Below are positions 1 to 64,000 of a stretch of 64,000 nt of DNA, piece by piece. Source of the stretch: a virus; the IMG/VR virus record IMGVR_UViG_3300005337_000001, positions 96,001-160,000 of that record. The stretch is one strand, 5' to 3'. The notes beneath the pieces were generated by a model. That model saw only the letters and a list, made by a program, of their open reading frames with translations. It had not been told where the DNA came from and did no database searches. Numbering within the stretch: the stretch's first letter is position 1; the number at the start of each line of letters is the position of its first letter. The position numbers and the translations under genes are program-made.

Positions 1-315
1 GCGCGCGAACTTCTTGCGGTCGAGCGTGCCCGCCAAGTTGTCGATGTTGCCTTCCAAAAAGCCCCACTTCAACATGAAGCGTAGGTAAGGCAGACCGAGC
101 TCGCCGGCGAGCAGCCGGCGCACATCGTTCATCATCTCGACGAGCATCGAAGCGTTGCCGAACGTGAACTCGTGTTGGATGGGAACGATCAACAGCTCGT
201 CGTCCTTGCCTTCCCAGTGGCAGCCACGGCAGCGTGCAGTACTGCCAGCCAACACCGAGAAGTCGACGCTGGCGCTGCCACACTGCGGACAAAACTTGAC
301 GGTGTCGTTGGTCAC
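1..315 (-). CDS. Zn-ribbon protein, 3' end runs off the window
   Basis: Own translation: GTG at 315 overlaps the TGA of the upstream ORF (GTGA); MTNDTVKFCPQCGSASVDFSVLAGSTARCRGCHWEG has CxxC...CxxC; open to position 1. Confidence 0.8.
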   Translation of the reverse strand, partial: MTNDTVKFCPQCGSASVDFSVLAGSTARCRGCHWEGKDDELLIVPIQHEFTFGNASMLVEMMNDVRRLLAGELGLPYLRFMLKWGFLEGNIDNLAGTLDRKKFAR

Positions 316-740
316 AGATGGCCGCCAATCTTCTTCGTGATTCTTCGTGTCGATGCCAATTCTTCCTCCGCGCTACGCGCTACGTGCCGCGTCTTGAGCT
401 TGCTCTTGACCTGCTTCTGCATCACGGGTGCGATCGACATCGGACCGCGTGCCACCTCGTCCATGAGGTGCTTGATGTGTTGGTTCCTGTCGCTCTTCTG
501 GATGCGCGACAGGTACGGCATGAGCGTGTCGCGATAGACCTTGAGCGCCTCGTCGGCGGCGTCCTTGTTGATGGTTGCCTGAATGATGGCGCGCGTGCGC
601 GTGTACTCGACTTGGTCGCGGCGTAAGAGGAGTGCCTGTAGAACGTACGCTTGTACGGACCCCCGAGGAGGCGGCCTCCTCAGCGTCGCAAGCATCAGAT
701 TCGCTTGCGCCCAACCCTCGGGGGTATCTAGCCATTTCCC
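312..740 (-). CDS. -1 frame C-terminal extension of the tail assembly chaperone (GT-like product)
   Basis: ORF 312-785 has no convincing own SD/start; it is entered in frame by a -1 shift at GGGAAAT (GKWLDTPEGWAQANLML...). Confidence 0.65.
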   Translation of the reverse strand, partial: GKWLDTPEGWAQANLMLATLRRPPPRGSVQAYVLQALLLRRDQVEYTRTRAIIQATINKDAADEALKVYRDTLMPYLSRIQKSDRNQHIKHLMDEVARGPMSIAPVMQKQVKSKLKTRHVARSAEEELASTRRITKKIGGHL

Positions 741-2134
741 AGGGCCTCGGCTTTGAACAGGTGGCGTACTCGAAGGTCGAACCAAAACCAGTTCACCACC
801 AAGCTTCCAATCATGTGGAAGTTGAACTTGGCCACCAACCTGTACTTCTTCCAGAAGAGGTCGTTGTCCCAGTTCCCGTTGGCGTCATAGATGTCAGGTA
901 ACTGACGCTTGTTGATCGCCTTCATCGAAACCGAGAGGCCCATGATGGTGTAGCGGTCGGTGATGTAGCGCTCCATGCCAGCGTTCATCGGCTTGAGATT
1001 CTCCATCTCCTCGCCGAGCAGTCGCTTGATAATGAGGTCCTCGTCGCCGCCGTACGATTGAAACTCCGGCTCAAATTTGCCTGGGATGATCGGCACAGTC
1101 TGCGTCACACGTCCGTTGATGACCAGGTCGCTCAGGTCCAGGGGCGCGAGCCGCGCTTCGATGATCTTTTTTTGGTCTTCGTTGTTGAGCAGATCCTTGT
1201 AGATGGCGTTGCGCAGACGAGTGATGTCGAACTCGTCCATCTCGTCCAGGAGGTTCTTCTTTTCCTCGCCCGACATCGCAGCCTTCGTAACGCCAGCGCC
1301 CTGCCCTGCGACGCCGCGCTGCGCCTCTTCCGCAATGCGCTGGTCCTCACCGACGAGACCACGCTCGGCGCGGTCTCGTTCCGCGTTGAACTTCTCGAGC
1401 GCAGCGAGTCCTGCAGCTGTCTCCGCGCTGACCTGAGGCACGTTCTGCTGCGTCTTGGCACCACCAACCTGACGCGCACCAGGTTGCATGCGCTGTTGGA
1501 AATGCTGCGGTGCAATGAATTGGCCGCTGCGAAGCACACCGTACTTCACCGCCATCTCAGGCTGGTTCATGGCGACCATGTCACCTTGCCCCTGGCGGAA
1601 GGCTGGGTCTTGGCGCGCGGTAGCGGGCAGCATGTCACCTGGAGCCAAGCCGCTTGGCATGGCGGGTCCGCCCGCACGCTGCTGTTGCGGAGGCGGCACC
1701 AAGTGCTCGACGCCCGACACGATGCCCGCCGGCGCTGGCAGCCCAGCAGGCCGACCGAGCGCTGGCTCCGACGGCACCATGGCAGGGTCGAAGGAAGGCT
1801 GCGGCAGAGGGCGCATCGCCGCCGCCTGCGCCGCCATGGTCAGCCCGCCGACGGCTTCGCTGTCGAGCCGCGGGATGGACATGTCGGGACCACCGGCGAC
1901 AGGGTCGGTGTAGCGCGGGATCGGCGCCGGCCGGCGCCGCTCAGCAGCGCCAGCGGCGTACCGCAGCGCAGCTGGGTCGGAGATGCCAGGGTGTACGAAA
2001 GGCTGCGGAGCTGTGGGGTCGCCGCCGAGCCGCGTGGGATTTGACGGGTCCCTGCGCGTCGTCGTGGAGGGTATCCCCGGACCGCCAGGTGACTCGATTA
2101 TGGTGCCGCTACCGCCGTCTTCACGCTTCGCCAT
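728..2134 (-). CDS. putative tail assembly chaperone (G-like) with long Pro/Gln/Gly-rich N-terminus
   Basis: Start reset to ATG 2134 (SD GGAG); globular C-terminal part LAPLDLSDLVINGRVTQTVPII...; ends at an X XXY YYZ slippery site one codon before the stop. Confidence 0.6.
   Translation of the reverse strand: MAKREDGGSGTIIESPGGPGIPSTTTRRDPSNPTRLGGDPTAPQPFVHPGISDPAALRYAAGAAERRRPAPIPRYTDPVAGGPDMSIPRLDSEAVGGLTMAAQAAAMRPLPQPSFDPAMVPSEPALGRPAGLPAPAGIVSGVEHLVPPPQQQRAGGPAMPSGLAPGDMLPATARQDPAFRQGQGDMVAMNQPEMAVKYGVLRSGQFIAPQHFQQRMQPGARQVGGAKTQQNVPQVSAETAAGLAALEKFNAERDRAERGLVGEDQRIAEEAQRGVAGQGAGVTKAAMSGEEKKNLLDEMDEFDITRLRNAIYKDLLNNEDQKKIIEARLAPLDLSDLVINGRVTQTVPIIPGKFEPEFQSYGGDEDLIIKRLLGEEMENLKPMNAGMERYITDRYTIMGLSVSMKAINKRQLPDIYDANGNWDNDLFWKKYRLVAKFNFHMIGSLVVNWFWFDLRVRHLFKAEALGNG
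734..740 (-). other. programmed -1 ribosomal frameshift slippery heptamer G GGA AAT
   Basis: In-frame G GGA AAT GGC TAG; the -1 frame GGG AAA TGG stays open 140 more codons; same form as lambda G/T GGGAAAG. Confidence 0.7.
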
Positions 2135-2146
2135 GCATCTCCATTC

Positions 2147-2168
2147 TTGGCGTACACTTGGCGTACAC
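2147..2168. repeat. tandem 11-bp direct repeat TTGGCGTACAC x2
   Basis: Exact duplication directly upstream of the SD of the chaperone gene. Confidence 0.85.
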
Positions 2169-2184
2169 CAAAACAAGTAGCTAG

Positions 2185-2210
2185 AAAAAAGGCCTCGGTC
2201 AAGCCGGGGC
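2185..2210 (-). terminator. probable intrinsic terminator
   Basis: Minus strand GCCCCGG-CTTGA-CCGAGGC (one mismatch) followed by CTTTTTT. Confidence 0.55.
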
Positions 2211-2669
2211 AGAGTCTGAGACCAGCGCTGCCAGCAATTCCGTGGGGGAAATGCCGACAGGAACCTCGCCCAGCTGGGCCAGGACCAAGCCGGTGAGCCG
2301 CGAAACCGGACGCCACGGCTCCCATGGATCCACACGCAGCAGCAGGTGGGCGAGCTGCACACGCGTCTCGCCGAGCTCCACGCTGTGGTTGGGGATGAGC
2401 AGCTGCGACAGCGACTTGCCCTGCAGTAGCAGCAACGCGGTGGTGCGCTCGAGCACGAGCTCGGGGATGTCGACGCGCATCCACGAGATCCACTTGCCCT
2501 GCACGTTGGAGCGCAGCGCCGTCGTCTGCATGAAGTCGAATGAAGCGACCGGGTTGGGCCAGTCGCTTCGTCTCCAGATTACTTGTCCGGGACTTTTGAA
2601 AAGCCCTTCGGTGGTGGTGGGAGCGGTGGCTCCGGAGCCTTGATAATCCTGAGCGAGTACCTCTTGCAT
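2199..2669 (-). CDS. hypothetical protein (start uncertain)
   Basis: C-terminal part of ORF 2199-2798; plausible start MQEVLAQDY at 2669. Confidence 0.55.
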   Translation of the reverse strand: MQEVLAQDYQGSGATAPTTTEGLFKSPGQVIWRRSDWPNPVASFDFMQTTALRSNVQGKWISWMRVDIPELVLERTTALLLLQGKSLSQLLIPNHSVELGETRVQLAHLLLRVDPWEPWRPVSRLTGLVLAQLGEVPVGISPTELLAALVSDSAPA

Positions 2670-2836
2670 CGTGGACACTTTCCGAACTCTGAATCGCTGG
2701 GCGACGGCGGCACCATGTCGCCAGGCTTCAGCCCCGCGGAGAGTCCTTGTTCGAAGACACGGGTGCCGCCGCATGGATGCGTGCCAACGTGCGTACATGC
2801 GGCGGTGTAGCTTCCGTAGAGGGGGTGGGTTGGCAT
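2579..2836 (-). CDS. small CxxC/Pro-rich hypothetical protein
   Basis: 85 aa, GKCPRCKRYSLR...PPLPPPPKGF. Confidence 0.55.
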   Translation of the reverse strand: MPTHPLYGSYTAACTHVGTHPCGGTRVFEQGLSAGLKPGDMVPPSPSDSEFGKCPRCKRYSLRIIKAPEPPLPPPPKGFSKVPDK

Positions 2837-3120
2837 GACTTTTCTTTCGCGCGGTGCTCTTCCATCTTCAAGATTTCCTCGAGCACCTGCCGTTTCGACG
2901 GTTCACCAGCTGGCCCCTCGGGGAAAGAGAACTTGCCCTCGACCAGAGAGATTCGAATCGACTCCCTAGCAATGACGAGCAGGTACTTGAGCTCGCGCTC
3001 GAGGCGTTCATGGAAGTGCTGCGCCATCGTGTGGCAGCTCTCGCACAAGAACACCTCAGCGAAAAACTTACCGGCGCCAGGCGCTACGTCGGCTTTGCAA
3101 TTCAGACAGGGCAGGTTCAT
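2728..3120 (-). CDS. Zn-finger hypothetical protein
   Basis: CLNC...CESC; ATGA overlap with the upstream gene. Confidence 0.75.
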   Translation of the reverse strand: MNLPCLNCKADVAPGAGKFFAEVFLCESCHTMAQHFHERLERELKYLLVIARESIRISLVEGKFSFPEGPAGEPSKRQVLEEILKMEEHRAKEKSCQPTPSTEATPPHVRTLARIHAAAPVSSNKDSPRG

Positions 3121-3392
3121 CCGGTTTGTTGCACCTTGTCAGAGGTGCGTTCCCAAAGAGTAGACCACGCATCATCACGCTCTTCGGCCTCGGCGGGTAC
3201 ATAAATGATGCGCTTGATGAGCCTCCAGGGAATTACCAGGGCGCAGCTGTCCTTGTTCACTAGCGACAGAACCGAGCTGTCGGCGAGCGCGTTGGCCAGC
3301 GCCTTCCTCAGATCGGCAGCGCGCACGTTCAAGAATTGGAAGAAGTCCCCCTCTTCCGTCTCGATAGCAACGTCTTGTACTTCAGTCATCAC
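3117..3392 (-). CDS. hypothetical protein
   Basis: 91 aa, coupled overlaps on both sides. Confidence 0.7.
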   Translation of the reverse strand: MMTEVQDVAIETEEGDFFQFLNVRAADLRKALANALADSSVLSLVNKDSCALVIPWRLIKRIIYVPAEAEERDDAWSTLWERTSDKVQQTG

Positions 3393-3891
3393 GGGCTTTC
3401 GCTAAGCGCTCGATCAGGTCGCGCTTGATTTCTTCAGCATCGAGCCTATCAAATGTCTGTCCAACCAATTGGCGAGCGACGGCAGACAGATGAGAAGTCG
3501 GTGCTACTGCACCAACGACAAGTTTCCCGACGTCTAGCTTTACTACATCGCTTTCCTGCACACCTTGGTGGACGAAGTCCGCCTTCGGCAGCGACGTTTC
3601 AATGCGTTGCTCCTGCCTGGCGGCGATGATCTCGACAAGCTTCTCCGGGATCTCACCGTGATTCAGCAGAATAAATTCGACGAGCGTGTCGAACGCCACG
3701 CACAGAGTCTTGAGCTGCTCGTCTGCTTCGTCTGCACTCTTCTTGTGCAAGGCCCTAGCGTCGACTAAATCCTGCTCTGCCTTACGCGCCCACGTTTGAG
3801 CATCTTTCTCACGCTGCTGTGCACGTTGCAACAGCGTGTTGTTCGTCTGCTCTCGAATCCTGGCGGCACTATCTCTACTTGAAGAACTCAT
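3382..3891 (-). CDS. coiled-coil hypothetical protein
   Basis: Start reset to ATG 3891 (SD GGAG); heptad-rich N-terminus. Confidence 0.75.
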   Translation of the reverse strand: MSSSSRDSAARIREQTNNTLLQRAQQREKDAQTWARKAEQDLVDARALHKKSADEADEQLKTLCVAFDTLVEFILLNHGEIPEKLVEIIAARQEQRIETSLPKADFVHQGVQESDVVKLDVGKLVVGAVAPTSHLSAVARQLVGQTFDRLDAEEIKRDLIERLAKARDD

Positions 3892-4270
3892 CGAGCTCCG
3901 TCCAGCCCACAAGTGCAGCTGGATCTCTGGTTACGAGGATGCTGGTCGGCTTCTTGGCGCGTACGGCCAGCAGACTGGTGACGTCCGACTTAGCAATGGC
4001 ACGAGACACCAACGACAGTGGAGCGCGCAGCTCAGGCGGCCACTTCTTTGGGAAGTTGACACCAGGCGGAAGCGGGGCGTCTTGTTCCTGCCACTGCACC
4101 CACACAAAGCTTCGCACCACGCCGTTCTTCTGTTCGATCATTCGGAGCCAGGCGTTCAGGCCGATGGCCTTGTCCTGGTTCACCGTACCGTCAGAGTTCA
4201 GCGTACCCTGACGCGCGAACTCGATGATGGTTTCGTATTCGCCTTGTTCTAGTTGTAGTGGGAATCCCAT
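3875..4270 (-). CDS. hypothetical protein
   Basis: 131 aa, protein-like composition, operon position. Confidence 0.75.
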   Translation of the reverse strand: MGFPLQLEQGEYETIIEFARQGTLNSDGTVNQDKAIGLNAWLRMIEQKNGVVRSFVWVQWQEQDAPLPPGVNFPKKWPPELRAPLSLVSRAIAKSDVTSLLAVRAKKPTSILVTRDPAALVGWTELDEFFK

Positions 4271-4274
4271 GTGG

Positions 4275-4670
4275 TTACCTTCGCTGCAGCAGCTGCTCTT
4301 CAGTATAGCCGGCCAAGGCGTCGAGGATGCTGGACGGGGGCTCCTTGCCCTCTATGTAGTTGCGGATGGCGCGCGTACGCACCTTGGAAGAGATGCCGTA
4401 CCTGATGAGGTACTTGTTCAAGCGCACGAGGTACGCCGGCGCCCACCACTGGCCTTCCGACCTGAGGCCGATGTTGCGCTCCTCGCCAATCCCAAGTGCT
4501 CTGAAGAACGGGGCCTCCTTGCCTGCGCTCAGAAGCCCAGACCGTTCAATAGACTCACGCTCCTCCGCTAGTTTGCGCTCCTGCTCCTTACGCTTCCACC
4601 GTTTAGCTACGGTCATCTCACGTCGATGGTTGGCGTAGAAACGGCGGAACGTCCTTCTGGTCTTCATCAT
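4275..4670 (-). CDS. basic hypothetical protein
   Basis: 131 aa, Arg/Lys-rich N-terminus. Confidence 0.65.
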   Translation of the reverse strand: MMKTRRTFRRFYANHRREMTVAKRWKRKEQERKLAEERESIERSGLLSAGKEAPFFRALGIGEERNIGLRSEGQWWAPAYLVRLNKYLIRYGISSKVRTRAIRNYIEGKEPPSSILDALAGYTEEQLLQRR

Positions 4671-5550
4671 ACGGACGGATCTTCCCAGTGAACACGTCGA
4701 CCATCCTATCGACGTTCATGGCAAGGTCGTGGAGCGACCCGCTATTGTCGATGATGTAGTCGAACTGGTCATCGCCGTAGCCAGACAGTTGCGTCTCGCT
4801 GGCGTGCTGCTTGTCGACCGCTGTGTTGAACTTCGTCCAGCTGAAACGACGCACGCGCACCATCTTGCCGCCGGCGTCTTTGATGGCCTTGTACTCATTG
4901 AAAAAGCGCACGTCGGAGAAGACCACGCCCTTCAACGGCTTCGGCCAATTCTCAACAGCCTCGAACTCACCCTGCGGGTACTGCTGCACGAGCGGTATCA
5001 GCCCATCCTTGGCGGTGTACGCCATGGACTTATCCTTGAGCAGCTCGTGGGCAATGCGCAAGCCGTAGTTGATCCAGACGTCGCCGTAACAGTCGCGGCC
5101 CCACTGCGTGCCGAGCTGCTGCAGAGCATGACGCGGCGTGAGCCAGCCCCAGCTTTCGTAGTTGTTGATTTCTTCGCGAAGCTTTTTGAGATCGAACTCC
5201 GACATCGGCTTCAAGTCGGTGGCTGGTAAGTTGGTACCAGCTGGAGGACCGTTCAACCGCCTGTCTAACTCTTGGCTCAGCTCGTTGTACTTATTACGAT
5301 TGGCTGCGCCGTGCTCATGCCCACGCGGATAGCGTTTGTCTGGCGCGTTGCGGCTGTCGCTCGGACCCCACAGCTGGTCGTCGCTGAAGTCGAAGACCTC
5401 GCGGCAGATACGCTTCAACGGGTCGGCCAGGCCGATGCGGACGAAGCCGTGCTTGCTGATAAGCACCTCGGCAGTAGCGTCCTTGCCAGCGCCGATGGTC
5501 TGCCTCGAGCCAGCTTCATCACGATGTAACCCTGTGATACCTACGATCAT
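4618..5550 (-). CDS. deoxynucleoside monophosphate kinase (T4 gp1-like)
   Basis: Start ATG 5550 (SD GAGGAG); MIVGITG...GAGKD P-loop, LADPLK, TPRHALQQLGTQWGR, VVFSDVRFFNE, HASE, IIDNSGS motifs. Confidence 0.9.
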   Translation of the reverse strand: MIVGITGLHRDEAGSRQTIGAGKDATAEVLISKHGFVRIGLADPLKRICREVFDFSDDQLWGPSDSRNAPDKRYPRGHEHGAANRNKYNELSQELDRRLNGPPAGTNLPATDLKPMSEFDLKKLREEINNYESWGWLTPRHALQQLGTQWGRDCYGDVWINYGLRIAHELLKDKSMAYTAKDGLIPLVQQYPQGEFEAVENWPKPLKGVVFSDVRFFNEYKAIKDAGGKMVRVRRFSWTKFNTAVDKQHASETQLSGYGDDQFDYIIDNSGSLHDLAMNVDRMVDVFTGKIRPYDEDQKDVPPFLRQPST

Positions 5551-5843
5551 AAAACTCCTCGCTTCTCGAGCACCTCTTTCACGAAGGCTCGAGCGTAATC
5601 TTTTGTACAACCACGCGTTCCCTGACGCAGCACACCGGCTACGTCGTACAACTTCTCGTGCTCCCCGTCTGCCCACTTTGCCACAAGCTTGAAGGCGTTG
5701 CCCTGCCCGGTGGGCGCGATGCGCACCTCGGCCTTGGTGGCAATCTTCAACCAGGGTAGCCAGGCTGCGAACCTTCGTCGCAATTGTTGCAGCACCTGCT
5801 CTTGGTAGGGCATATTGGACACGTGGACCAAGAGTACATCCAT
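5547..5843 (-). CDS. hypothetical protein
   Basis: Start reset to ATG 5843 (SD AGGAG); ATGA overlap with the kinase gene. Confidence 0.7.
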   Translation of the reverse strand: MDVLLVHVSNMPYQEQVLQQLRRRFAAWLPWLKIATKAEVRIAPTGQGNAFKLVAKWADGEHEKLYDVAGVLRQGTRGCTKDYARAFVKEVLEKRGVL

Positions 5844-6254
5844 GGCTCCTACTTCATCCATGAAGAACTACTTCGGCGTTGCGCTACGCTCACCGACCGC
5901 GTCACACAGATGTTCCGGAAGGACAAGCGCATCTACCCGACGCTGCTCATCTGGCCCTCCGACTCAGTGAAAGCTGTCGACGGCACGCAATTCACCGGAG
6001 TTATCTTCACCGAGCTCTCTGAAGACCCGACTCTGCGCAAGGAGGAGATCAAGAACTCCATCCTCAGCACCGCCGCTTTCGCCGCGCTCGTCACTGAGCA
6101 GCTCGAGACCGACATCCGCATGATCTTCGAGAGCGGACACGGTACGAGGACCTGGAGACTCCCCATCAGAAACCACGGGGACATCCAGATCCTCGGCCGT
6201 GCCGTGCAGCGCGACAACGCCGAGAGCATCGGCGTGTTGTGGAAAGCGAACTAA
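5823..6254 (+). CDS. hypothetical protein (start uncertain: GTG 5823 or ATG 5910)
   Basis: ORF 5784-6254; protein-like from FIHEELLRRC onward. Confidence 0.65.
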   Translation: MDQEYIHGSYFIHEELLRRCATLTDRVTQMFRKDKRIYPTLLIWPSDSVKAVDGTQFTGVIFTELSEDPTLRKEEIKNSILSTAAFAALVTEQLETDIRMIFESGHGTRTWRLPIRNHGDIQILGRAVQRDNAESIGVLWKAN

Positions 6255-7096
6255 CCTTCGGGATTCGCCTGCGTCGTACGAGCCAGGCGCAGTTGCTCCT
6301 GCTCTTCTTCACTGAGGTCGTTCTCGTCCTGCGAGCCATTCGCCGGCGGCTCTGCCGGGGCAGGTGGGCTGGCCTTGGCCCTTGTGCCCTTCTTCGATCC
6401 CTTCTTGCGACCCGCCGGCGCTGTGGCGGAGGCAGGCGCATCGTCACTGAGGCGTGGCGCCATGATTTCTTGGTCGATGATTCTGACCGCTCGAGTCATG
6501 GCGCCCGTGGCTACACCCACGTCATGCTCGAGCTGTGCTTTTGGGAAGAGACGCTTCGCAGTCTCCATCGCCTTGAGCGCCTCGGCAGCGGTGCTGATGA
6601 CCTGGCCCATCTCCAGCACGACGTTGCTCTTCGGTGCGGGGTGCGCGCTCTTCAGCGGGTTCCCTTTGACTACCGCATCTTTCTTTTGATCTTCTACGAC
6701 CTCCGGAGTTGAGCCGCCTTGGTCGCCCTCCGCTGAAGCCGCCGGCTTCGAGCGCCTCGTCTTCTTCGCAGCCTTCTTGGCCACTGCTTTCTTCGGAGCA
6801 GCGGCAGCCACAGGCTTGGCCGCTTTGGCTCGCGCAGCCTTGGGCTTCGTCGCCGCTTTCTTCGCGGCTTTCTTTGCCGCCTTCTTGGCAGCCTTCTTCG
6901 CGCGCGGCGCCTTGGTCTTCGGCGCATCCTCTACGCCGAAATGCTTTCGCACCATGGCGCGGGCCTTTTCCTTGTCGCCTTCGCTGAGCTCCTGCGTCTT
7001 ACCGATAGCACGCATGGCGCCGACGGGGGCTTCGTACTCGCCGTTCTTGAGCTTCTGCTTGATGGTGTCGAGGGTGAATTTCTTGTAGTTGCTCAT
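6251..7096 (-). CDS. histone H1-like Lys/Ala-rich DNA-binding protein
   Basis: KKAAKKAAKKAAKKAATKPKAARAKAAKP tract flanked by small globular segments. Confidence 0.7.
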   Translation of the reverse strand: MSNYKKFTLDTIKQKLKNGEYEAPVGAMRAIGKTQELSEGDKEKARAMVRKHFGVEDAPKTKAPRAKKAAKKAAKKAAKKAATKPKAARAKAAKPVAAAAPKKAVAKKAAKKTRRSKPAASAEGDQGGSTPEVVEDQKKDAVVKGNPLKSAHPAPKSNVVLEMGQVISTAAEALKAMETAKRLFPKAQLEHDVGVATGAMTRAVRIIDQEIMAPRLSDDAPASATAPAGRKKGSKKGTRAKASPPAPAEPPANGSQDENDLSEEEQEQLRLARTTQANPEG

Positions 7097-7518
7097 GTAG
7101 TTCCTGCTTTTTCTCTCAGCGTTCGCCGCGTTGGTACTACGGCCTCAAAATACTCGTAAAGTTTGTTGAACGTGCCCGGGTCGCTAGGTCTGCCAGTCTT
7201 CTCGTCGACGGGCAACATGCCGGCCGAAGTTTCAATGCAGTCGAGGAGCTCGCGCGTGTCGTAGTGCAGCTCTACCTTGCCATCGAGTGAAGGCATGATC
7301 GAGACGATGGGCACGAAGCCCAAGACCATCTTGTCCATCAAGAACCAGAGCAGGTCGCGGCCACCGCCTAGCTCATAGCCCTCGAAGTCATCCTCCGGTA
7401 CGGGCACGTACGCCATACCGTCGACATCCCACTTGTAGTAGAAGAACCAGCTCTTGGTGTCACCGCCGGTGGCGGGAGCCGGGTCTACGGAGTTCATGGA
7501 GTAGATGAAGTGGTTCAT
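7093..7518 (-). CDS. hypothetical protein
   Basis: Start reset to ATG 7518 (MNHFIYSM). Confidence 0.7.
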   Translation of the reverse strand: MNHFIYSMNSVDPAPATGGDTKSWFFYYKWDVDGMAYVPVPEDDFEGYELGGGRDLLWFLMDKMVLGFVPIVSIMPSLDGKVELHYDTRELLDCIETSAGMLPVDEKTGRPSDPGTFNKLYEYFEAVVPTRRTLREKAGTT

Positions 7519-7556
7519 GGTTGTATACTGGGGTGGTTCATCACAGAGGAGCAAGC

Positions 7557-8285
7557 ATGCCGAACACATTGACGGGGAGCAAGCGTCTTGAAGTAGCCGA
7601 CCTCATGAATTCGTCCGTCATCCTGTCGGAATACGACGAAGACAGCCAAAGGGAGTACTTCGGCAGCCTGGCGCACATGTACGTAGGGGCTAAGGTTGGA
7701 GACGAGAAGTTCAAAGAGATATGCCAAGGTCGCGCTGAAGCGCCGGCTGCCGCTGGTCACCTCTTCAGTACTTGCGGAGAGTGGGCGCAGTTCCTGCTCG
7801 AGCGCGCCGGCTACCGCGGGCCAATATTGAACCGTGATCTGTGGTACGCGGGGCAGAAAAGCCAAGCGTGGCAGGACGGTAAGAACATCGAGTACCTGTT
7901 CAGTCGTGCGCGCAAGGCCGGCGCATTCTCCGAGTACCTGTTGAGCAAACAAAAGAGCAAGCGACCGCAGTGCGGCGACATCTGCTACATCGCGGTTCAA
8001 GGCCAACCGTCGACGGAACACGTCTTCATGTTCGAAGGTAACGACCCGCTGGACGGTTCGACTTACGAACTGTGGACCAGCTTCGACGGTGGTCAAGGCG
8101 GCCTCACTACCCAGCACATCGCCGAGTGTCATCGAATGTTCAAGGACGGCATCCTGTACGGCGCCCACCAAGATGCGAACGGGCGCTGGTTGCCCGCAGG
8201 TGAAGGCAGGCCGCTCATCGGCTGGCTCAACATCGCGCTGCTCGAGTTCACAGCACCGGCAAACCTCATCGTGCCGTCGGCATAA
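7557..8285 (+). CDS. CHAP/NlpC-P60-like cysteine amidase/peptidase (putative cell-wall hydrolase)
   Basis: SD GAGGAG; TCGEWAQFLL (Cys), PQCGDICYI, TEHVFMF (His), WTSFDGGQG match the papain-like CHAP layout. Confidence 0.6.
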   Translation: MPNTLTGSKRLEVADLMNSSVILSEYDEDSQREYFGSLAHMYVGAKVGDEKFKEICQGRAEAPAAAGHLFSTCGEWAQFLLERAGYRGPILNRDLWYAGQKSQAWQDGKNIEYLFSRARKAGAFSEYLLSKQKSKRPQCGDICYIAVQGQPSTEHVFMFEGNDPLDGSTYELWTSFDGGQGGLTTQHIAECHRMFKDGILYGAHQDANGRWLPAGEGRPLIGWLNIALLEFTAPANLIVPSA

Positions 8286-8310
8286 GAGAGACAGCAACAC
8301 GTCTGCGCGC

Positions 8311-8346
8311 AAGGGCTGTCGGTAACACGGCGGCCCTTTTCATTTC
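8311..8346 (+). terminator. hairpin followed by U-rich tail
   Basis: AAGGGCTGTCG-GTAACA-CGGCGGCCCTT then TTCATTT. Confidence 0.55.
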
Positions 8347-8357
8347 TGGAGGACACG

Positions 8358-8636
8358 ATGAGTGATCTACGAGGAGCGACTATGGTTCGCTTCGGCCCAT
8401 TCGACGCCATGGTTACGGCTGGGAAGCTGGAAGATAGCGATGCTGGCAAACCGGTCTGGAAGGTTTGGTGGCCAGTCGAAGACGAAAGTCAGGCCACCAA
8501 GCTGGCGGAAGGCATGACCAGAGAGGCTGCAGTGCAACTCGCACAGCGCACGGCGGAGCTCTGGCGCACAGCAGGACGTCCTACGTTAACCCCTGAGCTA
8601 GCCAAGAGCCTGATCGCTAAAGCCAATGAACTATGA
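8358..8636 (+). CDS. hypothetical protein
   Basis: SD GGAGG; 92 aa. Confidence 0.75.
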   Translation: MSDLRGATMVRFGPFDAMVTAGKLEDSDAGKPVWKVWWPVEDESQATKLAEGMTREAAVQLAQRTAELWRTAGRPTLTPELAKSLIAKANEL

Positions 8637-9513
8637 AGAGGCGAAAGAGATCATCGACAAGCAGGGACGCCGCGTGCGTGGCGGCGTCGGCATTGTCTCG
8701 ACGCACAACCCGACAGCCAAGAAGCTGAAGAACCAGACGTGGTTGCACTACGACAAGGACGGCCACTACACCCTCGCCTACTTCAACAAGCAGATCATCG
8801 AGTTCCATCCGAAGTACATGGTGTTCAACGACCACGACTACTTCAGCAGCTCGACGATGCAGCGCTTCAACGAGTACATGCCGCGTGGCTTTCACATCAG
8901 AGGTTGTACTTACCCTGCGTTCAAGCTGCAGCGACCGCTTGGTTTTATAACCACGCCGGTGGGTACCTACCCCTACCGAATGCCGTGCTCGTACACCTAC
9001 GAAGGTGAATCGTTCGACCATGGTGGGCTATACGCCGATGCACGCACTGTGCTCATGAAGATCCCCAAGTACGTCGACGTCTACTTGGATGAACTATTGA
9101 AGAACAAGCCTTGTTTCATCGACGACGAGGAGACAACGCAACGTGCCTTCCAAGAACAGTTAGTAGGCCGCAACTTCGAGGAAGAGAAGTTCCGCATCAG
9201 CAGGCTCATAGGAACCAGCATCGAACAGGGGCGCACGTACAAGCACCTCGCTGTGTTGGCCGCAGAGAACTCCGGTACTTCGCTGGAAGGCTTGCGCATC
9301 GAAGGTATAGCTCGTGCGGTTGCTGACTACGGCGCCGTCATCTTCAAGACGCAGACTCCTGCTGGCCAGATGGAGTCGGCGCTTCGCTTCGCCATGAAGC
9401 TGCCGCCTATCAAAGAGCCGCAGATACGAAAAACCATTCGGTACTTAGTCATCGAGCACATCATAAACCTTCTCGGCTTCGACGTCGTGCAGTGGAACAG
9501 GAGAGAAAGATGA
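8626..9513 (+). CDS. hypothetical phage protein
   Basis: 295 aa, overlapping operon organisation. Confidence 0.8.
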   Translation: MNYEEAKEIIDKQGRRVRGGVGIVSTHNPTAKKLKNQTWLHYDKDGHYTLAYFNKQIIEFHPKYMVFNDHDYFSSSTMQRFNEYMPRGFHIRGCTYPAFKLQRPLGFITTPVGTYPYRMPCSYTYEGESFDHGGLYADARTVLMKIPKYVDVYLDELLKNKPCFIDDEETTQRAFQEQLVGRNFEEEKFRISRLIGTSIEQGRTYKHLAVLAAENSGTSLEGLRIEGIARAVADYGAVIFKTQTPAGQMESALRFAMKLPPIKEPQIRKTIRYLVIEHIINLLGFDVVQWNRRER

Positions 9514-10040
9514 AAGTACTTCTAGGTGATCACGTCGTAATCCATCGCTATGTGGAGCTGCCGGACGTGTGTCCACGTTGTCGAGCCAAGATCGAGCCGG
9601 GGGAGATAGTCACCGGCTGGCAGCTGCGTCCGCGTTTCGAAAAGATGCGGTTGACCACGTTGAAAGACAAGAACAAGCTCACCGAACTGGCTGGCACCAT
9701 CAACGCCGTGCGCTGGGGAGACAAGTGGTCGGTGCGTATACCACTGGACTACCGATGCAAGTGCAACCACATCTTGGCCTCTGCGCACAACCGTGCGTAC
9801 GAGCTCGTCTCCATGAACATGCTCACTGCATTCAAGCTGCGCGGCTTGCTCTACGATTCGAACGCCGAAGATCCCCAGGTCCAGCGCAAGTGCTACGACG
9901 AAACGCAGGGCTATCACGGTGACTGCGTCGCCTGTAATATCGAGGCAGACATCGGCACCGAAGAGGTACCTCATCCTATTGACCTACGCGTGCACACCTG
10001 CGTAAGAAACCCAGAGCATGTCCAGCACGAACCGCGGTGA
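9510..10040 (+). CDS. Zn-binding hypothetical protein
   Basis: Start reset to ATG 9510; CPRC, CKC, CVAC motifs. Confidence 0.75.
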   Translation: MKVLLGDHVVIHRYVELPDVCPRCRAKIEPGEIVTGWQLRPRFEKMRLTTLKDKNKLTELAGTINAVRWGDKWSVRIPLDYRCKCNHILASAHNRAYELVSMNMLTAFKLRGLLYDSNAEDPQVQRKCYDETQGYHGDCVACNIEADIGTEEVPHPIDLRVHTCVRNPEHVQHEPR

Positions 10041-10752
10041 AGAATCGACAGAGAACTGGGAGACACCCTTCTGGACAGTACGCAGGCTGCTCGAAGAAGT
10101 GTGGTTCCCCGCCGGCGAGTGGCTCGAGCCCATGGCGGGTACCGGACGGCTCATCCAAGCAGTGAACGAGAATGGGCCGTCGGGCATTCGCTGGACAGCG
10201 TGCGAGCTACGCGCCGAGTGCGCGCCACGTCTGAAGAACCTACAGCTGGCCAAGGTTAGCTGCCCCGAAGACTTCATCCTCGATTTCAGCCCAAACCTCA
10301 ACCGTGGGAAGAAGCCAATCGACGTCGACCCGCTGGTGTCGATGTACGACGTCGGCATCGCCAACCCAGCCTTCTCGCTCACCTTCGAGACGCTCAGCAA
10401 AATGCTGGTGTGCTGCGAGCACGTAGCGATCTTGCAGCGCGCCAACTGGCTGGGCAGCGGCGTGAACAACGGCAAGTACGACTTCCTCAGGAACTTCCAC
10501 CCCGACGTCTACCAGCTGCCTGACCGCGTGAAGTTCTTGCTCGACGGCAAGTTCCCGCGACACCCACCAGGTACCAAGGATGCCAACGGCGTGAACATCG
10601 GCGGTCACCTCAAGTCGGGCGACTCCATCGAGTACGCCTGGTTCGTGTGGGGACCGAAGGCCACACGCCGACGTCTGAAAGGTCAAATCATGCAGCTAGC
10701 TGCAACACGCAAAGAAGAACGTACGTTCATGGAGGAGGCCATCGCAGCATGA
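10018..10752 (+). CDS. SAM-dependent DNA amino-methyltransferase (m6A/m4C type)
   Basis: WETP, motif I LEPMAGTG, ELR, motif IV-like IANPAF, YAWFVW. Confidence 0.75.
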   Translation: MSSTNRGEESTENWETPFWTVRRLLEEVWFPAGEWLEPMAGTGRLIQAVNENGPSGIRWTACELRAECAPRLKNLQLAKVSCPEDFILDFSPNLNRGKKPIDVDPLVSMYDVGIANPAFSLTFETLSKMLVCCEHVAILQRANWLGSGVNNGKYDFLRNFHPDVYQLPDRVKFLLDGKFPRHPPGTKDANGVNIGGHLKSGDSIEYAWFVWGPKATRRRLKGQIMQLAATRKEERTFMEEAIAA

Positions 10753-11240
10753 AACCAGCGGTCAGACAGAAGGCACTGCTGTTCATCTCGAAGCACCCTG
10801 GCACGCGACACAAAGCGTTCCCCGCAGGGCATGCCTATCACTTCGATGCGCCAGAGCTGGGGCGCGCGCCGTTCCGTGCGTCGACCATCAACCAGCTCAT
10901 CGCAGAAGGCTTCGTTACAGACAAAGGCCCAGTCACACTTACAGCGAAAGGTGAGCACGAGCTACACAAGCCACCCAACCTTTCGCCTGCGGTGAAAGGT
11001 CGCGTCATCTACAGCATGATCAGGCAAGGCACCCGTCGAAACTTCTCGCTACAAGCCACGCTACTGAATGGAAGTGGTCTTGAAGTGCACGGGGCTAAGT
11101 TCTACCCCACGTACGCAGACATCGTGGCGCACATCAGGAACATGCCGAAGCGTGACAAGCAGCGCGTGCTGCGCGAGCTCATCAAAGACCTGGCTGAGCA
11201 AGCGACGAAGAGGAGCGAAGATGTCCGAGCTGAAGAGTAG
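10749..11240 (+). CDS. hypothetical protein, possible winged-helix N-terminus
   Basis: Start reset to ATG 10749 (ATGA overlap); STINQLIAEGFV...VTLTAKG. Confidence 0.65.
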   Translation: MKPAVRQKALLFISKHPGTRHKAFPAGHAYHFDAPELGRAPFRASTINQLIAEGFVTDKGPVTLTAKGEHELHKPPNLSPAVKGRVIYSMIRQGTRRNFSLQATLLNGSGLEVHGAKFYPTYADIVAHIRNMPKRDKQRVLRELIKDLAEQATKRSEDVRAEE

Positions 11241-11811
11241 GAGGGGCATCCCGCTCATCTGGACGCACGTCGCAGTCGAGCTGCCGCACAGAGGTACGCT
11301 GACAGCTGAGCTCTACGTGAAGTGGTACACGCTGTACCTCGTAGACACTGACGGGCGTGCGTACCCGATCGACTTCTGGGACTTGGAGCCGTACGCACCG
11401 GAGGGTGAGTCGGCTTTCGTCGACCACGTGCCCAACCCTCGCGCAATCGAAGAGTACTGCGAGCAGCGCAGCATCAGCGTAGACCCGGTGTTCTTGGAGG
11501 TGGCACACGGGCGCTGGCTACTGGAAGTGAAGCAGCTCTATCAAGAACCCCAAGCCGCCACGCCAGAGCGCAGTCCGAGCAAGGCAGCACTATCCTCCGC
11601 TATCGATCGGCTTTACCAGCAGGTCGAAGGTCGCACGCCGCAACCTGGGGTTGTTTCGCACCACACAGCAATCTGCACGCGAGGCTGTTGCTGCCTGGCT
11701 TGTAACCTGCATTGTGATTGCGGCGCAGCGCGAGGGAAGCCCCACACGTCAGCATGCCGTTTGACGCATGAATGCCGGAAAGCGCACGAGGAAGTCAAAG
11801 AAACCTCATGA
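11221..11811 (+). CDS. hypothetical protein with Cys/His-rich C-terminus
   Basis: Start reset to ATG 11221 (SD AGGAG); CTRGCCCLACNLHCDC...HTSAC. Confidence 0.75.
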   Translation: MSELKSRRGIPLIWTHVAVELPHRGTLTAELYVKWYTLYLVDTDGRAYPIDFWDLEPYAPEGESAFVDHVPNPRAIEEYCEQRSISVDPVFLEVAHGRWLLEVKQLYQEPQAATPERSPSKAALSSAIDRLYQQVEGRTPQPGVVSHHTAICTRGCCCLACNLHCDCGAARGKPHTSACRLTHECRKAHEEVKETS

Positions 11812-12107
11812 GCGAAGAACAACCAGACGTTGCCTTGGAGTCGCGTCTCGAATCATGGCAGGTGCGCTTCCGCTGTCCGTTCTCTGGCCGATGGGAGTGG
11901 AGCGACTTCTTCAAAGCTAGGCGTGCTGACGCGGCTGAAAAAGAAGCTCCGGCCGCACTGGCTAAATTGATTCGCGAAAGTGCAGAGCGCTGCGAGGCCG
12001 AGGCGCGCAAGTTCCTGAACATGGCCGCTAACCTGCGCACCCGCGCCCACCTAATCGAACACGGCGAAGAACCAGGGCCCAAAGCCATCCGGCGTCGACG
12101 CCGGTAA
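11808..12107 (+). CDS. hypothetical protein
   Basis: ATGA overlap; MSEEQPDV... Confidence 0.7.
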   Translation: MSEEQPDVALESRLESWQVRFRCPFSGRWEWSDFFKARRADAAEKEAPAALAKLIRESAERCEAEARKFLNMAANLRTRAHLIEHGEEPGPKAIRRRRR

Positions 12108-12146
12108 GTAGCGGCCAGACAGAACAGCAGGTACACTGGATAGCTC

Positions 12147-12650
12147 ATGAAGCTGCTCACGAAGTACCACGCAGCAGGGCCTGCCATGTTCCCCCAAGTG
12201 TGGGAGCTGCTTCGCATGTACACGTTCGTGGTCAACGAAAAGATGAAGCGCCGCGGGTTGCCTCACAGGAGTCAGCTCGCGGTGATGGGCGCAATCTGCT
12301 CGCGCTTTCTTCTAGCCATGCGTTCGAGGATTATCGATGAGTACCAAACCGAAATGGCAGCCAGGACCATCCGAAACCACGGCGCTCCTCTCTCTGCCAA
12401 AGATAGAGCCGCTCTCACCGCCAACATTCCCGACATTCCAACAGCTGGTGGAAGCCGATCGCGTAAGCCAGCTGTCGACCTCATCTGTCCCGAAGAAGAT
12501 GAACGACCTATTCGATGGCATTCTGGGAACCCTCGAACCATTACTGGCGGACTTCCAGGATCACCCGGAGAAGTACGGCGAAGAGACGCACGAGCTCCTC
12601 GGGCAGCTGACCCTTGGGAGCAAATCACTCGAGCAGCTCTCACCGAATGA
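12147..12650 (+). CDS. hypothetical protein (3' part overlaps the next gene)
   Basis: First ~70 aa protein-like. Confidence 0.5.
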   Translation: MKLLTKYHAAGPAMFPQVWELLRMYTFVVNEKMKRRGLPHRSQLAVMGAICSRFLLAMRSRIIDEYQTEMAARTIRNHGAPLSAKDRAALTANIPDIPTAGGSRSRKPAVDLICPEEDERPIRWHSGNPRTITGGLPGSPGEVRRRDARAPRAADPWEQITRAALTE

Positions 12651-12888
12651 ACGCAGGCTCTTGAACCTGGCGACGTTCGACTTCTACCAAGCACCGAAGC
12701 CCAAGCCGCCGGAGGAGCCAGAGCCGCTGGTGAAAGAAGCTGAAGCCGAGGACGGCGAGGACACGCTCGACGAGCTCGAAGAAGAGGCCGTGGAAAGACT
12801 GGCCGCCAAAAACGGCGAAGGCCGGGGCCCAATCCCAGGGGTTGATGTCCCTGTGACCGAGCTCCCGGCCTACTGGTGGCTCAGCTGA
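12337..12888 (+). CDS. acidic hypothetical protein
   Basis: SD GAGGA; acidic tail ending LPAYWWLS. Confidence 0.7.
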   Translation: MSTKPKWQPGPSETTALLSLPKIEPLSPPTFPTFQQLVEADRVSQLSTSSVPKKMNDLFDGILGTLEPLLADFQDHPEKYGEETHELLGQLTLGSKSLEQLSPNERRLLNLATFDFYQAPKPKPPEEPEPLVKEAEAEDGEDTLDELEEEAVERLAAKNGEGRGPIPGVDVPVTELPAYWWLS

Positions 12889-12891
12889 GCC

Positions 12892-13917
12892 TTACGGCGC
12901 CGTGAAATCGCCTTCGTAGAAGATGGCGTAGTCGTGCACGTCATTGGGTGCAGCGTTCGGCGTGTAGCTGCCGTTCGGCAGGTCGGTAGTGGTCGGAGCC
13001 GCGAAGGTACCGTTGGTCACGACCGCGCCGTCCACGATCTCTTTGAGCGGCGAGACCAAGCCCGCACGCGTCTTGATCTTGCGGCGCAAGCCCACCGGAG
13101 CTGCGTAACCGATGGCAATGGTGCCGCCGGTGCCGTCGCCTGCCGGGAAGGCAAGGCTGATGATCTTGGACCAGTACTTCACCGACGTCGCCGTCGTTGC
13201 GGTCTGAGCCAGGGTCACCGTTTCCGTCTGCGGGTTGCCGTTCGGATCGAGGCCCGTGATGAGCACGTTGGCTGGCACGTCAGCAGCAGTGCCGCCGGCG
13301 GTCGTGAACACCAGCTGGCGCGGGGCGTCCGCGAAGCTGGACTGCACGAGCTGCGCACCTTGAATCGTCGTCGCCGCGCGCACCGAAGCCGTTGCCGGAT
13401 AGACGAAGGCCGCGCCGATACCCACCGCGATGGTGGCGCCAGTACCGTCAGCAGCTGGGTACACCAGACTGACGATGGTCTTGTACGCCTTCACGCTGGT
13501 GACGGTCGCTGCGGTCTGCGCCAAGTTCAGAGTCTCGCTCTGCGCAGCGCCGTTGAAGTCGGTGCCCGTGATGACCACGTTCGCCGGCGCGTCGGCAGCG
13601 GTACCGCCCGCCGTGGTGAACGTGATTTGCCGGGGATGCTTCACCAGCATTGCGAGGCCAGCGGCCAAGAGACCAGCGGTTAGCACCGTCACCGGTGCAG
13701 CAACCGTCGCCGTGGCTGCCTTGAGCACCGCGGTGCCCGGCGCGGCAGCGCCTGGAAGATTGGTGTACTCTTCGACCACGAAGGCAGCCGACGAGCTCAT
13801 CTCGCGGACCAGGTCCCTTCGAAGGTCGAAAATCTCACCAGAGAGACCGCTGCCTGGGTTCACCAGGTGGTCAAACTTTTCCTTCATCCTGCTGAAAAAA
13901 CCAGAACCTGCGGTCAT
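12892..13917 (-). CDS. putative virion structural protein with tandem internal domain duplication
   Basis: SD GGAGG; two ~80-aa copies PRQ(I/L)xFTTAGGTAAD...GDGTG(A/G)TIA(V/I)G; Thr/Ala/Gly-rich. Confidence 0.7.
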   Translation of the reverse strand: MTAGSGFFSRMKEKFDHLVNPGSGLSGEIFDLRRDLVREMSSSAAFVVEEYTNLPGAAAPGTAVLKAATATVAAPVTVLTAGLLAAGLAMLVKHPRQITFTTAGGTAADAPANVVITGTDFNGAAQSETLNLAQTAATVTSVKAYKTIVSLVYPAADGTGATIAVGIGAAFVYPATASVRAATTIQGAQLVQSSFADAPRQLVFTTAGGTAADVPANVLITGLDPNGNPQTETVTLAQTATTATSVKYWSKIISLAFPAGDGTGGTIAIGYAAPVGLRRKIKTRAGLVSPLKEIVDGAVVTNGTFAAPTTTDLPNGSYTPNAAPNDVHDYAIFYEGDFTAP

Positions 13918-13957
13918 GTGACTTCCTCCATGAATTACCCGGAACTTCTTACGTTTC

Positions 13958-13973
13958 GGGCTTCCGGAAGCCC
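13958..13973. promoter_or_regulatory. perfect 16-bp palindrome GGGCTTCCGGAAGCCC
   Basis: Intergenic, flanked on both sides by TTTC. Confidence 0.6.
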
Positions 13974-14016
13974 TTTCAAACCTGATCGTAAACCAGAGTC
14001 AGTGAGCAAGAGAAGA

Positions 14017-14700
14017 CTAGCCCATCGTCGGCACGCCGTACTGGTTTACGTACGACGGCAGAGCCGCGGAATGCCCGCCCAAAGCGTGCTCTTGCGGCGG
14101 CGCCATGCCGAATTCACCAGCCTTCTTTGCGCCCTTCGCCGCCAGCATTCCGGCTCCCAGCACGCCTGCGCCGATGGCTGCCTTACCTAGCAAGCCAGGG
14201 CCTGGGATGGCGCTCACCACCGGCTTCAAGAGCTTCTGAGCTCCACTGACCAGCGCGTTAGGTGCCTTGTTCACCGCGCCGAGCGCTGAGCCAAGCATGC
14301 CTCCGATCCCCGCGGTCTTGGCCAAGACCCGACCGGCTTCTTCGCCGATGGCAGCTGCGGCTTTGTCGAACAAGCTCATGTCACCGGGTATGTCGCTGTC
14401 GGAACGCTCACCCTGGTAAAGCATCGATCCCATCGGATCGAGCGGCACGCCGCCGCGCAGCGCCGCATTCATCGGCGCGTTGCGGTTGGCCTCCTCGAAG
14501 CGCTGGACGTTGTGCTTCAGCTCCGCTTTGGCAACGCCGGCGTCAGCGCTACGGCTCATGCCGCGCGCAAGCAGCAGCCCGCCTACCAGCGCAGCCAGGG
14601 GTAGTCCGCCCTTCATCGGCGACCACTTGGCCTGCGCTTCGGCGACTTTCTCCATGTCGCCCGTGCCCATGTACGCGGCCAAAACCGTGTGCAAGCTCAT
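14017..14700 (-). CDS. putative internal head protein with glycine-zipper segments
   Basis: KVAE/KAAA/KTAG motifs; LPLAALVGGLLLA and GAGVLGAGMLAA segments. Confidence 0.6.
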   Translation of the reverse strand: MSLHTVLAAYMGTGDMEKVAEAQAKWSPMKGGLPLAALVGGLLLARGMSRSADAGVAKAELKHNVQRFEEANRNAPMNAALRGGVPLDPMGSMLYQGERSDSDIPGDMSLFDKAAAAIGEEAGRVLAKTAGIGGMLGSALGAVNKAPNALVSGAQKLLKPVVSAIPGPGLLGKAAIGAGVLGAGMLAAKGAKKAGEFGMAPPQEHALGGHSAALPSYVNQYGVPTMG

Positions 14701-14712
14701 ACCCAGAGGATA

Positions 14713-15360
14713 CTACTTCGGCGGCGGCGTCGGAACAGGGGTCCGCACCGTGACTGGAGTCTGCCGGCGCGCGCCGAGCGGAAGCGGGTCGGACAGAATG
14801 GGGCTGCCGGTACCGGGCACATTCACGCCTGCCTTGGGCAACACACCTACCAAGAAGCCAGCCAGATTGGCCTGCGTCTCACGGAGCTCGGCAATCTCCC
14901 GGCTCTGTTCGGTGAGGCGCTTGTCCTGCTCGTCGAGACGCGTGTCCTTGGAGGTGCTCAAGGTCACCAGCGCTTTCACCTGGCGCTGCAGCTCGAGGTA
15001 CTGCTGCACGACAGCCCAACCAGCGGCCAAGACCGGCACCAGAATAGCCAGCGGGATGCCGACCTTCAGGCCCTTAGCCTGCACAGTGAGCACACCAGGG
15101 CGCATCGAAGACTTGGGCGTGTCGTTGGCGAGCTCGACCTTGGGCGTCGCTGCCGCCTTGGCCACAGCATCGAGCTGGCGCTGCACCTCCGCTGCCTTGT
15201 AGCGCTCGAGCTCGGCCTCTGCGTCCTCACGCGCCATTCGCTCGTCGTTCATCAGACGCAGCGCTGCCGTAGCGCGGGACTCAGCGGCGTCTATCGCAGC
15301 GACCCCTTCCAGGTCGTCAGAGCTTTGGCTCTTGGGGCGCGGGGGCAGTGGCTTCTGCAC
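14713..15360 (-). CDS. single-pass membrane coiled-coil protein (holin/spanin-like candidate)
   Basis: TM VGIPLAILVPVLAAGWAVV between two coiled coils; Pro-rich tail. Confidence 0.45.
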   Translation of the reverse strand: MQKPLPPRPKSQSSDDLEGVAAIDAAESRATAALRLMNDERMAREDAEAELERYKAAEVQRQLDAVAKAAATPKVELANDTPKSSMRPGVLTVQAKGLKVGIPLAILVPVLAAGWAVVQQYLELQRQVKALVTLSTSKDTRLDEQDKRLTEQSREIAELRETQANLAGFLVGVLPKAGVNVPGTGSPILSDPLPLGARRQTPVTVRTPVPTPPPK

Positions 15361-15375
15361 AACCCCGGTAGAGTA

Positions 15376-15762
15376 TCAGCCGAAGAGCCGTACTCGAACC
15401 ACGCCGTCAGTGGTGCGCACTAGCGAGATCTCCGTGATGCTCGTGGCCGGCGACGGGTTCGTGTACAGGATGAGCCCGCCGGGCTTCAGCTCGATGCCGT
15501 CGGCCGACCCGTTGAACTTCACGAGGATGGAATCTGCAGCAGGGTCGGCTTCGTACTCGATGATCGCCACCTTGACGCCGGGCGTGTCGATGGAGCCGAA
15601 CGGCACTGCCGTGGTACCTGAACCGACGAGGCTGAGCCTCGAGTCGACGACCTGCGTGTACTGTCCGGAGAAGCCGAACTGCACCGGCACCGGCTGTTGC
15701 CCCTCGTCTGGGGGAAACTGCACGGTGCCTTGCACGATGATCGGGTTCGTAGAAGCTGACAT
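15376..15762 (-). CDS. putative tail/virion structural protein
   Basis: 128 aa beta-rich, directly after the tube gene. Confidence 0.6.
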   Translation of the reverse strand: MSASTNPIIVQGTVQFPPDEGQQPVPVQFGFSGQYTQVVDSRLSLVGSGTTAVPFGSIDTPGVKVAIIEYEADPAADSILVKFNGSADGIELKPGGLILYTNPSPATSITEISLVRTTDGVVRVRLFG

Positions 15763-15776
15763 GTAGCGCCCTCAGA

Positions 15777-16541
15777 TCACGAGCCAGGAATGCCGAGGAA
15801 TGTCGCCGAGACGTTGGAGCCTCCGGCGTTCGGGTTGGTCGCGCTCGAGATGAGCGTGAGCGCCGAGATGGCCACTGGCACGGCGCGCTCGAATTGCACC
15901 GCCACCGACTCTTGGATGAGCACGCCTTGCGCGTCCGTCGCCCAGGTGTGGTTCGGCAGGTAGCAAGCTTCGAAGTACACGGCGCCGAGCGCGTCCTGAT
16001 TGATGTCGCGGATGTACATCAACAAGCCGATGGGCTGCGTGAACAGGTCGGACGCCAAGTTGAGGTAGATGTTCTCGTAGCCCGGCGGGATGATGACGTT
16101 GTGCGGGTTGGAGACCGACGCCGCGCCAGCGTTGAGGAACATCGCCGGCACCACGGTGGGCGGCAGCAGGTCCTGGTAGTACGAGTACAGCAGCCGCAGC
16201 AGCGACGCGCCGTGGTAATAGATGCGGCCGAGGCCGATCTGTCCGACGGTGCGACCGGTGATGAAGTAGCTGCGCTCCGAACCGATTTCGAAGATGCGGT
16301 TGAACTGGCGCGTGTGCGACAGCTGGAAGTTCTGCACGATGCCGATGGGCAGAACGATTTGGTTGGCAGCCTGCCCGGTACCGCTCACCGCTTGTGCGAA
16401 CGCGGCGGCACCGCCGATGTTGGCGATGCGAGGCGGGCCGGCAGCGAGCATGGTGAAGCCGGCGTTCGCGTACGCGCCATCCACCAAACCTGCCTGCACG
16501 TAGTTGGTGTAGGGACTCCAGTCGGAAAAGTTGCCGGCCAT
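15777..16541 (-). CDS. tail tube protein
   Basis: Downstream of the sheath; IGIVQNFQLSHTRQFNRIFEIGS and YFEACYLPNHTW...IQESVAVQFER resemble tube-family motifs. Confidence 0.75.
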   Translation of the reverse strand: MAGNFSDWSPYTNYVQAGLVDGAYANAGFTMLAAGPPRIANIGGAAAFAQAVSGTGQAANQIVLPIGIVQNFQLSHTRQFNRIFEIGSERSYFITGRTVGQIGLGRIYYHGASLLRLLYSYYQDLLPPTVVPAMFLNAGAASVSNPHNVIIPPGYENIYLNLASDLFTQPIGLLMYIRDINQDALGAVYFEACYLPNHTWATDAQGVLIQESVAVQFERAVPVAISALTLISSATNPNAGGSNVSATFLGIPGS

Positions 16542-16568
16542 CTTGCTGTTGCTCCTTCTCTCAGAATA

Positions 16569-16868
16569 TCACGGCGTCTGCGTCTGCTTGCCGCCCAAGA
16601 TCTCATCCCACTTCTTCGTGCTCACGCCTTTGGGCGGCGGGGGCTCGGCGACCTTGAACTTCCCACCGAGCTTCACGTAGTACTCGAGCGGGGCTTCTGG
16701 GCTGTACGTCGCCGCCAGCTTCAGGAGCTCGGGGTCTTCAGCCGCGCCGGCGCGCGCGAGGTTCGCGAGCTGCACAGCAGAAACGGCCGGAGCCGAGGCA
16801 GCCTTCTCTTGCAAAAGCTGCTCGGCTCGAACGCGGCCCACGGCCGCTATGAACGGCGCGCGGTCCAT
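16569..16868 (-). CDS. small virion-associated protein
   Basis: 99 aa between sheath and tube; KAAS, KLAA motifs. Confidence 0.65.
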   Translation of the reverse strand: MDRAPFIAAVGRVRAEQLLQEKAASAPAVSAVQLANLARAGAAEDPELLKLAATYSPEAPLEYYVKLGGKFKVAEPPPPKGVSTKKWDEILGGKQTQTP

Positions 16869-19800
16869 TAGATCACCAGGGTGACGCGGATGTAGTTGCA
16901 GGGGAAGGGCGGGTCGATCAACACGTCGACCAGCACCGTATCGGGCGCGTCCTCGTCCTGGATGATGTTGTTCAGGTTGAAGCCGACGAGCACGCCGACC
17001 TCGACCAGGTACCCGCCGACGCCACCGATGACGGTGCCGAGCTGGTCCAGGAAGGCCTGGGTGATGTTGAACCGACCGATGAAGTTCTTCAGCGAACGGC
17101 GCAGGAACTTGGCCGTGAAGTCGACCACTTTCGTGATCGAGTCCGTGCGGGTCTCCACCGAGGTGAGGTCGGTGGTGAGCGCCATACGGCTGATGAGCGG
17201 TGCCGATGGCGCGTCTTGCACGATGATGTACGTGCCGCCTGCCGCCATGATGTTCATCTGCGACTCGGAGAAGAAGTCGTTGCTTCCGAGCACGCGGGTG
17301 AACCCAGCCATCGGGAAGTTCGTGAACGACTGCTGGGGCGGTTGCTGCCCGATCATGCCCGCGATGGCCGCGTTCATGTAGAAGCCGTTGACGATCTGTT
17401 CGATGCCCTCGATGGTGGCCGCAGCCTGGTCCGGCGCCGTGTGCCAGAAGCGGCGGTCGCCGAAGCTCTGGCTGAGCGCCTGGTAGGTCTCGGCAATCTT
17501 GGCCTTGTCGGGCGCGCCCTCGGACGTGACCAGGGCCGCGCCGCGTACGCGAACGGCAAAGGCCTCGCTGATGAGCTGGCTTGGCAGCGGCGGGGTGTTG
17601 AGTGCCGTCGTCGCATAGTAGCCGTCGTCATTGTCGCCGGCGTTGAACGACGTGCGGATGGTGACGACCGAGCCACTGATGCCAGCCACCGAGTAGCGCT
17701 TGGCGTCGCTCGCGATGTCGATGAACACCCCCGACGTGGCCAAGATGGTGCCGACGGGGCTCACACCCTTGGCCAACAGCAGAGCGCTCAGGTTGGGGAT
17801 ACCGGTGTCGAAGGTCAGGCCGGACGAGCCGGTCGTGTTGCCGTCGGCGCCGGAAGCCACCAACGTGTCGAGCATGTTGGCCGGCTGCTCACTGTTGAAC
17901 AGCGTGATGCGCTCGCCCTTCTGAGCAGGTTCGCTCATGAAGTCGGTGTGGGTCTTGAAGATCTGCGCGACGGTCTGGTCGTGCGTGAGCGGCGCCAGCG
18001 CGTAGACCTCGAAGGCTTCGAGCAATTCAGCGGCGCGCGTGAAGGCCTCGGGCGTGCCGAACGGCGCATCCGCGCTCACTGCGTCGATGCCCAAGCCCGT
18101 GATCTGCACGCCGGGGGCGTTGACCAGGGCGAAGAACATACCGAGCGCCAGCGGGTTCTGCGTGGTGATGGGAGCCATCACCGACTCGAGCTGGGTCTGG
18201 CTGTCGATGCGAATGAGCGAGGCCTGGTCGGCCAGAGCCGACAGGTCCTTGCGGATGGCCGTGTACGACAGGTACACCGGCGCGCGGCCCTGCGACGGGT
18301 GAATCGCAGCGCCCGTGGTGTCGCGCAGCAGATTGTTCTTCAGCGTCGCCGTCTTGTTGGCGTCGACCACCAAGCTCGGCACCGGCCGGTCAGAGCCGAG
18401 ACCCGTCAGGTTCTTGGCGATGATGTACCAGTACCGGCCCGCGTTGAGCGTGATGGTCTTCTGCTCGCTCATCTTCAGGATGGAGACCTGCCCACCTGGG
18501 GCGACCTGACTGATGATGCCGGCGGACACACCATCGACGATGAGCTCGTCGCCGGGCTCCGCGTGGCCGAGGGCGCCGTACGCGCGCGTGTCGGCGACCA
18601 AACCGAGAGTCGTGAGCGCAGTGCCGCTCTTGATCCAGATGAAGGCGTCGGCGCCCGTGAGGCTGTGCGTAAAACGCAGGAAGTTGGTGCTGAGCGAAGC
18701 CGTGAGGCGTCCGCCTGCAGCCGTACCCATCACCGCGTTGATCTCGGAGAGCACCGCCGCAGCGTTGGCGATACCAGACGAGAAGGTGATGGTCTGCAGC
18801 TGCTGACCATCGCTGATCTCGATGGTCTTGCCGGCGAGGTCGCCCGGGTAGGATAGCGCCGTGATGTTGACGTTGCCCGTCACGACCGCCGCAGTGCTGA
18901 CCGCCGTGAAGTCGTAACCGAGGAACTTCATGAGCGGCGAGAAGTTGTCGCCGTTGCCATCGTCGGTCACTTCGATGGACTGGCCGACGTCGGTCTCGTT
19001 CGTGGTGAAACCGAGCGTAGTGTTGGCGGTACCGACCTTGATGACGAGCTTCGAGTCAGCGCCACCGTTGTCGTCGAGCAATTGCAAGAAGTTGGTAGTA
19101 GGCGTCAGCGAAGCAGTGAGCCCCGTGGTAGACGAGTTGACGCGAGCTACGACCAGTGAGGGCGTCGTGTCGCCCACCTGGAACGTGACCGTCTGGTCAG
19201 CACCATCGTCTACCGAAATGACGAGAGTCTTGGCCGTGAGATCGCCAGGCAGCGTGAGCGTGGTGACGTCGACGGTACCGACCAGGACAGCCGCGTCATC
19301 GACTACGCCGTTGCGAAGGAAGGCCTCCGTACGCAGCTCTTCGATGAAGTTGTTCGCTGCCATCGCGAGGAACGCGCGCACGCTGTTCGACTCGATGACG
19401 AGCTCTTCGATGTTGCCGCGAGGGTCCGGAAAGTTGGTCGCCGGGATGGGCTCCTCGAGCTGCGAGTAGCTGTCGACACCCGTCGCCGTACGCGCTGCAC
19501 CGAAGCCGAAGGCAGAGAGCACTGCGGGCGAGCTCGTACCGATGATCTGCAGCGTCTGAAATTCACCGACGCCAACGGTGCGCAGGCGCCACACCGTGGA
19601 GCTCAGCACCTCAGCCTTCGACGACGTAACGCCAGCAGCGGCGAGCGCCTTGTTGATCGCAGTCACCACCGACGCGGGCGTGAGCCCGGTCGTAGTCGGA
19701 TCGGCGAAGAGAACGGTGACGTTCGGTCCGTGATTTGTCGAGAAGATGAGCTGCAAGCCGTCGAGCCCGGTGTAGACGGGCGGGCTGCCCGTAGCTGCCT

Positions 19801-20002
19801 TCGCGTCGAAGAACGCGGGCAGGTTGATGAGCGCGTCACCGTTCAATACCGACGTGCCGCTACCATCGGGGACCAAAAGGTCGACGACTTGGCGAGCCAC
19901 ACCGATGATGCACGGCACCAGCGTAGGGGTAACGACCGACGGCGTCGTCGTACGGATGACTTGAATTACTTCTACGCCGGGGCGGGGCAGCTGAGCGGCC
20001 AT
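16868..20002 (-). CDS. contractile tail sheath protein
   Basis: N-terminal RPGVEV..IIG; C-terminal ALTTD...SITKVVDFTAKFLRRSLKNFIGRFNIT...DAPDTVLVDVLIDPPFPCNYIRVTLVI is a typical sheath ending; 1044 aa. Confidence 0.9.
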   Translation of the reverse strand: MAAQLPRPGVEVIQVIRTTTPSVVTPTLVPCIIGVARQVVDLLVPDGSGTSVLNGDALINLPAFFDAKAATGSPPVYTGLDGLQLIFSTNHGPNVTVLFADPTTTGLTPASVVTAINKALAAAGVTSSKAEVLSSTVWRLRTVGVGEFQTLQIIGTSSPAVLSAFGFGAARTATGVDSYSQLEEPIPATNFPDPRGNIEELVIESNSVRAFLAMAANNFIEELRTEAFLRNGVVDDAAVLVGTVDVTTLTLPGDLTAKTLVISVDDGADQTVTFQVGDTTPSLVVARVNSSTTGLTASLTPTTNFLQLLDDNGGADSKLVIKVGTANTTLGFTTNETDVGQSIEVTDDGNGDNFSPLMKFLGYDFTAVSTAAVVTGNVNITALSYPGDLAGKTIEISDGQQLQTITFSSGIANAAAVLSEINAVMGTAAGGRLTASLSTNFLRFTHSLTGADAFIWIKSGTALTTLGLVADTRAYGALGHAEPGDELIVDGVSAGIISQVAPGGQVSILKMSEQKTITLNAGRYWYIIAKNLTGLGSDRPVPSLVVDANKTATLKNNLLRDTTGAAIHPSQGRAPVYLSYTAIRKDLSALADQASLIRIDSQTQLESVMAPITTQNPLALGMFFALVNAPGVQITGLGIDAVSADAPFGTPEAFTRAAELLEAFEVYALAPLTHDQTVAQIFKTHTDFMSEPAQKGERITLFNSEQPANMLDTLVASGADGNTTGSSGLTFDTGIPNLSALLLAKGVSPVGTILATSGVFIDIASDAKRYSVAGISGSVVTIRTSFNAGDNDDGYYATTALNTPPLPSQLISEAFAVRVRGAALVTSEGAPDKAKIAETYQALSQSFGDRRFWHTAPDQAAATIEGIEQIVNGFYMNAAIAGMIGQQPPQQSFTNFPMAGFTRVLGSNDFFSESQMNIMAAGGTYIIVQDAPSAPLISRMALTTDLTSVETRTDSITKVVDFTAKFLRRSLKNFIGRFNITQAFLDQLGTVIGGVGGYLVEVGVLVGFNLNNIIQDEDAPDTVLVDVLIDPPFPCNYIRVTLVI

Positions 20003-20018
20003 GTACTGGCTCCTTCCT

Positions 20019-20987
20019 TCAAACCTTCGTCTTGATAGGCGGTGACGGTTTCGATTCTTCCACGGCGCATTCGGCTATGGGAATAGCGCGTCCTCCCATG
20101 GAAGGTGGGCGAAGCCCTGGTCGAAACGGGTGAATGGTGCGCACGCGCACTTGGCGCGCAGGATCGAGTGGGTGTGTCGCGTAAGTCGGCGCCGCCGGCA
20201 GTAATCCAGCAGGATCTGGCGAGCGCCCACGAGCATCCGATGCCAGCGGATCAAAGGCAGGCGGACCGTCGACACAGAAATGAAGCGGCAGCTCGACGCC
20301 GTTGTGGCTCATTGCCGGACCGCCAGTTTGCAGCTCACGCGTCTTCAACAGCTGGGTGCGAATCTGTAGTTCAATGGACTGCACGATGTGCTGGTTCAAC
20401 GGCGTGTACTGACTCATGCGCGGGAACTGGAATGGCGATGAAACAACCGTGGCGTACCAGCCTTCAGCGTTATCACCAGCAACGATGCCTTCCGCCGGTG
20501 ATGGCGAAGAGATTTGCGGCTGCCGTCCCACTTCGAAGAACAAGTTCGAACCGATGAGCTGCTGACGCAAAAGCCAGAGGTGCTCGGCTACGACGAAGGC
20601 AATCTTGTCGCACTCAAGCGTGACACGCGACACGCAGTTGATGCTCATTACACCGGGGATGAGCACGCCCTTCGTCTTCTGGCCAGTGTCGAACTGGAAG
20701 GCCAGCATGTCGTCCTGGCCAAGCGAATAGAACTGCACCGGCCCGCGCGTGAACGAGATGGCGGGGCGCGCGCCGATGGTGTCGCTGTTGATCGCACCCT
20801 CGCCGACGATGAAGATTTCCGTACGGTCGTTGTCCGGCGACCAGTGATAGCTACCGGGCGGAGCTGCCGCAAAGAGACCCTGCACGAAAGCCACGTAGAG
20901 CATACGCAGCTGTGTGAGCGGGTCGTCTTTGAAACTACTCTGCGGAAACTGCCCGTGAGGGTTGACTCTTGTAGGCTTCGTGGGCAC
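20019..20987 (-). CDS. putative tail completion/terminator-type neck protein
   Basis: Directly upstream of the sheath; RPAISFTRG, SINCVSR..ECDKIA layout. Confidence 0.55.
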   Translation of the reverse strand: MPTKPTRVNPHGQFPQSSFKDDPLTQLRMLYVAFVQGLFAAAPPGSYHWSPDNDRTEIFIVGEGAINSDTIGARPAISFTRGPVQFYSLGQDDMLAFQFDTGQKTKGVLIPGVMSINCVSRVTLECDKIAFVVAEHLWLLRQQLIGSNLFFEVGRQPQISSPSPAEGIVAGDNAEGWYATVVSSPFQFPRMSQYTPLNQHIVQSIELQIRTQLLKTRELQTGGPAMSHNGVELPLHFCVDGPPAFDPLASDARGRSPDPAGLLPAAPTYATHPLDPARQVRVRTIHPFRPGLRPPSMGGRAIPIAECAVEESKPSPPIKTKV

Positions 20988-21345
20988 GACCGAGCTCCTT
21001 GCTCGCGCGCGAGTGGTACTGCTGCATGGCCAAGGCCAGGCCGCCGCCCATGAACGGAGCTACCTTGCGCATGGTAGGCGCCGCCGACGGACTGAGGCCA
21101 AGGCCGTGCGTGATCCCGCGTCCAGCAAGTGCGCCGGCCGCTGTGCCAACACCGAACGCCGCTGCCGGCGCCATCACCGCTTTGAGCGCATGAAGGATGG
21201 GGTGCTTGATGTCTCCAGGCTGGTTCTTCACCTCTTCCTGCGGCACCTCACCCGAGTCGGGCGGCGGCTCCGGCAGGTTGGCGAGCTTGAGCAACTCGCG
21301 CGCCATCGGGGCGCGGTCGTAGGTGAAGGGGAGAGCCAAGCTCAT
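20935..21345 (-). CDS. small glycine-zipper protein
   Basis: Start reset to ATG 21345 (ATGA overlap); AFGVGTAAGALAG, FMGGGLALAM. Confidence 0.65.
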   Translation of the reverse strand: MSLALPFTYDRAPMARELLKLANLPEPPPDSGEVPQEEVKNQPGDIKHPILHALKAVMAPAAAFGVGTAAGALAGRGITHGLGLSPSAAPTMRKVAPFMGGGLALAMQQYHSRASKELGRAHEAYKSQPSRAVSAE

Positions 21346-22247
21346 GGTTCTTTCGGGTACGACGTCGGGTACAACGCAAAGATACCAGGGATTTCCTCGT
21401 CCTCGAAGTTGGCCAGGTTGAAGGGGTTTGTGTAGTTGCGCGCCGGCGTGATGAAGAGGTTCTTGAGCGCAGAGGAGAAGCTCACTGGGATAGAGAACTC
21501 GATGTCCTTCGTCTCGATGGCATGAACCTGCACCTCTTGATGAACCGCCGCCCGGCTGTGCTCGGTCTGCGTCTGGCCAACGACCTTCCAACGCAGGTTC
21601 TCCGCCTCGATCACCAGGTCGCCGGGTTTGAGGATGGGGTAGAAGCCCAACCGCAACGTCGTGTTGTCCTGCTGCGTCTCGCCCGTGTTCAAGTGCTGTG
21701 TGCTCTTCGAGCTCGGATCGATCTGAATGAACGTCTCGATGGGATGCAGATAGCCGCGCACAAAGCCGGTGCAAAAACAGGTGATGCAGCCGCTCTTTGT
21801 CACCTGGTTCAGCGTTTCATTCCAGCAATCTGGGCAGCGCTGGCCAAAAGTGCGTCGTGGCAGCACGATGCAGCGGCGCCCAGCGAACTCCCGCATCAGC
21901 AGGCGGATATGCCGCCGAAGCTCAGTAGCGATGATGTCGGCCTCGGGCTCATGTGCCACAGGCCCGAAGTCCTTCACGTCGCCCGAGCTCTTCTCACGCA
22001 CACGGATGAGGTACTGGTACTCGCGCCAGCGATGCGCGATCTGAATCACGTTGTCGACGAACGTGTACTGGTCCTGAAAGGGCGGCGTGAGCGTGTCCCA
22101 CGGGCCTTCCGGCGACTCGGACCGCAACACCTGAAACTCGAAGTCGAAGATGTCGCGTGTCGTCGGCGCGACGCGCCAAGTCACCTCGTGGAAGTCGATG
22201 TCCAGCGAGATGACTCGGAGCTTGTCGAGCTCGATCGGTACCGGCAT
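21342..22247 (-). CDS. neck/head-closure protein with Zn ribbon
   Basis: FN3-like N-terminal part; CPDC...CITCFCTGFVRGY; PILKPGDLVIE..RWKV. Confidence 0.65.
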   Translation of the reverse strand: MPVPIELDKLRVISLDIDFHEVTWRVAPTTRDIFDFEFQVLRSESPEGPWDTLTPPFQDQYTFVDNVIQIAHRWREYQYLIRVREKSSGDVKDFGPVAHEPEADIIATELRRHIRLLMREFAGRRCIVLPRRTFGQRCPDCWNETLNQVTKSGCITCFCTGFVRGYLHPIETFIQIDPSSKSTQHLNTGETQQDNTTLRLGFYPILKPGDLVIEAENLRWKVVGQTQTEHSRAAVHQEVQVHAIETKDIEFSIPVSFSSALKNLFITPARNYTNPFNLANFEDEEIPGIFALYPTSYPKEP

Positions 22248-23404
22248 TACTGCCTGGGTTGCGTGTTCGACAGCATCTTGCCCGCAACCAGGCCGCCAGC
22301 GCCGGCGACGCCTGCCGCTGCGAGCGGGTTCTTCTGCGCGAAGTTCTTGGCGACGTTGCCGAACGAGCTGGCAACCTGACCCAGGCCGCCGCTCTTGTAG
22401 GCCGACGTAGCCAGGCTCTTGCCTGCGCTGAGCGCATTGCCGACGGCAGGCAGCGCAGCTTTACCAGCGTTCAGCGCGGTACCGAGGATGCCTGCGGTCT
22501 TGTCGGTCTTTTCCAGGCCGGGGAACTTCTTCGCCACCGCAGCACGCACCTTGCTCTTCTCCGAATCAGAGCCGTGCATGCCGACCAAGCCCAGCGCCGA
22601 GCGCGCGTGCTTGGCGTCGGGGATTGGGTACTTGCCGGTGTCACCAGGGCCGTCTGCCTTAGGCTCGGCGAAGTTCTTGTCGGCGATGTGCTCACGCGCA
22701 TTCAACGTGAGTGGCGCCGCCGTCTTCGCGAGGAAGCGACCGGCTTCGATGATGGCAGCGACCTTGGCGGCCGATTGCTTCACCTCTTCCTCTTTCGGCA
22801 GTGCTTTCGGTTTCGCCTTCGGAGGTTGCGGAGGCGCACCTTCACCGCCGCCAGCGTGCGCCTGCTCGAGCAGCTTGATGGCCTCGTCCTCGGTCGCTTC
22901 ATGAGCGGCATCTTCACCGCCACCGACAGCAGCTTCTTCCTGCTGCGCGCCCTCGAGCTCAGCGATAGCCTTCTCTTCCTTGGCCTCCGGAGAAGCCGCC
23001 GGCTCGCCGGCGCCGCCGTTCTGAGCCATGACCAGGTCTAGATCCAGCATACGCTTCTGCAGCTGGATGGCGTCGCGCTTGGCCCAGGTGTCGCTGGGCT
23101 GCGGCTTCATCGCTCGCTCCTGCTCACGCAGCTGCTGATCTTCCATGTCGAGCTGCAGCAGCGCCTTCTCGAGCTCCACCGCCTTAGCGAATAGCGGAGT
23201 GCCCGTGTACTTGCCGAGCCAGGTGTTGTCGCTGCCGCCAGGACCGCAGGCGTCCATGCCGTAGGCAAGCTTGCAGGTCTCGTCGCCGCTTGCGAGCTTC
23301 TGTAGCTCCTCGAGCGGGAACTGCTTGAGCTTGTCGACGAGCTGGCGCGAAGCCGTCTTCTCGGTGGCAGAGCGGTAAGAAACTTCCAGGAATTTGTCGA
23401 GCAT
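22247..23404 (-). CDS. internal head protein (K-x-A sites, DUF6582-like domain, glycine-zipper tail)
   Basis: KTAS/KLAS/KTAA/KTAG; REHIADKNFA..KYPIPDAKHARSAL..KVRAAVAKKFPGL. Confidence 0.65.
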   Translation of the reverse strand: MLDKFLEVSYRSATEKTASRQLVDKLKQFPLEELQKLASGDETCKLAYGMDACGPGGSDNTWLGKYTGTPLFAKAVELEKALLQLDMEDQQLREQERAMKPQPSDTWAKRDAIQLQKRMLDLDLVMAQNGGAGEPAASPEAKEEKAIAELEGAQQEEAAVGGGEDAAHEATEDEAIKLLEQAHAGGGEGAPPQPPKAKPKALPKEEEVKQSAAKVAAIIEAGRFLAKTAAPLTLNAREHIADKNFAEPKADGPGDTGKYPIPDAKHARSALGLVGMHGSDSEKSKVRAAVAKKFPGLEKTDKTAGILGTALNAGKAALPAVGNALSAGKSLATSAYKSGGLGQVASSFGNVAKNFAQKNPLAAAGVAGAGGLVAGKMLSNTQPRQ

Positions 23405-23413
23405 GATGGTCTC

Positions 23414-25210
23414 CTACGCGCCACGATGAAATGAGGCGGCTTGTCGAACGAGGTCGGCAATCTTGGGTCCAGCTGAGGCACCAACCGTGGCGCCACCGAT
23501 ACCTCCAGCAATGGTAGCGGGGATGGGATGCGCGCGCGTAGCCTCGCCCAGGCCGAGACGCATCTTCTCTTCGACCTGCAACAGCGCGTCGGCAAAGCCG
23601 CGTAGACCAGGGCGCTTCGGCGCTGCTTCACGCTCCGCGATGCTCGCGCGCATCTTGTCGAGGTCCGGGCCGTGTCCAGCTGCTTCGAGCCCAGCAGCAC
23701 CAGCGCCTAGTGCGCCGCCGGCAAGAGCGCCGACCGTCGACGCCGTGCTGGCGGTCTTGAAGAGCTCGGGCATAGCTGCGGCAAGCTTCTCGCGTCGAGA
23801 CTCAGCGCTCGCCTTGCCTGCAGCCACGCCAGCTGCCCCCGCGAGTGCGCCGCCAGCGAGGGCGCCACGCACGCCGCTGGTAAGTGCCCGTTCTTTGGAC
23901 GCATTACCGACGGCCGCACGGCCTACCTCGCCCAATTGCGGCGCAAACCGATCGGCTTCCCCCTGCCACGCGCGCGCGGTAGAGCCGCTCAACACGCGGG
24001 CCGTACGGTCCAGCCCTTTGCGCAGGCCTTTGCTGATCGCGCTTCCAACCTTGATGGAAACCTGGCCTGTGGGTTTCCTGGGAGCGGGCTGGCCTTCCTC
24101 GCTGGCGTTCGCCTGCGGGGGCGCGCTGGCGCCGCCTCCAGTCCCGCCGCCGCCGGCGCCGGGCGGCACAGCTCCAGGCGCAGCCTCAGCTGGCGTGCCC
24201 TCGGGAGCTGGCGCTTCCTCCTGCTCTGCAATGCCGTCGCTCGACGCCGTGGCGCCCTGCTCAGCGTCGGTGGTGGGGACGTCGCCGCCTTCGGCCGGAG
24301 CACCCTCCGTGCCTTCCCCGCTACCTGGTACCGGAGCACCACCTTCAGCAGGGGCTTCCTCGCCCGGCGCACCCTCGGCGCCCTCGGCACCAACCTCCTG
24401 CGGTGCCAGCGGCTCCATGCCGCCGGCAGCTCCACCTTCGCCGCCGAGCTCTGGCTCGGTGCCAGGTAGGCCTTGGGAAGCCAGGTCGAAGAGCTGTGAG
24501 CGCACGCCCTGCACCTCGATCTTGGCCGCCGCCTCTTGACCCTTGGCTTGTAGGGCCTGGTTGGACGCGCCGACGGCCTGTTGCATGGCCTGTGTCGCTG
24601 CCAGATTGGCTGTTTCGACCTGCTGCATGGCGGCCTGCTGCGCGATCTGGCCCTCCTGCTGCGCAGCCGACAGCTGCTGCTGGTGAGCTTCCTGCTCGGC
24701 GGTCAGCTGCTCAACCTGCTGCTGAGCCTGCGCTGCCTGCTCGGTGGCAGCAGCGGCCTGGGCGCGCGCTTCCTCGAGCCGCGCCTGGTAGTACTCGACT
24801 GCGCTCTGTTCCTCGGCCGCCATACCAGCCTGTTCGTTGGCCAGGTACTCGGCTTGCGCCGGCACCGCCGCCGGCGTCGGTGAAGAAATGGTAGCGGCAG
24901 ACGCGTCTTCGCTCGCCGCGGTCTCGTCGCCTGCCGTCTTCATGAACGTACGGCCGAGCAGCTTGAAGCGCAGCGAGGCGCTCTTCACGTTAAGGAACGG
25001 CTGCGGATCGGTCTGCGCGCTGTCCGCGGGTGCCTCTTCATGGAGCGGCACTTTCTGCGGCGCGCGGTCGGCGGCAGCTTGTTTCACGCACTCAGCCATG
25101 AGCGCGTCATCCTCGTGTGTCACCTTGCCGAAGTCTTTCAGCCCCACGAAGAACGAAGCCGCTTTGTCGAGCGGAATGGGACGGCTGAGACCACGTTCGA
25201 TGGCATTCAT
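23414..25210 (-). CDS. internal head protein (coiled coil, acidic linker, glycine zippers)
   Basis: 598 aa; Q/A coiled coil, E/G/P linker, GALAGGALAG x2; several K-x-A sites. Confidence 0.65.
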   Translation of the reverse strand: MNAIERGLSRPIPLDKAASFFVGLKDFGKVTHEDDALMAECVKQAAADRAPQKVPLHEEAPADSAQTDPQPFLNVKSASLRFKLLGRTFMKTAGDETAASEDASAATISSPTPAAVPAQAEYLANEQAGMAAEEQSAVEYYQARLEEARAQAAAATEQAAQAQQQVEQLTAEQEAHQQQLSAAQQEGQIAQQAAMQQVETANLAATQAMQQAVGASNQALQAKGQEAAAKIEVQGVRSQLFDLASQGLPGTEPELGGEGGAAGGMEPLAPQEVGAEGAEGAPGEEAPAEGGAPVPGSGEGTEGAPAEGGDVPTTDAEQGATASSDGIAEQEEAPAPEGTPAEAAPGAVPPGAGGGGTGGGASAPPQANASEEGQPAPRKPTGQVSIKVGSAISKGLRKGLDRTARVLSGSTARAWQGEADRFAPQLGEVGRAAVGNASKERALTSGVRGALAGGALAGAAGVAAGKASAESRREKLAAAMPELFKTASTASTVGALAGGALGAGAAGLEAAGHGPDLDKMRASIAEREAAPKRPGLRGFADALLQVEEKMRLGLGEATRAHPIPATIAGGIGGATVGASAGPKIADLVRQAASFHRGA

Positions 25211-25213
25211 TGC

Positions 25214-25660
25214 TTACTCCTCCGTCAACACGTAGAGCGTATCGCCTTGTGACTCGAATTGCATAACGCGCGGCGCCGCGCCGCTTGATGGCGCGTAAAC
25301 CTTGCCAGAGAGGGCTTCGTTGTTGGGCAGTCCAAGCTTCGCGCGCCCCGTCTCGTTCACGGCAGCAAGCGTCACAGCCGCCCCAGACGTTTGTTTGAAG
25401 ATGATCTTTCCGTCGAGCTGCAACACCACCAACGTGGCGATGGCAGCTTCGAGCTGCGTCTTGATCTCGGCGAAGGTGAGCCTGCCCTGGAACTGCGCAC
25501 CCTGCGTAAAGGTCTTGGTTCCAGCGGGTGAAGTAAAGGTAATGGTCGTGCCGACAATATCGTCGACAGCGGGGCCGATGTTGCCACCTTCCAACGCGCC
25601 GTTGAGCAGGAGGTTGGCCGTTTCGATGTTGCGGAACTTACGGAATTTGAGAGCTGCCAT
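25214..25660 (-). CDS. virion structural protein resembling the sheath insertion domains
   Basis: Start reset to ATG 25660; TITFT..LTFAEIKTQLEAAI..GKIIF..RAKLGL. Confidence 0.6.
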   Translation of the reverse strand: MAALKFRKFRNIETANLLLNGALEGGNIGPAVDDIVGTTITFTSPAGTKTFTQGAQFQGRLTFAEIKTQLEAAIATLVVLQLDGKIIFKQTSGAAVTLAAVNETGRAKLGLPNNEALSGKVYAPSSGAAPRVMQFESQGDTLYVLTEE

Positions 25661-25668
25661 GTTGCCTC

Positions 25669-26190
25669 TTAGTACTGAGCGTAGGTGCCGTTGACCGCCC
25701 AGTACTCGGAGAACACCCCCGAATTGCTCGGGCCAAGGATGCCTTCGATGTTGAGCGCTACCTTCACCCGCTGCTTCATCTGCTCGGTGGAGGCCTTGAA
25801 ATACTGCAGCCACTGCATGAGCATCGGCGTCTTGTCGTTCACACCAACGTTGATACCACCCGTCGAGTAGTTGATGTGGTTGCGCGTCTGCAGCAAGCCC
25901 ACCTGCTCGATCAAGCTGATGACCGTCATGCGTAAAAGCAACGCGTGTTGGTTGCGCTGCAGCAAGTCGTCGATCGACAACGACGTGAAGTGAGGCGTGC
26001 CGTTGAAATCAGCGAGAGCGTCGACGACCGACCAAGCAATCTGCCGGTCCGTCGACTCCTCACCTGCGATGATGCGATTGAGCTCCGGGAAGTCGCGCGT
26101 GTAGCCACGCACCATCTGCACGAACGCCCGGAACATCGGAGTGACGCCGGGCAGTCCTTGCAGATTTCTTGTGGTGGCTAGCGCGTCCAT
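25669..26190 (-). CDS. head-tail adaptor protein
   Basis: Helical 173 aa two genes after the capsid block; VRGYTRDFPELN...QTRNHINYSTGG layout. Confidence 0.6.
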   Translation of the reverse strand: MDALATTRNLQGLPGVTPMFRAFVQMVRGYTRDFPELNRIIAGEESTDRQIAWSVVDALADFNGTPHFTSLSIDDLLQRNQHALLLRMTVISLIEQVGLLQTRNHINYSTGGINVGVNDKTPMLMQWLQYFKASTEQMKQRVKVALNIEGILGPSNSGVFSEYWAVNGTYAQY

Positions 26191-26655
26191 TTACCGGTTC
26201 TTTTTCTGCTTCGATTGCCCTCCCACCGGCACTTGATTCGGCGGTGGGTCTTCTGCCATGGGCGGCGGCGTGCGTTCTTCAGGTGGCGGTGGTGGGTCGG
26301 GAGGCCCTAGTTCCTCGCGACCCAGAGTAACCTGCTCACCTTCGGCAGGTGGGCTGAGCGGCGGCTCGCCGGCGACCTTGGTCTCACCGACCTCCACGTG
26401 CTGCCTCATACGAGGCCCGCCGGCGCTCGCTTGAGCCTGCTGTCGTGCCAACACGTACGGCGGGGGCAGCTGGTCGATGGCAACGGCACCAACTTGGAGA
26501 AGGTACGCCAGGTTGCCGCGTGAAGTAGGTGTGTCCTCGACATCGACGAATTCGCCAGGGTTCACGATGCGCCCGGCAATGGCGATGCCCTGATCGGAGA
26601 GCCCGCGCTGCTCGAGCACGGGCGTTTTGATGTCGGTCAGGTTGTAGACCTTCAC
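26191..26655 (-). CDS. hypothetical protein with Pro-rich tail
   Basis: 154 aa; GTGA overlap. Confidence 0.7.
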   Translation of the reverse strand: MKVYNLTDIKTPVLEQRGLSDQGIAIAGRIVNPGEFVDVEDTPTSRGNLAYLLQVGAVAIDQLPPPYVLARQQAQASAGGPRMRQHVEVGETKVAGEPPLSPPAEGEQVTLGREELGPPDPPPPPEERTPPPMAEDPPPNQVPVGGQSKQKKNR

Positions 26656-27743
26656 CGGTGGCTACCTTTCTTGTGGCTCTTCGAAGAGCCACCCTTTGAG
26701 CTCGAGGACGACCCAGTCTTGGCCGGCTCATCCTTCGGAGGCTCGACGGCCTCAGCCTCGGTGTCGGTGTCAGCCAGGGCTGGGTCCTGTTGCTCTTCGG
26801 CTTCGCCTTTGAACGCCGGCGCCGTAGGGGTTTCCGTTGAAGTCTCGGTGTTGGTGTCGGGCGCCGGCTGAATTGGGGTGAGGTTGCCGTCCACGCCCAC
26901 GGGCGGCTGCTCGAGCTCGGTCGGTACCACCGGCGTCGTAGTAGCAGCAGCATCAGGCGCGGGCGTCGCCGCAGGCTTCGCAGGGTCTGCAGGATCGACG
27001 AAGTCACCAGACCCTTCGGTCGACGCTTCACCGGAGCCCGGGGACTCCTTCTTCGCAATTTCAGCCTCTTTCTCAGCCTTCATCGCGTCGACCGCATCGT
27101 CGGCCGCCGGGTCGTTGACGAAAGTGCCGTCCAGGTACTGCGGCATAGCCTCGCCCGCAGGCGTGTCGTTGGCGGCCGAGTCGAGCGGCGGGTTGGGCAT
27201 TGGCGGCGTTGGTGCCACAGCCGACATGACCACGCGGCCTGCCTTCAAAGCAGCCAGGTCGATGCGAGCTCCGTTCGGGGCGTGCACCGACAAGATGCCA
27301 ACGCGTTCCTTCTCGATTAGCTCGTCGAGATTGGCACGCACGAGCTCGGCGGAGACGCGCAGCGGACGCTTGCGCACCAGGCGCTTCGACGGGTCCGCAA
27401 AAAGGTACTGCTTGAAGCGATGCCGGGTGGGGTTCCGCGCGCGCTGCGTGCGGTTGCCGACGGCGCGTACTTGGCTGCGCACGTGCAGAAGGTCAGGCAG
27501 GCCGTCGCCGTCGGCGTCGACCATCTCGTCTTCGAGATCATCTTCGGCACGCGCGGCTACCTCGGCTTCGTACGCTTCATCCGTCAGCGCACCCGAGGTG
27601 TAAGCCACAGACAGTGCCGATTCGTACTCGGCCATGCTCTTCTCGTAGTTCTCCTCCGAGTAGCCTTGGCTGAGGTAACGCTTCAACGTCGGCCTCACAT
27701 AGGCCTTAGGGAACTTCAACTCGGTCTTCGTGTCTTCGCTCAT
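26652..27743 (-). CDS. hypothetical protein with long acidic/Pro-rich disordered C-terminus
   Basis: SD AAGGAG; 363 aa; follows the capsid terminator. Confidence 0.75.
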   Translation of the reverse strand: MSEDTKTELKFPKAYVRPTLKRYLSQGYSEENYEKSMAEYESALSVAYTSGALTDEAYEAEVAARAEDDLEDEMVDADGDGLPDLLHVRSQVRAVGNRTQRARNPTRHRFKQYLFADPSKRLVRKRPLRVSAELVRANLDELIEKERVGILSVHAPNGARIDLAALKAGRVVMSAVAPTPPMPNPPLDSAANDTPAGEAMPQYLDGTFVNDPAADDAVDAMKAEKEAEIAKKESPGSGEASTEGSGDFVDPADPAKPAATPAPDAAATTTPVVPTELEQPPVGVDGNLTPIQPAPDTNTETSTETPTAPAFKGEAEEQQDPALADTDTEAEAVEPPKDEPAKTGSSSSSKGGSSKSHKKGSHR

Positions 27744-27778
27744 GACAACTCCTTACACGGCAGCGTACCCCGATCCCT

Positions 27779-27823
27779 AAAACCAAGAAAGGGCGCCGGG
27801 CCACTCGGCACCGACGCCCTTCT
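27779..27823 (-). terminator. intrinsic terminator after the major capsid gene
   Basis: AAGGGCGTCGGTGCCGAGTGGCCCGGCGCCCTT then TCTTGGTTTT on the minus strand. Confidence 0.75.
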
Positions 27824-27848
27824 TCCGCCCTCACAAGGCGAACTCAGG

Positions 27849-28964
27849 TCAGAACTGAGTGACTTGCGGGAACTTCAAGCCCGCATCGACACGGTTGTTC
27901 ACCGCGCCCAGCTGATCCTCGGTCTTCGGGATGAAGCTCGAGAGCAAGCCGTCGGCGTTCGTGGTCGGGTTCGCGTCAGCCGAGTAGAGCTCGAGCTTGC
28001 GGACCGCCGCGATGTTGATCACCGACATGCCGATGTCCTCCCATGCCTGGAAGGTGATCATGTTCGCGATCTTGTCGATGTAGAACTTCGTGTTGTTGAG
28101 CACGTAGAACTTGCCGAAGAACTCCGGCTTCGTGAACACGTAGATGTTGCCGGGGCGCAGGATGTCCGTCTTGATCGTACGGATGTACGCACGGCCCAAG
28201 ATGGTGTTGTACTTGTAGCCGTCGACCGTCGTCTCCGACTGCACCCTGTCGCCGAAGTCCTCGACCGTCCACTGCAGCAGGTCGTCCCAGTCGACCTCGG
28301 TGCAGAGCAGGCGCTCCGACCGCAAGCGGTTGCCGTCGAGCATCTTGAACAGGTTCACGAAGTCGGGGCGCTGTACGGGCAGCACCTCGGCCGTGTTCGT
28401 GCTCGCGTTGCGCGCCAGCTCGCCCTTGCGAACCGAGAACTCCACCGTGGTGCCGATGGTCGACGCAGACAGGGCCGTGGCGGTACCGCCGTTGGCTTCC
28501 GTCTGCAGCGCTTGCACCGCCGCCTCGATGTGGATCGTGAACTCGCGGTCCTCGATCTCTTGGATGTCCTTCACCGAGTTCTCCTCGATGATCTTCGTGA
28601 TGGGCATCTCGTACGCCATCAACTCCTGCTCCGTCTTCTGGAACATCTCGGAGCTGATGGTGAAGAACGCCACCTCCGCGCGCGAGCCGCGGATGAATCG
28701 TGCGTCTGGGGTGCCACGAAAGGTGATCGCCATCGCGCGGCTCTGAGGCTCCACGTCGATGATCTTCACCAGGGTATCGTGGTTGACCGAGCGCTGGCAG
28801 TCTGCACGCGTGACCTGCTCCGGCGGAACGACTTTCCGAGCGAAGCTCACCTCACGGAGGCGGTCACGAATGTAAGAACCGCTGTACTCGGCGATCTTTT
28901 CCTTGCCCTCGGAGCTGTTCAGCTTCGATGCAAAGAGCTCGTTGATAACGCTCGCCGGAACCAT
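27849..28964 (-). CDS. major capsid protein (HK97 fold)
   Basis: 371 aa, strong SD AAGGAG, own terminator, follows protease/scaffold/decoration genes; IRDRLREVSFARKVVPP, KDIQEIEDREF. Confidence 0.85.
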   Translation of the reverse strand: MVPASVINELFASKLNSSEGKEKIAEYSGSYIRDRLREVSFARKVVPPEQVTRADCQRSVNHDTLVKIIDVEPQSRAMAITFRGTPDARFIRGSRAEVAFFTISSEMFQKTEQELMAYEMPITKIIEENSVKDIQEIEDREFTIHIEAAVQALQTEANGGTATALSASTIGTTVEFSVRKGELARNASTNTAEVLPVQRPDFVNLFKMLDGNRLRSERLLCTEVDWDDLLQWTVEDFGDRVQSETTVDGYKYNTILGRAYIRTIKTDILRPGNIYVFTKPEFFGKFYVLNNTKFYIDKIANMITFQAWEDIGMSVINIAAVRKLELYSADANPTTNADGLLSSFIPKTEDQLGAVNNRVDAGLKFPQVTQF

Positions 28965-29002
28965 GTTCGTTTCTCCTTCTTCCTGTAGGGGTGGGTCGAG
29001 CG

Positions 29003-29527
29003 TTAGCTACGGTACCCCGAGATGAACCTGAGCTTACCACCGTTGCTGGCGGGAAGCCGAGTGACGTAGCCCACGATCGGGGCGGTATCGGCAGAACCAC
29101 CGTGGCCGACGAGGCCCGTGTAGCTGCGCGGACCGATGGCGATGGTCGCAACCTTGAGAGGCTGCATGACCGAAGTGATGGCCGCACCCGAACCGATGGC
29201 GGCGGTCGCGTCGTAGATGCGGGTGTCGCACTCGAACTCACCACGGAATAGGCAGGTGGTCTTCTTGTCTGCCATGCCCATGCGGTCCGAGCGACCACGC
29301 TCGTTGAACAGCGGGAAGCTGCGCACGGTTGCGGGGTCGGCGGGAGTGCCAACGACGCTCGCCCGTACCCACTGGTACGAGGCGTTCAACGTCATCCACT
29401 CGCCATCGACGAGCGCTACGGCGTTGAGGGGGTCGGCCAGCGTTTTGTCAGCCAGAGGAAGGTCTTTCCTCCAGATGTTCAAGACGTCGGTGACAGGCTC
29501 GAGGTTTACTTTTTGAACGGTCGACAT
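29003..29527 (-). CDS. capsid decoration/cement-like protein
   Basis: 174 aa beta-rich, immediately upstream of MCP. Confidence 0.55.
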   Translation of the reverse strand: MSTVQKVNLEPVTDVLNIWRKDLPLADKTLADPLNAVALVDGEWMTLNASYQWVRASVVGTPADPATVRSFPLFNERGRSDRMGMADKKTTCLFRGEFECDTRIYDATAAIGSGAAITSVMQPLKVATIAIGPRSYTGLVGHGGSADTAPIVGYVTRLPASNGGKLRFISGYRS

Positions 29528-29545
29528 GACTTCTTTCTACTCCTT

Positions 29546-29899
29546 TCAGCTCAGGAGAAACCGCTCGAGGTCACTTGACCCTGCGGCGCCCGAGAGCTCG
29601 TCGGACACGTGTGCACGTTTGCCCATGTCCGGGCCCACGAGCTCCACCGCTTTTTCCGTGACGTCGAGATTCAGAGAGCCTGCGGCGGCCTGCTTCTGAA
29701 GCTCGTCTGCAACCTCGTCGACCGTCCCGGACTTGATGCCCTTGTCGATCATCGAAGTTGCAATCTTTTCGACGCGCTGCCGCGACGCATTCTCGAGGAA
29801 CGCATCGCGGTAGAGGTCACGCTCACTTGCGAGCTTGCGGAGGGTCTCGGGGACTTCCGCGAGGACCTCGCGTTTCATTGCTGCACTCAGCTTGTCCAT
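29546..29899 (-). CDS. scaffold-like small helical protein
   Basis: 117 aa; KLAS/KIAT/KQAA; C-terminal SDLERFLLS resembles a capsid-binding tail. Confidence 0.5.
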   Translation of the reverse strand: MDKLSAAMKREVLAEVPETLRKLASERDLYRDAFLENASRQRVEKIATSMIDKGIKSGTVDEVADELQKQAAAGSLNLDVTEKAVELVGPDMGKRAHVSDELSGAAGSSDLERFLLS

Positions 29900-29916
29900 C
29901 GTTTCTGTCCTCCGAC

Positions 29917-31332
29917 TTACGTGCCAGAGCCGGCGACACCGCCGACGGGGGGAGCTGTATAGGTGCCCATGCCACCCATCGACTCCTTTTTCTTGTCCTT
30001 GACGTCTTTGTCTTTCGCCGCCGCTTCAGCCATCTTTTCCAAGACGGCACGAGCAGCTGCGCTCCTGGTCGACGCCGAGATCTTCACCCCGGCTTGACCG
30101 GTGTGGACCAGGGTCTTCTGCAGCACGTTGTCGTGCGCAGCGGAGAGTGCGGGCTCGGAGAGCACCGCCTTGAGTTGCGGCTTCACCTGGGCCTTGGCGT
30201 CGCCCTTGGTGTAGTTGCGCGCGGCGTCGTTCGACGCGATGAGCCCGGTCGGGCCCTGGGGCTTGCCGCCCGCCGGCGCGCCGCCGTCTTCACCCGAAGC
30301 CGACGTGTCGGGCGGCACCGCAGCGCCGGCCGAAATCTTCGCGGGGTTGATGGCGTCCTCGGCGGTCTTCTCCACCGACGCACCCGCCTGCTTCACCGCG
30401 CCGAGCATGTAGTCGACCAAGCGAGGGTCGACAGCCGGCGTGGCTGCGGAAGCTTCCTTCGCGACAGCGACCGGCGCGATGACCTTCTCCGAGGCCTCCT
30501 TGCGCAGGAGCGCGATGGGCGCGGTGTACTGCGGTTGAGCCGCAGAGACCTTCTGCTTGCCGGCCACCGGCTTGTTGGTCTCGAGCGCCGTCGCCGGACC
30601 AGCAGGCTGATTGCCAGGATTCACCGTGCCGGTGCTCTTCGGCACTTGATGAGCCGGCGTCGCCGCACCCTGCTGACCAGGCGCGACGGTGTTCTTACCG
30701 CCAGGGCTCTCGAGCACCTTCAGCGGGTTCGGGCCGGTACCGGGGCCGATCTCGGCTGCGGTCTTCGCCGCCGCTGCCTCGACCTCTTCATCGATGAACG
30801 AGTTGCCGAGCACGTACTCGACAGCGGTCGCGAGCTTCTCGACGTAGTCGGTGGGGATGGAATCGACTTCGCTGTTGCGGCCGGCGGACGCCGTCTTTTC
30901 GACGGTTGCGGCCGGTGCGTCACCTTGCGAAGCAAGCTGACGAGCTGCTTCGAGCGTGACGGCGGTATGGTCGGCAGCACCAGCTGCAGCGGCCTTTACC
31001 ATTTCGTGAATCGTGAATCGGGGAGTGGCTGCGGGCATTGAAACCTCACTGTGCGCAATCTTCGGAGGGAGAAAACCTTGTTGGTCGGGAGTGGCGCTCT
31101 TCTGCGCCGACGAGCCCGCGTCGGAATTGATCGGCGACCCATTGTTGACGCGCGAGTAGTTGGTTCGCGGTGCCATCCCCTTCGGACCGGTCTGCCCTGG
31201 TGCGGGCTTGTTGCCGACGGCGAGGCCAGGAATGGGAGCAGACGAAGCCGTGTCCACCGACGAGTCGGGGAATGGCACCGATGTAGCTTCCGCTACCTTC
31301 GCTGCTGGCTGTCGTTGCTCCCATACCTTCAT
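29917..31332 (-). CDS. internal head/scaffold protein, low complexity, many K-x-A sites
   Basis: 471 aa A/P/G-rich; possible internal start ATG 31038 (SD GAGG). Confidence 0.65.
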   Translation of the reverse strand: MKVWEQRQPAAKVAEATSVPFPDSSVDTASSAPIPGLAVGNKPAPGQTGPKGMAPRTNYSRVNNGSPINSDAGSSAQKSATPDQQGFLPPKIAHSEVSMPAATPRFTIHEMVKAAAAGAADHTAVTLEAARQLASQGDAPAATVEKTASAGRNSEVDSIPTDYVEKLATAVEYVLGNSFIDEEVEAAAAKTAAEIGPGTGPNPLKVLESPGGKNTVAPGQQGAATPAHQVPKSTGTVNPGNQPAGPATALETNKPVAGKQKVSAAQPQYTAPIALLRKEASEKVIAPVAVAKEASAATPAVDPRLVDYMLGAVKQAGASVEKTAEDAINPAKISAGAAVPPDTSASGEDGGAPAGGKPQGPTGLIASNDAARNYTKGDAKAQVKPQLKAVLSEPALSAAHDNVLQKTLVHTGQAGVKISASTRSAAARAVLEKMAEAAAKDKDVKDKKKESMGGMGTYTAPPVGGVAGSGT

Positions 31333-31354
31333 CTCACAGGTTGCTGATCTGAGT

Positions 31355-32203
31355 TTACGCCGAGGGCCAGGTCACCTGGAAGCCAGCGGCTTCGCAGATC
31401 TCCAACGCGCGCACGTGCAGACCAGTCTGCAGGTCCGGCGCCGACGCGATCTTCGTGCTCTCGCTGAGGCCGAGCACGTAGGCAGCGTTCACCTTGTTGT
31501 AGGCGATGTCCGGGCTCACGCCCGCTTCTTTGAGCAGCTCGATGGCGTGCCACGCCGCCTGCTCATCGAAGTTCGGCGTCGTGGTTCCCGACGCGGCTGC
31601 TGAAGCGGTCTTCGCCGTCTGGAACGCGGTAACGAGAGCGGAGATCTTGGCGGAGGCAGAAGCTTCCTTCTCCTCGCCTTCCTTCTTCTCCTTACCCTCT
31701 TTGCCGTCCTTGCCTTCGCCATCCTTCTTACCGAACGGAGGAGCCATGTCGCCCTTCTCGGCGATCTTGTTGAGCTCGGCAACGAACGAGTGCGCCATGA
31801 TGCGACCCATCGCGTCGGCTTCGGCGACCTTCTCGGCAGCGGCCCTCTTCTGGAGGAACTCGGACTCGGCAGCAGCCAGCTTCGCAGCGGCAGCTTCCTT
31901 CTCCTTTTCCTTCTCTTCTTTCTCCTTGCCCTCTTTGCCTTCAGGCTTCTTGCCTTCGCCTTCGCCGTCCTTCTTGCCGAAGTTCGGTGGGAACTCGGCC
32001 GCCTTCATCTCCATGGCGACCTTCCACAACTCTTCGACCTGCACGTCGTTCAGCGACTTGATGTCGATGCCCTGTTCTTGGCAGAGGCCGTTGAAGTACT
32101 CGACCTGGGCTTGCTTCTCCAGATCCTCCGGCGTCGCACTCGCGACCTTGGTCGTACCGAACACTTCACCAAGCGTGCTGCTCATGTCGTTGGCTCCACT
32201 CAT
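31355..32203 (-). CDS. scaffold-like protein with duplicated charged module
   Basis: SD AGGAG; PP(N)FGKKDGEG...KE-rich x2; seven or more K-x-A sites. Confidence 0.6.
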   Translation of the reverse strand: MSGANDMSSTLGEVFGTTKVASATPEDLEKQAQVEYFNGLCQEQGIDIKSLNDVQVEELWKVAMEMKAAEFPPNFGKKDGEGEGKKPEGKEGKEKEEKEKEKEAAAAKLAAAESEFLQKRAAAEKVAEADAMGRIMAHSFVAELNKIAEKGDMAPPFGKKDGEGKDGKEGKEKKEGEEKEASASAKISALVTAFQTAKTASAAASGTTTPNFDEQAAWHAIELLKEAGVSPDIAYNKVNAAYVLGLSESTKIASAPDLQTGLHVRALEICEAAGFQVTWPSA

Positions 32204-32225
32204 GATCTGTCTCCTGTTGGATGGT

Positions 32226-33950
32226 TCATCGCGTGGTCACCAAGGGGAGTGCCCTCTGCACGCCGGCGTGCGCCTGATCGCCCGATAGCTTTACCACCCC
32301 TTGCGATGAATACCCAGCAGGCAATTCGTTCATGAACGCGCCCGACAGGTACTTGAACGACAAGGGAGTGAAGAGCTCCTCTGCCGACACGCTCGCAAAC
32401 TTGCGCAGCATGACGTCGTCGGCTGATGTAGCCGCTTCAATCATGTCCTGTGCGTTGGCGACGAGTTGCATGAGGTTCGCTCGGTAGCTGTTGTAGGCAG
32501 ACCCAATCTTACGGAGAAGATCCGAGGGATGGGAAGAAGCCCTCTTCTCAGATTTGGGTGGAACGCCTGCAATCACCAACACCCGGCGCTCGATGACCGG
32601 GCCAAACGCCGAGCGCTCGCCCATGAACGGGGCGAGCAGCTGGGCCAGCACAGGGCTGAAATCCTGCTCCTTCAGCGATTCGTCGCCTGTCTCATCCATC
32701 TTCGGGAAGCCTTGACCCATCGCCTCGAGCTGGTCGGCCAGGTCGCCCTTCCCCATGCTCACCAAAGTGATGCGCTGAAACTCACGCGGGCGAAGAACCA
32801 TCCCCAAGCCAGCGGTAGTCGACAGTGCTTTGCCAAGGCCGGATTGACCCAGTATCTCCTGCAGTTCTTTAGGCAAGTCGGCTTCGCGATCGGTTAGCAG
32901 CGGCACTGCTTTACCTGCCAGTTGGTTCGGCACGACCTTCTTGGTCATCTCCGCTTGCTTGGCGCGCCCGCGCGCGCGCACCTCGTCCTCCTGCAGATAG
33001 CGCGCTGTGACCTGGTCCTTACCCGCTGTCTTCTCGAGCACGTCCTCGCCACTCGCCATCTTCTCGGCCACTTCAGCTGAACCCATGAAGCCGTACGTGC
33101 GCTTGCCATCGTCGGCGATCTTCAGCATCGCCTTGGCAATCTTGTCGGCGCCGATGAAGACGTAGCTGATGTCGAAGAAGCGAGGGAAGTCGTTGTCGAC
33201 CCAGACCTTGCGCCCGTCGGGCAAGATTCGATTCATCTGCGTGCGGCCGTACTCCGAGTACTCCTTGCGCGTCACCTGCACACCGCGGATGGGGTGCTTC
33301 TTATGCACCTCCAAGATCGCTGCGCCGGGACTCGTGTGCTTCTTCGGGTCGTACGTGTCCCACGCCTCTTGGTAACGCTTGCGGTCGAGCGTGATCGAAC
33401 ACGTGTCGAAGGGCACCTTCGTACCCATGCTGACGTCTGGGTAACCGCCCATCTTCAACTTGTCCCAGATGCTCTCACCGCCGTTGGCTAGGCAGGTGTC
33501 ACGATCGAGACGCGTCACGAGCTCGACCCGCTTCATGTGCGGGTTCCAGGCTGCGAGCTCGACGACGCCGAGTTTCTTGTTGGGGTCCTTGTTGCGATGA
33601 TGCGGAAAAACGCAGGCGCTGTAGAACGTGGGGAAGCCGTAGGCCCAGCCCTTGGCCTTCACCATGTCGTAAACGGGCACGCCCTTCCAGTCGTCGGGCG
33701 CATGCACCAACGAGGCTTCAGAGAAGCGGTCGCCGTTGATGTTCGATCCGTAGTACTCGCCGGCGCCCATGGCGTTGACGAGCACGTACTGCGAGTCGCT
33801 GCGCGGCTCGAGCTGCGCGATGTACGACGACACCTCCGGCAGCAGGCTGGCTGACGCTACCTTCTCGAAGTAAGAGTCAGCTGGCCCGAAGAGCGGGACT
33901 GCGGCCGGGCCGAACTCTTCGCTCCCCTGGAAGAGGCTGACCTTGATCAT
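32226..33950 (-). CDS. prohead maturation protease (assemblin/HK97-type serine protease)
   Basis: VLVNAMGA..SNINGDRF, FPHHRNKDP (His), DVSMG (Ser), RFFDISYVFIGAD; sits upstream of scaffold and MCP. Confidence 0.75.
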   Translation of the reverse strand: MIKVSLFQGSEEFGPAAVPLFGPADSYFEKVASASLLPEVSSYIAQLEPRSDSQYVLVNAMGAGEYYGSNINGDRFSEASLVHAPDDWKGVPVYDMVKAKGWAYGFPTFYSACVFPHHRNKDPNKKLGVVELAAWNPHMKRVELVTRLDRDTCLANGGESIWDKLKMGGYPDVSMGTKVPFDTCSITLDRKRYQEAWDTYDPKKHTSPGAAILEVHKKHPIRGVQVTRKEYSEYGRTQMNRILPDGRKVWVDNDFPRFFDISYVFIGADKIAKAMLKIADDGKRTYGFMGSAEVAEKMASGEDVLEKTAGKDQVTARYLQEDEVRARGRAKQAEMTKKVVPNQLAGKAVPLLTDREADLPKELQEILGQSGLGKALSTTAGLGMVLRPREFQRITLVSMGKGDLADQLEAMGQGFPKMDETGDESLKEQDFSPVLAQLLAPFMGERSAFGPVIERRVLVIAGVPPKSEKRASSHPSDLLRKIGSAYNSYRANLMQLVANAQDMIEAATSADDVMLRKFASVSAEELFTPLSFKYLSGAFMNELPAGYSSQGVVKLSGDQAHAGVQRALPLVTTR

Positions 33951-34555
33951 CCGTAGTAATTTTGCGCCTCTTCCACACGGTCCGGCGACGTCTCACCTTG
34001 CTCATTCATGCGCGAGATGGTCTTCGTCTGGCGCAGGAGCTGCGGCTTCTTGCCCTCGCCGCCCCCGCCGAAGCCCTTCATGAAGCCACCGAGCGCGGCC
34101 TCGGTCAGAGGGCCCTGCTTAGGAGGCTGCCGATTACGCTGCGCGCCGATCGAAACGTTGCCGCGCTCTTCGATGGCGCCATTCATGGCCTGTCGCATGA
34201 GCGTGCCAGCAACCACCGGTTCCTTCGTAAACTCCGGCGAGAAGCGGCGCAGCGAAGTGAACATGCGATTGAAGCCAGCCGGGTCGCTCTGCAGATGCTC
34301 GTGCAAGTCGGGGTTGGCTTCCAGCATGCTCTGGAAATCACGCGTCTTGGTAGCCGCGTCGTAGAGCTTACCGGCGGCGCCGACGAGACCGGCGAATGCT
34401 GCAGCGCCGACGCCGGCCATCGCTGCGTTGCCGGCTTGTTCCCCCATCCGACTGAGCGCGGGCCCGGCCTTGCCGGCCATGCCCTTCAGGTTCGGCATCC
34501 CGAAGGCGCGCTTCTCGGACAGAAACTCATCGACAGGGTTCTTGGCCATGATCAC
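33947..34555 (-). CDS. glycine-zipper head protein
   Basis: DEFLSEKRAFG then AMAGVGAAAFAGLVGAAG. Confidence 0.65.
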   Translation of the reverse strand: MIMAKNPVDEFLSEKRAFGMPNLKGMAGKAGPALSRMGEQAGNAAMAGVGAAAFAGLVGAAGKLYDAATKTRDFQSMLEANPDLHEHLQSDPAGFNRMFTSLRRFSPEFTKEPVVAGTLMRQAMNGAIEERGNVSIGAQRNRQPPKQGPLTEAALGGFMKGFGGGGEGKKPQLLRQTKTISRMNEQGETSPDRVEEAQNYYG

Positions 34556-35877
34556 TGTCCCGTCATCGTACGATAGCGGCGGTTGTTGTACTCGGCAGTG
34601 CCCGGCACCACCGCCTTGGCAGCGCCAAGACCAGCTTGGACGATGGGCCTGTCGGTGACTGACTGCAGCGCCGCATTGCCGGCAAGCGCGCCACCGACGA
34701 GCGCCGTACCCTTCAGGCCCTTGGAAATCGTAGGGGCCAGACGCTTGGCGTCTTTGGCGCCCACGAGAAAATGGGCAATAGCAGGCGAAGCCGCGTCGAT
34801 GCCACCGCTCGCGGCGTCGATGCCCTTCTTGGCAGCACCGAGGAGCCCGCCCGAAGAAGCCTGCTTGAGCAAGTTTTCCGACTGCTCCACGCCTTCGATG
34901 AGCTCCTGATGAAGCACCCGCATGTTGGCCAACTTGTTCAGGGCGTCGATGAACTCCCCGTACGAAGTGACCAACGGGTGCTCCGCGTTCACGTCGCCGG
35001 CCGAAGCCTGCTTCGTGAGTGACTCACCGAGCGCATCGAGGCTCGGGAACACACCTTCGCGCTGCAGGCGCGGCGTCATCAGGCGGAAGGCGATCTTCAC
35101 GTACAACGGGTCTTCCGACACCACCGCCCAAGACTTGACCACGTCGGCCAGGCTCACACCCTCGAGCGCCGCCTGTTTCACGTGGCCATACAGCTGGGTG
35201 CCAGCCTCGGCGTAGTCGACCTCGAGCTTGTCGATTTCGTACGCAACTTCGTCGACGCCGGCGGCGAGCTTGCTGCGCACTTCGACCAGCGGCTGCAGCG
35301 GTTCGGCGAACGCGATGTGCGATGGCTCACCGTGGTTGAAGAGCGCCCAGAGCTCGTCTTCGTACGGGGACGCGTGCTTGGGCAGCGACGGCAGCTTCTG
35401 CGGCTTGGGCAGACCTTCGACCGCCTCGAGCCCCTCAGCCTCCGTGGCCGACGCGGTCTTCTCGGTACCGCCATAGGAGCCAACTGCCTGCGCGTGCTTG
35501 TGCACTTCCTTGGGGTCGCGGGTGTAGTCGAGCGTGCCTCGGTCGTACACTGAACCACCACCGCCGTCGTTCAGGTCTTGAAGTACCTGCGACGGGTCAG
35601 CCGGGCCTTTGTCGAAATGAACCACCCGGTGATTGGCTTCCTTGCGGAACTCACGCAGGTAAGCGTCGCCGTTCGTGAACTCGACCACTCGCTTTACCTG
35701 CTCGGGGGAGAGCCGCTCGCCGCGGACTACATCCACGATGGCGTCATGAAGCGACGCTACTTTGCCCTCGCACCAGTTGGCTGCCGCTTGTTTTCCGAGC
35801 ACTTCGAGATGCTCCCCAGAAACCGGGCGCGCATCGCGCTGTTGAAGAACCGTCTGGATGGGGGAGTCGCCGCTCAT
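34552..35877 (-). CDS. internal head protein with many K-x-A sites and glycine-zipper tail
   Basis: LSPEQVKRVVEFTN domain; KTAS, KQAA, KQAS x2; GTALVGGALAG. Confidence 0.7.
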   Translation of the reverse strand: MSGDSPIQTVLQQRDARPVSGEHLEVLGKQAAANWCEGKVASLHDAIVDVVRGERLSPEQVKRVVEFTNGDAYLREFRKEANHRVVHFDKGPADPSQVLQDLNDGGGGSVYDRGTLDYTRDPKEVHKHAQAVGSYGGTEKTASATEAEGLEAVEGLPKPQKLPSLPKHASPYEDELWALFNHGEPSHIAFAEPLQPLVEVRSKLAAGVDEVAYEIDKLEVDYAEAGTQLYGHVKQAALEGVSLADVVKSWAVVSEDPLYVKIAFRLMTPRLQREGVFPSLDALGESLTKQASAGDVNAEHPLVTSYGEFIDALNKLANMRVLHQELIEGVEQSENLLKQASSGGLLGAAKKGIDAASGGIDAASPAIAHFLVGAKDAKRLAPTISKGLKGTALVGGALAGNAALQSVTDRPIVQAGLGAAKAVVPGTAEYNNRRYRTMTGQ

Positions 35878-35914
35878 GACAGAGCCCTTTCTTCAGTACA
35901 TTCTAAGAAGTAGC

Positions 35915-36643
35915 ATGACGTTTCACTCCATGGGAAGGAACGAGGACCTGCTGACCTTCGCTGCCGTCGCCGAGCGGCTGGACGTAACACGTCGCCATCT
36001 AGGCCACATGATACGACAAGGCTTCATTCGCCCGGTGAAAGCGGCCCGCCACCTGCGCGAGCTACGCTTCAGGCCAGAGGACGTGAACGCGGTGCTGTCG
36101 CTGCGCCAGCACGGTACCGATCTCCCCAAGTTGGCCGTCATGGCCGCCCAGGCGCGCAGCCTCAGCCTGAGCAACGCGGCCAAGTTGGACAAGTTGTGCT
36201 CGTTCCTAGGGCTAGAAAATAACCGCCTGCGCATCGACGAGGACTCCGTCTTCATGCTGCACATGAAGACGCACGACACGATTGAGCTCCCGCTGTCCGA
36301 CCTGCGAGCGGGCGCCGTCATGGAGTGGGCATCAACCTTTAACGCCTTCGACGAGGGCTACCTGCAGATCATCGAAGAGTTCACGAACGACCCGCAGCCC
36401 TGGGTCGCGTACCTCGCCTTGGCCAACAAGATGATGGAGCAGCAGAACACGCGGTCCGAAACGAACCTGCGCTTTGCCTACGCCTGCCTCGACAGCTCAC
36501 GTCGACACCTGCGCCACGTCAGCTACTTCTACGTCATGAACAAGTCCGGTGAGCGGCTCGCCAACGACCTGTTCATCCGCGAAGCGGTCGACGATGAGAT
36601 CATCGCACAGCTTCACCCTACGCTAGACGAAACGACGCACTAG
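35915..36643 (+). CDS. MerR/excisionase-type helix-turn-helix DNA-binding protein
   Basis: LLTFAAVAERLDVTRRHLGHMIRQGFI...LRFRPEDV; alternative starts 35876 and 35930. Confidence 0.75.
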   Translation: MTFHSMGRNEDLLTFAAVAERLDVTRRHLGHMIRQGFIRPVKAARHLRELRFRPEDVNAVLSLRQHGTDLPKLAVMAAQARSLSLSNAAKLDKLCSFLGLENNRLRIDEDSVFMLHMKTHDTIELPLSDLRAGAVMEWASTFNAFDEGYLQIIEEFTNDPQPWVAYLALANKMMEQQNTRSETNLRFAYACLDSSRRHLRHVSYFYVMNKSGERLANDLFIREAVDDEIIAQLHPTLDETTH

Positions 36644-38448
36644 CCTTGGTACGTCGGGCCTGAGTAGCCAGACCAGATGGAGCCCTGGTGGTCAGCCTCT
36701 TTGTTCGGGGCGATGACGTCTGGGCGCGGCTTCGTGACCATCGAAGCGAGGAAGCAATAGAGCAGCGAGTGCAGCGTGTCGTCGGTCTTGCCTGCGGTGT
36801 GCCCATACTGAATCATGCGAATCTTTTCGTTGTACTCGCTGTAGATGTTGAGCATGTCCTGCCCGTACGGCTCTTGGAACTCCACCCAGCGCGGGAACTC
36901 GAACACGGTGCCGCGCTTGATCGCGTTGAAGATGGCGCTCATGATTTCCGTGCGATGAACCATCCAGCGCTGGAGCTTGGCTTCCCAGCGCACCTTGGCC
37001 GAGAGCCGGGCCACGTATTGGTACTTCATCACGCGCTCCTTGCCGAAACGTCGGACTAGAAAGTCGTTCGGGTAGTGACCGCCGCCGTAGTCGACGCCAA
37101 TAATGCGGACGTTGAACGCACGAAGAATGCGTTCGATCTTCTCGAGCTGGCGATCCGGCTCCGTGTCCTCGCCCGTGAAGCGGTGCACGTAGAAGACGCG
37201 AAACTTATTGCCGATGTACGTGGCCAGCGTGAGCACCGTGTAGCTGTGCTCGCCCGTGCCCCAGTCTATGCCAGCGTAGATCTCCTGGCCGAAGCCCAGC
37301 CGCTGGTACTTGTCGACCGCGGACATCTTCACTTTCTCGTTACAACACGCACGGACCTGCGCCATCGTGAGCGGGCGGAGACCAGTGTCGAACGAGACGC
37401 CGAGGACTTCGTTGTAGAACTTGTTGCGAGGGTAGTGCTCGTAGTTGTAGAGCAGCTCGTTCCAGTCGAGCCACGGCACCATGAGCTGCGGGATGCGGAA
37501 CGCTTCGAACGGCGTGTGCACCGGGTCCCACTCGATGGCAGAGGCCCACTGCGCATCGTCGCTCATTGGATTGAGCCGCTTGCCGCAGTGCTCGCAGATG
37601 AGGAACTTCTTGCCGATGTTCTTCTCGCCGAGAATGTTCCAGAAGCGGCCGCCCTCACCGCCCTTGCAATCGCAGGGCGCCATCCACTGGTTCTGCGTCG
37701 AGCGGTTCGCCCAGTAATCTTCGATGACGTTGTCGAGCGTCTTCGGCGTGCCGGAGTACAGGTAGCGCTTGAGCTCTTCCGGAGAGTGGGAAAGACACTG
37801 CTCGATGACGGGGATGTTGTCCGAGTAGATGTCCTGAATCTCGTCGATGCACAGGCTGTGCGCCGGGATGCCGCGCGCGCGGTCGGCGTTCAAGAAGGCG
37901 TAGCGCAGCGTGATCTTCGAACGATTGACGAACTGCTTCTCGAGAACGTTCTGCGAGAGCATGCTGTTCGTGTACGTGCGTAAGATCGGCGAGGTCTCGA
38001 TAGGCTCCTTGATGCGGTCGTTCGAGAACGTCTTCGTCTGCGTCATCGACGGCGAGACGTAGAGCGACTTGTACGCAGGGATGAGGCAGGAGAAGCTCAG
38101 CATGCGGTTGCCGAGCAACGTCGACTTCTCGACCTGACGTCCGCACATCAGGAGCACACGCTTCATCGGCGTGTCGTAGATTTGGTTGAGGTGCCGACGG
38201 CCGGCGAAGGAGAAGTTCTCCCAGCCCTGCGTCGTTGGCATCCGGAACGCAAACTGCGTGAACGCAGAAGGAAGTACTTCCGGGGCTGGCTCCGGCGCTG
38301 GGAAGCCAGGGGAATCGTCTGTGGTCAGGTCCAGGTACTCGAGCTGCTCCGGAACCCAAGCCTGGCCGCGCTCGATTAGCCGTAGCTCTTCATCAGAAAG
38401 CGGTGCACCATCTGGGTCATCCGAGTAGTAAACCTCAGCAGCTGCCAT
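36640..38448 (-). CDS. terL: terminase large subunit (lambda gpA-like)
   Basis: Start reset to ATG 38448; Walker A CGRQVEKST, Walker B LCIDEIQD, SGTP, Zn ribbon CDC..CEHC, nuclease GIDWG and DDTLHS. Confidence 0.92.
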   Translation of the reverse strand: MAAAEVYYSDDPDGAPLSDEELRLIERGQAWVPEQLEYLDLTTDDSPGFPAPEPAPEVLPSAFTQFAFRMPTTQGWENFSFAGRRHLNQIYDTPMKRVLLMCGRQVEKSTLLGNRMLSFSCLIPAYKSLYVSPSMTQTKTFSNDRIKEPIETSPILRTYTNSMLSQNVLEKQFVNRSKITLRYAFLNADRARGIPAHSLCIDEIQDIYSDNIPVIEQCLSHSPEELKRYLYSGTPKTLDNVIEDYWANRSTQNQWMAPCDCKGGEGGRFWNILGEKNIGKKFLICEHCGKRLNPMSDDAQWASAIEWDPVHTPFEAFRIPQLMVPWLDWNELLYNYEHYPRNKFYNEVLGVSFDTGLRPLTMAQVRACCNEKVKMSAVDKYQRLGFGQEIYAGIDWGTGEHSYTVLTLATYIGNKFRVFYVHRFTGEDTEPDRQLEKIERILRAFNVRIIGVDYGGGHYPNDFLVRRFGKERVMKYQYVARLSAKVRWEAKLQRWMVHRTEIMSAIFNAIKRGTVFEFPRWVEFQEPYGQDMLNIYSEYNEKIRMIQYGHTAGKTDDTLHSLLYCFLASMVTKPRPDVIAPNKEADHQGSIWSGYSGPTYQG

Positions 38449-38788
38449 GTACCCCCCTGAACCTACCAAGGATCCGTACCAGCTGCTCACCAACCTGTGG
38501 TCGTCGCTTCGGCGCGCCTGCGAAGACCACTGGGGAAGCGAGTGCACCATCGACCCGGCTGAAGGAGGCGGCTACAAGCTCACGCTCCGCTTCGCCGAAG
38601 CAATGACTGAGCGCGGCTGGGAGCTCGCGTCCAGGTACGTGCGCAGCTACTCGAAAGCCTCGCACTGGGCGGTCGACAAGCTCACTCGACGCCAGACGCA
38701 CATGGAATTGATCGTGGAGCACTCTCCGCCTAAGCCAAAAAAGAAATGGCGTCGAGAGCCTGATCCAGCTCCTCAAAAAACTTCATGA
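38447..38788 (+). CDS. hypothetical protein antisense within the late operon
   Basis: 113 aa with protein-like composition; ATG overlaps the terL ATG. Confidence 0.55.
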   Translation: MYPPEPTKDPYQLLTNLWSSLRRACEDHWGSECTIDPAEGGGYKLTLRFAEAMTERGWELASRYVRSYSKASHWAVDKLTRRQTHMELIVEHSPPKPKKKWRREPDPAPQKTS

Positions 38789-39203
38789 TGTAGGTGTCGG
38801 GGTCAAGACGCTCCGCGAAGCCAGCGGCTTTGAACCACCAACTGAACATCTCGGCGGTGTACGCCGCCTGCAGTCGTGGCTGCGTCGCGCGGAAGTAGCG
38901 CTCAGCAGCCGGGCTCAGCACGCTGGGGAAAGTGCGCTGCCACTTCACCAGGAACTCACCGTGCACCTGCATCTTGCCCTGACCGGCTGGCACGTAGCGC
39001 TCGCGCGGCGGAAAGAAGTGCACGATGTACGAGCCGTCCTGCACCGCGTACTCGGCGAGGAACGTCGTGAAACCTTTGACCTCCGTGAACCTGATCACAG
39101 CATCCTTCACGTTGCCGATGAGAACCGGGGCGTCTCCACCAGCCTGCCGTCGTTCGTTGTCGAAAACTTCATCGGTCTGCTTGGCTGTGTAGTTACTTGG
39201 CAT
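38730..39203 (-). CDS. hypothetical protein
   Basis: Start reset to ATG 39203 (G-rich SD, 11-nt overlap). Confidence 0.7.
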   Translation of the reverse strand: MPSNYTAKQTDEVFDNERRQAGGDAPVLIGNVKDAVIRFTEVKGFTTFLAEYAVQDGSYIVHFFPPRERYVPAGQGKMQVHGEFLVKWQRTFPSVLSPAAERYFRATQPRLQAAYTAEMFSWWFKAAGFAERLDPDTYIMKFFEELDQALDAISFLA

Positions 39204-40152
39204 CGCCCCCATCATCCACATCTTCGGCGGTGGTTTCAACCTCAACGGGGTCAGGGTGCACGTTGGTAGTGTGATTCCCGCTCGTAAGCTGAGCAAGGGT
39301 CGGTACTTTGTTCGGGGTTGTAGCGACCGAAATCCGCTTCAAGTCCTCGCGCAGCTTGTCCTCGGGGTTCACGAGCGTCTGCTTGAGGCGCCCCATGATG
39401 TCGGCGATCACGGCATAGCCCTGACCCATCTGCGCGTTCAGGGGGCCGCCGGTCTGCACCGACGCGAAGGTACGCAGTAGCGCTGCCTCCATGGTGCGCT
39501 CGGCCACCTCACCCATGTCGATCTTGCGTGGCATCACACCGAGCTCCATCTGCGCCACGAGGCCCGCCAGGGGTGAGCTCGGTAGCCGCGCCGCTACGAC
39601 ACGTGGATCAGTGTGCCTGAACGCACGCAGCGCTACGTGCTGTTTCTGCGTAGCCGTATCGTCGGACGCCAACAGTCCGGAGTGCCGTAGTTCTAGCAGC
39701 GCTCGCATCTCCATACTCTCGAGCAACTCGATGTTCCAGAAGTAGTAGCGGTAGGTCTTGATACCGTCATCCGTCACCTTGCCTTGCATACGAACGCGCA
39801 CCGCATGTGCGATCACTTCATTGGGAGCGCCAGCGAGGGCCATGGATTCGACCAGCTCACGCCAACGCGGCTTGCTCAGGATACGCAGCGCCTCGTTGTA
39901 CGCCCGCGTCGGGTTGAACGCGGACAGCAAGCCCTCACGTAACAGAAAACGGTACGACGGCTTGTGCGTCTCCTCTTCCGGGCGAAATGGCTTCGGCGGC
40001 ACCACTCGGTCACGCAGCCACTGGATGTACCAGTCGCCGAGGTAGTCAAGCTTGAGCTCCGCGGAGATGTCCTGGATGTACTTGTTCTCGTAACACGCAG
40101 GGTGCGCGACCAAGTACCGGTAGTAATTCTCCGCGGGGCTCCGCCGAATCAT
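39193..40152 (-). CDS. hypothetical protein, terminase small subunit candidate
   Basis: Helical, HTH-like segment (LVESMALAGAPNEVIAHAV), upstream of terL. Confidence 0.4.
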   Translation of the reverse strand: MIRRSPAENYYRYLVAHPACYENKYIQDISAELKLDYLGDWYIQWLRDRVVPPKPFRPEEETHKPSYRFLLREGLLSAFNPTRAYNEALRILSKPRWRELVESMALAGAPNEVIAHAVRVRMQGKVTDDGIKTYRYYFWNIELLESMEMRALLELRHSGLLASDDTATQKQHVALRAFRHTDPRVVAARLPSSPLAGLVAQMELGVMPRKIDMGEVAERTMEAALLRTFASVQTGGPLNAQMGQGYAVIADIMGRLKQTLVNPEDKLREDLKRISVATTPNKVPTLAQLTSGNHTTNVHPDPVEVETTAEDVDDGGDAK

Positions 40153-42386
40153 CCCTGGAAAGCTATCACCTTCAAGCCCTCGATTACATCTTCGAGGGCG
40201 CGGATGGCGCGCTCGATGGCGCCTTCCGACAGCTCACGCATGCCCAAACGGGCGCCGATCAGCAGCTCGCACAGCCGGCGCTGCGCCTCGTCCAAGGTGG
40301 GGAGGTAGCCGATGTAAGTGGCCAGATTCTCGGGGTTGATGAAGCCGAGGCTGAGCACCGAGTCGACGGCAATCGGGTCCGTGATGGCCGCCGCTTCCTT
40401 CCAAAGCCGGTGCCGGAACGTCGGCATCGAGCTCAAGAACTTCTCGGCCTCCACGTAGCTCTCGCCGCGGGCTTCGGCCGCCGTCTTCAACATGTTGCTG
40501 ATCCGCACCAGCTGGGGCGTGCCGCCGACGGCGTGCGCCATCTTCTCCAGCGCGTAGCTCGGGTTGGCGCCGAGCCCAGTCAGCAAGAAGAGACAGGCAT
40601 CCTGGTTCAAGAACTGCCGCTCCTCCATGGCCAGCTTCTCTACGGAGAAGCCGCGCACGCTAAAGCTGTCCAGGCCGCCGGCGACTACTTCCACCGACGC
40701 AAGCTTCCGCTTCAACGACGCCGTCTTGTTCACATCGGCCGCACTCTCGGCCAGATCGATCTCCGCAGCCGAGTCGAGCGGCATCCACATCCAACCCTGC
40801 GGCACGATCATCAGACCGTCGATGCTGACGATCTGCTGTGCGTACGGCTGCACGCTCACCTGCACTGGCCGGCCATCGAACGTCTCACCGTCGAACTTCG
40901 GCATCTCGTCGACACCGTTGCCAGCCAGCGTGGCGCCGAGCTGCAGCGGCAGCGTGGCGCACGGGATGCCACCGTACTCAGTGTAGAAGCAGCCGTGACC
41001 CTGCGCCTGCTCCGCTGGCACCGTCGCCGGTGCCGAGAACTCGCCGGCGGGGACGCCGGAGATGTCTGACTGCACCGCCGCGTGCTGGCCGTCCGTGAAT
41101 AGCGAGATGGGCAGCGCCGAGCCGTCGATGTCGACCAGGTTCGGAATCACCACACCGGTGAGATCTTCGCCGGCAGTCGACTTGACCATGTACATGCCAG
41201 GCGCTGAGATGGGACCAGCAGCCACGTGGGATTCACCGGCTTCTTCCTGCACACCTTCGTCGGCGCCCAGCGTCACAGCGCCGGCCGTGTCTGCAGCCAA
41301 CGCGATCTTCACGCCAACGCGGCGCACGAGCTCGCCACGGTCCACGCGCTCAGACATTGGCTCCCACATTCTGTGGCTGGCCGTCTTGATCTCGTAGCCA
41401 CCCGGCAGCTTCACCACCTGCAGCACGCTGGGCTTCACGTAGTTCAGCATCGCCGACGCACGCTTCTCGACCGTTGACGGCTGCGCTTCTGCTAGCAACA
41501 AGACGGAGTCATACGTCGCCACGTTGTTCGCGTAAGCCAGCTTCGTGGCTGGGTCGATCATCGAATCGCGAAAGTCTTGTAGGTCGCTGACGTTCGCCGT
41601 CGGCAGCACGGCCTCCAAGATGGAGCCCATCTTCATCCCCGCACCACAGGAGTCTTTCTCTTCCTTGACGGCGTAGCTTTCGAGCTTGGGAACTTTTGCG
41701 CCTCTGACGACCACTTCCTTGCCGACCTTCAACGCGCTGGCCAGTTTCAACGCATCGGCTGGTAGCTCGATCGTACGAGCTGCTTCCTTCTCCGCTTCGA
41801 ATTCATCGCCAAGATGTGTGAGGTAGTCCTCGAGCGAAGCAATCTTCTTGGACGCGGTCTTGCCACCCATACCGGCGCTCATCTGCGCGCCACCGCCACC
41901 GAAGCCGTAGCTCTGACGATACGGAGGATAGAGCTGACCGATCATCGACTGGTCACCCGGCGTCTTGCTGGTGACGTCGAACGCTTGCGGGCGGAACATC
42001 GCCTGGCGCATACGGCTCTCGGTAAGCGGCATCGCCTTGGAGTCGTCCGTGATCACCACGTCGAACGGCATGAGCTTACCGTCCTTGATGATGACCGGGA
42101 TGCGCGCCTTGCGAATGCCAGCGGCGTCTTGCTGCTCCTGCGGCGACGTCATCGGAGCCTCGGACTTGCTCGTCACTTCGACGTGGCCAAGGCCGTAGCC
42201 GCGCTCGCCGTCGACCGTCTCCATCACCACCTCGAGGCTGAAGTCGGCGAGGTAGGGCACCTGCTTGTAGACTTCCTGCAGCACCTCGTCTTGCCATTGG
42301 TTTGGGTCCTCGGGCAGCGTGGTCTCGGCCGCGATCTTGACGAAAACGTGCTTGGGTTCGTGGAAGAGAGGCATCTGCTGCGTCAT
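40149..42386 (-). CDS. large internal head protein with many K-x-A sites
   Basis: 745 aa; KIAA, KTAS x3, KIAS, KLAS x2, KRAS, KTAA. Confidence 0.65.
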   Translation of the reverse strand: MTQQMPLFHEPKHVFVKIAAETTLPEDPNQWQDEVLQEVYKQVPYLADFSLEVVMETVDGERGYGLGHVEVTSKSEAPMTSPQEQQDAAGIRKARIPVIIKDGKLMPFDVVITDDSKAMPLTESRMRQAMFRPQAFDVTSKTPGDQSMIGQLYPPYRQSYGFGGGGAQMSAGMGGKTASKKIASLEDYLTHLGDEFEAEKEAARTIELPADALKLASALKVGKEVVVRGAKVPKLESYAVKEEKDSCGAGMKMGSILEAVLPTANVSDLQDFRDSMIDPATKLAYANNVATYDSVLLLAEAQPSTVEKRASAMLNYVKPSVLQVVKLPGGYEIKTASHRMWEPMSERVDRGELVRRVGVKIALAADTAGAVTLGADEGVQEEAGESHVAAGPISAPGMYMVKSTAGEDLTGVVIPNLVDIDGSALPISLFTDGQHAAVQSDISGVPAGEFSAPATVPAEQAQGHGCFYTEYGGIPCATLPLQLGATLAGNGVDEMPKFDGETFDGRPVQVSVQPYAQQIVSIDGLMIVPQGWMWMPLDSAAEIDLAESAADVNKTASLKRKLASVEVVAGGLDSFSVRGFSVEKLAMEERQFLNQDACLFLLTGLGANPSYALEKMAHAVGGTPQLVRISNMLKTAAEARGESYVEAEKFLSSMPTFRHRLWKEAAAITDPIAVDSVLSLGFINPENLATYIGYLPTLDEAQRRLCELLIGARLGMRELSEGAIERAIRALEDVIEGLKVIAFQG

Positions 42387-42394
42387 AGAGTCTC

Positions 42395-43039
42395 CTAGCT
42401 GGTCTTCAGGATAGCGCCGAGAGCAGCGAAAACGGCAGGGTCTTTCGTAACGATGAGAATACCGCTCACCAGCTCGGCCGGATTGATGGGAGCAGAGGGA
42501 CCTAGCCCACTTCCAAATTGAGCTGCAATCTGGGCACCAGTGACACCAAGAGAATCCCCAGTGAACGAGAGCAGATGAACCGGCCCGGCCGACAAAGCCG
42601 CCGCGGTCTTCGCTACGAATTGTAGTGCCGGGATTTTCACGGCCAGGCCTGCAGCAAGTAGCGCCTTGATGCCACCAATCTTGAGAGCGAGCGTCGCACT
42701 CAGCGAAGCGATGGCAGCAATCTGAGCTGTAGCTTGAAGCGAGATGTTCGGCAGAGGAAGTGCCAGCGCCACAGCCAGCGAGGCCTGCACCTGGATGAGT
42801 GCGGCCAGGAGCGCCTGCAGCGCAGCCAAGGGGTTGCTCACGCCGATGCCGATCTGCAACGCCGCCGAGATAGCGGCGTTGAACTGCACTTGGATGTCAG
42901 CCAAGAACGGACCGAGTCCGAACTGCCCGGTGAGGAACAAATCGAGCTGTAGCAGCAGCGGGTTCATGAGCCCGATGCCTACGGCGAGTCCGATGTTGAC
43001 TTCGCCTAAGGTGTAGCTGCCGAGATCAGTGAGGGCCAT
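42395..43039 (-). CDS. highly hydrophobic protein coupled to the spike gene
   Basis: 214 aa dominated by A/L/I/G/Q, very few charges; TAATG overlap. Confidence 0.75.
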   Translation of the reverse strand: MALTDLGSYTLGEVNIGLAVGIGLMNPLLLQLDLFLTGQFGLGPFLADIQVQFNAAISAALQIGIGVSNPLAALQALLAALIQVQASLAVALALPLPNISLQATAQIAAIASLSATLALKIGGIKALLAAGLAVKIPALQFVAKTAAALSAGPVHLLSFTGDSLGVTGAQIAAQFGSGLGPSAPINPAELVSGILIVTKDPAVFAALGAILKTS

Positions 43040-44307
43040 TAAACCAGAATGGTGGAGTTACCGTCGGTTATTACGCCGGTGCAAGTCAGGCCAACACCTG
43101 CGCCGATAAGTGGAGCAAAGCCCGCTGGGTTAGGAGCCACCGCCAAGAGCGTGGGGGGCAACGTCACCGTGACCAAGGAGCCAACGTGTGCCACGGGGTT
43201 GCTGCCGCCGTTGAGCTTCAGAACGGCCGCTGTGATCTCGAAGGTACCGCCTACGGTCATCTTCGCGTCGCTCTTCACGTTCATGTTGAACGTGTTGTCC
43301 GCGAAGATCTCCATCTCGTCCTTCACGCGCAGGCGCAGCTTCTTCTTACAGAGCACGCCGACGTTGCCGTCGAAGCGCGCGAAGGTGTTGCCGGCGCGAT
43401 CGAACACGAAGCGCATCTTCACCAGGTTGCCGGTGCCTGGTAGCAGGGAGCCGTCCTCTGCCTTGAAGGCGTTCTTGGCCAGGGTGAGCTCGTACACGAT
43501 GGGCTCGGTCTTGCCGAGCTCGACGCTCTGCTCGTCGACGATGGCGTCGCTGTCCGTCTCTGGTACGGGGTCGTGCACGCGGCCTACTGCGCAACGGATG
43601 TCGGCGTACTGGTCGTTGGCGTAGACGCGGAAGGTCTGCTTGAACTCCGTCGGGTTGGTGGTGTCGCCTTCGGATTCTTGGATGCCCCAGTTGATGGAGC
43701 CGCCAGCGTTGTGCAGCGCGTAGTTCTCCGCAAAATCCATGACGAGGTTGTTGAGCGGCACGTACACGCGCTGCGCGAGCTCGTTCGCCCCAATCTGCAG
43801 AACACCACCGCGGTGCAGCACGATGAAGTTCCCGTCACGCCCTCGGATGAACATGTCGCCGGGCTTGCCTCGTGGCCTACCGCCAGCGAAGCTGGCAGCC
43901 GTTGGCGCCTGATTGTCGCTGGCCCGTCCCTCCGTACCGGCCGGAGCTTCCGATGAATCACCAGCCAGCGGAATGGTCTCGTGCGGCATCACGAAGGCCA
44001 GAACGAACGGCGGCGAGCTGTCGCCCGGCCAGCACACGGCGCACTTCGAGCCCACCTCCGGCACCGCCGTCCAACCGTCACCACGGTTCGGGTGTGAGTA
44101 CGGCGAGCCCACCGGGATGTTGAGCAGACGCATCTGGTCGAACTGACTGAAGACATCGACTGTATAGTTCACAAGGTCGACGTTCACCACACGGCCCATG
44201 AAGACGTGGGTAGCTCCAAGACCTTCAGGCGCAGTGAAGCTCGAACGGTACTCAGTGCGCGGCTTGACCGCGCCTCGTGCCGCCTTCATACCTTGGTGAA
44301 GGGCCAT
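43039..44307 (-). CDS. baseplate central spike (gp5/gpV-like)
   Basis: OB-fold GRVVNVD...TAVPEVGSKCAV; beta-helix-like repeats; C-terminal LNGG..PVAHVG..TGVITDGNSTILV. Confidence 0.75.
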   Translation of the reverse strand: MALHQGMKAARGAVKPRTEYRSSFTAPEGLGATHVFMGRVVNVDLVNYTVDVFSQFDQMRLLNIPVGSPYSHPNRGDGWTAVPEVGSKCAVCWPGDSSPPFVLAFVMPHETIPLAGDSSEAPAGTEGRASDNQAPTAASFAGGRPRGKPGDMFIRGRDGNFIVLHRGGVLQIGANELAQRVYVPLNNLVMDFAENYALHNAGGSINWGIQESEGDTTNPTEFKQTFRVYANDQYADIRCAVGRVHDPVPETDSDAIVDEQSVELGKTEPIVYELTLAKNAFKAEDGSLLPGTGNLVKMRFVFDRAGNTFARFDGNVGVLCKKKLRLRVKDEMEIFADNTFNMNVKSDAKMTVGGTFEITAAVLKLNGGSNPVAHVGSLVTVTLPPTLLAVAPNPAGFAPLIGAGVGLTCTGVITDGNSTILV

Positions 44308-47300
44308 CAGTACTTGTGACCTGCCACGTCGTGTAGGTGCTGAAGAGACGGGCGACCTTTGATCGTGTCCTTGTTGAGACCGAACTCAGCGCCGTACGCC
44401 ATACCTGGCACAGGATGCAGGCCGTGGATGTTGGAGCGACCCATCGTGGAAGCGGCTTCGAGGATCGTCTGGCCAAGTCGCTGATGCTGCAGCTTCGCCA
44501 TCCAATCTTCTTGCAGCGACAATGGCATCATGTCGACACCCTTGAGCACCGGCTTGTGCTCGATGGGACGCAACCCCTTGCTCACGAGATCCCGGTTGAT
44601 AGCGTGAATCTTCGACGTGGGATGAAATTCCCCACGCAGCACGCCTTCATAGTCACCCGGTTCATCGATTTTGGTGAGGTTGCTCATCGCCTTCACCACA
44701 GTCTCTACGTGCTGGCGCTTGATGCCTTCATCTTTGTACAGGCCGTAGACTTCATCCGCCAGGTAATTCTGCACGGACTCGATGCTATTGGTCGCCTTGT
44801 ACAGGTCGTGCGGATTCACGAGCGTACGCAACGGGTCGCTCAAGAGCTGCCCGCGCTCCACTTTCATGCCCTGCTTGGGCGGCACCCAAGAGCTGAGCTC
44901 GCCCTTCTCTGTGCTCCAAAGCGGCGCGCCGCCCTCATCCTTGCCGACGTGGTGCTTCTTGCCACCGATGGTGATGGTCACGCCCGTCGGGTTCTTTTCA
45001 ACCTTCTCGATCACGCCCGAGCGCATGGCCAGGGTAGCGGAGTCCGGGATGGTCTTCGGCAGCGTCATGAGCTGGTTGAAGCGGTCGAAGCCGCCCAGCA
45101 CCTTGGAGCCGCCGCTGGTGTCCACGGTACCGCCGGTGTGGAAGACGCGCAGCGTGAGCTGCACCGCTCGCTCGCCAAGACTTTGAGCCGACGTGACACC
45201 CAGGTTCTCGCCGATTTGGTGGACGTGGCCATCCGCTGCCAAGCCGGCGCATTTCTGACAGATGCCCTTGGCGTGCTCGCACTTGAGCGGTGAGCGCACC
45301 AGTACCTGCGCGTTCTTGTCCGCTGCGCGCATCTTCGAGACGATGCTCGGCGTGAGCATCGTGCCTGCCGGCACGCTCATCCCCTTGGCACTGAAGTCCT
45401 TCTGCAGAATGCGGTCGTGGACGTCGCGGTCCGTAATGGGCATCGCGATGCCGCGGGTCGTACCGCAGTCGTCGCCGGTCACCACGAGATCCATCGTGTT
45501 GGCCATCAGCAACTTCGACAGGTAGCCAGGGTCGCGTACCTGCTGCACCTTGAGCACAGAGCCTCGGCGCGCGCCGTGCATCTGGGTCCAGTACTCGCCG
45601 GTGTCGAGGCCTTCTGCGTAGCTCTTGGTGATGGGCGTGGGGATGACGCGGCCGGCCGCGTCCTCGACAAGCATCGGCGCCAAGGTCATCTGCTTGTACT
45701 GACCCCAGCCTGGCTTCACGCCGGCGAGATGCATCGTCATCAGGTTGTTCGGGTCTTCGGTGTGCGTCTTGAGATGCTCGGTCTTCATCTGACGGTCGGC
45801 TTCCGACCAGATGCGTACAAGCTCACGGTCTTCCGAGGCGCCCGTGAGGTGCGGGTTCTTCTTCACCGCAGCAGCGTCGCGGCGAGCACCAGTCAGCACG
45901 CGCTCGCGCGTCTTGATGTCGGGCGTGAAATCGGAAAGCCCCAACGTGTGCACGCCGATGGGCACGTGAATATGCTGGCCAGGGTCGAGACGGTTGGCGC
46001 CGGCGAATTGGCTGTGCTCCACCGTGACCACACCACTCGCTGCGCCGTTGCCGATGTCCTTGAGCTTGTCGGCCACGCTGCCGTAGTCGCCGGTGTGATC
46101 GCTGGCTACCGTGGTGAGCAGCTTGTCGAGGCCCTTCTTATCGAGGTGGAAGTCCAAGTCCTCGAGCATCTTCTTCTGCATCGACTGCGGCAGCGCTGCG
46201 GCGATGAGGATGCGGCCGGTGGTCGTGACCTGCCCGTCGATGTTCACCTTGTCGTTGATATGAAGCTTCCCCTTCTGAACCGCCGTAATGGCGTCGGCGG
46301 GGTGCTTCATGGCAACAGCCTTCTTGTCGTTCGAGCGCGTGAGCTTGTAGAGCCCGAGCGCCGACTCAAGAGTCGGCTGGTACATCACCCGGCCCGACGC
46401 CTCGCTGAAGAGATTGTTCGAGGGGAACATCTTGCGAGCTTCATGAACCGCCTCATCCGAGATGGGCACGAACACGCTCATGGTATCGCCGTCGAAGTCG
46501 GCGTTGTAGCCGCCGGTGACGAGCGGGTGAATCTTGATGGCGCTGCCCTCGACCACCTTCGGCTTGAAGGCCTGCACGCTGTACTTGTGCAGCGACGGAT
46601 CGCGCTTGAGCATGACGGGGCGCTCTTCCATGACGCGCTGTAGCGCACGCTGAGCCTGCAGCCCGCCCTTCGCCACCATCTTTTGAGCCTCGGCCACGTT
46701 CTCCGCAACGCCGCTCTTCTTGAGCTGGTTCACGACGAACGGGGCGAAGAGCTTCATCGCGTGCTCTTTGGGCAAGCCCACCTCATCCAAGCTGAGTGAG
46801 GGCTCAGGCACGATGGTCGACCGCATACTCATGTCCTGCTTGCGGCTGATGAGCGTACTCTGAAAGTAGCCGGTCTTCGGCGTGGCGCCACTGATCTGAT
46901 GGAGCAATCCCTTGTGCGCTGCGTCCTTGTACGGAACGCCGACGCCCATGATGGCCTTCACGCCGTCGTACAAGTTCTTGCGCAGGTCCGACTTGTTCAG
47001 GTCGGTGAGGTTAGTCATCAGCGTCGGATCGCGCATCTGGTCGTTGTTCTGCGCGAACTGTGAGTAGAGCTGGTTGATGTCGGCAAAGTTGAAGTTGCCG
47101 TCTTGCATCACCGTCACGGGGCGCAGCGCCGGCGGCAGCACCGGGATGCTGTGCAGCACGTAGGCCTCGTCTGGCTTCATGTGACTCTCTTGCAAAGCCT
47201 GCAAGCGCTTCACCTTCTTCAACACCTTGTCGACCTTGGACGACGCCGTGGTCGAAAGCTCCTTGCGCGCCGCCGACAGCTCGCGGTCCACGTCGATGTG

Positions 47301-50300
47301 CGAGAGCAGCTGCTTCACCGCCGCACCGCCGGTCACACCCTTGCCAAGCTCCACGATCTTACCGTGCTTGTCGACGGCGTGCGTACCGTTCACTAGGCCG
47401 GTGTAGTCGTTGTCGGTGAGCCCCGTCAGCATGCGAATGCTGTCCTCGAACACAGGGTTCGGGATGGGCTCGGCCAGCTCGATGCGGCTCCACTTGCGAC
47501 CGCCATGGCCACCCGTGAGCTTCTCGTCGAAGAGCCCGCCAGGCTTGGGGCGCGGGTCGCCCGTCTTCGGATCGACCTTGGCGTAGAGGAGCTCGGCAGG
47601 CTTGGGCAGCACACGATCGCCGGTCAGGTCCTTGATGTGCTTGTCGGTGAGCGGGGAGAGGATGAACTCGTGCCCCTTCTTCTCCATGTTGATGCCCATG
47701 CCCTGCAGCATGTCGGTGAACTTCTTGAAGGCGAACGTCGGCTTCGGCGTCGGCAACGGATCGCCGTGCTGAATCGCGTCCCACACATCGTGGTGCTGGC
47801 TTTGCCACTGCTTCTGCGGGCTCACGCTCGGGTCCGGGCCCTCGCTCTTCCACGTCTGCATCTCGCGGATGTTGGCGCGCGCGCCGTGCGCCAGTAGGGC
47901 GTAAAGTCCCAAGGGGTCCATGGACTGACCACCGGCGTGGCCGCCGCCCGAGGGCTGCAAGTTGATGTCGTACTTCTCGACGTCGCCGCCAGGCAGGTTC
48001 AAGCCCGACCGCACCGACACCTTCTTGTCGACCTGGTGGTGCAGCTTGATCATGTGCTGGAAGCCGACCAAGGCGTCGCCGAGCTTCTGCTTGTTCGACG
48101 GGTCGTACAGCGACTCCACGTCACTAATGCCGTGCTTCTTCAACTCGGACTGCACGTTGGCGAGCTGGTTCTCACCGTCGAAGTTCTGCACGAGGTACGG
48201 CTTGCCGGTCTTCTTAGCAATCTTGCTGGCCGCCGTCTCTAACACCTGGCCGATGTTCATGCGGCCCGGAACGCCAGACGGATTGAGCGCCACCTCGATG
48301 TGCTTGCCATCCGGCGTGTGCGGCATCTCGTGGTCCGGCACGATCTTGGTGACGATGCCTTTGTTGCCGTAACGGCCAGCGAGTTTGTCGCCCACCTGCA
48401 TCGGCTCGATGGCTTTCACGTGCACAACGACTTCACCATCGCGCTTGAACGCACCTACCACCTCGCCTGCGCCCTCGCCCTCCCACGTGAGAGAACGGTC
48501 GGCGTACTGCTCACCCAAGCTCTTGCGAATAGCCGACAGTCCCACACGATCTTGGACGTTCGACTTCTTCATCGACAGCACAAGAGGGTCACCAGGCACG
48601 ACGCGGGTGCCTTTCTTGATGAGCCCATCATCGCCGATGTTCTCCAGCTGGTTCCGCAAGTACAAGCCAGGGTGCTGCGCCAGGTAGCGCTTCTTGGCCA
48701 GGATGGTCTCGTCGTCGACCGGGAGATTGTGCTTGTAGAGATGAACGCTCGACAGCTTGTCGGCGGCGCTCTGGCTGATGACGATGCCGTCTTCGAAGTT
48801 GTAGCCCTTATAGGGGATGTAACCGACACGCAGGTTGGTGCCGAGAGCGATAGCACCGTTCTTCGAAAAGTTCGTGTCGGCAATGGTCTGACCGGACTTC
48901 ACCTTGTCGCCGACACTGACGAGCGCCGTAGAGTCGAGCACGGACTTGGCATCGTTGAGTGGGTAGTTCCTGTAGATCTGCACCTCGTGGTTCCTGCCGT
49001 CCTTGCCGGCAATCACGATGGCGTCGTTCTTCACCGCATGGACCACACCGTCCACTGGTGATTGGTGCGAGGCCTGCGTGCCGATAATTTCCTCAAACGT
49101 CTGACGCCCTTCTCTGCCGACACCGGTGCCGACCTGCACCAGCGGCGCCTCACGGTGCACGAGCGAGATGGCCTGCTCCATGTGCCGGGTGGCCATGGAG
49201 GCGCGCCCGCCGGAGGTGTTGTTGATGAACGGGATGAGGTTCGACGTGATATTGAAGAACTGCGAGGGGTGCCTCATCACGTAGTCGGCGTCCTTGATGT
49301 GGCCCTCGCCGATGTCGTTGCCGGCGTTCGACCACTTCACCACGCCACTCTTCGCCGTGGGCTTGTCCTTCTCCCAGGTGACCTGGTCGGGAAGTACAAC
49401 CTTCGACTGCAAGAACTTGGTCGGCCCCACGTACTCCATCTTGTTCGTGTGCAGGTTGAAGAGCGGCACCTGCGGCTCATTGCCGTGCTTGCGCACGCCG
49501 AGCGGCATGCGTAACGTCACGCCCGTCTTCGAACCCTCAGGCGTGTGGATAGGGTCGAGGAACGCCATGTGCGACGGGTTGACGAACTTCACCTCATCGA
49601 GAATCTGCTGCTCGCTCTGAATGCCGCCAGGGCCCATCACCGTCGTCTGTTGCGCGGTCGACACCATCTCGACAGGGTTCACCTGCTTGGCTACCTGCGC
49701 CGCGCTGTTCTTGTGGAACGTCTCGCGGATGGGCTTGTCGAACACCTCGAAGCGCAGCGCGTCGCGCGGGTTTTCAGCCGTGTTGATCTTGCGCTGCATC
49801 TTGGCGCGGATGGACGAGCTCGCCGCCATGATCTTGTCGTGCGCGAAGTCACCCACGCTGCGCAGGTCCTTGAAGACCAGTGAGTCGCGGTCGTCAGGCT
49901 CGGCGCCATTCTGCACCGCCAGCATCTTCTTCGTGGCGCGCGTGAGCGCGTCGCCGTTCACGTGATCGAACGCCTTGCCAAGCGTGATCTGCGTAGCCTC
50001 CGGGCGCATGTCCGTGTTCTTGAACACCTGCACCATATGCTTGGCAGCGTCCGCTTCATTGGGTGGCGGCATACGCTTCGTCGTGCGGTAGAACTGGTCA
50101 ACCGTGCTGCCAGCCTTGCGAGCTACCTGGTTGGCTTTGAGGATGTCCTTGCCCCAAGTCTTCTCGAGCTCGCTATCGGAAACGCCGAGCGTCTGCAGGA
50201 TCGGGTAGAGCGGCAACTTGGCCTTGCCGTACTCGACACGGAACTCCTTAGACTCATCGTCGAACGTGACGTCGAACGACGGCGCTTGCGAGCTCTGGAA

Positions 50301-50696
50301 GCGCGTCTCCAGCTGACCAGTCTTGCGGCGGCGCACGTACGCACCAGGCTTGAGCTGCCATTGGTTGTCGACCTGGTATTCCTGGCCGCCAACAATCTGG
50401 CTGTGGCGCCGCGTGATCTTCGGGAGCTCGGCGATGCGCGTCTTCGCACGCACTTCCCTGCCCGTCAGCTTATCGCGAAGCACCAGATGAGCCACGACCG
50501 GCACGCCCCACGTCTCACCGCTCACCTTGGCTTGGTGCTGACCTCGCAAGTCGTCTGGGCTCTTGTCGTCATGAACTTCCAGCTTCTCGAGCTCGAGCAT
50601 CTGCGTGCGCCCGTCGATCGGAAACTGCTTCTTGATGCCCTCCAGCGTCCGGTCGCGGAAGTTGTCGAAGGCTTCGTTGGGGTCCAGGTACGCCAT
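44307..50696 (-). CDS. single-chain beta-beta' DNA-directed RNA polymerase
   Basis: beta motifs GPGG, TPEG, YNFEDG, GDKLAGRYGNKG, GGQSMDPL; beta' motifs PVLPPALRP, RDPSLH, NADFDGD (46485-46505), HGARRG, AQSLGE, QLTLRVFHTGG. Confidence 0.97.
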   Translation of the reverse strand: MAYLDPNEAFDNFRDRTLEGIKKQFPIDGRTQMLELEKLEVHDDKSPDDLRGQHQAKVSGETWGVPVVAHLVLRDKLTGREVRAKTRIAELPKITRRHSQIVGGQEYQVDNQWQLKPGAYVRRRKTGQLETRFQSSQAPSFDVTFDDESKEFRVEYGKAKLPLYPILQTLGVSDSELEKTWGKDILKANQVARKAGSTVDQFYRTTKRMPPPNEADAAKHMVQVFKNTDMRPEATQITLGKAFDHVNGDALTRATKKMLAVQNGAEPDDRDSLVFKDLRSVGDFAHDKIMAASSSIRAKMQRKINTAENPRDALRFEVFDKPIRETFHKNSAAQVAKQVNPVEMVSTAQQTTVMGPGGIQSEQQILDEVKFVNPSHMAFLDPIHTPEGSKTGVTLRMPLGVRKHGNEPQVPLFNLHTNKMEYVGPTKFLQSKVVLPDQVTWEKDKPTAKSGVVKWSNAGNDIGEGHIKDADYVMRHPSQFFNITSNLIPFINNTSGGRASMATRHMEQAISLVHREAPLVQVGTGVGREGRQTFEEIIGTQASHQSPVDGVVHAVKNDAIVIAGKDGRNHEVQIYRNYPLNDAKSVLDSTALVSVGDKVKSGQTIADTNFSKNGAIALGTNLRVGYIPYKGYNFEDGIVISQSAADKLSSVHLYKHNLPVDDETILAKKRYLAQHPGLYLRNQLENIGDDGLIKKGTRVVPGDPLVLSMKKSNVQDRVGLSAIRKSLGEQYADRSLTWEGEGAGEVVGAFKRDGEVVVHVKAIEPMQVGDKLAGRYGNKGIVTKIVPDHEMPHTPDGKHIEVALNPSGVPGRMNIGQVLETAASKIAKKTGKPYLVQNFDGENQLANVQSELKKHGISDVESLYDPSNKQKLGDALVGFQHMIKLHHQVDKKVSVRSGLNLPGGDVEKYDINLQPSGGGHAGGQSMDPLGLYALLAHGARANIREMQTWKSEGPDPSVSPQKQWQSQHHDVWDAIQHGDPLPTPKPTFAFKKFTDMLQGMGINMEKKGHEFILSPLTDKHIKDLTGDRVLPKPAELLYAKVDPKTGDPRPKPGGLFDEKLTGGHGGRKWSRIELAEPIPNPVFEDSIRMLTGLTDNDYTGLVNGTHAVDKHGKIVELGKGVTGGAAVKQLLSHIDVDRELSAARKELSTTASSKVDKVLKKVKRLQALQESHMKPDEAYVLHSIPVLPPALRPVTVMQDGNFNFADINQLYSQFAQNNDQMRDPTLMTNLTDLNKSDLRKNLYDGVKAIMGVGVPYKDAAHKGLLHQISGATPKTGYFQSTLISRKQDMSMRSTIVPEPSLSLDEVGLPKEHAMKLFAPFVVNQLKKSGVAENVAEAQKMVAKGGLQAQRALQRVMEERPVMLKRDPSLHKYSVQAFKPKVVEGSAIKIHPLVTGGYNADFDGDTMSVFVPISDEAVHEARKMFPSNNLFSEASGRVMYQPTLESALGLYKLTRSNDKKAVAMKHPADAITAVQKGKLHINDKVNIDGQVTTTGRILIAAALPQSMQKKMLEDLDFHLDKKGLDKLLTTVASDHTGDYGSVADKLKDIGNGAASGVVTVEHSQFAGANRLDPGQHIHVPIGVHTLGLSDFTPDIKTRERVLTGARRDAAAVKKNPHLTGASEDRELVRIWSEADRQMKTEHLKTHTEDPNNLMTMHLAGVKPGWGQYKQMTLAPMLVEDAAGRVIPTPITKSYAEGLDTGEYWTQMHGARRGSVLKVQQVRDPGYLSKLLMANTMDLVVTGDDCGTTRGIAMPITDRDVHDRILQKDFSAKGMSVPAGTMLTPSIVSKMRAADKNAQVLVRSPLKCEHAKGICQKCAGLAADGHVHQIGENLGVTSAQSLGERAVQLTLRVFHTGGTVDTSGGSKVLGGFDRFNQLMTLPKTIPDSATLAMRSGVIEKVEKNPTGVTITIGGKKHHVGKDEGGAPLWSTEKGELSSWVPPKQGMKVERGQLLSDPLRTLVNPHDLYKATNSIESVQNYLADEVYGLYKDEGIKRQHVETVVKAMSNLTKIDEPGDYEGVLRGEFHPTSKIHAINRDLVSKGLRPIEHKPVLKGVDMMPLSLQEDWMAKLQHQRLGQTILEAASTMGRSNIHGLHPVPGMAYGAEFGLNKDTIKGRPSLQHLHDVAGHKY

Positions 50697-50707
50697 GCTC
50701 AGCCCAA

Positions 50708-50713
50708 AGTATA
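50708..50713 (-). promoter_or_regulatory. -10-like TATACT upstream of the RNAP gene
   Basis: 11 nt before ATG 50696; no TTGACA-like -35. Confidence 0.45.
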
Positions 50714-50723
50714 CCCAGTACCC

Positions 50724-50747
50724 GCAGAGAATGGCTCGCTTCTCTGC
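50724..50747. promoter_or_regulatory. 8-8-8 inverted repeat GCAGAGAA-N8-TTCTCTGC
   Basis: Perfect arms in the divergent intergenic region. Confidence 0.6.
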
Positions 50748-50797
50748 AAGGCCCGCAACTACCCCGAGATAAGAGAGCTGTATGAAGGGAGCTCTGC

Positions 50798-50947
50798 ATG
50801 AGTGCTACCGACCCTAGGGCGAAGGACAAGCAGGAAAACAAACGCCCGGCGAGCACAGGCAAAGTCTATGAGCAGTTGGTCGAAGACCTGTTCATGGGCG
50901 ACTCGACCGAGGAGGACGAGGAAGAAGAAACCAACGATACGGAATAA
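50798..50947 (+). CDS. 49-aa acidic peptide (not in ORF track)
   Basis: SD GGGAG; MSATDPRAKDKQENKRP...DSTEEDEEEETNDTE. Confidence 0.6.
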   Translation: MSATDPRAKDKQENKRPASTGKVYEQLVEDLFMGDSTEEDEEEETNDTE

Positions 50948-50955
50948 GTACTGAA

Positions 50956-51057
50956 GTGACAGCTCTCATCATCTGGGCCTTCGTGGCCGGTTTGCTGAAC
51001 GGTTTGTTGATGGCAATCCAGGATTTCATTCTGGAGCAAGAAAGGAGGCAAGCGTGA
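50956..51057 (+). CDS. 33-aa membrane peptide (not in ORF track)
   Basis: GTG start; MTALIIWAFVAGLLNGLLMAIQDFILEQERRQA; stop overlaps the next GTG. Confidence 0.5.
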   Translation: MTALIIWAFVAGLLNGLLMAIQDFILEQERRQA

Positions 51058-51668
51058 TCGTCAACCCCTACACGCCAGAGGGACAGGCACTCCTGGCGCC
51101 CATACCGGGGACGCATATCGTCGAAGATTCGCTTGGACTCGTAGGCTCTACATTCAACGACCCGACTAACTTGGTCCGTCGATGGACCATCCGAGCGCTC
51201 TACACGCCGGTGCGAGGGCGCTCTCTTGGTGGGCTGCGCGCCAAGCTGGAGGACCAGAAGGGCTTCATCACTTTCTGCAACCAACGAGACCTAGAAGTGC
51301 TGCTGGACATAGCCAGCCCCGGCGGCTACTGCGCCTGGCTCGACGACGAGTACGTTGAGCCAGGCGAGCGCGGGTGGTACGGGCTGTGCGTTGATGAGCT
51401 GGACCTGCTGGACGACTTGTACGACCGTGAGCTGGAGGCACGGGCCCAATACCCGAACGACGTTGTGCTGCCTCAAGGATTGAGCTTCGAGCGCCGCGTA
51501 CACAACGGCGTGCGCAACGACTTCATCGAGCTCATGTCGTTGCTGTGGGACATCGATCCGGATACCGGCATGGGGCCGGACACCAGGATGGTTACTGTCG
51601 ATCGGCGTTGGACAAGCGTCGAGCGCACCGCCGGATCAGAAAGGCCGAAGCTTTGGCTGCGAGTCTGA
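51054..51668 (+). CDS. hypothetical protein
   Basis: SD AGGAGG; 204 aa. Confidence 0.8.
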   Translation: MIVNPYTPEGQALLAPIPGTHIVEDSLGLVGSTFNDPTNLVRRWTIRALYTPVRGRSLGGLRAKLEDQKGFITFCNQRDLEVLLDIASPGGYCAWLDDEYVEPGERGWYGLCVDELDLLDDLYDRELEARAQYPNDVVLPQGLSFERRVHNGVRNDFIELMSLLWDIDPDTGMGPDTRMVTVDRRWTSVERTAGSERPKLWLRV

Positions 51669-51709
51669 TCGAGGAAGAGGAAGTTGAAGAGGAAGAAGAG
51701 TCCGAGCTC

Positions 51710-52261
51710 ATGGCATCCGGGTGCGGCTGCGCAATCTGCGCGAACGACATCAAGCTCACCGACGAAGTCTTCCTACTCAGAATCGTGCACCCGTTCATCG
51801 TCGACGGGACGCTGACTTATTACGACATCGTGGAAGCCAACGGGGACTACAAGTACCCGCCGGCGTTCTTCGACTTCGAATGCTGGGAGGACGAAGAAGA
51901 AGAAATCCGAACCATTCAGGAGGACGTGCCGCCAGTACAGCACTACAACGGCATCATCCTCTGCGACATCTGCGAGAGCGACATTTGCCAAGGTGAAGCG
52001 ATGGGGCTCGCGCAGTTTGGTGAAATTCGACTGTCGGAGCGGTCGCCTAACAACATACTGTCGGCGTCTTTCGTCGGCATGGCAGAGCCGCAGCACCTCT
52101 GCATCGCGTGCCTCACGCACATGGAAGAGAACCAACAGGACCCAATCTGGCCTGGAGAGATAGAACCAGTACCGAACCACGAGGTGTGCGTCGAAGGACT
52201 CTTCGAACGCTGCTGGCGTGAAGGGCAGTGCTACTGCCCAAAACGAATCTGTGAGAGCTGA
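51710..52261 (+). CDS. Cys-rich multi-zinc-finger protein
   Basis: CAIC, DFEC, CDIC, HLCIAC, C-terminal C..C..CYC..C; start could lie further upstream. Confidence 0.75.
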   Translation: MASGCGCAICANDIKLTDEVFLLRIVHPFIVDGTLTYYDIVEANGDYKYPPAFFDFECWEDEEEEIRTIQEDVPPVQHYNGIILCDICESDICQGEAMGLAQFGEIRLSERSPNNILSASFVGMAEPQHLCIACLTHMEENQQDPIWPGEIEPVPNHEVCVEGLFERCWREGQCYCPKRICES

Positions 52262-52285
52262 CCCAAGAAGAGGAAGAGAAGTTAC

Positions 52286-53587
52286 ATGGCAAGTAAGAAG
52301 ACCACCGCTGCAGCAACCAGTACCGCCGTCGACCCGAACGATTCCGACGCAGCAAAAACCGTCGCTCAGTCCCTGACCGCAAACGAAGTCAACGAAGTCG
52401 TAGAGGTATGCCTGGCCACGCCCATGGAAGGCTACCCGTCGAAGAAGAACGATGACTGCCTGTGGGGTCTGCCGCTGTGCGTCGAAGGCGAACCTGGTAT
52501 CGCCAAGACGGCTCGCATGAAACAGCTGGGCCGCGTGCTGTCGATCAAGGTGAGGTCTCTTTTCGCGGCGCAGCACCCACCGGAGGACTTCTCCGGCGCG
52601 CTCATCCCCGACGGTAAGGGCGACGCCACTCAAATCTGCCCGCTCTCGCAAGTGCGGGAGCTCATCAAAGAGAAGCGAGGCCTCATCCACCTCGACGAGC
52701 TCAACGGAGCGCCGCCTGCCACACAGGGTGCGCTGCAGAGCTTCATCCACGAACGCGTCGCCGGCGACCAGCCTATCCCGGGAAAGATCCGCATCGTCGC
52801 GTCGCAGAACCCAGCAGAGATTGCGACGGGCGGCTTCGCACTGTCAGCGCCGCTCGCCAACCGCTTCGTGCATCTAGTCGATCCAGGACCAACCGCACGC
52901 GACTGGATCTCCTGGCTCATGGGCAACACCACATCGCGGCTCAACGCCTCGATGGAACAAATCGAAGACCAAATATGCGACGACTGGCCGCAGCTCTTTC
53001 CGGAGAGCCAGGCGCTGTTCGCTGGTTTCATGGAGGCCAACGGTGAGGAGCTGCTCCACAAACGACCTGACAGCGGCGACCCAGCGGCGAGCAAAGCGTG
53101 GCCGTCGCACCGCACGTGGGACTATGCCATCCGAGCTTGGACTACAGCACGCATCCTCGAGAAGAACGACAGTATCCGCGACGCCATCATCGAATGTTGC
53201 GTAGGGCCAGGCGCCGCTGCAGTCTTCCTCGAGTACATGAACGAGCACGACATCCCCAAGCCCATGGAGGTGCTCAAAGGCACGTGGAAGCCAGACCAGA
53301 ACCGCATCGACATCGTGATGGCAGCCTACGTCGGCGCCATCGCGTACGTGAGGCAGCGTCCGACGATGAAAGACAAGATGGAGCTTGGCGTCCTGGCTTG
53401 GGGGAGCATGAAGCAGCTCTTCCCACTCGGACTCGCCGACATCGCAGTGCCAGCCTCAGAAGGCCTGGTGCTAGAGAAGCTGGGGCGCGCGTCGGGTGAC
53501 CCAGACCTGAAGAAAGCTGCCAGCGAAATCCTGACCCTGCTGGCCAGGAGCGGTGTGCAGTCATACGTCGAGGAGCGCGACACGTGA
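52286..53587 (+). CDS. MoxR-like AAA+ ATPase
   Basis: Walker A GEPGIAKT, Walker B IHLDELN, ASQNP, APLANRFVH, PSHRTW. Confidence 0.9.
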   Translation: MASKKTTAAATSTAVDPNDSDAAKTVAQSLTANEVNEVVEVCLATPMEGYPSKKNDDCLWGLPLCVEGEPGIAKTARMKQLGRVLSIKVRSLFAAQHPPEDFSGALIPDGKGDATQICPLSQVRELIKEKRGLIHLDELNGAPPATQGALQSFIHERVAGDQPIPGKIRIVASQNPAEIATGGFALSAPLANRFVHLVDPGPTARDWISWLMGNTTSRLNASMEQIEDQICDDWPQLFPESQALFAGFMEANGEELLHKRPDSGDPAASKAWPSHRTWDYAIRAWTTARILEKNDSIRDAIIECCVGPGAAAVFLEYMNEHDIPKPMEVLKGTWKPDQNRIDIVMAAYVGAIAYVRQRPTMKDKMELGVLAWGSMKQLFPLGLADIAVPASEGLVLEKLGRASGDPDLKKAASEILTLLARSGVQSYVEERDT

Positions 53588-54963
53588 CAGCACGCGGCTG
53601 GGCCGCGCAACACAGGGCTTCAAACCTGGTGATTGCGCGGCTGTACGTGAAACTGCACGCACCTTACCTCTCGCCGACGTTGTTCGGTCTCATCCCAGTC
53701 CCCATGGCGGACCTGCGTAAGATCGCAGGCGGCCCGCTTGCTGTGACCGAGCGGCTCGTCATGTACTACGACCCGGTATGGGTCGAAGAAGTATCTGTCG
53801 AAGTACTGGCGACTGGTCTCGGCCACGAGTGTATGCACTGCCAGCTCAGACACGTCACTCGCGGCATGAAGTACCCAGACAAGAAACGCTGGAACATTGC
53901 TGGTGATCTCTTCATCAACGGCGCTATGCGCGACGTCAAACGCCAGAAGAAGGTCAGCGGCAAGGCGGTGGGTATGGAGACACCGCTCTGGAACTTCCCA
54001 GAGTGGGCGCACATGCCCGAGGACTACGGCTTCGAGAAAGGGCTCACCGCCGACGCCTACTACCGACTGCTGGAGCAGTTCGAAGGCCCTGCCCCAGAGA
54101 AGAAAGAGGGCAGCAAGGGCGATCCGGGCGGTGAGTCACACATCATGCGTGGCTGCTGCGGCGGTGCAGCTGGAAACCCGCTGGGCGCCGAGCTCGAAGG
54201 CAACCTGAACGAAACCAGAGGCAGGTCCGAGTCCAACGTGCACGCTATCGCCAAAGCGACAGCCAAGGCGATCAAGGCGCACATGGAATCGACAGAGGGC
54301 CGAGGCAACCTGCCAGGTATGTGGTCGGAACTCATCAACGTCAGCGACAAGGTATTCAACGTACCGTGGCGCACAAAGCTCGCCAACGTGCTGCGCTACA
54401 GCATCGGCAAGGCGCGCGTGGGAGGCCTCGACTACAGCATGCACCGCGCGTCGAAGAGGTCGTACCTGCGCGGCATCAGGCTACCCAGCCTGGTGAGCTA
54501 CGACCCGGAGGTCTGGTTCATCGTCGACAGCTCAGGATCGATGGGAAAGGGGCAGCTCTCCGACACGTCGCGCGTCTGCATGGACGTGCTGAAGCAGACT
54601 GGCATCACGCAAGCCTGGTGGATGGAGGCTGACGTCGAGAACAAACGAGAGCCGTTGAAAATCAACGTGCGCGACCTGATGCACATGGAGATCCGTGGTC
54701 GTGGCGGAACCGACTTCCGTCCGGCCGTGAAATTCGCGGCGTCCAGGCGGCCGAAGCCACACATCGTCATCTACATCACCGACGGTGACGGACCAGCACC
54801 GCGCAGACCTCCACAAGGCATCCACTTCATTTGGGTAGTCGTACCATCGCCGTTCCGACGCAGACCTGCCAATTGGGGTGACCTGGTTGTGCTCGAAGAC
54901 GGCTCCAACTTGAAGCCGCTCGGCGCACCCTACGATTGGCCTGACGACGAAGACGCAGCGTGA
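53584..54963 (+). CDS. DUF2201-type HExxH metallopeptidase-like plus vWA protein
   Basis: GHECMH, WNIAGDLFIN, MIDAS VDSSGSM, GRGGTDF, YITDGDG; GTGA coupling to the ATPase. Confidence 0.88.
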   Translation: MTARGWAAQHRASNLVIARLYVKLHAPYLSPTLFGLIPVPMADLRKIAGGPLAVTERLVMYYDPVWVEEVSVEVLATGLGHECMHCQLRHVTRGMKYPDKKRWNIAGDLFINGAMRDVKRQKKVSGKAVGMETPLWNFPEWAHMPEDYGFEKGLTADAYYRLLEQFEGPAPEKKEGSKGDPGGESHIMRGCCGGAAGNPLGAELEGNLNETRGRSESNVHAIAKATAKAIKAHMESTEGRGNLPGMWSELINVSDKVFNVPWRTKLANVLRYSIGKARVGGLDYSMHRASKRSYLRGIRLPSLVSYDPEVWFIVDSSGSMGKGQLSDTSRVCMDVLKQTGITQAWWMEADVENKREPLKINVRDLMHMEIRGRGGTDFRPAVKFAASRRPKPHIVIYITDGDGPAPRRPPQGIHFIWVVVPSPFRRRPANWGDLVVLEDGSNLKPLGAPYDWPDDEDAA

Positions 54964-55042
54964 AGTGAAAATACCCCCGACAATCAGGGATAAGAAAGAT
55001 GAAGAGGAACAGCTACACGCTGTCCAAGAAGGAGACTACAAC

Positions 55043-55219
55043 ATGAACCGCATTCTCAAGATTTCGCTCATCTCAGCCGGCGGCGCTGTCGCAACCGCTC
55101 TCGTCAGTGGCCTCAGCTACATCAAAGGCAAGAAGGACGGCATCATGCTGGCCTCCAAGAAGTACGAGTCGCTCAACGCCTCCCCCGAGCGCGCGACGTC
55201 GACTCAGCCGCAAGCGTGA
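55043..55219 (+). CDS. small N-terminally membrane-anchored protein
   Basis: Start reset to ATG 55043 (SD AAGGAG); ISLISAGGAVATALVSGLSY then YIKGKKDG. Confidence 0.7.
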   Translation: MNRILKISLISAGGAVATALVSGLSYIKGKKDGIMLASKKYESLNASPERATSTQPQA

Positions 55220-55226
55220 GCAGAAG

Positions 55227-55332
55227 GTGCCGCCTCGAATTGGGCACGTCGCATGTTAGGCTTTCCCCCCGGCCGACTGTGACGTGCCCACTTCGGGGCG
55301 GCACGCTGGAACGGGGACCTGTCCCGTTCTTT
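55227..55332. terminator. long hairpin plus terminator-like hairpin between convergent operons
   Basis: 27-bp imperfect inverted repeat 55227-55304; GAACGGG-N7-CCCGTTC-TTT 55309-55332. Confidence 0.65.
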
Positions 55333-55338
55333 AGCCCT

Positions 55339-57420
55339 TCAAACAGCGCCGGCTGCGCGGCGCGGCGGCAGCTTGTCGGGCATCGGCTTCATGTTGATGC
55401 TGACAGCCGCGTTGCCGTTGGCGCCCAAGCCAGAGTCGCCGCCCGCTGCTGGTTGCTGCTGCGGCTGACCAGGCGGGGCCATCCCTCCACCCGGGGCCAT
55501 CGACTGCAAGAACTGCAACACGAGGTCGGCGAACTCTGGCGACTGCGCGCGCAGCTGCTTGATCTCGAGGAGCTGACTTGCCGGATCCTTCTGCGACAGC
55601 TGCAGCGCTGTTGCCTGAGCCACGGCGGTCAGACTCGAGCCGCCCAGCGAAGGTTGCCCGCCGGCGGCTGGGCTGGTGCCCATGCCCATGTTCTGGCCAG
55701 CGTTGAGCGGGCTGGACATGGCCGCCATAGGACCTGCTGCCGCGCCGGCCTGCGCCGGCATTCCCTCGCTGCCAGCCTGCCCGCCGGGCGGCGCTGCGCC
55801 GGTCTCGGGGCCACCGGGCTCGCCAGGAGCGACCGGAGCGTTGGCTGCAGTCGCCATCTCCTGCTGCGCCTTGGCCTGCATCTTCATCATGATGACCTGC
55901 TGCTCGCCCTGCATCTCAGCCATCGCCAGCTGCTGCTTCTTGGTGGCCTGCAAGCGATTCGAGGTCTCGCGCTCCATGATCTGGTTCTCCTTCTCTTGGT
56001 CGAGATCGGAGTCAGCCAGCAGCGTCGTGTCGGAGACTTTGTTGGCCTGGTTCAGCTGGAACATGAAGGCCTTGCGCTGAATATCGTCGGCCATTTTGAA
56101 CGGCTTGAAGCGAATGTTCGCCAGCGGCCAGTCCAGGTAATCGGCGACGTGCTTCATCGTCCACTTCGCCATGCGCACGTGACGAGACAGGTACGTGATG
56201 AACTGATTCTCGAGCATGCGCATCGACACGTTCGTGCCGGCGTAGCTCATGCCGCCCTTGATGAATTCGAGCGGCACCTGCATGCCGTTGATGAGCTGCT
56301 CGCTCATCGTCTGCATTTCCTGCACCATCAATAGAGCGCGGCCGTCGCCGCCAATGGTCTGGTTGCCGATGGGCAGTGGCAAGATCGGGATGTAGTTCGG
56401 GTCCATACGCCAGCGCGCGATCTCGGCGGCGACGTGGTCACGCCAGTCGACCAGGTTGATGGTCGTGTACGGATCGCTGGTACCCGAGCCGGCCTGCGGG
56501 AAGAGCACGCGCAAGGGCACAATGTGCTCGAGCAGGATGGCCTCCTGCGCCTTCTTCATGATCTGCAGGTAGAACGTGTCCTTCAAGCAGGCCAGGAGCA
56601 GCGGGATGCCCCAACCCCGGTCTTGATCGGCGAGCGTCGGGCGGCGCAGGTGGAAGAACAAGTCCTTCGAGAACGTCACACCCTTCTGCTGACGCAGCGC
56701 CTGGATGAAGATGTCCGGCACCTGCTCGATGGCGTCCTTCTTACCGACGATGATGTCGTTACGCACGCCCGGCGGTATGTTGTAGAAGTACGTGTGCTCG
56801 CCCGAGAGATCCGAGTACGTGACCTCGACGTCCTCCGGGCTCCAGCGCATCATGCGGATGCCACTCTCGTTCTTGAAGTACAAGTCCTTCGATCGCGCCG
56901 TGCCGAGGTTGCCGCAGTGTGGGCAGCTGAGTCTGAACTCGTAGTTCGTGAACACCCAGTGCGGCCGGATGCGCGAAGCCTCCATCTGCTTCTTGCAGCC
57001 AGCGCAAGTGAGGAACTTCTTGAACGGGAAGCTCAGGCTCGTGAGACAGTTGCCGTACGTGTTGTAGTCGAGGCCGCACTCGATTTGAAACGCCTTGTAG
57101 TTCAGGTGATCTATGAAGTACTCCTTCCACCGGTCAGCGACACGGCGGTCGGGGTGGTCGATCATAATCTCGGTGATAGGGTATTCACTGAGCTTGAAGA
57201 CCGTGGCGTTGATGATGGGATTCGTGAGGAAGTAGTAGCGGCACCACCTGAACATCGACTTGATCGTCGTCGGCAGGTACGTGTGTGCGATGTCGAAGAA
57301 CGGCGAGGGGTAGTTCACCCCCTGCGCGGCACCATTGCCCATGCGCGCGCGCGTCTGCGCGAAGCGCAATCCGCCGCCAGGACCGCCGCCAATGCCCAAC
57401 GCGCCGGGGATGCCGCTCAT
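55339..57420 (-). CDS. portal protein with Zn-ribbon insertion
   Basis: YFLTNPIINATVFKLSEYP, DYNTYGN, RGWGIPLL, QLINGMQVPLEF; CAGC...CPHC; Pro/Gly/Ala-rich C-tail. Confidence 0.85.
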   Translation of the reverse strand: MSGIPGALGIGGGPGGGLRFAQTRARMGNGAAQGVNYPSPFFDIAHTYLPTTIKSMFRWCRYYFLTNPIINATVFKLSEYPITEIMIDHPDRRVADRWKEYFIDHLNYKAFQIECGLDYNTYGNCLTSLSFPFKKFLTCAGCKKQMEASRIRPHWVFTNYEFRLSCPHCGNLGTARSKDLYFKNESGIRMMRWSPEDVEVTYSDLSGEHTYFYNIPPGVRNDIIVGKKDAIEQVPDIFIQALRQQKGVTFSKDLFFHLRRPTLADQDRGWGIPLLLACLKDTFYLQIMKKAQEAILLEHIVPLRVLFPQAGSGTSDPYTTINLVDWRDHVAAEIARWRMDPNYIPILPLPIGNQTIGGDGRALLMVQEMQTMSEQLINGMQVPLEFIKGGMSYAGTNVSMRMLENQFITYLSRHVRMAKWTMKHVADYLDWPLANIRFKPFKMADDIQRKAFMFQLNQANKVSDTTLLADSDLDQEKENQIMERETSNRLQATKKQQLAMAEMQGEQQVIMMKMQAKAQQEMATAANAPVAPGEPGGPETGAAPPGGQAGSEGMPAQAGAAAGPMAAMSSPLNAGQNMGMGTSPAAGGQPSLGGSSLTAVAQATALQLSQKDPASQLLEIKQLRAQSPEFADLVLQFLQSMAPGGGMAPPGQPQQQPAAGGDSGLGANGNAAVSINMKPMPDKLPPRRAAGAV

Positions 57421-57423
57421 GAA

Positions 57424-58509
57424 TTACTCCAGGCCTCCACTATTGAAGCCCCTACCATACACGTGCTCAACGGTATGCTGACCAGTATCCCCAGGCTCGC
57501 TCGCCGGTGGGCGTGAGGCCTCTTGCGGAACCTGCGGTTGTTGAACCGGCCGCTTGCCGCGCAGCTTGTCGACGCCCTTGCCTGCCGCGCCGCCGGCGCG
57601 CTCGAGCGCCGTGGACAACGCCGCGCTGCCCGCCAGCGACAGCGGCGCCGCCAGGCCGCCCACGGTACCGCCGACCACACGGCCGAGGCGTTCGGCGCGC
57701 CCTGGCTTCCCGTCGCCCTCCGGCGCGCGCGCGGCGTTCACCGCTGCCAGCGCTGGCAGACCCACCATCATCGCCTTGCCCTTCACACCGGCCGAGTCCC
57801 ACTGCGATTTCACGCCGGCGGAGAGCGTCGGCAGCACGCCGTTGTTTTTCAGGGATTTCGCGTAGCCCGGTAGGCTGGTGAGCCCCATTTCCTGTGCCTT
57901 ATCGGCGGAAGCCAGCGATTTAGCGGCCTGCTGCAGCTTGCCGGACGGCACGCCCGCGCCTGAGCTCAGATCCTTGCCGAGCGCGGCGAGCTCGCGGCGC
58001 GCGGGGGCGGCGCCGGCGCCGATGCGCTCCACAGAGCTCGCTGCGCCGCCTGGTTTCCAGCCCGTGACGCTGTGGACCTGCCGCTGTCCGAAATTGCTCA
58101 GGGATCCCAGCGAGTTATCCATCTTCGACAGCGATTTCGTCGCGGAAAGCACCTTGGTAGGGCTGGCAGCACCCAGCGCAAGCCCGGATCCCGCGCCAAT
58201 TAAGGCCCCTTTGCCCGCGCCGCGCACCGCACCACCCAACCCGCCGCCGAGTGCTGCCAGCGCCGCCCCCGCTCGGCTCGAGCCGCGCTCGCGCGCCGTG
58301 TCGTACGCGTCTTTGCCCCCGCGCGCGCCGCCGACCAGCGCGCCGGCGCCGAGACCGAGACCTAGCCCGCTGCCAAGGCCTGCACCCATGGCTTTGCGCA
58401 CCCCTGAGCGACTCAAATGCGCAAGAAGCTCCTGCGGAACACCCGACGTCTTGTCGAGCTCTGCATGAAACCCCTTCATCAGGGCCGGTGAAAGGGTAAC
58501 TTCAAACAT
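57424..58509 (-). CDS. glycine-zipper-rich basic head protein
   Basis: KGFHAELDKTSG then GAGLGSGLGLGLGAGALVGG and several more GxxxG runs. Confidence 0.7.
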   Translation of the reverse strand: MFEVTLSPALMKGFHAELDKTSGVPQELLAHLSRSGVRKAMGAGLGSGLGLGLGAGALVGGARGGKDAYDTARERGSSRAGAALAALGGGLGGAVRGAGKGALIGAGSGLALGAASPTKVLSATKSLSKMDNSLGSLSNFGQRQVHSVTGWKPGGAASSVERIGAGAAPARRELAALGKDLSSGAGVPSGKLQQAAKSLASADKAQEMGLTSLPGYAKSLKNNGVLPTLSAGVKSQWDSAGVKGKAMMVGLPALAAVNAARAPEGDGKPGRAERLGRVVGGTVGGLAAPLSLAGSAALSTALERAGGAAGKGVDKLRGKRPVQQPQVPQEASRPPASEPGDTGQHTVEHVYGRGFNSGGLE

Positions 58510-59299
58510 GCTTCAAAATGTCGAGCTGCAAACGGAGCCGACGGCGTGTCGACTCGAGGTACGCCCACGATCCTAGCAGCCGCCGAAGCTGCTCGTCCTC
58601 TACCGAGTCGCCAGATGGGGCGCGCCCGCTTGCGCGCACCTCTGGCCAGCGCTCGTTCACTTCTTTGCAGTCGACGGGAAGACCTTCCACGTCGATCTTC
58701 ACAAAATCCAGGGGCGGCTGCGGGCACAGCACGCCGTCGTGCCGGTGCACAGCGGCCAGGTAGGTCTTCACCTCGTCGCTGAAGTTCACGTCGTCACGAA
58801 TTCGGTTGGCAATGTCGACGGCCACCATGCACTCGGCGACGGTGGGCACCTGCATGCGCTGGAAGTCAGCGAACGCGCCGTTGAATGGCGCACAGCAGTG
58901 AATGAACACCTCCCACTTGAGCCAAAAATCGTCGACGAGGTGCAACGCCTTGCAAGCCTGAAGCTTCTCGATATTGATGTCGGCGATGGAGGGCGTTTTG
59001 AAGTCCTCCTGCACGCGCTGCACGATGGTCTCTAGCTCCCAGCCGAGCCAGACCAGGTCGTACTTGCGCAGCAGCATCAAATCGAGGATGAGCGGGTGCG
59101 CGTCGGGGCTGCGAAAGACGTTGCCCACCGAGACGTTCGACGTCTTGGTGATGCTCTCCACCGTCCCGTGAACGGTGGGGTTCTCGCTCTCGTCGCCCTG
59201 CGTGGTCTCGATGACCGTCGTGGGCTCCTCCTCTTGCAAGTGGTGCGGCAGCCGCTGCACGCTCGAGAGGACCTGCTCGAAGATGCCCTCAGGCGACAT
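58502..59299 (-). CDS. hypothetical protein of the portal operon
   Basis: Start reset to ATG 59299 (11-nt overlap). Confidence 0.75.
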   Translation of the reverse strand: MSPEGIFEQVLSSVQRLPHHLQEEEPTTVIETTQGDESENPTVHGTVESITKTSNVSVGNVFRSPDAHPLILDLMLLRKYDLVWLGWELETIVQRVQEDFKTPSIADINIEKLQACKALHLVDDFWLKWEVFIHCCAPFNGAFADFQRMQVPTVAECMVAVDIANRIRDDVNFSDEVKTYLAAVHRHDGVLCPQPPLDFVKIDVEGLPVDCKEVNERWPEVRASGRAPSGDSVEDEQLRRLLGSWAYLESTRRRLRLQLDILKHV

Positions 59300-60629
59300 C
59301 GTGCAAGCCCGTTGCGCTGTTGTCACCGGCAGCACGCGCTAGGCGGCGCTTCTGGTCGACGGGCAACGAGCTGAAGATACCCCATGGGTCCTTCTTGAAT
59401 TCCTTGGCCATCTCTTCGCCGTAATCGATCTTCAGCGAATGGTAGCCCGTGACCGCGTAATTTTCGATTTGCTTCTTGGTGATGTAGTCGTTGCCGTTGA
59501 TCCAGCTGTCACCTTCGTCGGATGCCGTCTTCTGCACGCCGTAGGTCGAGGCGTACGGGTCCATGACCGACTGGTCGTAGCGCCAATCGAGTTGGGCGAG
59601 CTTGTCGAACTCCTCGAGCGCACTACAGAACTGCTCGGGGCCGAGGGCAGCACGGTGCTCGAAGAGCTGATCTAGCACGGCGGCCTGCTTCTCCGTGAGG
59701 TGCGGCCGGCGCGTGTCGAACGCCACCTTGATCTGCTCGACGGGAGCAAAGGTCGTAGAGCCGTACGCCGCTGCGACGTCGTTCACTTCGATGCCGAGCG
59801 CGGAAGCGCGCTTTACCATGTTCGTTGCAAATTCATGGCGCATCTCCGGCGGCATACGGCGGAGATTGTCATCAAAGTACTGGGTAGCTGCCTGCACCTG
59901 GGTGTAGCTATCGAGCGGGTACAAGCCCTGGTAGGCGCTATACTCGTACGGCGCCGCCGCTTCTTTCACCGTGGCGTGCTTGCCGGTCACGTCCACGTAC
60001 GGTCGCAGCCCAGCCGACTTAGCCACGCTGGTGTTGCTAGAGCCTGGCTTACCGGGCGCCACCGCGGCAGACAGATCTCCGGGATCTTGGCTCGGCATCG
60101 TGCTGGTGCCCGAGAGCTCGGCGCTCTTCATCAACGCGCTCATCTGGTGCTGCTGATGCGGCGGCATCACGGTACCGCCGGACATGCGGGTCGCCTGCAG
60201 GTTGTCTTTGATTTGACCGCCCGTGCCCTTCACAATGGAGGGAATCATCGCTGCGTTCATCACAGTGCTGAGGCCGAGAGCGATCTTTTCGAGCTCGTCC
60301 GGCACCTCGATGTTGTACCAGGCGCAGGCCACCTTCAGGTTCTCGGCTGCCGTCTTCTGCGCCTCCGCCGGGAGCTTGTGCCCATGGAGAAAGAAATAGC
60401 TCACATTCAAGAGCGTGTTGCCCTCGTCGACGCAAGCGAACTTTCGGAGGCGGTCGCCATCGTCGAGGAGTACCAGGGCGAAGGCGTCGTCGGGCAGCGC
60501 AGCCAGCTCATCCGAAGAGAGGCGGTGCGCAATCTTCACAGATTCGGGAATTACATCTACGGAGGGGAAGATCGCCCGGAGGTCGTGCGGGTTGTCGTAG
60601 AGGTCCAAGACGATACCTGCCGTTTGCAT
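59289..60629 (-). CDS. head protein with two DUF6582-like domains and K-x-A sites
   Basis: LAALPDDAFAL..RKFACVD; YPLDSYTQVQAATQYF..R.EFATNMVKRASALG. Confidence 0.7.
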   Translation of the reverse strand: MQTAGIVLDLYDNPHDLRAIFPSVDVIPESVKIAHRLSSDELAALPDDAFALVLLDDGDRLRKFACVDEGNTLLNVSYFFLHGHKLPAEAQKTAAENLKVACAWYNIEVPDELEKIALGLSTVMNAAMIPSIVKGTGGQIKDNLQATRMSGGTVMPPHQQHQMSALMKSAELSGTSTMPSQDPGDLSAAVAPGKPGSSNTSVAKSAGLRPYVDVTGKHATVKEAAAPYEYSAYQGLYPLDSYTQVQAATQYFDDNLRRMPPEMRHEFATNMVKRASALGIEVNDVAAAYGSTTFAPVEQIKVAFDTRRPHLTEKQAAVLDQLFEHRAALGPEQFCSALEEFDKLAQLDWRYDQSVMDPYASTYGVQKTASDEGDSWINGNDYITKKQIENYAVTGYHSLKIDYGEEMAKEFKKDPWGIFSSLPVDQKRRLARAAGDNSATGLHDVA

Positions 60630-60704
60630 GCTCGCAATAATAGACGGTTAGCCGAGAAAAGAAAACAGAGCACTGAATGGACCGGATAGCTCCAAGGAGG
60701 AACG

Positions 60705-61241
60705 TTGCTGAAGCAAAACCATGAAGTCGATACGCCGCCCAGCTGCTTTGGGAAGCACTTCGACGCCACCTCACCAGAATGCAAGGGCGGGCACGACCCG
60801 TCGTTCCGCAACGATGACGAGCAAAGTCGCAACTACAACACGCAGATCCGCGACACCTGCGACTGGGTGCAGAGCTGCTCGAGTCGCATGCAGGCCGGCA
60901 GGAACTTCATACCAGCCAGCAGCTTGGTGAGGCCAACGCAGCCGCCACCAAGCCCGTACCAAACGAGGTTCAACACACCAACACAACCGCAGCCGCAACC
61001 CTGGAGGCCACCAGCATATGCGCCCCAGCAGCCGGGCGCGCACCTGATGTCGATGCAGTTCGGCATTCCGCAGTATCTCTCCGTGCGAGAGCCGCAGACC
61101 TTTGGCGCTAGCTTCGGCAAACGGCTGGCTCGTGAGTCGCTGCGGTCGGTGCTGAAATCAATCGGGCATACGATTGCCCACTTCTTCGATGTCGAAATTC
61201 TTGGTCCTCCACCCGGAGGAGGCAACCCGCCAGAACAGTGA
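60705..61241 (+). CDS. hypothetical protein with 4-Cys metal-binding N-terminus
   Basis: SD AAGGAGG before TTG; CFGK..EC..CDWVQSC; Pro/Gln linker. Confidence 0.75.
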   Translation: MLKQNHEVDTPPSCFGKHFDATSPECKGGHDPSFRNDDEQSRNYNTQIRDTCDWVQSCSSRMQAGRNFIPASSLVRPTQPPPSPYQTRFNTPTQPQPQPWRPPAYAPQQPGAHLMSMQFGIPQYLSVREPQTFGASFGKRLARESLRSVLKSIGHTIAHFFDVEILGPPPGGGNPPEQ

Positions 61242-61253
61242 TAGGAGATCGGC

Positions 61254-63050
61254 ATGAAGCTCATCAAGAGGAACCCCGACCTCGGGTACTTGGACACGAT
61301 GCTGTGGGTTCCGAAGAAGCTCCTCAACGTCGAAGGCGTAAAGAGGGCGCTGGAGTTTGAGCTTACCGACCGCGACTCGATCAGGTGCCTCCGTCTCTGG
61401 GAAGAGGCGGAGCACCATCTGATCGTCCCCCGCGCGTTCTGGAAGCCAGGTGACTTGCCTTTCGACTGCGTCGACTGCAGGCCTACAAGCTTCGCGCGCA
61501 CCGGCGTGAAGAGCAAGATTCGCCTCGACTACAAACCCCTCAAAGGAAAGCTGCTCCCGACAGGAGAAACCGTACAGTCAGACGCCATCCAAGCCTTGCT
61601 CGAGGCCATGGGTGGCGTGCTGCAGCTGGCGTGCGGCAAAGGGAAAACCGTCGTGGCTCTTCATCTAGCCTCCCTTTTGCAAGTGCCCATGCTCATCGTC
61701 GTCGACAACACGACGTTGATGGTGCAATGGCAAGACGAGATCGCACGGCACCTCGACGTACCAGGCGGCGTCGGGCTCATCAAGGGTCAGGTCAAAGACT
61801 GGAAGAAGGGCATCGTGCTGGCGACGTACCACACGCTAGCCAACTGGGCTTCAACGATACCCGAGGAGGTTCGTCGTTGGTTCGGACTCATCGTCTGGGA
61901 CGAAGGGCACCACATCAGCGCACCCACGTTCAGCAAGAGCGCGCCTCTTTTTTACGGCTATCGTCTGGCGTTGACCGCCACGCCGACCAGGCCGGACGGC
62001 ACGCACGTTATCTGCCAGCACCACATCGGCGACATCATCTTCAAGGACCTGATCCAGGACATGCCGCCGAAGATCTACTTCAAATGGACCGGCTTCGAGC
62101 TCGACTTCGAGAGCTCGCAAACTCGGGATGCCGTCTGTGACAAGAACGGTGAGATGCACCTTGGCAAGGTAGCGGGTCACTTTGGGGCCAGCCGGAAGCG
62201 CATGACGGAAGTTGTGTTGCCTGAGGTACGCAAGCTGCTGAGCGGGGGACACAAGGTCATCGTGCTGTCGCACTCGGTCGACGAGGTCATCAATCTCCAC
62301 GCGCTCTGGACTGGCAGCGCCTTAGGCCAAAAGGACGAGGACATCGAGCTCTACACCGACATCCCATACCCAACGTCCGAGGACGTCGGCGAGACCCTGC
62401 CTGGCGCTGAATTGAAGAAGGACCAGGTAGCACGTGCCGTCCGCACCGTCACCGACATCAAAAACAACCTGAAGGCCAACCCCAACATGGCCAAGGCGAA
62501 GCGCGAGATGGCGGAGGAGCGGCTCAAGAAGTACGCAGAGCTGCTGGAACAGTACGCTGTGTGGAAGAAGACCGAGAAGGAGATGCGCCGGCGCCAGCGC
62601 GCTTACTTGAAAGAGCTGCTGGCGAAGAAGAGCACCAGCGGGATCTTCACCGAAGCCGTCGAACCCGAGGAGCGCTTCAAGATGCTGAAGGAGCGTCAGG
62701 TCATCTTCGCCATCATGAAGTACGGCAAGGAAGGCCTCGACGACAAGAACTTGTCGGCCATCCTGGTCAGCGAGCCCATCTCGGACCGGAACACCCTTCA
62801 GCAGATCATGGGCAGACCCAGGGACAAGAACAACTCGGTACTCATCTTCCTCGAAGACAACATCGGCCCGCTCATCGGGCAATGCCGCAAGCTGCGGCAC
62901 CACCTTCGCGATTGGCCTATCGACGAGGGCGGTCCTTTCAAGTACGAACAGATCGGCCACCCCTCAACACACCGACGACAAGGAAGCACATGGAACGCAC
63001 AGACACGCCAGAACTTGAGAAGACCGGGCCTGCAGGCACCTGGCTCGTAA
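61254..63050 (+). CDS. superfamily 2 helicase (UvsW/XPB/A18-like)
   Basis: ACGKGKT, DEGHH, TATP, QQIMGR. Confidence 0.92.
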   Translation: MKLIKRNPDLGYLDTMLWVPKKLLNVEGVKRALEFELTDRDSIRCLRLWEEAEHHLIVPRAFWKPGDLPFDCVDCRPTSFARTGVKSKIRLDYKPLKGKLLPTGETVQSDAIQALLEAMGGVLQLACGKGKTVVALHLASLLQVPMLIVVDNTTLMVQWQDEIARHLDVPGGVGLIKGQVKDWKKGIVLATYHTLANWASTIPEEVRRWFGLIVWDEGHHISAPTFSKSAPLFYGYRLALTATPTRPDGTHVICQHHIGDIIFKDLIQDMPPKIYFKWTGFELDFESSQTRDAVCDKNGEMHLGKVAGHFGASRKRMTEVVLPEVRKLLSGGHKVIVLSHSVDEVINLHALWTGSALGQKDEDIELYTDIPYPTSEDVGETLPGAELKKDQVARAVRTVTDIKNNLKANPNMAKAKREMAEERLKKYAELLEQYAVWKKTEKEMRRRQRAYLKELLAKKSTSGIFTEAVEPEERFKMLKERQVIFAIMKYGKEGLDDKNLSAILVSEPISDRNTLQQIMGRPRDKNNSVLIFLEDNIGPLIGQCRKLRHHLRDWPIDEGGPFKYEQIGHPSTHRRQGSTWNAQTRQNLRRPGLQAPGS

Positions 63051-63478
63051 TCATTGGGGTCACCGGCAAGTACATCGTACGCACGCTCAAGACGATGGAG
63101 GAAGTGCGCGAGATTCACGACCGTAACGGTCGGCTCGACACCGAGGATTGCTTCGAGTTCATCTCGAACCTGCAGGTGCGTCCGGCCATGGACCCGCGTA
63201 CGCAGCAGCCACTGGGCTTGAGCTTCAGCAAGCAGACCATAGCGTGCCGCATCGACGCTACCCTCTTCCCGATGCCGCTGGCGCTGTCGCTGTTTGGAGC
63301 TGCGTTGTATTTCCTCGACGACCTGAAGGAAGGCGACGCCATGGCCTACAAGGACATCATCCGCGACGCCGTGCGCATGGGCGACGACATGCACAAGCAG
63401 CGCGTCGAAGCACTAACGGGCATCAAGGCAGCGCAGGCTAGCGCTATTCCTCAGGTCGGGCTGCCGTTTGTCCGCTGA
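62990..63478 (+). CDS. hypothetical protein
   Basis: Start reset to ATG 62990 (SD AAGGA); C-terminal part of ORF 62561-63478. Confidence 0.7.
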   Translation: MERTDTPELEKTGPAGTWLVIIGVTGKYIVRTLKTMEEVREIHDRNGRLDTEDCFEFISNLQVRPAMDPRTQQPLGLSFSKQTIACRIDATLFPMPLALSLFGAALYFLDDLKEGDAMAYKDIIRDAVRMGDDMHKQRVEALTGIKAAQASAIPQVGLPFVR

Positions 63479-63497
63479 CGCACGCAAAACACTTCCG

Positions 63498-64000
63498 ATG
63501 CTATGCGACGAGTGGATGGGTTGCACCAAGTGCAGCCTGTCCACCCACCGTGAGGCCAATCAAGGGCACATGGTATTTGGTGAAGGACGCCAGCGTGGCA
63601 TCCTCTTCCTGGGAGAGGGCCCCGGCGCCACCGAAGAAAACTACGGCAGACCGTTCATCGGAAAGTCGGGCGACCTGCTGCACAGGTTCTTGGACCACTA
63701 CAAAATCAAGAACTTCTACATCACTAACGTCGTGGCCTGCCGCTCTTGCATACCCATGACAGACGCGCTCGGCAACCCCGTCTTCTCACGAGGTCGAGGG
63801 AACATGCCTGGCGCGCCGCGCTACAAAGACCAGCCTCCCACCAAGGACCAGATGGAGGCCTGCGCTCCTCGAGTCTACGAGGAAATCTACATGGCGGACC
63901 CAGTGCTCATCGTGGCATTGGGTCAGAACGCAGCTTCGTTCTTGCGCAGGTCCAGCGTGAAGATCACACAGGAGCGCGGCGTTGCTCAAGAGATAGCGAT
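63498..64000 (+). CDS. udg: family-4 uracil-DNA glycosylase (4Fe-4S type), truncated by the window end; absent from the ORF track
   Basis: Own translation: CTKCSL..VFGEG..LFLGEGPGATEENYGRPFIGKSG..YITNVVAC..CAP..IVALG. Confidence 0.9.
   Translation, partial: MLCDEWMGCTKCSLSTHREANQGHMVFGEGRQRGILFLGEGPGATEENYGRPFIGKSGDLLHRFLDHYKIKNFYITNVVACRSCIPMTDALGNPVFSRGRGNMPGAPRYKDQPPTKDQMEACAPRVYEEIYMADPVLIVALGQNAASFLRRSSVKITQERGVAQEIA

Follow-up and report, generated by a model that had tools for sequence, protein, structure and literature searches.

The T4 prohead protease gp21 (MEROPS S77) acts at (L/I)-x-E sites; internal proteins of the head carry capsid-targeting leaders, and the scaffold gp22 is degraded. 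The herpesvirus assemblins (VZV, HCMV, KSHV, EBV; MEROPS S21) have (V/L/I)-x-A↓S release and maturation sites. These enzymes and those of phiKZ and SPN3US all show a P3-x-P1 pattern, process themselves and dice propeptides. For phiKZ gp175 and SPN3US gp245 the motif is (S/A/G)-x-E or A-x-E, established in SPN3US by mass spectrometry; processing extends to many proteins of the head and of ejection, propeptides that are long and hold several motifs are cut small, the protease auto-cleaves a C-terminal part, and about 80% of SPN3US head proteins are uncut (PMC10052503).

The DNA considered here (the window, 64,000 nt) is from the 195.6-kb genome of an uncultured phage, and the motif was studied in its region 14017–42386. 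A Leu-Glu-Lys-x-Ala-Ser tag is conserved on about ten unrelated head-assembly proteins. This tag is most likely the cut site of the phage's own capsid-maturation protease, and K-x-A is probably a prohead-protease cleavage code. No published description of such a code was found in the literature.

Motif enrichment

Recurrence of K-x-A motifs in the head ORFs, claimed in an initial annotation of the window, is borne out by the counts. With ORFs defined by position, which makes the test non-circular, K-x-A-S occurs 30 times inside 14017–42386 (3.8 expected, P = 2e-17) and 13 times in the remaining 230 ORFs of this genome (14.0 expected). Within-protein shuffles, which control for amino-acid composition, showed the enrichment of head proteins over a matched background that a cleavage motif should have: K-x-A-[SAGE] was observed 91 times against 34.6 expected (z 9.8) and K-x-A-S 33 times against 6.1 (z 10.7), with the scrambled controls SAxK, KxSA, KAxS and RxAS at background level only. 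By fourth residue, the shuffles gave z scores of 4.3 for K-x-A-A, 3.7 for K-x-A-E and 1.7 for K-x-A-G; the S/A/G/E class first proposed is too broad, the residue being mainly Ser, then Ala, with Gly barely and Glu only moderately enriched. L.K.A (65 vs. 26.8 expected) and K.AS (43 vs. 17.5) ranked at the top of an unbiased genome-wide scan of all gapped tripeptides, Cys zinc motifs excluded.

As had been judged by eye, the motif is sparse in the RNAP (no K-x-A-S in 2129 aa), the helicase and the sheath (16868); K-x-A is at background there and in the portal (55339), TerL and the MCP body. The portal, a negative control, has no K-x-A-[SAGE] (0.97 expected). Over the rest of the genome, K.A was counted 253 times (268.6 expected), without the flank pattern described below. 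The 32 sites are 32 distinct 12-mers, so the signal lies at the protein level; every Ala codon and both families of Ser codons are used, and the carriers show neither paralogy with one another nor internal repeats. N-terminal sites were found in 9 of 30 head-region proteins and 11 of 228 elsewhere (p = 8e-5).

Carrier proteins of the head module

In order of minus-strand transcription, the module runs from TerL (36640, identified via Pfam GpA_ATPase) through 34552, 33947, the protease 32226, the scaffold-like 31355 and further ORFs to the MCP (27849), with the protease inside the head-morphogenesis module. Features are listed in Table 1.

Table 1. Motif-bearing and reference features, in window positions; ↓, predicted scissile bond; obs./exp., observed and expected motif counts.
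Feature	Residues or site	Position	Strand	Remarks
14017, Gly/Ala-rich protein	227 aa	14017–14700	-	4 sites (1.09 exp., p = 0.02)
14017 leader	M-E-K18-V-A↓E	14638–14649	-	
14017 site	K128-T-A↓G	14308–14319	-	
16569, protein	99 aa	16569–16868	-	3 sites (0.60 exp., p = 0.015)
16569 leader	Q-E-K22-A-A↓S	16794–16805	-	
22247, protein	385 aa	22247–23404	-	5 sites
22247 leader	K16-T-A↓S	23348–23359	-	
22247 leader	L-E-E-L-Q-K36-L-A↓S	23288–23299	-	
23414, Ala/Gly-rich protein	598 aa	23414–25210	-	6 sites; K-x-A-S 3 obs., 0.27 exp.
23414 leader	K16-A-A↓S	25154–25165	-	
23414 site	K91	24929–24940	-	
23414 site	K485	23747–23758	-	
27849, major capsid protein (MCP)	371 aa	27849–28964	-	phrog_2522 major head protein, E 5e-13
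MCP site	K23-I-A↓E	28887–28898	-	Single conserved site
29546, protein	117 aa	29546–29899	-	
29546 site	K22-L-A↓S	29825–29836	-	
29546 site	D-E-L-Q-K69-Q-A↓A	29684–29695	-	
29917, head-module protein	471 aa	29917–31332	-	9 sites (2.88 exp.)
29917 leader	K12-V-A↓E	31288–31299	-	
29917 site	K146-T-A↓S	30886–30897	-	Gap-rich linker
31355, scaffold-like, Lys/Glu/Ala-rich	282 aa	31355–32203	-	11 K-x-A-[SAGE]; directly downstream of protease
31355 leader	K19	32138–32149	-	
31355 site	K119	31838–31849	-	Among best conserved (with K251)
31355 site	K251	31442–31453	-	Among best conserved (with K119)
32226, putative prohead (head-maturation) serine protease	574 aa	32226–33950	-	AF2 fold, invariant residues
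32226 disordered leader	1–33		-	pLDDT <50
32226 predicted N-terminal self-processing site	K30-V-A↓S	33852–33863	-	Disorder-to-order boundary before catalytic domain
32226 assemblin-fold catalytic domain	34–286	33093–33851	-	AF2 model
32226 candidate triad	H118	33597–33599	-	Invariance
32226 candidate triad	S174	33429–33431	-	Invariance
32226 candidate triad	H216	33303–33305	-	Invariance
32226 disordered linker	287–337	32940–33092	-	pLDDT <50
32226 site near K307	K297	33051–33062	-	
32226 release-site analogue	K307-T-A↓G	33021–33032	-	Disordered linker after catalytic domain
32226 site near K307	K331	32949–32960	-	
32226 helical C-terminal domain	338–547	32310–32939	-	AF2 model
32226 site	K469-R-A↓S	32535–32546	-	End of disordered loop
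32226 site	K517-F-A↓S	32391–32402	-	57 residues before C-terminus
34552, head-module protein of unknown fold	441 aa	34552–35877	-	8 sites (1.23 exp.)
34552 site	K140-T-A↓S	35449–35460	-	Conserved island in otherwise unalignable linker
34552 further sites	K39, K203, K234, K289, K338		-	
40149, abundant head-region protein	745 aa	40149–42386	-	11 sites, including 7 K-x-A-S
40149 leader	K17	42327–42338	-	
40149 sites	K176, K181, K200, K214		-	Hypervariable disordered linker, residues 133–252
55339, portal protein	693 aa	55339–57420	-	Negative control; Arash gp204 portal, 33% identity, E 2e-75; phage G gp14 portal
59289, protein upstream of portal operon	446 aa	59289–60629	-	7 sites (0.97 exp., p < 0.0005), including the two below
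59289 site	K273-R-A↓S	59802–59813	-	
59289 site	K367-T-A↓S	59520–59531	-	

The four to eleven copies per ORF initially reported hold for 22247, 23414, 29917, 31355, 32226, 34552, 40149 and 59289 (5–11 each), but 29546 has only two; among ORFs credited with one to three copies, 16569 has three and 14017 has four, and 20935 and 33947 drop out as carriers, having no K-x-A-[SAGE] and only K-L-A-N at K20 and K-R-A-F at K13, respectively. Clearly enriched carriers in the window number about 8–11, so that a dozen or more precursors, as once suggested, is not a secure figure.

The scaffold-like 31355 (11 sites, 2.47 expected, p < 0.0005) is a candidate scaffold by gene position and composition, and its K251 is kept in 7/8 orthologues. 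K140 of 34552 is kept in 7/7 orthologues at a flank identity of 0.08, K146 of 29917 in 7/7 at 0.26, and K91 and K485 of 23414 in 3/3 at about 0.26. In 29546, all six orthologues keep K69 and two of the six keep K22; for 22247, conservation refers to a single full-length orthologue. The 40149 protein has 11 K-x-A-[SAGE] (1.53 expected) and 7 K-x-A-S (0.29 expected), and its AF2 model gave no fold match and no recognisable fold. Its linker ranges from 5 to 141 aa, with 0–4 motifs, among 38 homologues.

The EKIAE noticed earlier near the MCP N-terminus lies at residue 23. Its K and A are kept in 6/6 orthologues; with Glu at P1' and flanks conserved too (0.83), this conservation is uninformative. 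Loss of some 25 N-terminal residues from the MCP is possible, at the weakest of the proposed sites.

Two further observations concern sequences near such motifs. A glycine-zipper-like segment follows K128-T-A↓G in 14017, and proteins outside the head module, encoded beside a phage sigma factor, have L-D-E-L-Q-K-I-A↓A leaders.

Form, conservation and placement of the motif

Written out in full, the motif reads (E)-L-E-K-[T/I/V/L/Q]-A-[S>A,G]-A. At positions unused in selection, the carriers alone show flank bias toward Leu at P5 (z 6.7) and Glu at P4 (z 5.7), with further bias toward Thr/Ile at P2 (z ~6) and Ala at P2' (z 5.1); their P1' excludes Pro and Val. Among orthologues, K (0.67) and A (0.70) are conserved independently of the flanks (~0.40) and of P2 (0.33), the flanks being variable and rich in indels. 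Some 30% of the sites in orthologues align with no reference site, which indicates site turnover. In all ten related loci compared, the enrichment is repeated in the carrier orthologues and absent from the MCP, TerL and other head genes.

Most carriers have a site at residues 12–40, and others are in disordered linkers. Accessibility applies to part of the sites: in the two AF2-modelled proteins (32226 and 40149), 7 of 17 fall inside segments with pLDDT <50, which make up ~18% of the residues. In the 40149 model, K308, K554 and K634 are at or in helices and K334 and K663 in conserved folded parts, K334, K554 and K663 being in predicted helices or a beta-strand. Several sites that lie in helices or a strand or have conserved flanks, such as 40149 K334 and K663 in confidently folded conserved segments, could be structural. 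Overall, K-x-A acts like a short linear motif that is conserved, and it occurs where leaders end, within linkers, in the scaffold-like protein and in the protease itself.

The putative protease

The earlier assignment of 32226 to the assemblin fold agrees with its AF2 model, the catalytic domain of which has the assemblin/T4 gp21 fold. VIA-align matched it to the VZV protease (1vzv, Z 10.5, 123 aa, 3.2 Å), T4 gp21 (5jbl, Z 9.8, 132 aa, rmsd 2.8 Å) and the HCMV protease (8j3s, Z 7.6), then 1fl1 (Z 6.3), with the next unrelated fold (MCE) at ~6.4; Foldseek matches were individually weak (E about 0.2–1) in a list rich in herpes proteases and gp21. H118, S174 (in D-V-S-M-G) and H216 are invariant, in His-Ser-His order, among 36 homologues of 32–56% identity. 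There was no match to Pfam for 32226 or any of the 36 family members at E ≤ 1, to PHROGs for 32226, or to PDB sequences by phmmer or profile, and hhalign against T4 gp21 found nothing (probability 0.2%). These blank searches point to an uncurated family, related to gp21 and assemblin by fold only. It has 2197 representative homologues (50% clustering), in many of which inteins sit beside S174 and N70.

Of the six K-x-A-[SAGE] in 32226, K30 and K307 are kept in 8/8 close orthologues. Across the family, the K30 site (consensus [F/L]-E-K-x-A-[S/A]) has K in 35/36 and A (A32) in 34/36, and the K307 site K and A (A309) in 34/36 each, with gap-rich, variable flanks (identity 0.22 in the orthologues). 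Self-processing at K30 and K307 is predicted from these patterns and the model. K and A of K517 are kept in 7/8 close orthologues and those of K469 in 3/8, and both sites are only partly conserved in the wide family.

Comparison with known proteases

Like T4, this phage has a protease of the gp21 fold, encoded between portal/terminase and scaffold/MCP genes, and a short P3-x-P1 motif, many N-terminal leaders, self-processing and a site-dense scaffold or core would be shared as well, as predictions here. Unlike in T4, where P1 is Glu and P3 is Leu/Ile, P1 would be Ala and P3 Lys here. The two enzymes are without detectable sequence similarity (hhalign); gp21 has 212 aa, whereas 32226, at 574 aa, includes a large helical C-terminal domain, and its candidate third catalytic residue is His216. 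As in phiKZ and SPN3US, many head proteins have the motif, in several copies each; here the motif is deduced from sequence, and the cut is predicted after Ala instead of Glu.

Assemblin, too, resembles 32226. The VZV protease is its best structural match, Ala-Ser is at the presumed scissile bond, the candidate His-Ser-His order matches, and a linker that holds a release-type site joins the protease domain to a scaffold-like C-terminal part, which has a further site near the C-terminus. Unlike assemblin, to which it has no sequence similarity, 32226 would recognise Lys rather than an aliphatic residue at P3, with a hydrophobic residue at P5, and the two sites of herpesviruses contrast with many more substrates and sites here.

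Proposed processing and its alternatives

In the reading preferred here, (E)-L-E-K-[T/I/V/L/Q]-A, then S>A>G, then A, would be the recognition and cleavage site of ORF 32226. Carriers would be co-assembled into the prohead before the protease acts, and it would cut after Ala, with Lys at P3, Ala at P1 and a small residue at P1'; the scissile bond is assumed by analogy. Leaders of 12–40 residues would be taken off about ten head proteins, and perhaps ~25 residues off the MCP, disordered interdomain linkers would be severed, cuts at K30 and K297/K307/K331 would release the protease's own catalytic domain, and site-dense proteins, 31355 among them, would be diced into small peptides. We infer the cutting itself, the bond cut and the fate of the fragments. 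The pattern is closer to propeptide removal, linker cuts and scaffold or core degradation, as in T4 and SPN3US, than to the polyproteins originally suggested.

An unlikely alternative is a docking or targeting signal that is not cleaved. In this view L-E-K-x-A-S would be bound by a shared partner that brings proteins into the prohead; the inner capsid surface, the portal, the scaffold and the protease C-terminal domain are examples of such a partner. Sites that behave as short linear motifs, lie in disordered regions and at N-termini and are in several cases predicted as short helices would suit such a role, and the capsid-targeting sequences of T4 are leaders with targeting information (discussion in PMC10052503). 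However, the small third and fourth residues (Ala, then Ser/Ala/Gly, the fourth never Pro or Val) are those usual at a scissile bond, copies of the motif lie on both sides of the protease's own catalytic domain throughout the family, and a copy number that reaches 11 in a protein, together with site turnover, fits degradation better. Targeting and cleavage are also compatible: the leader may target and its K-x-A end may be cut.

It is distinctly improbable that the motif is cut by another enzyme, of host or phage. The enzyme is assigned to the motif by association only, and a precedent may be staphylococcal phage 80alpha, in which a host protease reportedly does capsid and scaffold processing. 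Yet the motif co-occurs with the 32226 family from this phage to Arash, self-flanking protease sites can be traced to Bacillus phage G gp19 over a range of widely differing hosts, 32226 has conserved sites of its own, and no second protease was seen in the head module.

Least credible is a compositional or structural by-product, such as a helix-capping or coiled-coil preference with no recognition function: the carriers are rich in Lys and Ala, helices in general often contain K-x-A-A and E-K-x-A, and some sites are in predicted helices, but this reading is largely refuted by the shuffles with their unenriched permuted motifs, by the flank analysis, flat over the rest of the genome, by K and A as conserved islands in unalignable, indel-rich linkers, and by the same code in non-homologous Arash proteins.

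Relatives and implications

The closest cultured relatives are Salmonella phage Arash (OQ632216) and Vibrio phages D69, D181 and D148. The module has the gene order of Arash gp220 to gp226. Arash gp222 has 28% identity to the protease and gp226 has 28% to the MCP; by BLAST of the Arash head region, no protein other than these and the RNAP (two genes in Arash, one here) aligned with this phage. The top motif outliers in Arash are EK.A (14 vs. 1.45 expected) and K.AS (12 vs. 1.54), with E-K-x-A/K-x-A-S enrichment in gp220, gp223 and gp225; its protease has K-Q-A↓A at residue 30 and its MCP L-V-K-E-A↓G at residue 27. In the Arash paper the head-module proteins are annotated only as "structural proteins", the virion proteome is reported as coverage only, and the words "protease" and "cleavage" are absent from the text (PMC10585845).

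A wider proposal, offered tentatively, is that a very large, mostly uncultured clade of ~140–200-kb phages might share an uncurated assemblin-fold protease that is specific for Ala↓Ser, as in herpesviruses, but with Lys at P3, and that would process capsid, scaffold and packaged cargo, including the L-D-E-L-Q-K-I-A↓A proteins, the leader serving as a portable address-plus-cut tag for capsid loading. If the cleavage code is true, this phage would cut after alanine, as herpesviruses do, in contrast to the phages studied so far, which cut after glutamate.

Genome context and landmarks

The record from which the window was taken is a complete genome of 195,580 bp, with direct terminal repeats and a GC content of ~62%. 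ORFs were called with a codon-usage model trained on long ORFs, giving 258; those in the window are named here by their start positions. The cultured relatives are distant, the nearest being Salmonella phage Arash and the Vibrio phages D69, D181, and D148, at ~28–33% identity, and a PHROGs search with ten head ORFs came back almost blank. The beta and beta' subunits of RNA polymerase are joined in one ORF here and encoded by two separate genes in Arash.

Positions of the features discussed (window numbering unless marked "genome")
Feature	Position	Strand	Match or remark
Glycine-zipper-like segment	14308-14319		preceded by the K-T-A|G site at these positions
Tail sheath	16868-20002	-
Glycine-zipper-like segment	22247-23404		residue 302
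Major capsid protein (MCP)	27849-28964	-	phrog_2522, E 5e-13; Arash gp226 (MCP)
Glycine-zipper-like segment	33947-34549
Glycine-zipper-like segment	34855-34866
TerL	36640-38448	-	Pfam GpA_ATPase
ORF 40149	40149-42386		745 aa
Fused beta-beta' RNA polymerase	44307-50696	-	2129 aa
Portal	55339-57420	-	Arash gp204; phage G gp14
Glycine-zipper-like segment	57424-58509
SNF2-type helicase	61254
Sigma factor	genome 70058-70819
Three adjacent leader-bearing genes	genome 75082-77155

Enrichment and sequence preferences of the K-x-A motif

The enrichment of K-x-A is real. The initial annotation had reported K-x-A followed by S, A, G, or E as recurring through the head proteins, and its per-ORF counts were essentially right, except that ORF 29546 has only two sites and ORFs 20935 and 33947 have none of this class. 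With the ORF set fixed solely by the boundaries drawn in that annotation, K-x-A-S occurs 30 times within 14017–42386 against 3.8 expected (Poisson P 2e-17), and 13 times in the other 230 ORFs, against 14.0. By within-protein shuffles there are 33 K-x-A-S against 6.1 expected (z 10.7), with lower scores for other fourth residues (K-x-A-A, z 4.3; K-x-A-E, z 3.7; K-x-A-G, z 1.7) and background levels for the permuted controls SAxK, KxSA, KAxS, and RxAS. An unbiased whole-proteome scan of all gapped tripeptides placed L.K.A (65 vs. 26.8) and K.AS (43 vs. 17.5) at the top, below the Cys zinc motifs.

Eleven motif-rich head-region proteins, termed carriers here, contain 104 K-x-A sites where 44 would be expected. 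Taking the Lys as P3 and the Ala as P1, the flanking positions, which had no role in selecting the carriers, favor Glu at P6 (z 4.6), Leu at P5 (z 6.7), Glu at P4 (z 5.7), Thr or Ile at P2 (z about 6), Ser at P1' (z 9.8), and Ala at P2' (z 5.1); Pro and Val are excluded from P1', and Gly and Lys from P2. In the other 247 proteins K-x-A is found 253 times against 268.6 expected, with generic helix biases only.

Several trivial sources of the motif were considered and rejected. The carriers are mutually dissimilar and free of internal repeats (no match at E<=1e-3), amino acid composition is excluded by the within-protein shuffles together with the carrier-only flank bias, and a DNA-level repeat is excluded by the 32 K-x-A-S sites being 32 distinct 12-mers. 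At these 32 sites the Ala is encoded by every one of its four codons and the Ser by codons of both its families. The distinct 12-mers, varied codons, and unrelated carriers together imply that the motif was selected at the protein level, with many independent origins.

Conservation in related loci

Orthologs were aligned from ten related loci whose proteases are 50–82% identical. Over 27 K-x-A-S sites, identity is 0.67 at the Lys and 0.70 at the Ala, compared with ~0.40 in the flanks and 0.33 at P2. At several sites the motif forms a conserved island amid unalignable, indel-rich sequence: K140 of ORF 34552 and K146 of ORF 29917 are each kept in 7/7 orthologs (flank identity 0.08 and 0.26), K307 of the putative protease ORF 32226 in 8/8 (0.22), and K91 and K485 of ORF 23414 in 3/3 (~0.26). 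Carrier orthologs are enriched in every related locus (for example, 20 vs. 1.6 in L009), and no K-x-A enrichment was found in the MCP, TerL, or other head genes of these loci. Some 30% of ortholog sites align to no reference site, indicating site turnover.

ORF 40149 has at least 486 homologs and a confident two-domain AlphaFold2 model. A tblastn search against cultured phages found no match, and a Foldseek search with the model returned only spurious RNA polymerase and DegP matches (E>0.01). Among 38 homologs its central linker ranges from 5 to 141 residues, and the sole recurring feature in it is K-x-A-[SAG], in zero to four copies.

Placement of sites within the carriers

A site within residues 12–40 is present in most carriers. 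N-terminal sites were found in 9 of 30 head-region proteins, compared with 11 of 228 elsewhere (p 8e-5). In the model of ORF 32226, five of six sites lie inside segments with pLDDT<50. In that of ORF 40149, K176 and K181 are in such segments of the linker (residues 133–252), K200 and K214 are also in the linker (block-mean pLDDT ~45–67), and K17 is at a disorder boundary; four others (K308, K554, K634, and K663) fall within or beside helices, and K334 is part of a confidently modeled strand. Judging from these models, some K-x-A occurrences need not be cut sites. The N-termini of ORFs 40149 (F-V-K-I-A-A-E-T-T-L-P-E) and 32226 (F-E-K-V-A-S-A-S-L-L-P-E) are alike, which suggests a common post-cleavage N-terminal element.

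Glycine-zipper-like segments rich in G, A, and L often follow K-x-A sites (for example K-T-A|G-I-G-G-M-L-G-S-A-L-G-A-V, with the presumed cut marked) or fill small neighboring ORFs. One possibility is that processing frees them as membrane-active or self-associating peptides.

The putative prohead protease

ORF 32226 (574 aa) has 2197 representative homologs. It has no sequence match in Pfam, PHROGs, or the PDB (the last searched with both single sequence and profile), and Pfam was blank for 36 homologs as well. Its AlphaFold2 model (pLDDT 79) has a confident alpha/beta domain (34–286), a disordered linker (287–337), and a helical domain (338–547). An all-against-all structural search placed the VZV protease (Z 10.5) and T4 gp21 (Z 9.8) on top, followed by the HCMV (7.6) and KSHV (6.3) proteases; the Foldseek matches were weak and filled by the same herpesvirus-protease and gp21 families. 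An hhalign comparison of the family profile with T4 gp21 found no relation, so the likeness is one of fold only. H118, S174 (in D-V-S-M-G), and H216 are invariant among homologs and are candidate catalytic residues.

K30/A32 and K307/A309 are kept in 34–35 of 36 homologs, at identities down to 32%, with the consensus [F/L/M]-E-K-x-A-[S/A]. In the model each site lies in a disordered segment, one preceding the catalytic domain and the other following it, the layout that would be expected of self-release sites.

Many homologs, including P0001, P0002, P0006, P0013, and P0016, owe their length of 900–1700 aa to inteins (Hint plus LAGLIDADG domains), of which each has one to three. Functional sites are typical intein insertion points, and here the insertions fall at query residues ~65–70 and ~176, adjoining the invariant N70/D74 and S174-M-G176. 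Inteins within a prohead protease appear to be unusual.

Distribution beyond the window

In the examined region of Arash, most head-module proteins cannot be aligned to those of this phage. The top outliers in an unbiased scan of the Arash head module were nevertheless E-K-x-A (14 against 1.45 expected) and K-x-A-S (12 against 1.54), with sites mostly in gp220, gp223, and gp225. The protease homolog gp222 has K-Q-A|A at residue 30 and the MCP has K-E-A|G at residue 27. The published Arash virion proteome gives coverage figures only, for 116 proteins that include metabolic enzymes (PMC10585845), and is thus unable to show processing.

In Bacillus phage G (L013), the unannotated gp19 is a remote homolog of ORF 32226 (24% identity) whose domain is flanked by K-x-A sites (residues 43, 248, and 274); by this resemblance it probably serves as the prohead protease of that phage. 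There is no capsid-wide enrichment in phage G, where sites occur only in gp19 (four) and the portal gp14 (three), and its sharing of the full code is unproven.

Some 20–26 kb ahead of the window start, three adjacent genes have near-identical leaders (L-D-E-L-Q-K-I-A|A, with the Lys at residues 15–17), and a sigma factor carries L-S-L-K-T-K-V-A|A at residue 16. From these leaders, it is possible that the four are extra protease substrates or capsid-packaged cargo beyond the head module.

A possible cleavage code

The most economical reading is that K-x-A is a prohead-protease cleavage code, with Lys at P3, Ala at P1, and a small residue following. The ORF 32226 product would cut after the Ala, a scissile bond placed by analogy, and such cuts may serve to remove leaders, sever linkers, process the protease itself, and break down site-dense scaffold or core proteins. 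The polyprotein processing proposed in the initial annotation is not indicated. Less likely readings are that K-x-A is a docking motif without cleavage, that it is cut by some other protease, or that it is a structural by-product.

To our knowledge, the phage prohead proteases of known specificity (T4, phiKZ, 201phi2-1, and SPN3US) all cut after Glu, and no report of a K-x-A specificity was found in the literature searched. The proposed code has the P3-x-P1 pattern of phiKZ/SPN3US cleavage (PMC10052503), also seen in T4 and herpesvirus assemblin, but differs from them in its K-x-A specificity. If the cleavage reading is true, a phage enzyme cutting Ala|Ser would parallel assemblin in function more closely than any other so far, and would strengthen an evolutionary link between phage and herpesvirus proteases that has hitherto been fold-based. 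The protease family itself, flagged here, lies outside Pfam and PHROGs models. The motif yields a map, open to testing, of where mature proteins would begin and end across a vast clade of uncultured phages that includes Arash and Vibrio phage D69 as cultured members. It predicts that site-dense proteins are scaffold or core components and that those with a single leader site are retained cargo; as a short tag, it could also serve for loading foreign proteins into capsids.

Follow-up and report, generated by a model that had tools for sequence, protein, structure and literature searches.

The window, a stretch of 64,000 nucleotides, is the structural and particle-gene block of a complete 195,580-bp genome of an uncultured myophage. 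This phage is distantly related to Salmonella phage Arash (28% identity between the capsid proteins), has a GC content of 62% vs 53% in Arash, and encodes an RNA polymerase and a sigma factor of its own. The genes and features discussed here are shown in Table 1. In the head block the gene order is 34552, 33947, the protease, the scaffold-like protein 31355 and, further along, the capsid protein 27849. The fused beta-beta' RNA polymerase is probably a head cargo that must enter the host, and the acidic protein at 40149..42386 is probably a heavily processed head protein.

All seven ORFs for which the original prediction had claimed glycine-zipper segments exist, and the coordinates used as their names are the stop-codon ends. 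The strings quoted around the K-x-A sites are present in 14017, 22247, 23414, 33947 and 34552. Protein 34552 is syntenic with Arash gp220, with weak support from hhalign (E 1e-4), and 33947, which probably starts at the ATG of its third codon, is linked to Arash gp221 by synteny and a weak hhalign match (E 4e-3). The 14017 gene sits among tail genes and adjoins a true membrane protein.

Table 1. Genes, K-x-A sites and glycine-zipper segments of the window
Feature	Nucleotides	Strand	Residues	Remarks
14017, 227-aa protein	14017..14700	-		in tail-gene block
14017, hydrophobic run	14566-14610	-	31-45	
14017, KTAG	14308-14319	-	128-131	runs straight into GIGG... zipper at aa 129-144
14017, second zipper	14137-14181	-	174-188	
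20935, ~136-aa protein	20935..21345	-		
20935, zippers	21121-21180; 21025-21063	-	57-76; 96-108	
22247, 385-aa protein	22247..23404	-		phrog_16160 domain at aa 230-296
22247, KTAG then ILG...	22490-22501	-	302-305	opens +7 tail at aa 305-385
22247, terminal zipper	22280-22330	-	359-375	
23414, 598-aa protein	23414..25210	-		very acidic middle
23414, zippers	23816-23866; 23687-23755	-	449-465; 486-508	
23414, KTAS	23747-23758	-	485-488	second zipper starts there
27849, major capsid protein	27849..28964	-		K-I-A-E at aa 23-26
29917, 471-aa low-complexity head-block protein	29917..31332	-		conserved K-x-A-S sites
31355, 282-aa scaffold-like protein	31355..32203	-		acidic, Lys/Glu-rich; many conserved K-x-A-(S/A) sites
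Predicted prohead (capsid maturation) protease, 574 aa	32226..33950	-		
Protease, fold	33051-33854	-	~33-300	
Protease, K-x-A sites	33852-33863; 33021-33032; 32535-32546	-	30-33; 307-310; 469-472	
33947, ~200-aa protein	33947..34555	-		directly upstream of protease
33947, leader ending KRA, then F	34502-34513	-	15-18	
33947, zipper helix	34370-34435	-	41-62	most hydrophobic of all; conserved C-domain after it
34552, 441-aa acidic head-block protein	34552..35877	-		five K-[TQ]-A sites
34552, last site KQAS then SGG...	34855-34866	-	338-341	opens +7 Gly-rich tail
34552, tail	34555-34857	-	341-441	
34552, zipper	34666-34710	-	390-404	
40149, 745-aa acidic protein	40149..42386	-		~10 conserved K-x-A-(S/A) sites
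Fused beta-beta' RNA polymerase, 2129 aa	44307..50696	-		
Portal protein	55339..57420	-		tblastn to Arash portal gp204 (E 2e-75) and Bacillus phage G portal
57424, 361-aa protein	57424..58509	-		net charge +18, 19% Gly; just upstream of portal
57424, four zipper runs	58324-58392; 58225-58272; 58156-58209; 57604-57678	-		

The K-x-A motif and the predicted prohead protease

The motif K[TQ]A[SGA] was found 33 times against an expectation of 6.8 +/- 2.6, while permuted control motifs gave 2-11 copies, and 26 of the 33 fall in 11 proteins between 14 and 61 kb of the window. Within the head block at 20-43 kb, K.A[SGA] reached 55 copies vs 16.4 +/- 3.8 in shuffles. The motif persists as conserved islands within the divergent linkers of orthologues sharing 30-80% identity, and its family consensus (201 sites) reads hydrophobic-E-K-(T/V/L/I)-A-(S/A/G). 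It is abundant in scaffold-like proteins and also stands ahead of the capsid protein body, where K-I-A-E is almost unvarying among relatives (one has K-L-A-E) and possibly marks the cut site of an N-terminal propeptide. Arash gp220-225 are likewise motif-dense, including the protease homologue gp222; cleavage has not been reported for any member of the clade, and the Arash paper is silent on protease and cleavage.

An AF2 model of the 32226..33950 protein, built from a 59-sequence alignment, reached a pLDDT of 86.6. Structural alignment with VIA-align gave Z-scores of 10.7 to the VZV protease (116 residues aligned, rmsd 2.9), 10.2 to the PRV protease and 10.0 to T4 gp21 (5jbl; 132/164 aligned, rmsd 2.6), while the best unrelated folds, MCE domains, stayed at or below 6.6. 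Foldseek E-values for the model are weak by themselves (0.08-0.3). Searches against Pfam (E <= 0.1) and PHROG (E <= 0.01) returned no match, nor did a comparison of the protease profile with PDB sequences, and the assignment to the assemblin/T4 gp21 type is thus drawn entirely from the predicted fold. H118, S174 and H216, unchanged across the 59 sequences (38-66% identity), are candidate catalytic residues, with a His-Ser spacing of 56, near that of T4. In relatives the protein is split by inteins near residues 116 and 177.

The three sites of the protease itself lie in disordered, low-pLDDT linkers and cover both edges of the fold; K30/A32 and linker sites are retained in the family consensus. 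Because a fold of the assemblin/gp21 type bears the motif at both of its edges, K-x-A is very probably the cleavage site of this enzyme, and the predicted release of the segments by a protease has good computational support. Herpesvirus assemblin (VZV, PRV, HSV, HCMV) cuts at (V/L)-x-A-S between Ala and Ser. By this analogy the phage protein is probably cut after Ala, and the original prediction, which placed the cut after the fourth residue of the site, would be one residue off. Besides being the best structural match, assemblin shares with our system the small Ala/Ser at P1/P1', the sites flanking the catalytic domain and the processing of scaffold, as predicted here. It differs in belonging to animal viruses and in having no leader-tagged cargo, and a Lys at P3 is a peculiarity of this phage clade.

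The same motif closes short N-terminal leaders. A leader of the form N-P-x-x-(D/E)-F-L...K-x-A is common to 33947 and the phage sigma factor (Sigma70_r3, E 1e-9). Three neighbouring proteins outside the window, one of them an InPase, carry F-x-D-E-L-x-K-I-A, and 57424 bears a variant of this type, F-x-x-E-L-x-K-x-(A/S). The capsid-targeting system of T4 (IPI, IPII, IPIII, Alt; gp21) similarly combines short N-terminal leaders on unrelated proteins, cargo that includes basic proteins and host-destined enzymes, and a same-fold prohead protease with sites of its own, which in our phage is predicted to clip the leaders. Unlike the (L/I)-x-E of T4, the sites here are K-x-A before S/A/G and also occur internally, ahead of C-terminal tails; the cationic glycine-zipper cargo predicted here is not known from T4.

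A further parallel is the head maturation of phiKZ, 201phi2-1 and SPN3US (gp175 / gp245; S/A/G-X-E), which involves ejection proteins (PMC5694885, PMC10052503, PMC7411985). These are also large myophages that package an RNA polymerase, have many head proteins with a short conserved protease motif, remove N-terminal propeptides and eject a mass of proteins, features that we predict from the genes for our phage. P1 is Glu there and Ala here, the cargo proteins show no detectable sequence relation, the polymerase here is a single fused chain, and glycine-zipper tails are not described in that group. The arrangement is best seen as a variant of the T4 capsid-targeting-sequence or phiKZ-SPN3US propeptide scheme, and the original statement that it matches no described system was too strong.

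Packaging of the zipper proteins in the head is plausible, on indirect grounds, among them the leaders that 33947 has in common with the sigma factor and 57424 with the InPase. The virion proteome of Arash lists the sigma factor gp10, RNA polymerase gp206/gp216, gp220, gp221, gp223 and gp224, with the beta and beta' subunits as the most detected proteins (PMC10585845). This listing is weak evidence because it comprises 116 proteins, metabolic enzymes among them; it gives no peptide-level data, and several of its 'coverage' entries are implausible.

Glycine-zipper segments and their position relative to the sites

Uncharged Gly/Ala-rich hydrophobic runs are over-represented in the whole proteome (25 vs 7.6 +/- 2.7 in per-protein shuffles) and more so in the seven named proteins, which hold 14 vs 1.5 +/- 1.2 (at most 6 in 1000 shuffles). 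Within the runs, glycines stand 4 (z 3.5) or 8 (z 2.1) residues apart more often than expected, in a true GxxxG register as had been claimed; the same enrichment is seen across 80 runs from relatives, and every one of the 14 runs contains (G/A/S)xxxGxxx(G/A/S/T). The claimed cationic character was also borne out, as the pieces past the last K-x-A in 14017 (aa 131-194), 22247 (aa 305-385) and 34552 (aa 341-441) each carry +7 and are alone in having a strong positive charge, while the pieces upstream are neutral to -28. The segments had further been called a family. Pairwise BLAST among the pieces gave no E-value below 0.1, and by sequence comparison they are a compositional class without homology to each other.

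The claim of amphipathic peptides stands in part. Amphipathic stretches occur on the flanks of the zippers, and the 22247 tail combines a terminal zipper with amphipathic Gly/Ala/Lys repeats. The zipper cores themselves (13-25 residues) show weak hydrophobicity and a small hydrophobic moment (muH 0.05-0.2); their Eisenberg mean H of 0.51-0.70 falls in the 'multimeric membrane' zone. Their KD19 is at most 1.64 vs 2.3-3.1 for the real membrane helices of this phage, and on a summed Hessa-type scale (+3 to +4) they also remain far below those helices. Matches to the Pfam glycine-zipper families are all sub-threshold: 22247 matches PF19029 (DUF883_C) at E 0.0066 and 16.5 bits (gathering score 27), and PF13441 (Gly-zipper_YMGG) is matched with 16.0 bits (E 0.0099, in 57424) and 22.6 bits (gathering score 28.9). 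The segments thus resemble these families in their GxxxGxxxG register, Gly/Ala/Leu composition and basic flanks, but do not count as members.

The zippers had been placed right after K-x-A sites. This holds for 4 of the 14 runs (2 by a strict definition), where composition alone predicts 1-2. It does not hold for 33947, whose zipper begins 24 residues past the site (median 19 among 120 homologues, of which 113 have K-x-A within the first 40 aa and 119 the Gly/Ala helix). Nor does it hold for 20935 and 57424, which have only leader sites: K-L-A-N followed by LPEPPPD in the former and K-T-S-G in the latter (K-E-A-A or K-E-A-L in its orthologues), both of them conserved. Where adjacency exists it is conserved in orthologues. 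In 14017 and its orthologues L013-L015, K, A and GIGG do not change although x can be T, S, R or H, and in 23414 the site and G-rich helix are kept in L005, L006 and L007. Relatives also show independent recurrences: zipper modules borne by their proteases have their first zipper within 12 residues past K-x-A-(S/A) in 8-9 of 14 cases, with about 1 expected. Modules directly after K-x-A recur in other orthologous proteins of relatives, and relatives' versions of 29917 contain zipper inserts. On balance the original observation is partly confirmed and its interpretation partly supported.

Possible roles of the zipper peptides

We posit, tentatively and with less than even confidence, that basic zipper peptides are freed by the maturation protease, ejected, and help to open or line a passage through the host membrane. 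The protease would recognize (L/M/F)-(E)-K-x-A ahead of S/A/G, the cut probably falling past Ala. Its motif may serve in short N-terminal leaders working like the T4 capsid-targeting sequences, in linkers of scaffold or core proteins and, in four proteins, precisely where an acidic carrier gives way to a strongly basic tail (64-111 residues) with Gly/Ala zippers. Owing to this last position, maturation would free basic glycine-zipper peptides in the head or bare a Gly-rich new N-terminus. Being cationic, the peptides could remain on the packaged DNA, and they may leave through the tail with or ahead of it. They would then insert into the host inner membrane as oligomeric helices and help to open or line a passage for the DNA and the packaged polymerase and sigma factor. 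Composition and analogy are what point to ejection and to a channel or membrane remodelling.

Analogues of such a role are the podovirus ejection proteins (N4 gp51/gp52, DEV gp72/gp73, T7 gp14/15/16), which are stored in the head, expelled and inserted into membranes, where they make up the conduit for the DNA, as proposed here. N4 gp51/gp52 are ejected and form membrane channels for DNA and the giant virion RNA polymerase, and hydrophobic helices are credited with the membrane activity of gp51 (PMC13434306). Those proteins are large, folded and from short-tailed phages, whereas ours are predicted protease-freed peptides of 7-11 kDa. Homology to podovirus ejection or tape-measure proteins was not found in PHROG or Pfam at E <= 0.01, and protein-atlas feature matches to fragments of tape-measure proteins, at 0.83-0.84, score too low to be trusted as a lead. 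The tail here is contractile, and only in podoviruses have ejected head proteins been established as membrane channels, which speaks against a membrane channel. Also against the proposal are the small share of zipper runs that abut a site, the low hydrophobicity of the cores, the sub-threshold Pfam matches and the position of the 14017 gene in a tail-gene neighbourhood. Maturation-primed membrane-active peptides are also present in animal viruses, such as adenovirus protein VI, the nodavirus gamma peptide and class I fusion peptides. As proposed for our phage, a maturation cut liberates or uncovers a hydrophobic peptide, rich in Gly/Ala, that is kept inside until entry, and the new N-terminus predicted for 14017, G-I-G-G..., is similar to fusion peptides in composition. 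There is no evolutionary link, and a phage enters through its tail.

A possible but rather unlikely alternative is that the tails are assembly-only parts of the prohead core or scaffold, for helix packing or DNA binding, with no membrane role. Their zippers would form tight homo-oligomers, the basic flanks would hold DNA or acidic scaffold, and K-x-A cutting would dismantle the core, the peptides leaving the head or staying inert like T4 peptides II and VII or adenovirus mu/VII. The place of 34552 and 33947 between packaging genes and protease, that of T4 core genes 67/68, fits this well, as do the scaffold-like 5-11 kDa pieces into which the carriers would be cut, the just marginal hydrophobicity of the cores and a strong positive charge suited to DNA binding. 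It accounts less well for zipper modules that in relatives accompany enzymes (InPase) behind the protease or sit on leader-tagged non-scaffold proteins, both cargo-like, for the runs in the tail-block protein 14017, and for GxxxGxxxG with Leu/Val/Ile partners, which is reportedly typical of membrane helices.

Prohead assembly in T4 takes place on the membrane by way of gp20/gp40, and the zippers might likewise tether particle proteins, such as the prohead initiation complex, to the inner membrane of the producing cell until a K-x-A cut beside the anchor frees the finished prohead. We regard this as improbable. The zippers of 22247, 34552 and 14017 do lie near the C-terminus like tail anchors (with the weak DUF883_C match), the site falls exactly at the boundary of soluble part and anchor, and the 57424 gene adjoins the portal gene; yet the helices are not hydrophobic enough to insert efficiently, virions of Arash are reported to contain the counterparts gp221 and gp224, and 33947 and 57424 bear cargo-type leaders, as on sigma factor and InPase, respectively. 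Still less credible is a compositional by-product, that is, functionless Gly/Ala-rich linkers of low complexity in a genome with 62% GC, with chance K-x-A-small sites at Lys-bounded runs. The lack of mutual homology, the roughly 1-2 chance boundaries expected among 14 runs and the sub-threshold Pfam matches would agree with it. Conservation and recurrence analyses already argue largely against it: composition-keeping shuffles yield too few runs, the glycine spacing is non-random, site and zipper are kept while x varies, the arrangement recurs behind K-x-A of distant protease homologues, and Arash has the same architecture despite its lower GC content.

The Lys-x-Ala motif and its candidate protease

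Among the 233 proteins encoded by this phage, the motif K[TQ]A[SGA] appears 33 times, against 6.8 ± 2.6 copies in per-protein shuffles, and eleven permuted or altered control motifs yield 2–11 copies each. Most copies (26 of 33) lie within 11 proteins between 14 and 61 kb of the window. The looser pattern K.A[SGA] is found 55 times in the 20–43 kb block, where 16.4 ± 3.8 copies would be expected. The K-x-A motif (Lys-x-Ala before Ser, Ala or Gly) is real. In an orthologue comparison across ten related contigs (30–97% identity), the linkers could not be aligned except for small K-x-A islands, in which K and A are fixed and x is variable. Salmonella phage Arash, the closest cultured relative (28% identity in the capsid protein, with homologues also found for tube, sheath, protease and RNA polymerase), carries seven sites in gp220, six in gp223, five in gp225 and three in gp222, and also has the motif near the N-terminus of its capsid protein. 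Because Arash shows the same motif density, the motif is not a high-GC artefact.

The candidate protease had no match in Pfam or PHROG, and PDB sequences searched with its sequence profile gave none at E ≤ 10. Homologues of it abound, forming 2,537 clusters when grouped at 50% identity. An AF2 prediction on only 7 sequences reached a pLDDT of 35; with the alignment enlarged to 59 sequences, AlphaFold modelled residues 1–306 at a pLDDT of 86.6. This model matches the proteases of VZV (Z 10.7) and pseudorabies virus (Z 10.2) as well as T4 gp21 (Z 10.0, 132/164 residues), all well above the unrelated folds ranked below them, and H118, S174 and H216 are invariant among the homologues. The protease's own K-x-A sites (aa 30–33 and 307–310) are located in low-confidence linkers bracketing the fold, and both are kept across the family. 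A total of 201 sites in 58 protease homologues gave the consensus (L/M/F)-(E)-K-(T/V/L/I)-A-(S/A/G). The cutting rule of herpesvirus assemblins is (V/L)-x-A|S, and since the K-x-A-(S/A/G) consensus resembles it, we infer that the cut falls after Ala, one residue earlier than the original prediction had placed it. Taken on its own, cleavage at K-x-A is in our view quite probable. It would differ from the prohead-protease rules in the publications located, where T4 follows (L/I)-x-E and the phiKZ/SPN3US group follows (S/A/G)-x-E.

Many protease homologues (P0053, P0056, P0112, P0232, P0254 and many two- or three-stretch matches) carry inteins (Hint/LAGLIDADG), which split the protease near residues 66, 116–117, 177 and 185–190, beside the invariant His and Ser. 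Inteins are commonly found at active sites. The major capsid protein contains K-I-A-E at aa 23–26, kept in relatives (one with K-L-A-E), and its Arash counterpart has K-E-A-G at aa 27–30. The capsid protein may lose about 25 residues at maturation.

Glycine-zipper segments and their position

To count as a segment, an uncharged run had to span 13 residues or more, consist of G/A/L/I/V/M/F/W to at least 70%, include three or more Gly and show a (G/A/S)xxxGxxx(G/A/S/T) pattern. Across the proteome 25 runs qualify (7.6 ± 2.7 in shuffles), and 14 of them fall in exactly the seven proteins, named by their stop-codon ends, for which zippers had been predicted (14017, 20935, 22247, 23414, 33947, 34552 and 57424), compared with 1.5 ± 1.2 in shuffles. 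When runs were picked without the pattern requirement, G-G spacings of 4 (z 3.5) and 8 (z 2.1) were enriched, and the same was seen in 80 runs from relatives; the runs are true helical glycine zippers. Their cores have an Eisenberg mean hydrophobicity of 0.51–0.70 with a low moment, and are far less hydrophobic than the evident membrane helices of the phage. The segments had been called a family, a term that we reject in the sense of homology because all-against-all BLAST among the pieces detected none. Pfam and PHROG scans of the seven proteins and 23 neighbours returned only sub-threshold glycine-zipper matches and one unnamed PHROG domain, and tblastn of the 441-aa protein (34552) against 50,697 phage records found no match. 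A protein-atlas search with 33947 gave weak feature matches only, including tape-measure fragments (0.83–0.84), which were discounted as evidence. Within 22247 (22247–23404, minus strand), the small conserved domain phrog_16160 (aa 230–296, E 2e-6) sits between two K-x-A sites, a placement that would suit a module released on its own.

When each protein was cut in silico at every K.A[SGAFE], strong basic charge was confined to the C-terminal pieces that hold the zippers, a result that bears out their description as cationic. Pieces of 14017 (aa 131–194), 22247 (aa 305–385) and 34552 (aa 341–441) carry a charge of +7 each, compared with neutral to −28 for the carrier parts. A conserved K-x-A site lies exactly at the switch from carrier to basic tail in 14017, 22247, 23414 and 34552. 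Orthologues of 14017 all keep K, A and the G-I-G-G after them, with T, S, R or H at x; in 23414 and 34552 both site and zipper are kept in closer relatives. The prediction that zippers come right after K-x-A sites holds for these four proteins and not for the other three: in the 33947 family the zipper begins a median of 19 residues past the leader site, and in 20935 and 57424 the motif is confined to the N-terminal leader.

Under a strict adjacency test, 2 of the 14 runs in the window abut a site, not above the 1–2 expected from composition, and a looser count (2–4 of 14) is not far above it. In relatives, zipper inserts behind K-x-A are also present in orthologues of the scaffold-like (31355–32203) and 471-aa (29917–31332) proteins. 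Among diverse protease homologues, the first zipper follows K-x-A-(S/A) within 12 residues in 8–9 of 14 inserted modules, where about one would be expected, and an InPase enzyme domain follows several of these modules. The link between site and zipper is thus upheld by its conservation and recurrence in relatives, and not by the in-window counts.

Genome setting and possible head cargo

The IMG/VR phage record is complete (195,580 bp, direct terminal repeats, about 62% GC); the window spans its positions 96001–160000, and the minus-strand genes there form a myophage particle block.

Window coordinates of particle genes and neighbouring features
Feature	Position	Strand	Setting
Tail sheath	16868–20002	−	particle block
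Major capsid protein	27849–28964	−	particle block
Candidate protease, 574 aa	32226–33950		
Large terminase	36640–38550	−	particle block
Single-chain beta-beta' RNA polymerase	44307–50696	−	particle block
Portal	55339–57420	−	particle block
215-aa protein	14713–15360	−	tail block
261-aa gene	35858–36643	+	between terminase and head-core genes

The RNA polymerase gene is one 2129-aa frame in which Rpb1 domains 1, 2 and 5 come after Rpb2 domains 3 and 6; it encodes a fused beta-beta' polymerase of the multisubunit type within the particle-gene block. In Arash, the subunits are separate and dominate the virion proteome. The Arash virion list, made up of 116 protein-level entries, includes the sigma factor, both polymerase subunits, gp220, gp221, gp223 and gp224 (PMC10585845). 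Its 'coverage' column was left unused: it credits a helicase with 92% coverage on 2 unique peptides, which is impossible. Arash gp220, gp221 and gp224 have the same K-x-A and zipper architecture, and gene order together with weak profile matches pairs 34552 with gp220 (E 1e-4) and 33947 with gp221 (E 4e-3). The N-terminal leader of 33947, kept in 113 of 120 homologues, closely resembles that of the phage sigma factor (Sigma70_r3, E 1e-9), and the 57424 leader is a variant of a second leader common to three neighbouring proteins outside the window. These leaders and the Arash listing are suggestive, not proof, of the zipper proteins being head cargo, and we consider packaging of the zipper pieces in the head slightly better than an even bet.

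The three adjacent genes (genome 75082–77215, about 19–21 kb before the window start) have the common leader F-(L/Q)-D-E-L-(Q/S)-K-I-A, and the first also has a Gly-rich run. One of them, L030, is a stand-alone leader-tagged InPase (PF18823, E 5e-39). In relatives, InPase is fused behind protease and zipper modules (P0227, P0237, P0245 and P0254), and it looks like a passenger enzyme moving between carriers.

Possible roles of the predicted peptides

The reading that we favour, tentatively, is a T4-like load-and-clip system whose cleavage rule differs. Its cargo would include cationic glycine-zipper peptides that remain with the DNA and, at ejection, act on the inner membrane of the host. The closest functional precedent for such membrane action is N4 gp51/gp52, which are ejected and form channels for the virion RNA polymerase (PMC13434306). 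A more elaborate version, which we think rather unlikely, is a peptide-built 'ejectosome' in a contractile-tailed phage, primed by cleavage in the way viral fusion peptides are. The clade concerned is very large and takes in Arash; its members are myophages of about 190 kb, nearly all of them uncultured. In this version, an assemblin-like Lys-x-Ala|Ser protease would load and then free a set of cationic zipper peptides inside the head; once ejected, these would self-assemble in the inner membrane as a conduit admitting DNA, the 235-kDa fused RNA polymerase, the sigma factor and passenger enzymes.

The basic charge and modest hydrophobicity of the pieces would also suit core-packing or DNA-binding elements that serve assembly only, a possible though less probable role. 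Membrane tethers in the producer cell, released by cleavage, are improbable; they would account for sites at the carrier/tail junction, and the cores are weakly hydrophobic beside genuine membrane helices. A compositional accident would agree with the in-window adjacency counts; set against the shuffles and the relatives, it is very improbable.

The load-and-clip reading bears on how large myophages move RNA polymerase-sized proteins across the inner membrane. If true, K-x-A before a small residue would be an easily recognised new cleavage and loading code, predicting by sequence alone what thousands of uncultured phages carry in their heads. It would also supply candidate short, synthesisable peptides with directly testable membrane activity, and Arash as a cultured model for checking both code and peptides. 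Phage and herpesvirus proteases would be tied by cleavage-site chemistry (Ala|Ser, predicted for the phage) besides fold. Were the zippers only core-packing elements, a major phage clade would still have its maturation code defined. The arrangement had been held not to be a described system: its principle, with leaders, propeptides and head proteins that are ejected, is known, and the K-x-A rule and zipper cargo are new; papers on glycine zippers in phage virions were looked for and none of relevance turned up.

Three further genes were noted. The opposite-strand 261-aa gene is kept in all relatives (30–69% identity) and has no family match. L027 (genome 82607–86209, about 10–13 kb before the window start) encodes 1200 aa with three long glycine-zipper runs (aa 47–119 and 729–757); as it has no PHROG match it is not callable as a tape measure, and it may resemble a tape measure or be ejected. 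Directly upstream of 14017, the 215-aa protein has at its centre a single helix of strong hydrophobicity (KD19 2.3); coiled-coil-like sequence and a Pro-rich end come after it. The protein may be a genuine membrane protein, such as a spanin-like one.

What the first reader, a model, noticed from the sequence alone, without database searches (positions are those of the whole stretch)
44307..50696. Streamlined single-chain beta-beta' RNA polymerase in a phage
Seen: every catalytic motif of a cellular-type two-barrel RNAP in one 2129-aa ORF (E. coli beta plus beta' is about 2750 aa); the beta C-terminus (GINME) runs straight into beta' region A (ILSPLT). No alpha, omega or sigma gene is recognisable in the window. 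Known: rpoBC fusions occur in Helicobacter and Wolbachia; phiKZ/AR9 enzymes are split over several genes; deep-branching RNAP-encoding Caudovirales have been reported, so the lineage may already be known. Inferred: a minimal, possibly alpha-independent enzyme.
Basis: partly seen in the sequence, partly recalled or inferred. Interest (0 to 1): 0.85.

Follow-up and report, generated by a model that had tools for sequence, protein, structure and literature searches.

The report
Single-chain bacterial-type phage RNA polymerase
A complete 196-kb uncultured phage encodes both large subunits of a bacterial-type RNA polymerase as one 2129-residue protein. It has its own sigma factors but no alpha or omega subunit, and a very large, barely described family of environmental phages shares this design.

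Summary
Window 44307-50696 (-) is one 2129-aa ORF with a full bacterial beta module (1-1009) joined by a four-residue turn to a full beta' module (1010-2129). All catalytic motifs are present.

It lies in a complete 195.6-kb phage genome, between the portal and terminase genes. Its stop codon overlaps the start of a baseplate-spike-like gene.

It is not a host capture. Identity to bacterial beta' is at most 34%, and scores fall far below every NCBIfam rpoB/rpoC/rpoBC cut-off. In a small tree the family forms its own clade.

At least 150 clusters at 50% identity share the fusion. Salmonella phage Arash and Vibrio phage D69 share the same junction.

"Streamlined" is only partly right. About 470 of the roughly 620 residues missing relative to E. 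coli are E. coli lineage-specific insertions. The real losses are the beta' zinc-binding domain and the two ends at the junction.

No alpha or omega gene was found in six complete genomes, but two sigma genes lie outside the window. One of them is conserved with the polymerase across the family. The sigma-docking arginines of the clamp helices are replaced.

Independence from alpha remains untested. This scan had already found the same design in other genomes.

The parts
44307..50696 (-). Single ORF of 2129 aa: fused beta-beta' RNA polymerase (P0001)
47670..50696 (-). Beta module, residues 1-1009. Relative to E. coli beta it lacks residues 1-27, 220-354 (SI1), 933-1048 (SI2) and 1125-1178.
   Evidence: Alignment. 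AF2 model with mean pLDDT 79.7. Foldseek matches bacterial beta of many phyla at TM about 0.7.
47646..47702 (-). Covalent junction, residues 999-1017 (GMGINMEKKGHEFILSPLT). The last beta strand and the first beta' strand are joined by a KKGH turn.
   Evidence: The AF2 model has strands at 1002-1007 and 1010-1015. The motif is conserved from 39 to 92% identity.
44310..47669 (-). Beta' module, residues 1010-2129. Relative to E. coli beta' it lacks residues 1-19, 68-99 (zinc-binding domain) and 943-1127 (SI3).
   Evidence: AF2 model with mean pLDDT 77.6. Foldseek matches bacterial beta'.
47496..47501 (-). Site of the 32-residue deletion that removes the beta' N-terminal zinc-binding domain (E. 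coli C70, C72, C85, C88); lies between residues 1066 and 1067
   Evidence: Arash gp206 and D69 0261 carry the same deletion.
48357..48377 (-). Beta double-psi barrel motif GRYGNKG (774-780), which carries the active-site lysines
48513..48542 (-). Beta flap-tip segment (719-728, GLSAIRKSLG), the expected sigma region 4 docking helix
46947..47078 (-). Beta' clamp helices (about 1207-1250). The coiled coil is kept, but the bacterial sigma-contact residues are replaced (E. coli R271, R275, R278, R281 and E295 become Q, N, Q, D and L).
46485..46505 (-). Catalytic Mg-binding motif NADFDGD (1398-1404)
45498..45575 (-). Bridge helix (1708-1733)
45249..45467 (-). Second zinc site: C1744, C1806, C1813 and C1816, invariant in the family
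45054..45176 (-). Trigger loop (1841-1881) without the SI3 insertion
43039..44307 (-). Downstream 422-aa gene resembling a gp5 / baseplate hub spike. Its start overlaps the polymerase stop codon (TGATG).
   Evidence: Found next to the polymerase gene in 37 of 37 loci.
55339..57420 (-). Portal protein, homologue of Arash gp204, upstream on the same strand
36640..38550 (-). Large terminase subunit, at the downstream end of the same gene block

Best explanation
The ORF encodes the catalytic core of the phage's own bacterial-type RNA polymerase, made as a single chain. A complete beta module runs through a four-residue turn into a complete beta' module. This tether stands where the beta C-terminus and the beta' N-terminus meet in bacterial enzymes. 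(Shown: the sequence and predicted fold.) I infer that the core pairs with the phage's own sigma-70-family factor, the 253-aa protein at genome C1:70058-70819 that is inherited together with the polymerase. It would dock on the retained flap tip and on clamp helices whose host-sigma contacts have been rewritten, and the resulting holoenzyme would transcribe phage genes from phage promoters. A second, FliA-like sigma may switch the temporal class. No alpha or omega gene exists in the phage, so the covalent link probably replaces at least part of the alpha dimer's assembly role (inferred, untested). The gene sits in the head and baseplate gene block. The two-piece homologue in phage Arash gave the highest spectral count in the particle preparation, together with sigma. 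The enzyme is therefore probably packaged and delivered with the DNA for early transcription (inferred from a distant relative). The changed rifampicin pocket predicts transcription that is insensitive to rifampicin.
For: - ORF, motifs and domain order.
- Predicted folds equal bacterial beta and beta' (TM about 0.7).
- Phage context: a complete 195.6-kb genome with direct terminal repeats, and portal, terminase and spike-like neighbours.
- Only one polymerase gene detected in the genome.
- The fusion and junction motif are conserved in all 50 aligned intein-free full-length relatives (39-92% identity) and in at least 150 clusters at 50% identity.
- The 253-aa sigma is present in 5 of 5 diverse relatives and in Arash and D69.
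- Sigma domains.
- Alpha and omega are absent in 6 of 6 complete or near-complete genomes.
- Clamp-helix arginines are replaced while the helices are kept.
- The flap tip is conserved.
- Arash Gp206, Gp216 and sigma Gp10 were found in particles: PMC10585845.
- Rif-pocket changes (E. coli D516 to K, H526 to T, R529 to Q, S531 to T, R687 to E).
Against: - No biochemical data exist for any member of the fused family.
- The Arash mass spectrometry searched only a phage protein database and detected 116 of 272 proteins. Host alpha could not have been seen, and carry-over of abundant non-structural proteins is possible.
- Helicobacter keeps alpha despite a natural beta-beta' fusion (general knowledge), so a tether alone does not prove alpha independence.
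- The beta and beta' regions that bind alpha in bacteria are retained in sequence, so host alpha could still bind.
- No phage promoter consensus was found by a simple 7-mer enrichment or by a sigma-70 consensus scan.
- Arash and D69 are only about 33% identical and did not resolve as sister to the family in the beta' tree.
Confidence: 0.7

Rival explanations
1. The fused chain is the catalytic core but still needs the host's alpha dimer (and perhaps omega) to assemble and work. The phage would then supply only beta-beta' and sigma and borrow the rest.
For: The modules are colinear with bacterial beta and beta' through the conserved C-terminal parts of beta and the middle of beta', which by general knowledge bind alpha in E. 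coli. Natural bacterial fusions keep alpha (general knowledge). The Arash proteomics could not have detected host proteins.
Against: No alpha gene was found in six genomes of a lineage that otherwise carries its own sigma. If the enzyme is packaged and acts on entry, it would also have to carry host alpha. The phiKZ and AR9 enzymes, which are also beta/beta' homologues, work without alpha (PMC7598289 and PMC7824862).
Confidence: 0.3
2. The polymerase is not a particle component. It is simply co-expressed late and serves only as an intracellular (middle or late) polymerase, while host polymerase transcribes the early genes.
For: The gene lies in a late-looking structural block. The Arash particle preparation also contained ribonucleotide reductases and ligases, which suggests contamination. 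A FliA-like second sigma could redirect either polymerase.
Against: Arash Gp206 has the highest spectral count of all proteins, above the major capsid protein. There is only one polymerase gene, so an enzyme made late would have to be carried over to act early. The position between portal and spike genes is conserved in 37 of 37 loci.
Confidence: 0.3
3. The chain is a polyprotein that is cut at or near the junction, for example by the head-maturation protease, to give separate beta-like and beta'-like subunits.
For: The virion polymerase subunits of phiKZ are processed by the prohead protease (general knowledge). The gene sits among head genes.
Against: The junction is a tight, highly conserved beta-hairpin with no linker, which is a poor protease substrate. 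In Arash the beta to beta' N-half fusion (Gp206, 1525 aa) is reported with 100% peptide coverage. That does not prove the chain is intact, but it gives no sign of a lost segment.
Confidence: 0.08
4. It is a recently captured bacterial rpoBC gene (host capture) or bacterial contamination of the contig.
For: A 60%-identical copy lies on a contig binned into a Myxococcales MAG.
Against: That MAG has its own separate rpoC, only 38% identical over the best-conserved part. In 142 of 151 genomes of that phylum the native rpoC was matched at 31-46% identity over aligned segments (32-34% for the long matches), none above 324 bits. Scores are about half or less of the NCBIfam rpoB and rpoC cut-offs and about a tenth of the Helicobacter and Wolbachia rpoBC cut-offs. 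Solved beta' chains from many different bacteria all score alike, 332-372 bits. The family forms its own clade apart from the sampled bacteria. The genome is a complete phage.
Confidence: 0.02

Closest known systems
RNA polymerase of Salmonella phage Arash (Gp206 + Gp216, sigma Gp10; OQ632216, PMC10585845) and of Vibrio phages D69, D148 and D181
   Same: They have the same beta to beta' junction and the same deletion of the beta' zinc-binding domain. A homologous sigma factor is present, and a homologous portal gene lies nearby. Genomes are 181-187 kb. The polymerase and sigma were detected in Arash particles.
   Different: Identity is only about 33%. In these phages beta' is split again at about residue 1487, giving a 1525-aa beta + beta' N-half protein and a 609-aa beta' C-half protein. 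The Arash record labels Gp206 simply 'subunit beta', and the fusion is not mentioned in the paper. In the beta' tree they are a separate long branch.
mReC lineage (multi-subunit RNAP-encoding Caudovirales; Weinheimer and Aylward 2020, PMC7481178)
   Same: These are uncultured tailed phages with beta and beta' recognisably similar to cellular enzymes that branch apart from Bacteria. Their subunits are also compact (beta about 1000 aa, beta' about 900 aa in many contigs).
   Different: The contigs listed in the part of the supplement I read have beta and beta' as separate genes and about 40% GC. The paper mentions fusion only for crAssphage. Its capsid and terminase families (PF07068, PF03237) differ from the terminase match here (PF05876). 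Sigma, alpha and the zinc-domain loss are not discussed.
Natural rpoBC fusions of Helicobacter and Wolbachia (NCBIfam PRK09603, PRK14844)
   Same: Beta precedes beta' in one polypeptide. The join exploits the proximity of the beta C-terminus and the beta' N-terminus.
   Different: Those are full-size cellular enzymes (2839-2890 positions) that keep alpha, omega and the zinc-binding domain (general knowledge). The phage protein scores 535 and 499 bits against cut-offs of 5372 and 4632, so the fusion is independent.
phiKZ / AR9 virion and non-virion multisubunit polymerases
   Same: They are phage-encoded homologues of beta and beta' that work without alpha and omega. One set is packaged in the particle (PMC7598289, PMC7824862).
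   Different: Those enzymes are split into four or five polypeptides, are far more divergent, come in two sets per genome and have no sigma factor. Here there is one chain, one set and sigma-70-family factors.
crAss-like gp62, YonO and P23-45 tape-measure-fused single-chain two-barrel polymerases
   Same: Both double-psi barrels lie in one polypeptide. Some of these enzymes are delivered by the particle.
   Different: Those enzymes share little beyond the barrels with cellular beta and beta' (PMC7481178; PMC10770324). This protein keeps essentially the whole bacterial architecture.

Membership tests
Bacterial-type multisubunit RNA polymerase core (beta + beta') | Beta double-psi barrel with the GRxGNKG lysines, and beta' barrel with NADFDGD | tested here: met
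   GRYGNKG at 774-780 and NADFDGD at 1398-1404; Pfam Rpb2_6 and Rpb1_2
Bacterial-type multisubunit RNA polymerase core (beta + beta') | Bridge helix, trigger loop, second zinc site, flap and clamp helices in bacterial order, with closer similarity to bacterial than to archaeal subunits | tested here: met
   TIGR02386 rpoC scores 496 bits against 112 bits for archaeal A'. Foldseek top hits are all bacterial.
Bacterial-type multisubunit RNA polymerase core (beta + beta') | Beta' N-terminal zinc-binding domain (four Cys) | tested here: not met
   A 32-residue deletion removes all four cysteines. It is shared by the family and by Arash and D69.
Bacterial-type multisubunit RNA polymerase core (beta + beta') | Alpha dimer and omega as partner subunits | tested here: inconclusive
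   No alpha or omega gene was found in this genome or in five relatives. Use of host alpha cannot be tested with these tools.
Bacterial-type multisubunit RNA polymerase core (beta + beta') | Score above NCBIfam rpoB / rpoC equivalog cut-offs | tested here: not met
   rpoC 496 against 963.5; rpoB 314 against 801
Helicobacter / Wolbachia rpoBC fusion | Equivalog-level similarity (PRK09603, PRK14844) | tested here: not met
   535 against 5372 and 499 against 4632 bits
Helicobacter / Wolbachia rpoBC fusion | Beta followed by beta' in one reading frame | tested here: met
Arash / D69-type phage polymerase | Shared junction (..G[IV]N..K.G....P[LM]TD..) and shared loss of the zinc-binding domain | tested here: met
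Arash / D69-type phage polymerase | Beta' split into two genes at about residue 1487 | tested here: not met
   The frame is continuous here and in nearly all 70 IMG/VR relatives.
Arash / D69-type phage polymerase | Co-inherited sigma-70-family factor | tested here: met
mReC lineage (PMC7481178) | Phage-encoded beta and beta' that cluster apart from cellular homologues | tested here: inconclusive
   The family is separate from the bacteria sampled (Firmicutes, Gammaproteobacteria, one further phylum), but the backbone is unresolved, the sample is small and no mReC sequence was in the tree.
mReC lineage (PMC7481178) | Separate beta and beta' genes; T4-type capsid (PF07068) and PF03237 terminase | tested here: not met
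   The gene is fused here. The terminase matches PF05876 / phrog_675. The listed mReC contigs have two genes.
phiKZ / AR9-type phage multisubunit polymerase | Beta and beta' each split into two or more polypeptides; no sigma factor; two sets per genome | tested here: not met
   One chain, one copy detected and two sigma genes. Review description in PMC7824862.

The most novel reading that the evidence does not exclude
This family is a natural two-polypeptide bacterial-type holoenzyme. A single-chain beta-beta' core needs neither alpha nor omega nor the zinc-binding domain. It pairs with a co-evolved phage sigma, and the pair is carried in the particle and injected, so that the phage runs a sigma-dependent transcription programme fully independent of the host polymerase.
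Probability: 0.3. Interest if true: 0.85.

Novelty: new variant of a known kind. Interest (0 to 1): 0.65.

Why it matters
Every bacterial-type polymerase studied so far is built on an alpha dimer. The known alpha-less phage enzymes (phiKZ, AR9) are fragmented, very divergent and have no sigma. A 2021 survey found that jumbo phages carry either a polymerase or sigma factors, never both (PMC7824862).

This family combines three things: a nearly complete bacterial architecture in one chain, its own sigma-70-family factor, and no alpha, omega or zinc-binding domain. It is abundant in metagenomes and has cultured relatives (Arash, Vibrio D69).

The family makes several questions directly testable:
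- whether a covalent tether can replace the alpha scaffold;
- what the zinc-binding domain is needed for;
- how a sigma-core interface can be rewritten.

It also offers a compact, probably rifampicin-insensitive, sigma-programmable polymerase as a tool. If host alpha turns out to be required, it is still a new and widespread arrangement of a known enzyme, but much less surprising.

Tried and rejected
- **Mixture-model tree:** the LG+C20 PMSF tree of the beta' module did not finish in two 300-s runs. I used LG+G4 'quick' instead. One row (L092) was a bad frame and sits on a very long branch.
- I examined the apparently split relatives through the search for related loci instead.
- **Apparent stand-alone beta' proteins:** P0319 (1026 aa) and P0288 (994 aa) looked like split forms. 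Their loci hold single frames of 2010-2108 aa, or a frame with TGA read as Trp, so they are gene-calling artefacts. P0271-P0273 (1110-1129 aa, short contigs) could not be checked.
- **Promoters:** the sigma-70 consensus scan around the gene found nothing. A 7-mer enrichment over 90 upstream regions gave no motif.
- **Other large ORFs:** Pfam on ten other large ORFs of the genome found no second polymerase. The T7-type family search found nothing, but its control also failed, so it is uninformative.
- **Alpha-binding surfaces:** I could not test them. No coordinates or multimer prediction were available.
- **745-aa neighbour:** it remains unidentified.
- **Host:** the only hint is two relatives on contigs binned into Myxococcota MAGs. 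This is weak, because binning follows composition.
Full report
**Observation.** Window 44307-50696 (minus strand) is one uninterrupted ORF of 2129 codons.
- Pfam finds Rpb2 domains 3 and 6 at residues 334-897 and Rpb1 domains 1, 2 and 5 at residues 1135-2013.
- Solved bacterial beta' chains match residues 1120-2093 with E about 1e-110.
- I aligned the protein to E. coli rpoB and rpoC, taken from NC_000913. This gave GRYGNKG at 774-780, NPSGVPGRMN at 805-814, KLHHQVDKK at 884-892, NADFDGD at 1398-1404, the bridge helix at 1708-1733, the second zinc site at C1744/C1806/C1813/C1816 and the trigger loop at 1841-1881.
E. coli beta ends ..SLGINIELEDE and beta' begins [27 protein letters not shown]. 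The phage reads GMGINMEKKGHEFILSPLT at 999-1017.
- The AlphaFold model of residues 1-1130 makes a beta-hairpin of the two flanking strands (1002-1007 and 1010-1015), with pLDDT of 72-83.

**It is a phage gene.** The window is C1:96001-160000 of a 195,580-bp IMG/VR virus record with direct terminal repeats, rated 100% complete.
- On the same strand lie a portal gene (55339-57420), homologous to Arash gp204 at E 3e-80, and the large terminase (36640-38550).
- Directly downstream is a 422-aa protein that resembles gp5 / baseplate-hub spikes. Its ATG overlaps the polymerase stop codon (TGATG).
- The core of this order (polymerase, the 422-aa spike-like gene, the 745-aa gene and the terminase) recurs in 37 of 37 related loci with enough flank; the intervening 319-aa gene is in 33 and the 214-aa gene in 14.
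- Only one polymerase gene was detected in the genome.

**How streamlined is it?**

| Subunit | Missing relative to E. coli |
|---|---|
| beta | 1-27; 220-354 (SI1); 933-1048 (SI2); 1125-1178 |
| beta' | 1-19; 68-99; 943-1127 (SI3); a few stretches of 12-17 residues |

- About 470 of the roughly 620 missing residues are insertions specific to the E. coli lineage.
- Against S. aureus beta and beta' the protein is about 260 residues shorter. These residues come mainly from the beta N-terminus, the beta lobe, the junction and the beta' N-terminal region.
- The one conserved functional element that is clearly gone is the beta' zinc-binding domain. A 32-residue deletion removes all four cysteines.
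- Both modules fold like bacterial beta and beta', with mean pLDDT of 79.7 and 77.6. Foldseek TM scores are about 0.7 to enzymes of cyanobacteria, mycobacteria, Thermus, Firmicutes and proteobacteria alike, at 21-26% identity.

**It is not a host capture.**
- Identity to E. coli is 30.5% for beta' and 26% for beta.
- Solved beta' chains from many bacteria score within 332-372 bits of each other.
- A 60% relative lies on a contig binned into a Myxococcales MAG. That MAG has its own rpoC.
- In 142 of 151 genomes of that phylum the native rpoC was matched. The long matches are 32-34% identical, shorter segments reach 46%, and none exceeds 324 bits.
- NCBIfam scores are about half or less of the rpoB and rpoC cut-offs and about a tenth of the Helicobacter and Wolbachia rpoBC cut-offs.
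- In a beta' tree (LG+G4, quick search) the fused family is one clade (SH-aLRT 96) and the sampled bacteria are another (100). Arash plus D69 form a separate long branch, and the backbone is unresolved.
- The bacterial sample is small, so the tree excludes nesting only in those groups.

**The family.**
- A search of 5.8 billion proteins listed 120 best clusters. All carry both Rpb1 and Rpb2 domains. Lengths are 2119-2163 aa, or up to 2984 aa with intein or LAGLIDADG domains. They sit on contigs of up to 200 kb.
- A full HMMER scan with the beta' module returned 150 representatives at 50% clustering, all with E of 1e-162 or better. In most of the full-length ones the beta' part starts near residue 1000 of a protein of 2000 aa or more.
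- Seventy IMG/VR loci at 35-88% identity were fetched. Nearly all hold one continuous frame.
- The junction motif is conserved throughout.
- Two apparent stand-alone beta' proteins were artefacts. One group has single frames of 2101-2108 aa. The other reads TGA as tryptophan and has a single 2019-aa ORF under code 4.

**Closest cultured relatives.** These are Vibrio phages D69, D148 and D181 and Salmonella phage Arash, at about 33% identity.
- They share the junction and the zinc-domain deletion.
- Their beta' is split again at about residue 1487.

**Partners.**
- No alpha N-terminal domain, RNA_pol_L, alpha C-terminal domain or omega was found at E up to 1 in this genome.
- The alpha N-terminal domain and omega families gave no significant match in five relatives either. 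The only matches were two chance-level ones near E 0.02, far below the family cut-offs. The controls rang in 14 of 14 reference genomes.
- Two sigma genes lie outside the window.
  - C1:70058-70819 (-) encodes 253 aa with Sigma70_r3, phrog_351 and a weak SigB/F/G match.
  - C1:9314-9871 (+) encodes 185 aa with regions 2 and 4. It is FliA/WhiG-like and above the sigma70-ECF superfamily cut-off.
- The 253-aa sigma is present in 5 of 5 diverse relatives at 32-67% identity. It also matches the annotated sigma of Arash and a D69 gene.
- The docking elements for sigma are retained. The flap tip (719-728) is conserved in the family, and the clamp helices are modelled as a coiled coil.
- The clamp-helix residues that are nearly identical in E. 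coli, Acinetobacter and S. aureus are replaced. E. coli R271, R275, R278, R281 and E295 become Q, N, Q, D and L.
- This fits a core that binds its own sigma rather than the host's (inference).

**Likely role.**
- In Arash, Gp206 gave the highest spectral count in the particle preparation. Gp216 and sigma Gp10 were also found (PMC10585845).
- That search used only phage proteins, and 116 of 272 proteins were detected. Host alpha could not have been seen, and contamination is possible.
- Together with the conserved position among head and baseplate genes, this makes packaging and early transcription on entry plausible but unproven.
- Rifampicin-pocket positions are changed: E. coli D516 to K, H526 to T, R529 to Q, S531 to T and R687 to E. 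This predicts insensitivity (inference from established resistance positions).

**Comparison with the literature.**
- The mReC paper describes deep-branching phage beta and beta'. The contigs I read in its supplement have two separate genes and about 40% GC. Fusion is mentioned only for crAssphage.
- A comparative survey of jumbo phages states that polymerase-encoding phages have no sigma and sigma-encoding ones have no polymerase (PMC7824862).
- The Arash paper does not note that Gp206 is a fusion.
- Full-text searches found no paper that describes this fused, sigma-associated family. The library is incomplete.
- Earlier reports of this scan reached the same reading on other genomes of the family. 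I checked the sigma link and the clamp-helix changes myself.

**Verdict.** The enzyme is a new, widespread variant of a known kind: a phage-encoded bacterial-type polymerase. Independence from alpha and delivery in the particle are the open, testable claims.

Noticed in passing
L047, L051, L059, L060, L067, L076 (relatives); equivalent to query residues about 384-394, 773-785 and 1404/1405: Relatives carry inserts of 340-520 aa (frames of 2517-3008 aa). Other family members of this size have LAGLIDADG or intein Pfam domains, which I did not check on these loci. The inserts sit exactly at core motifs: next to HTPEG, inside GRYGNKG, and directly after NADFDGD. One family protein reaches 4739 aa.
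   Followed up: partly
L093-L097 (IMG/VR contigs up to 205 kb, GC 35%): In a distant branch of the family the polymerase frame holds four or five in-frame TGA codons and no TAA or TAG. One TGA aligns with the invariant W972. Under code 4 the gene is a single 2019-aa ORF. These phages therefore seem to read TGA as Trp, and database 'beta'-only' proteins from them are gene-calling artefacts.
   Followed up: partly
window 52286-54963 (+): A MoxR-like AAA ATPase (AAA_3/AAA_5) is followed by a DUF2201 metallopeptidase / VWA protein on the opposite strand, between the portal and the polymerase genes. The pair is present in 25 of 37 related loci.
   Followed up: no
genome C1:9314-9871 (+), outside the window: A second, 185-aa FliA/WhiG-like sigma factor (regions 2 and 4) that has no homologue in Arash or D69. 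It may be a temporal-class switch.
   Followed up: partly
L001 (Salmonella phage Arash, OQ632216, gp206): [quoted passage not shown] The D69 homologues are annotated as hypothetical proteins.
   Followed up: yes
L007 (CALFEQ010000137.1, 91.8 kb) and L008: Relatives of this phage sit on contigs binned into Myxococcales / Myxococcota MAGs. These are either mis-binned phage contigs or a weak host hint. The window's 62% GC would fit such a host.
   Followed up: partly
window 50843-50861 (-): A terminator-like hairpin followed by a T-rich tail lies between the upstream 130-aa ORF and the polymerase start, in a 195-bp gap. The polymerase gene may therefore start its own transcription unit.
   Followed up: no
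window 40149-42386 (-) and genome-wide: The 745-aa protein conserved in 37 of 37 loci downstream of the polymerase has no match in Pfam, PHROGs or the protein atlas. Of ten further ORFs of 570-1332 aa, eight have no Pfam match and two have only weak ones.
   Followed up: partly
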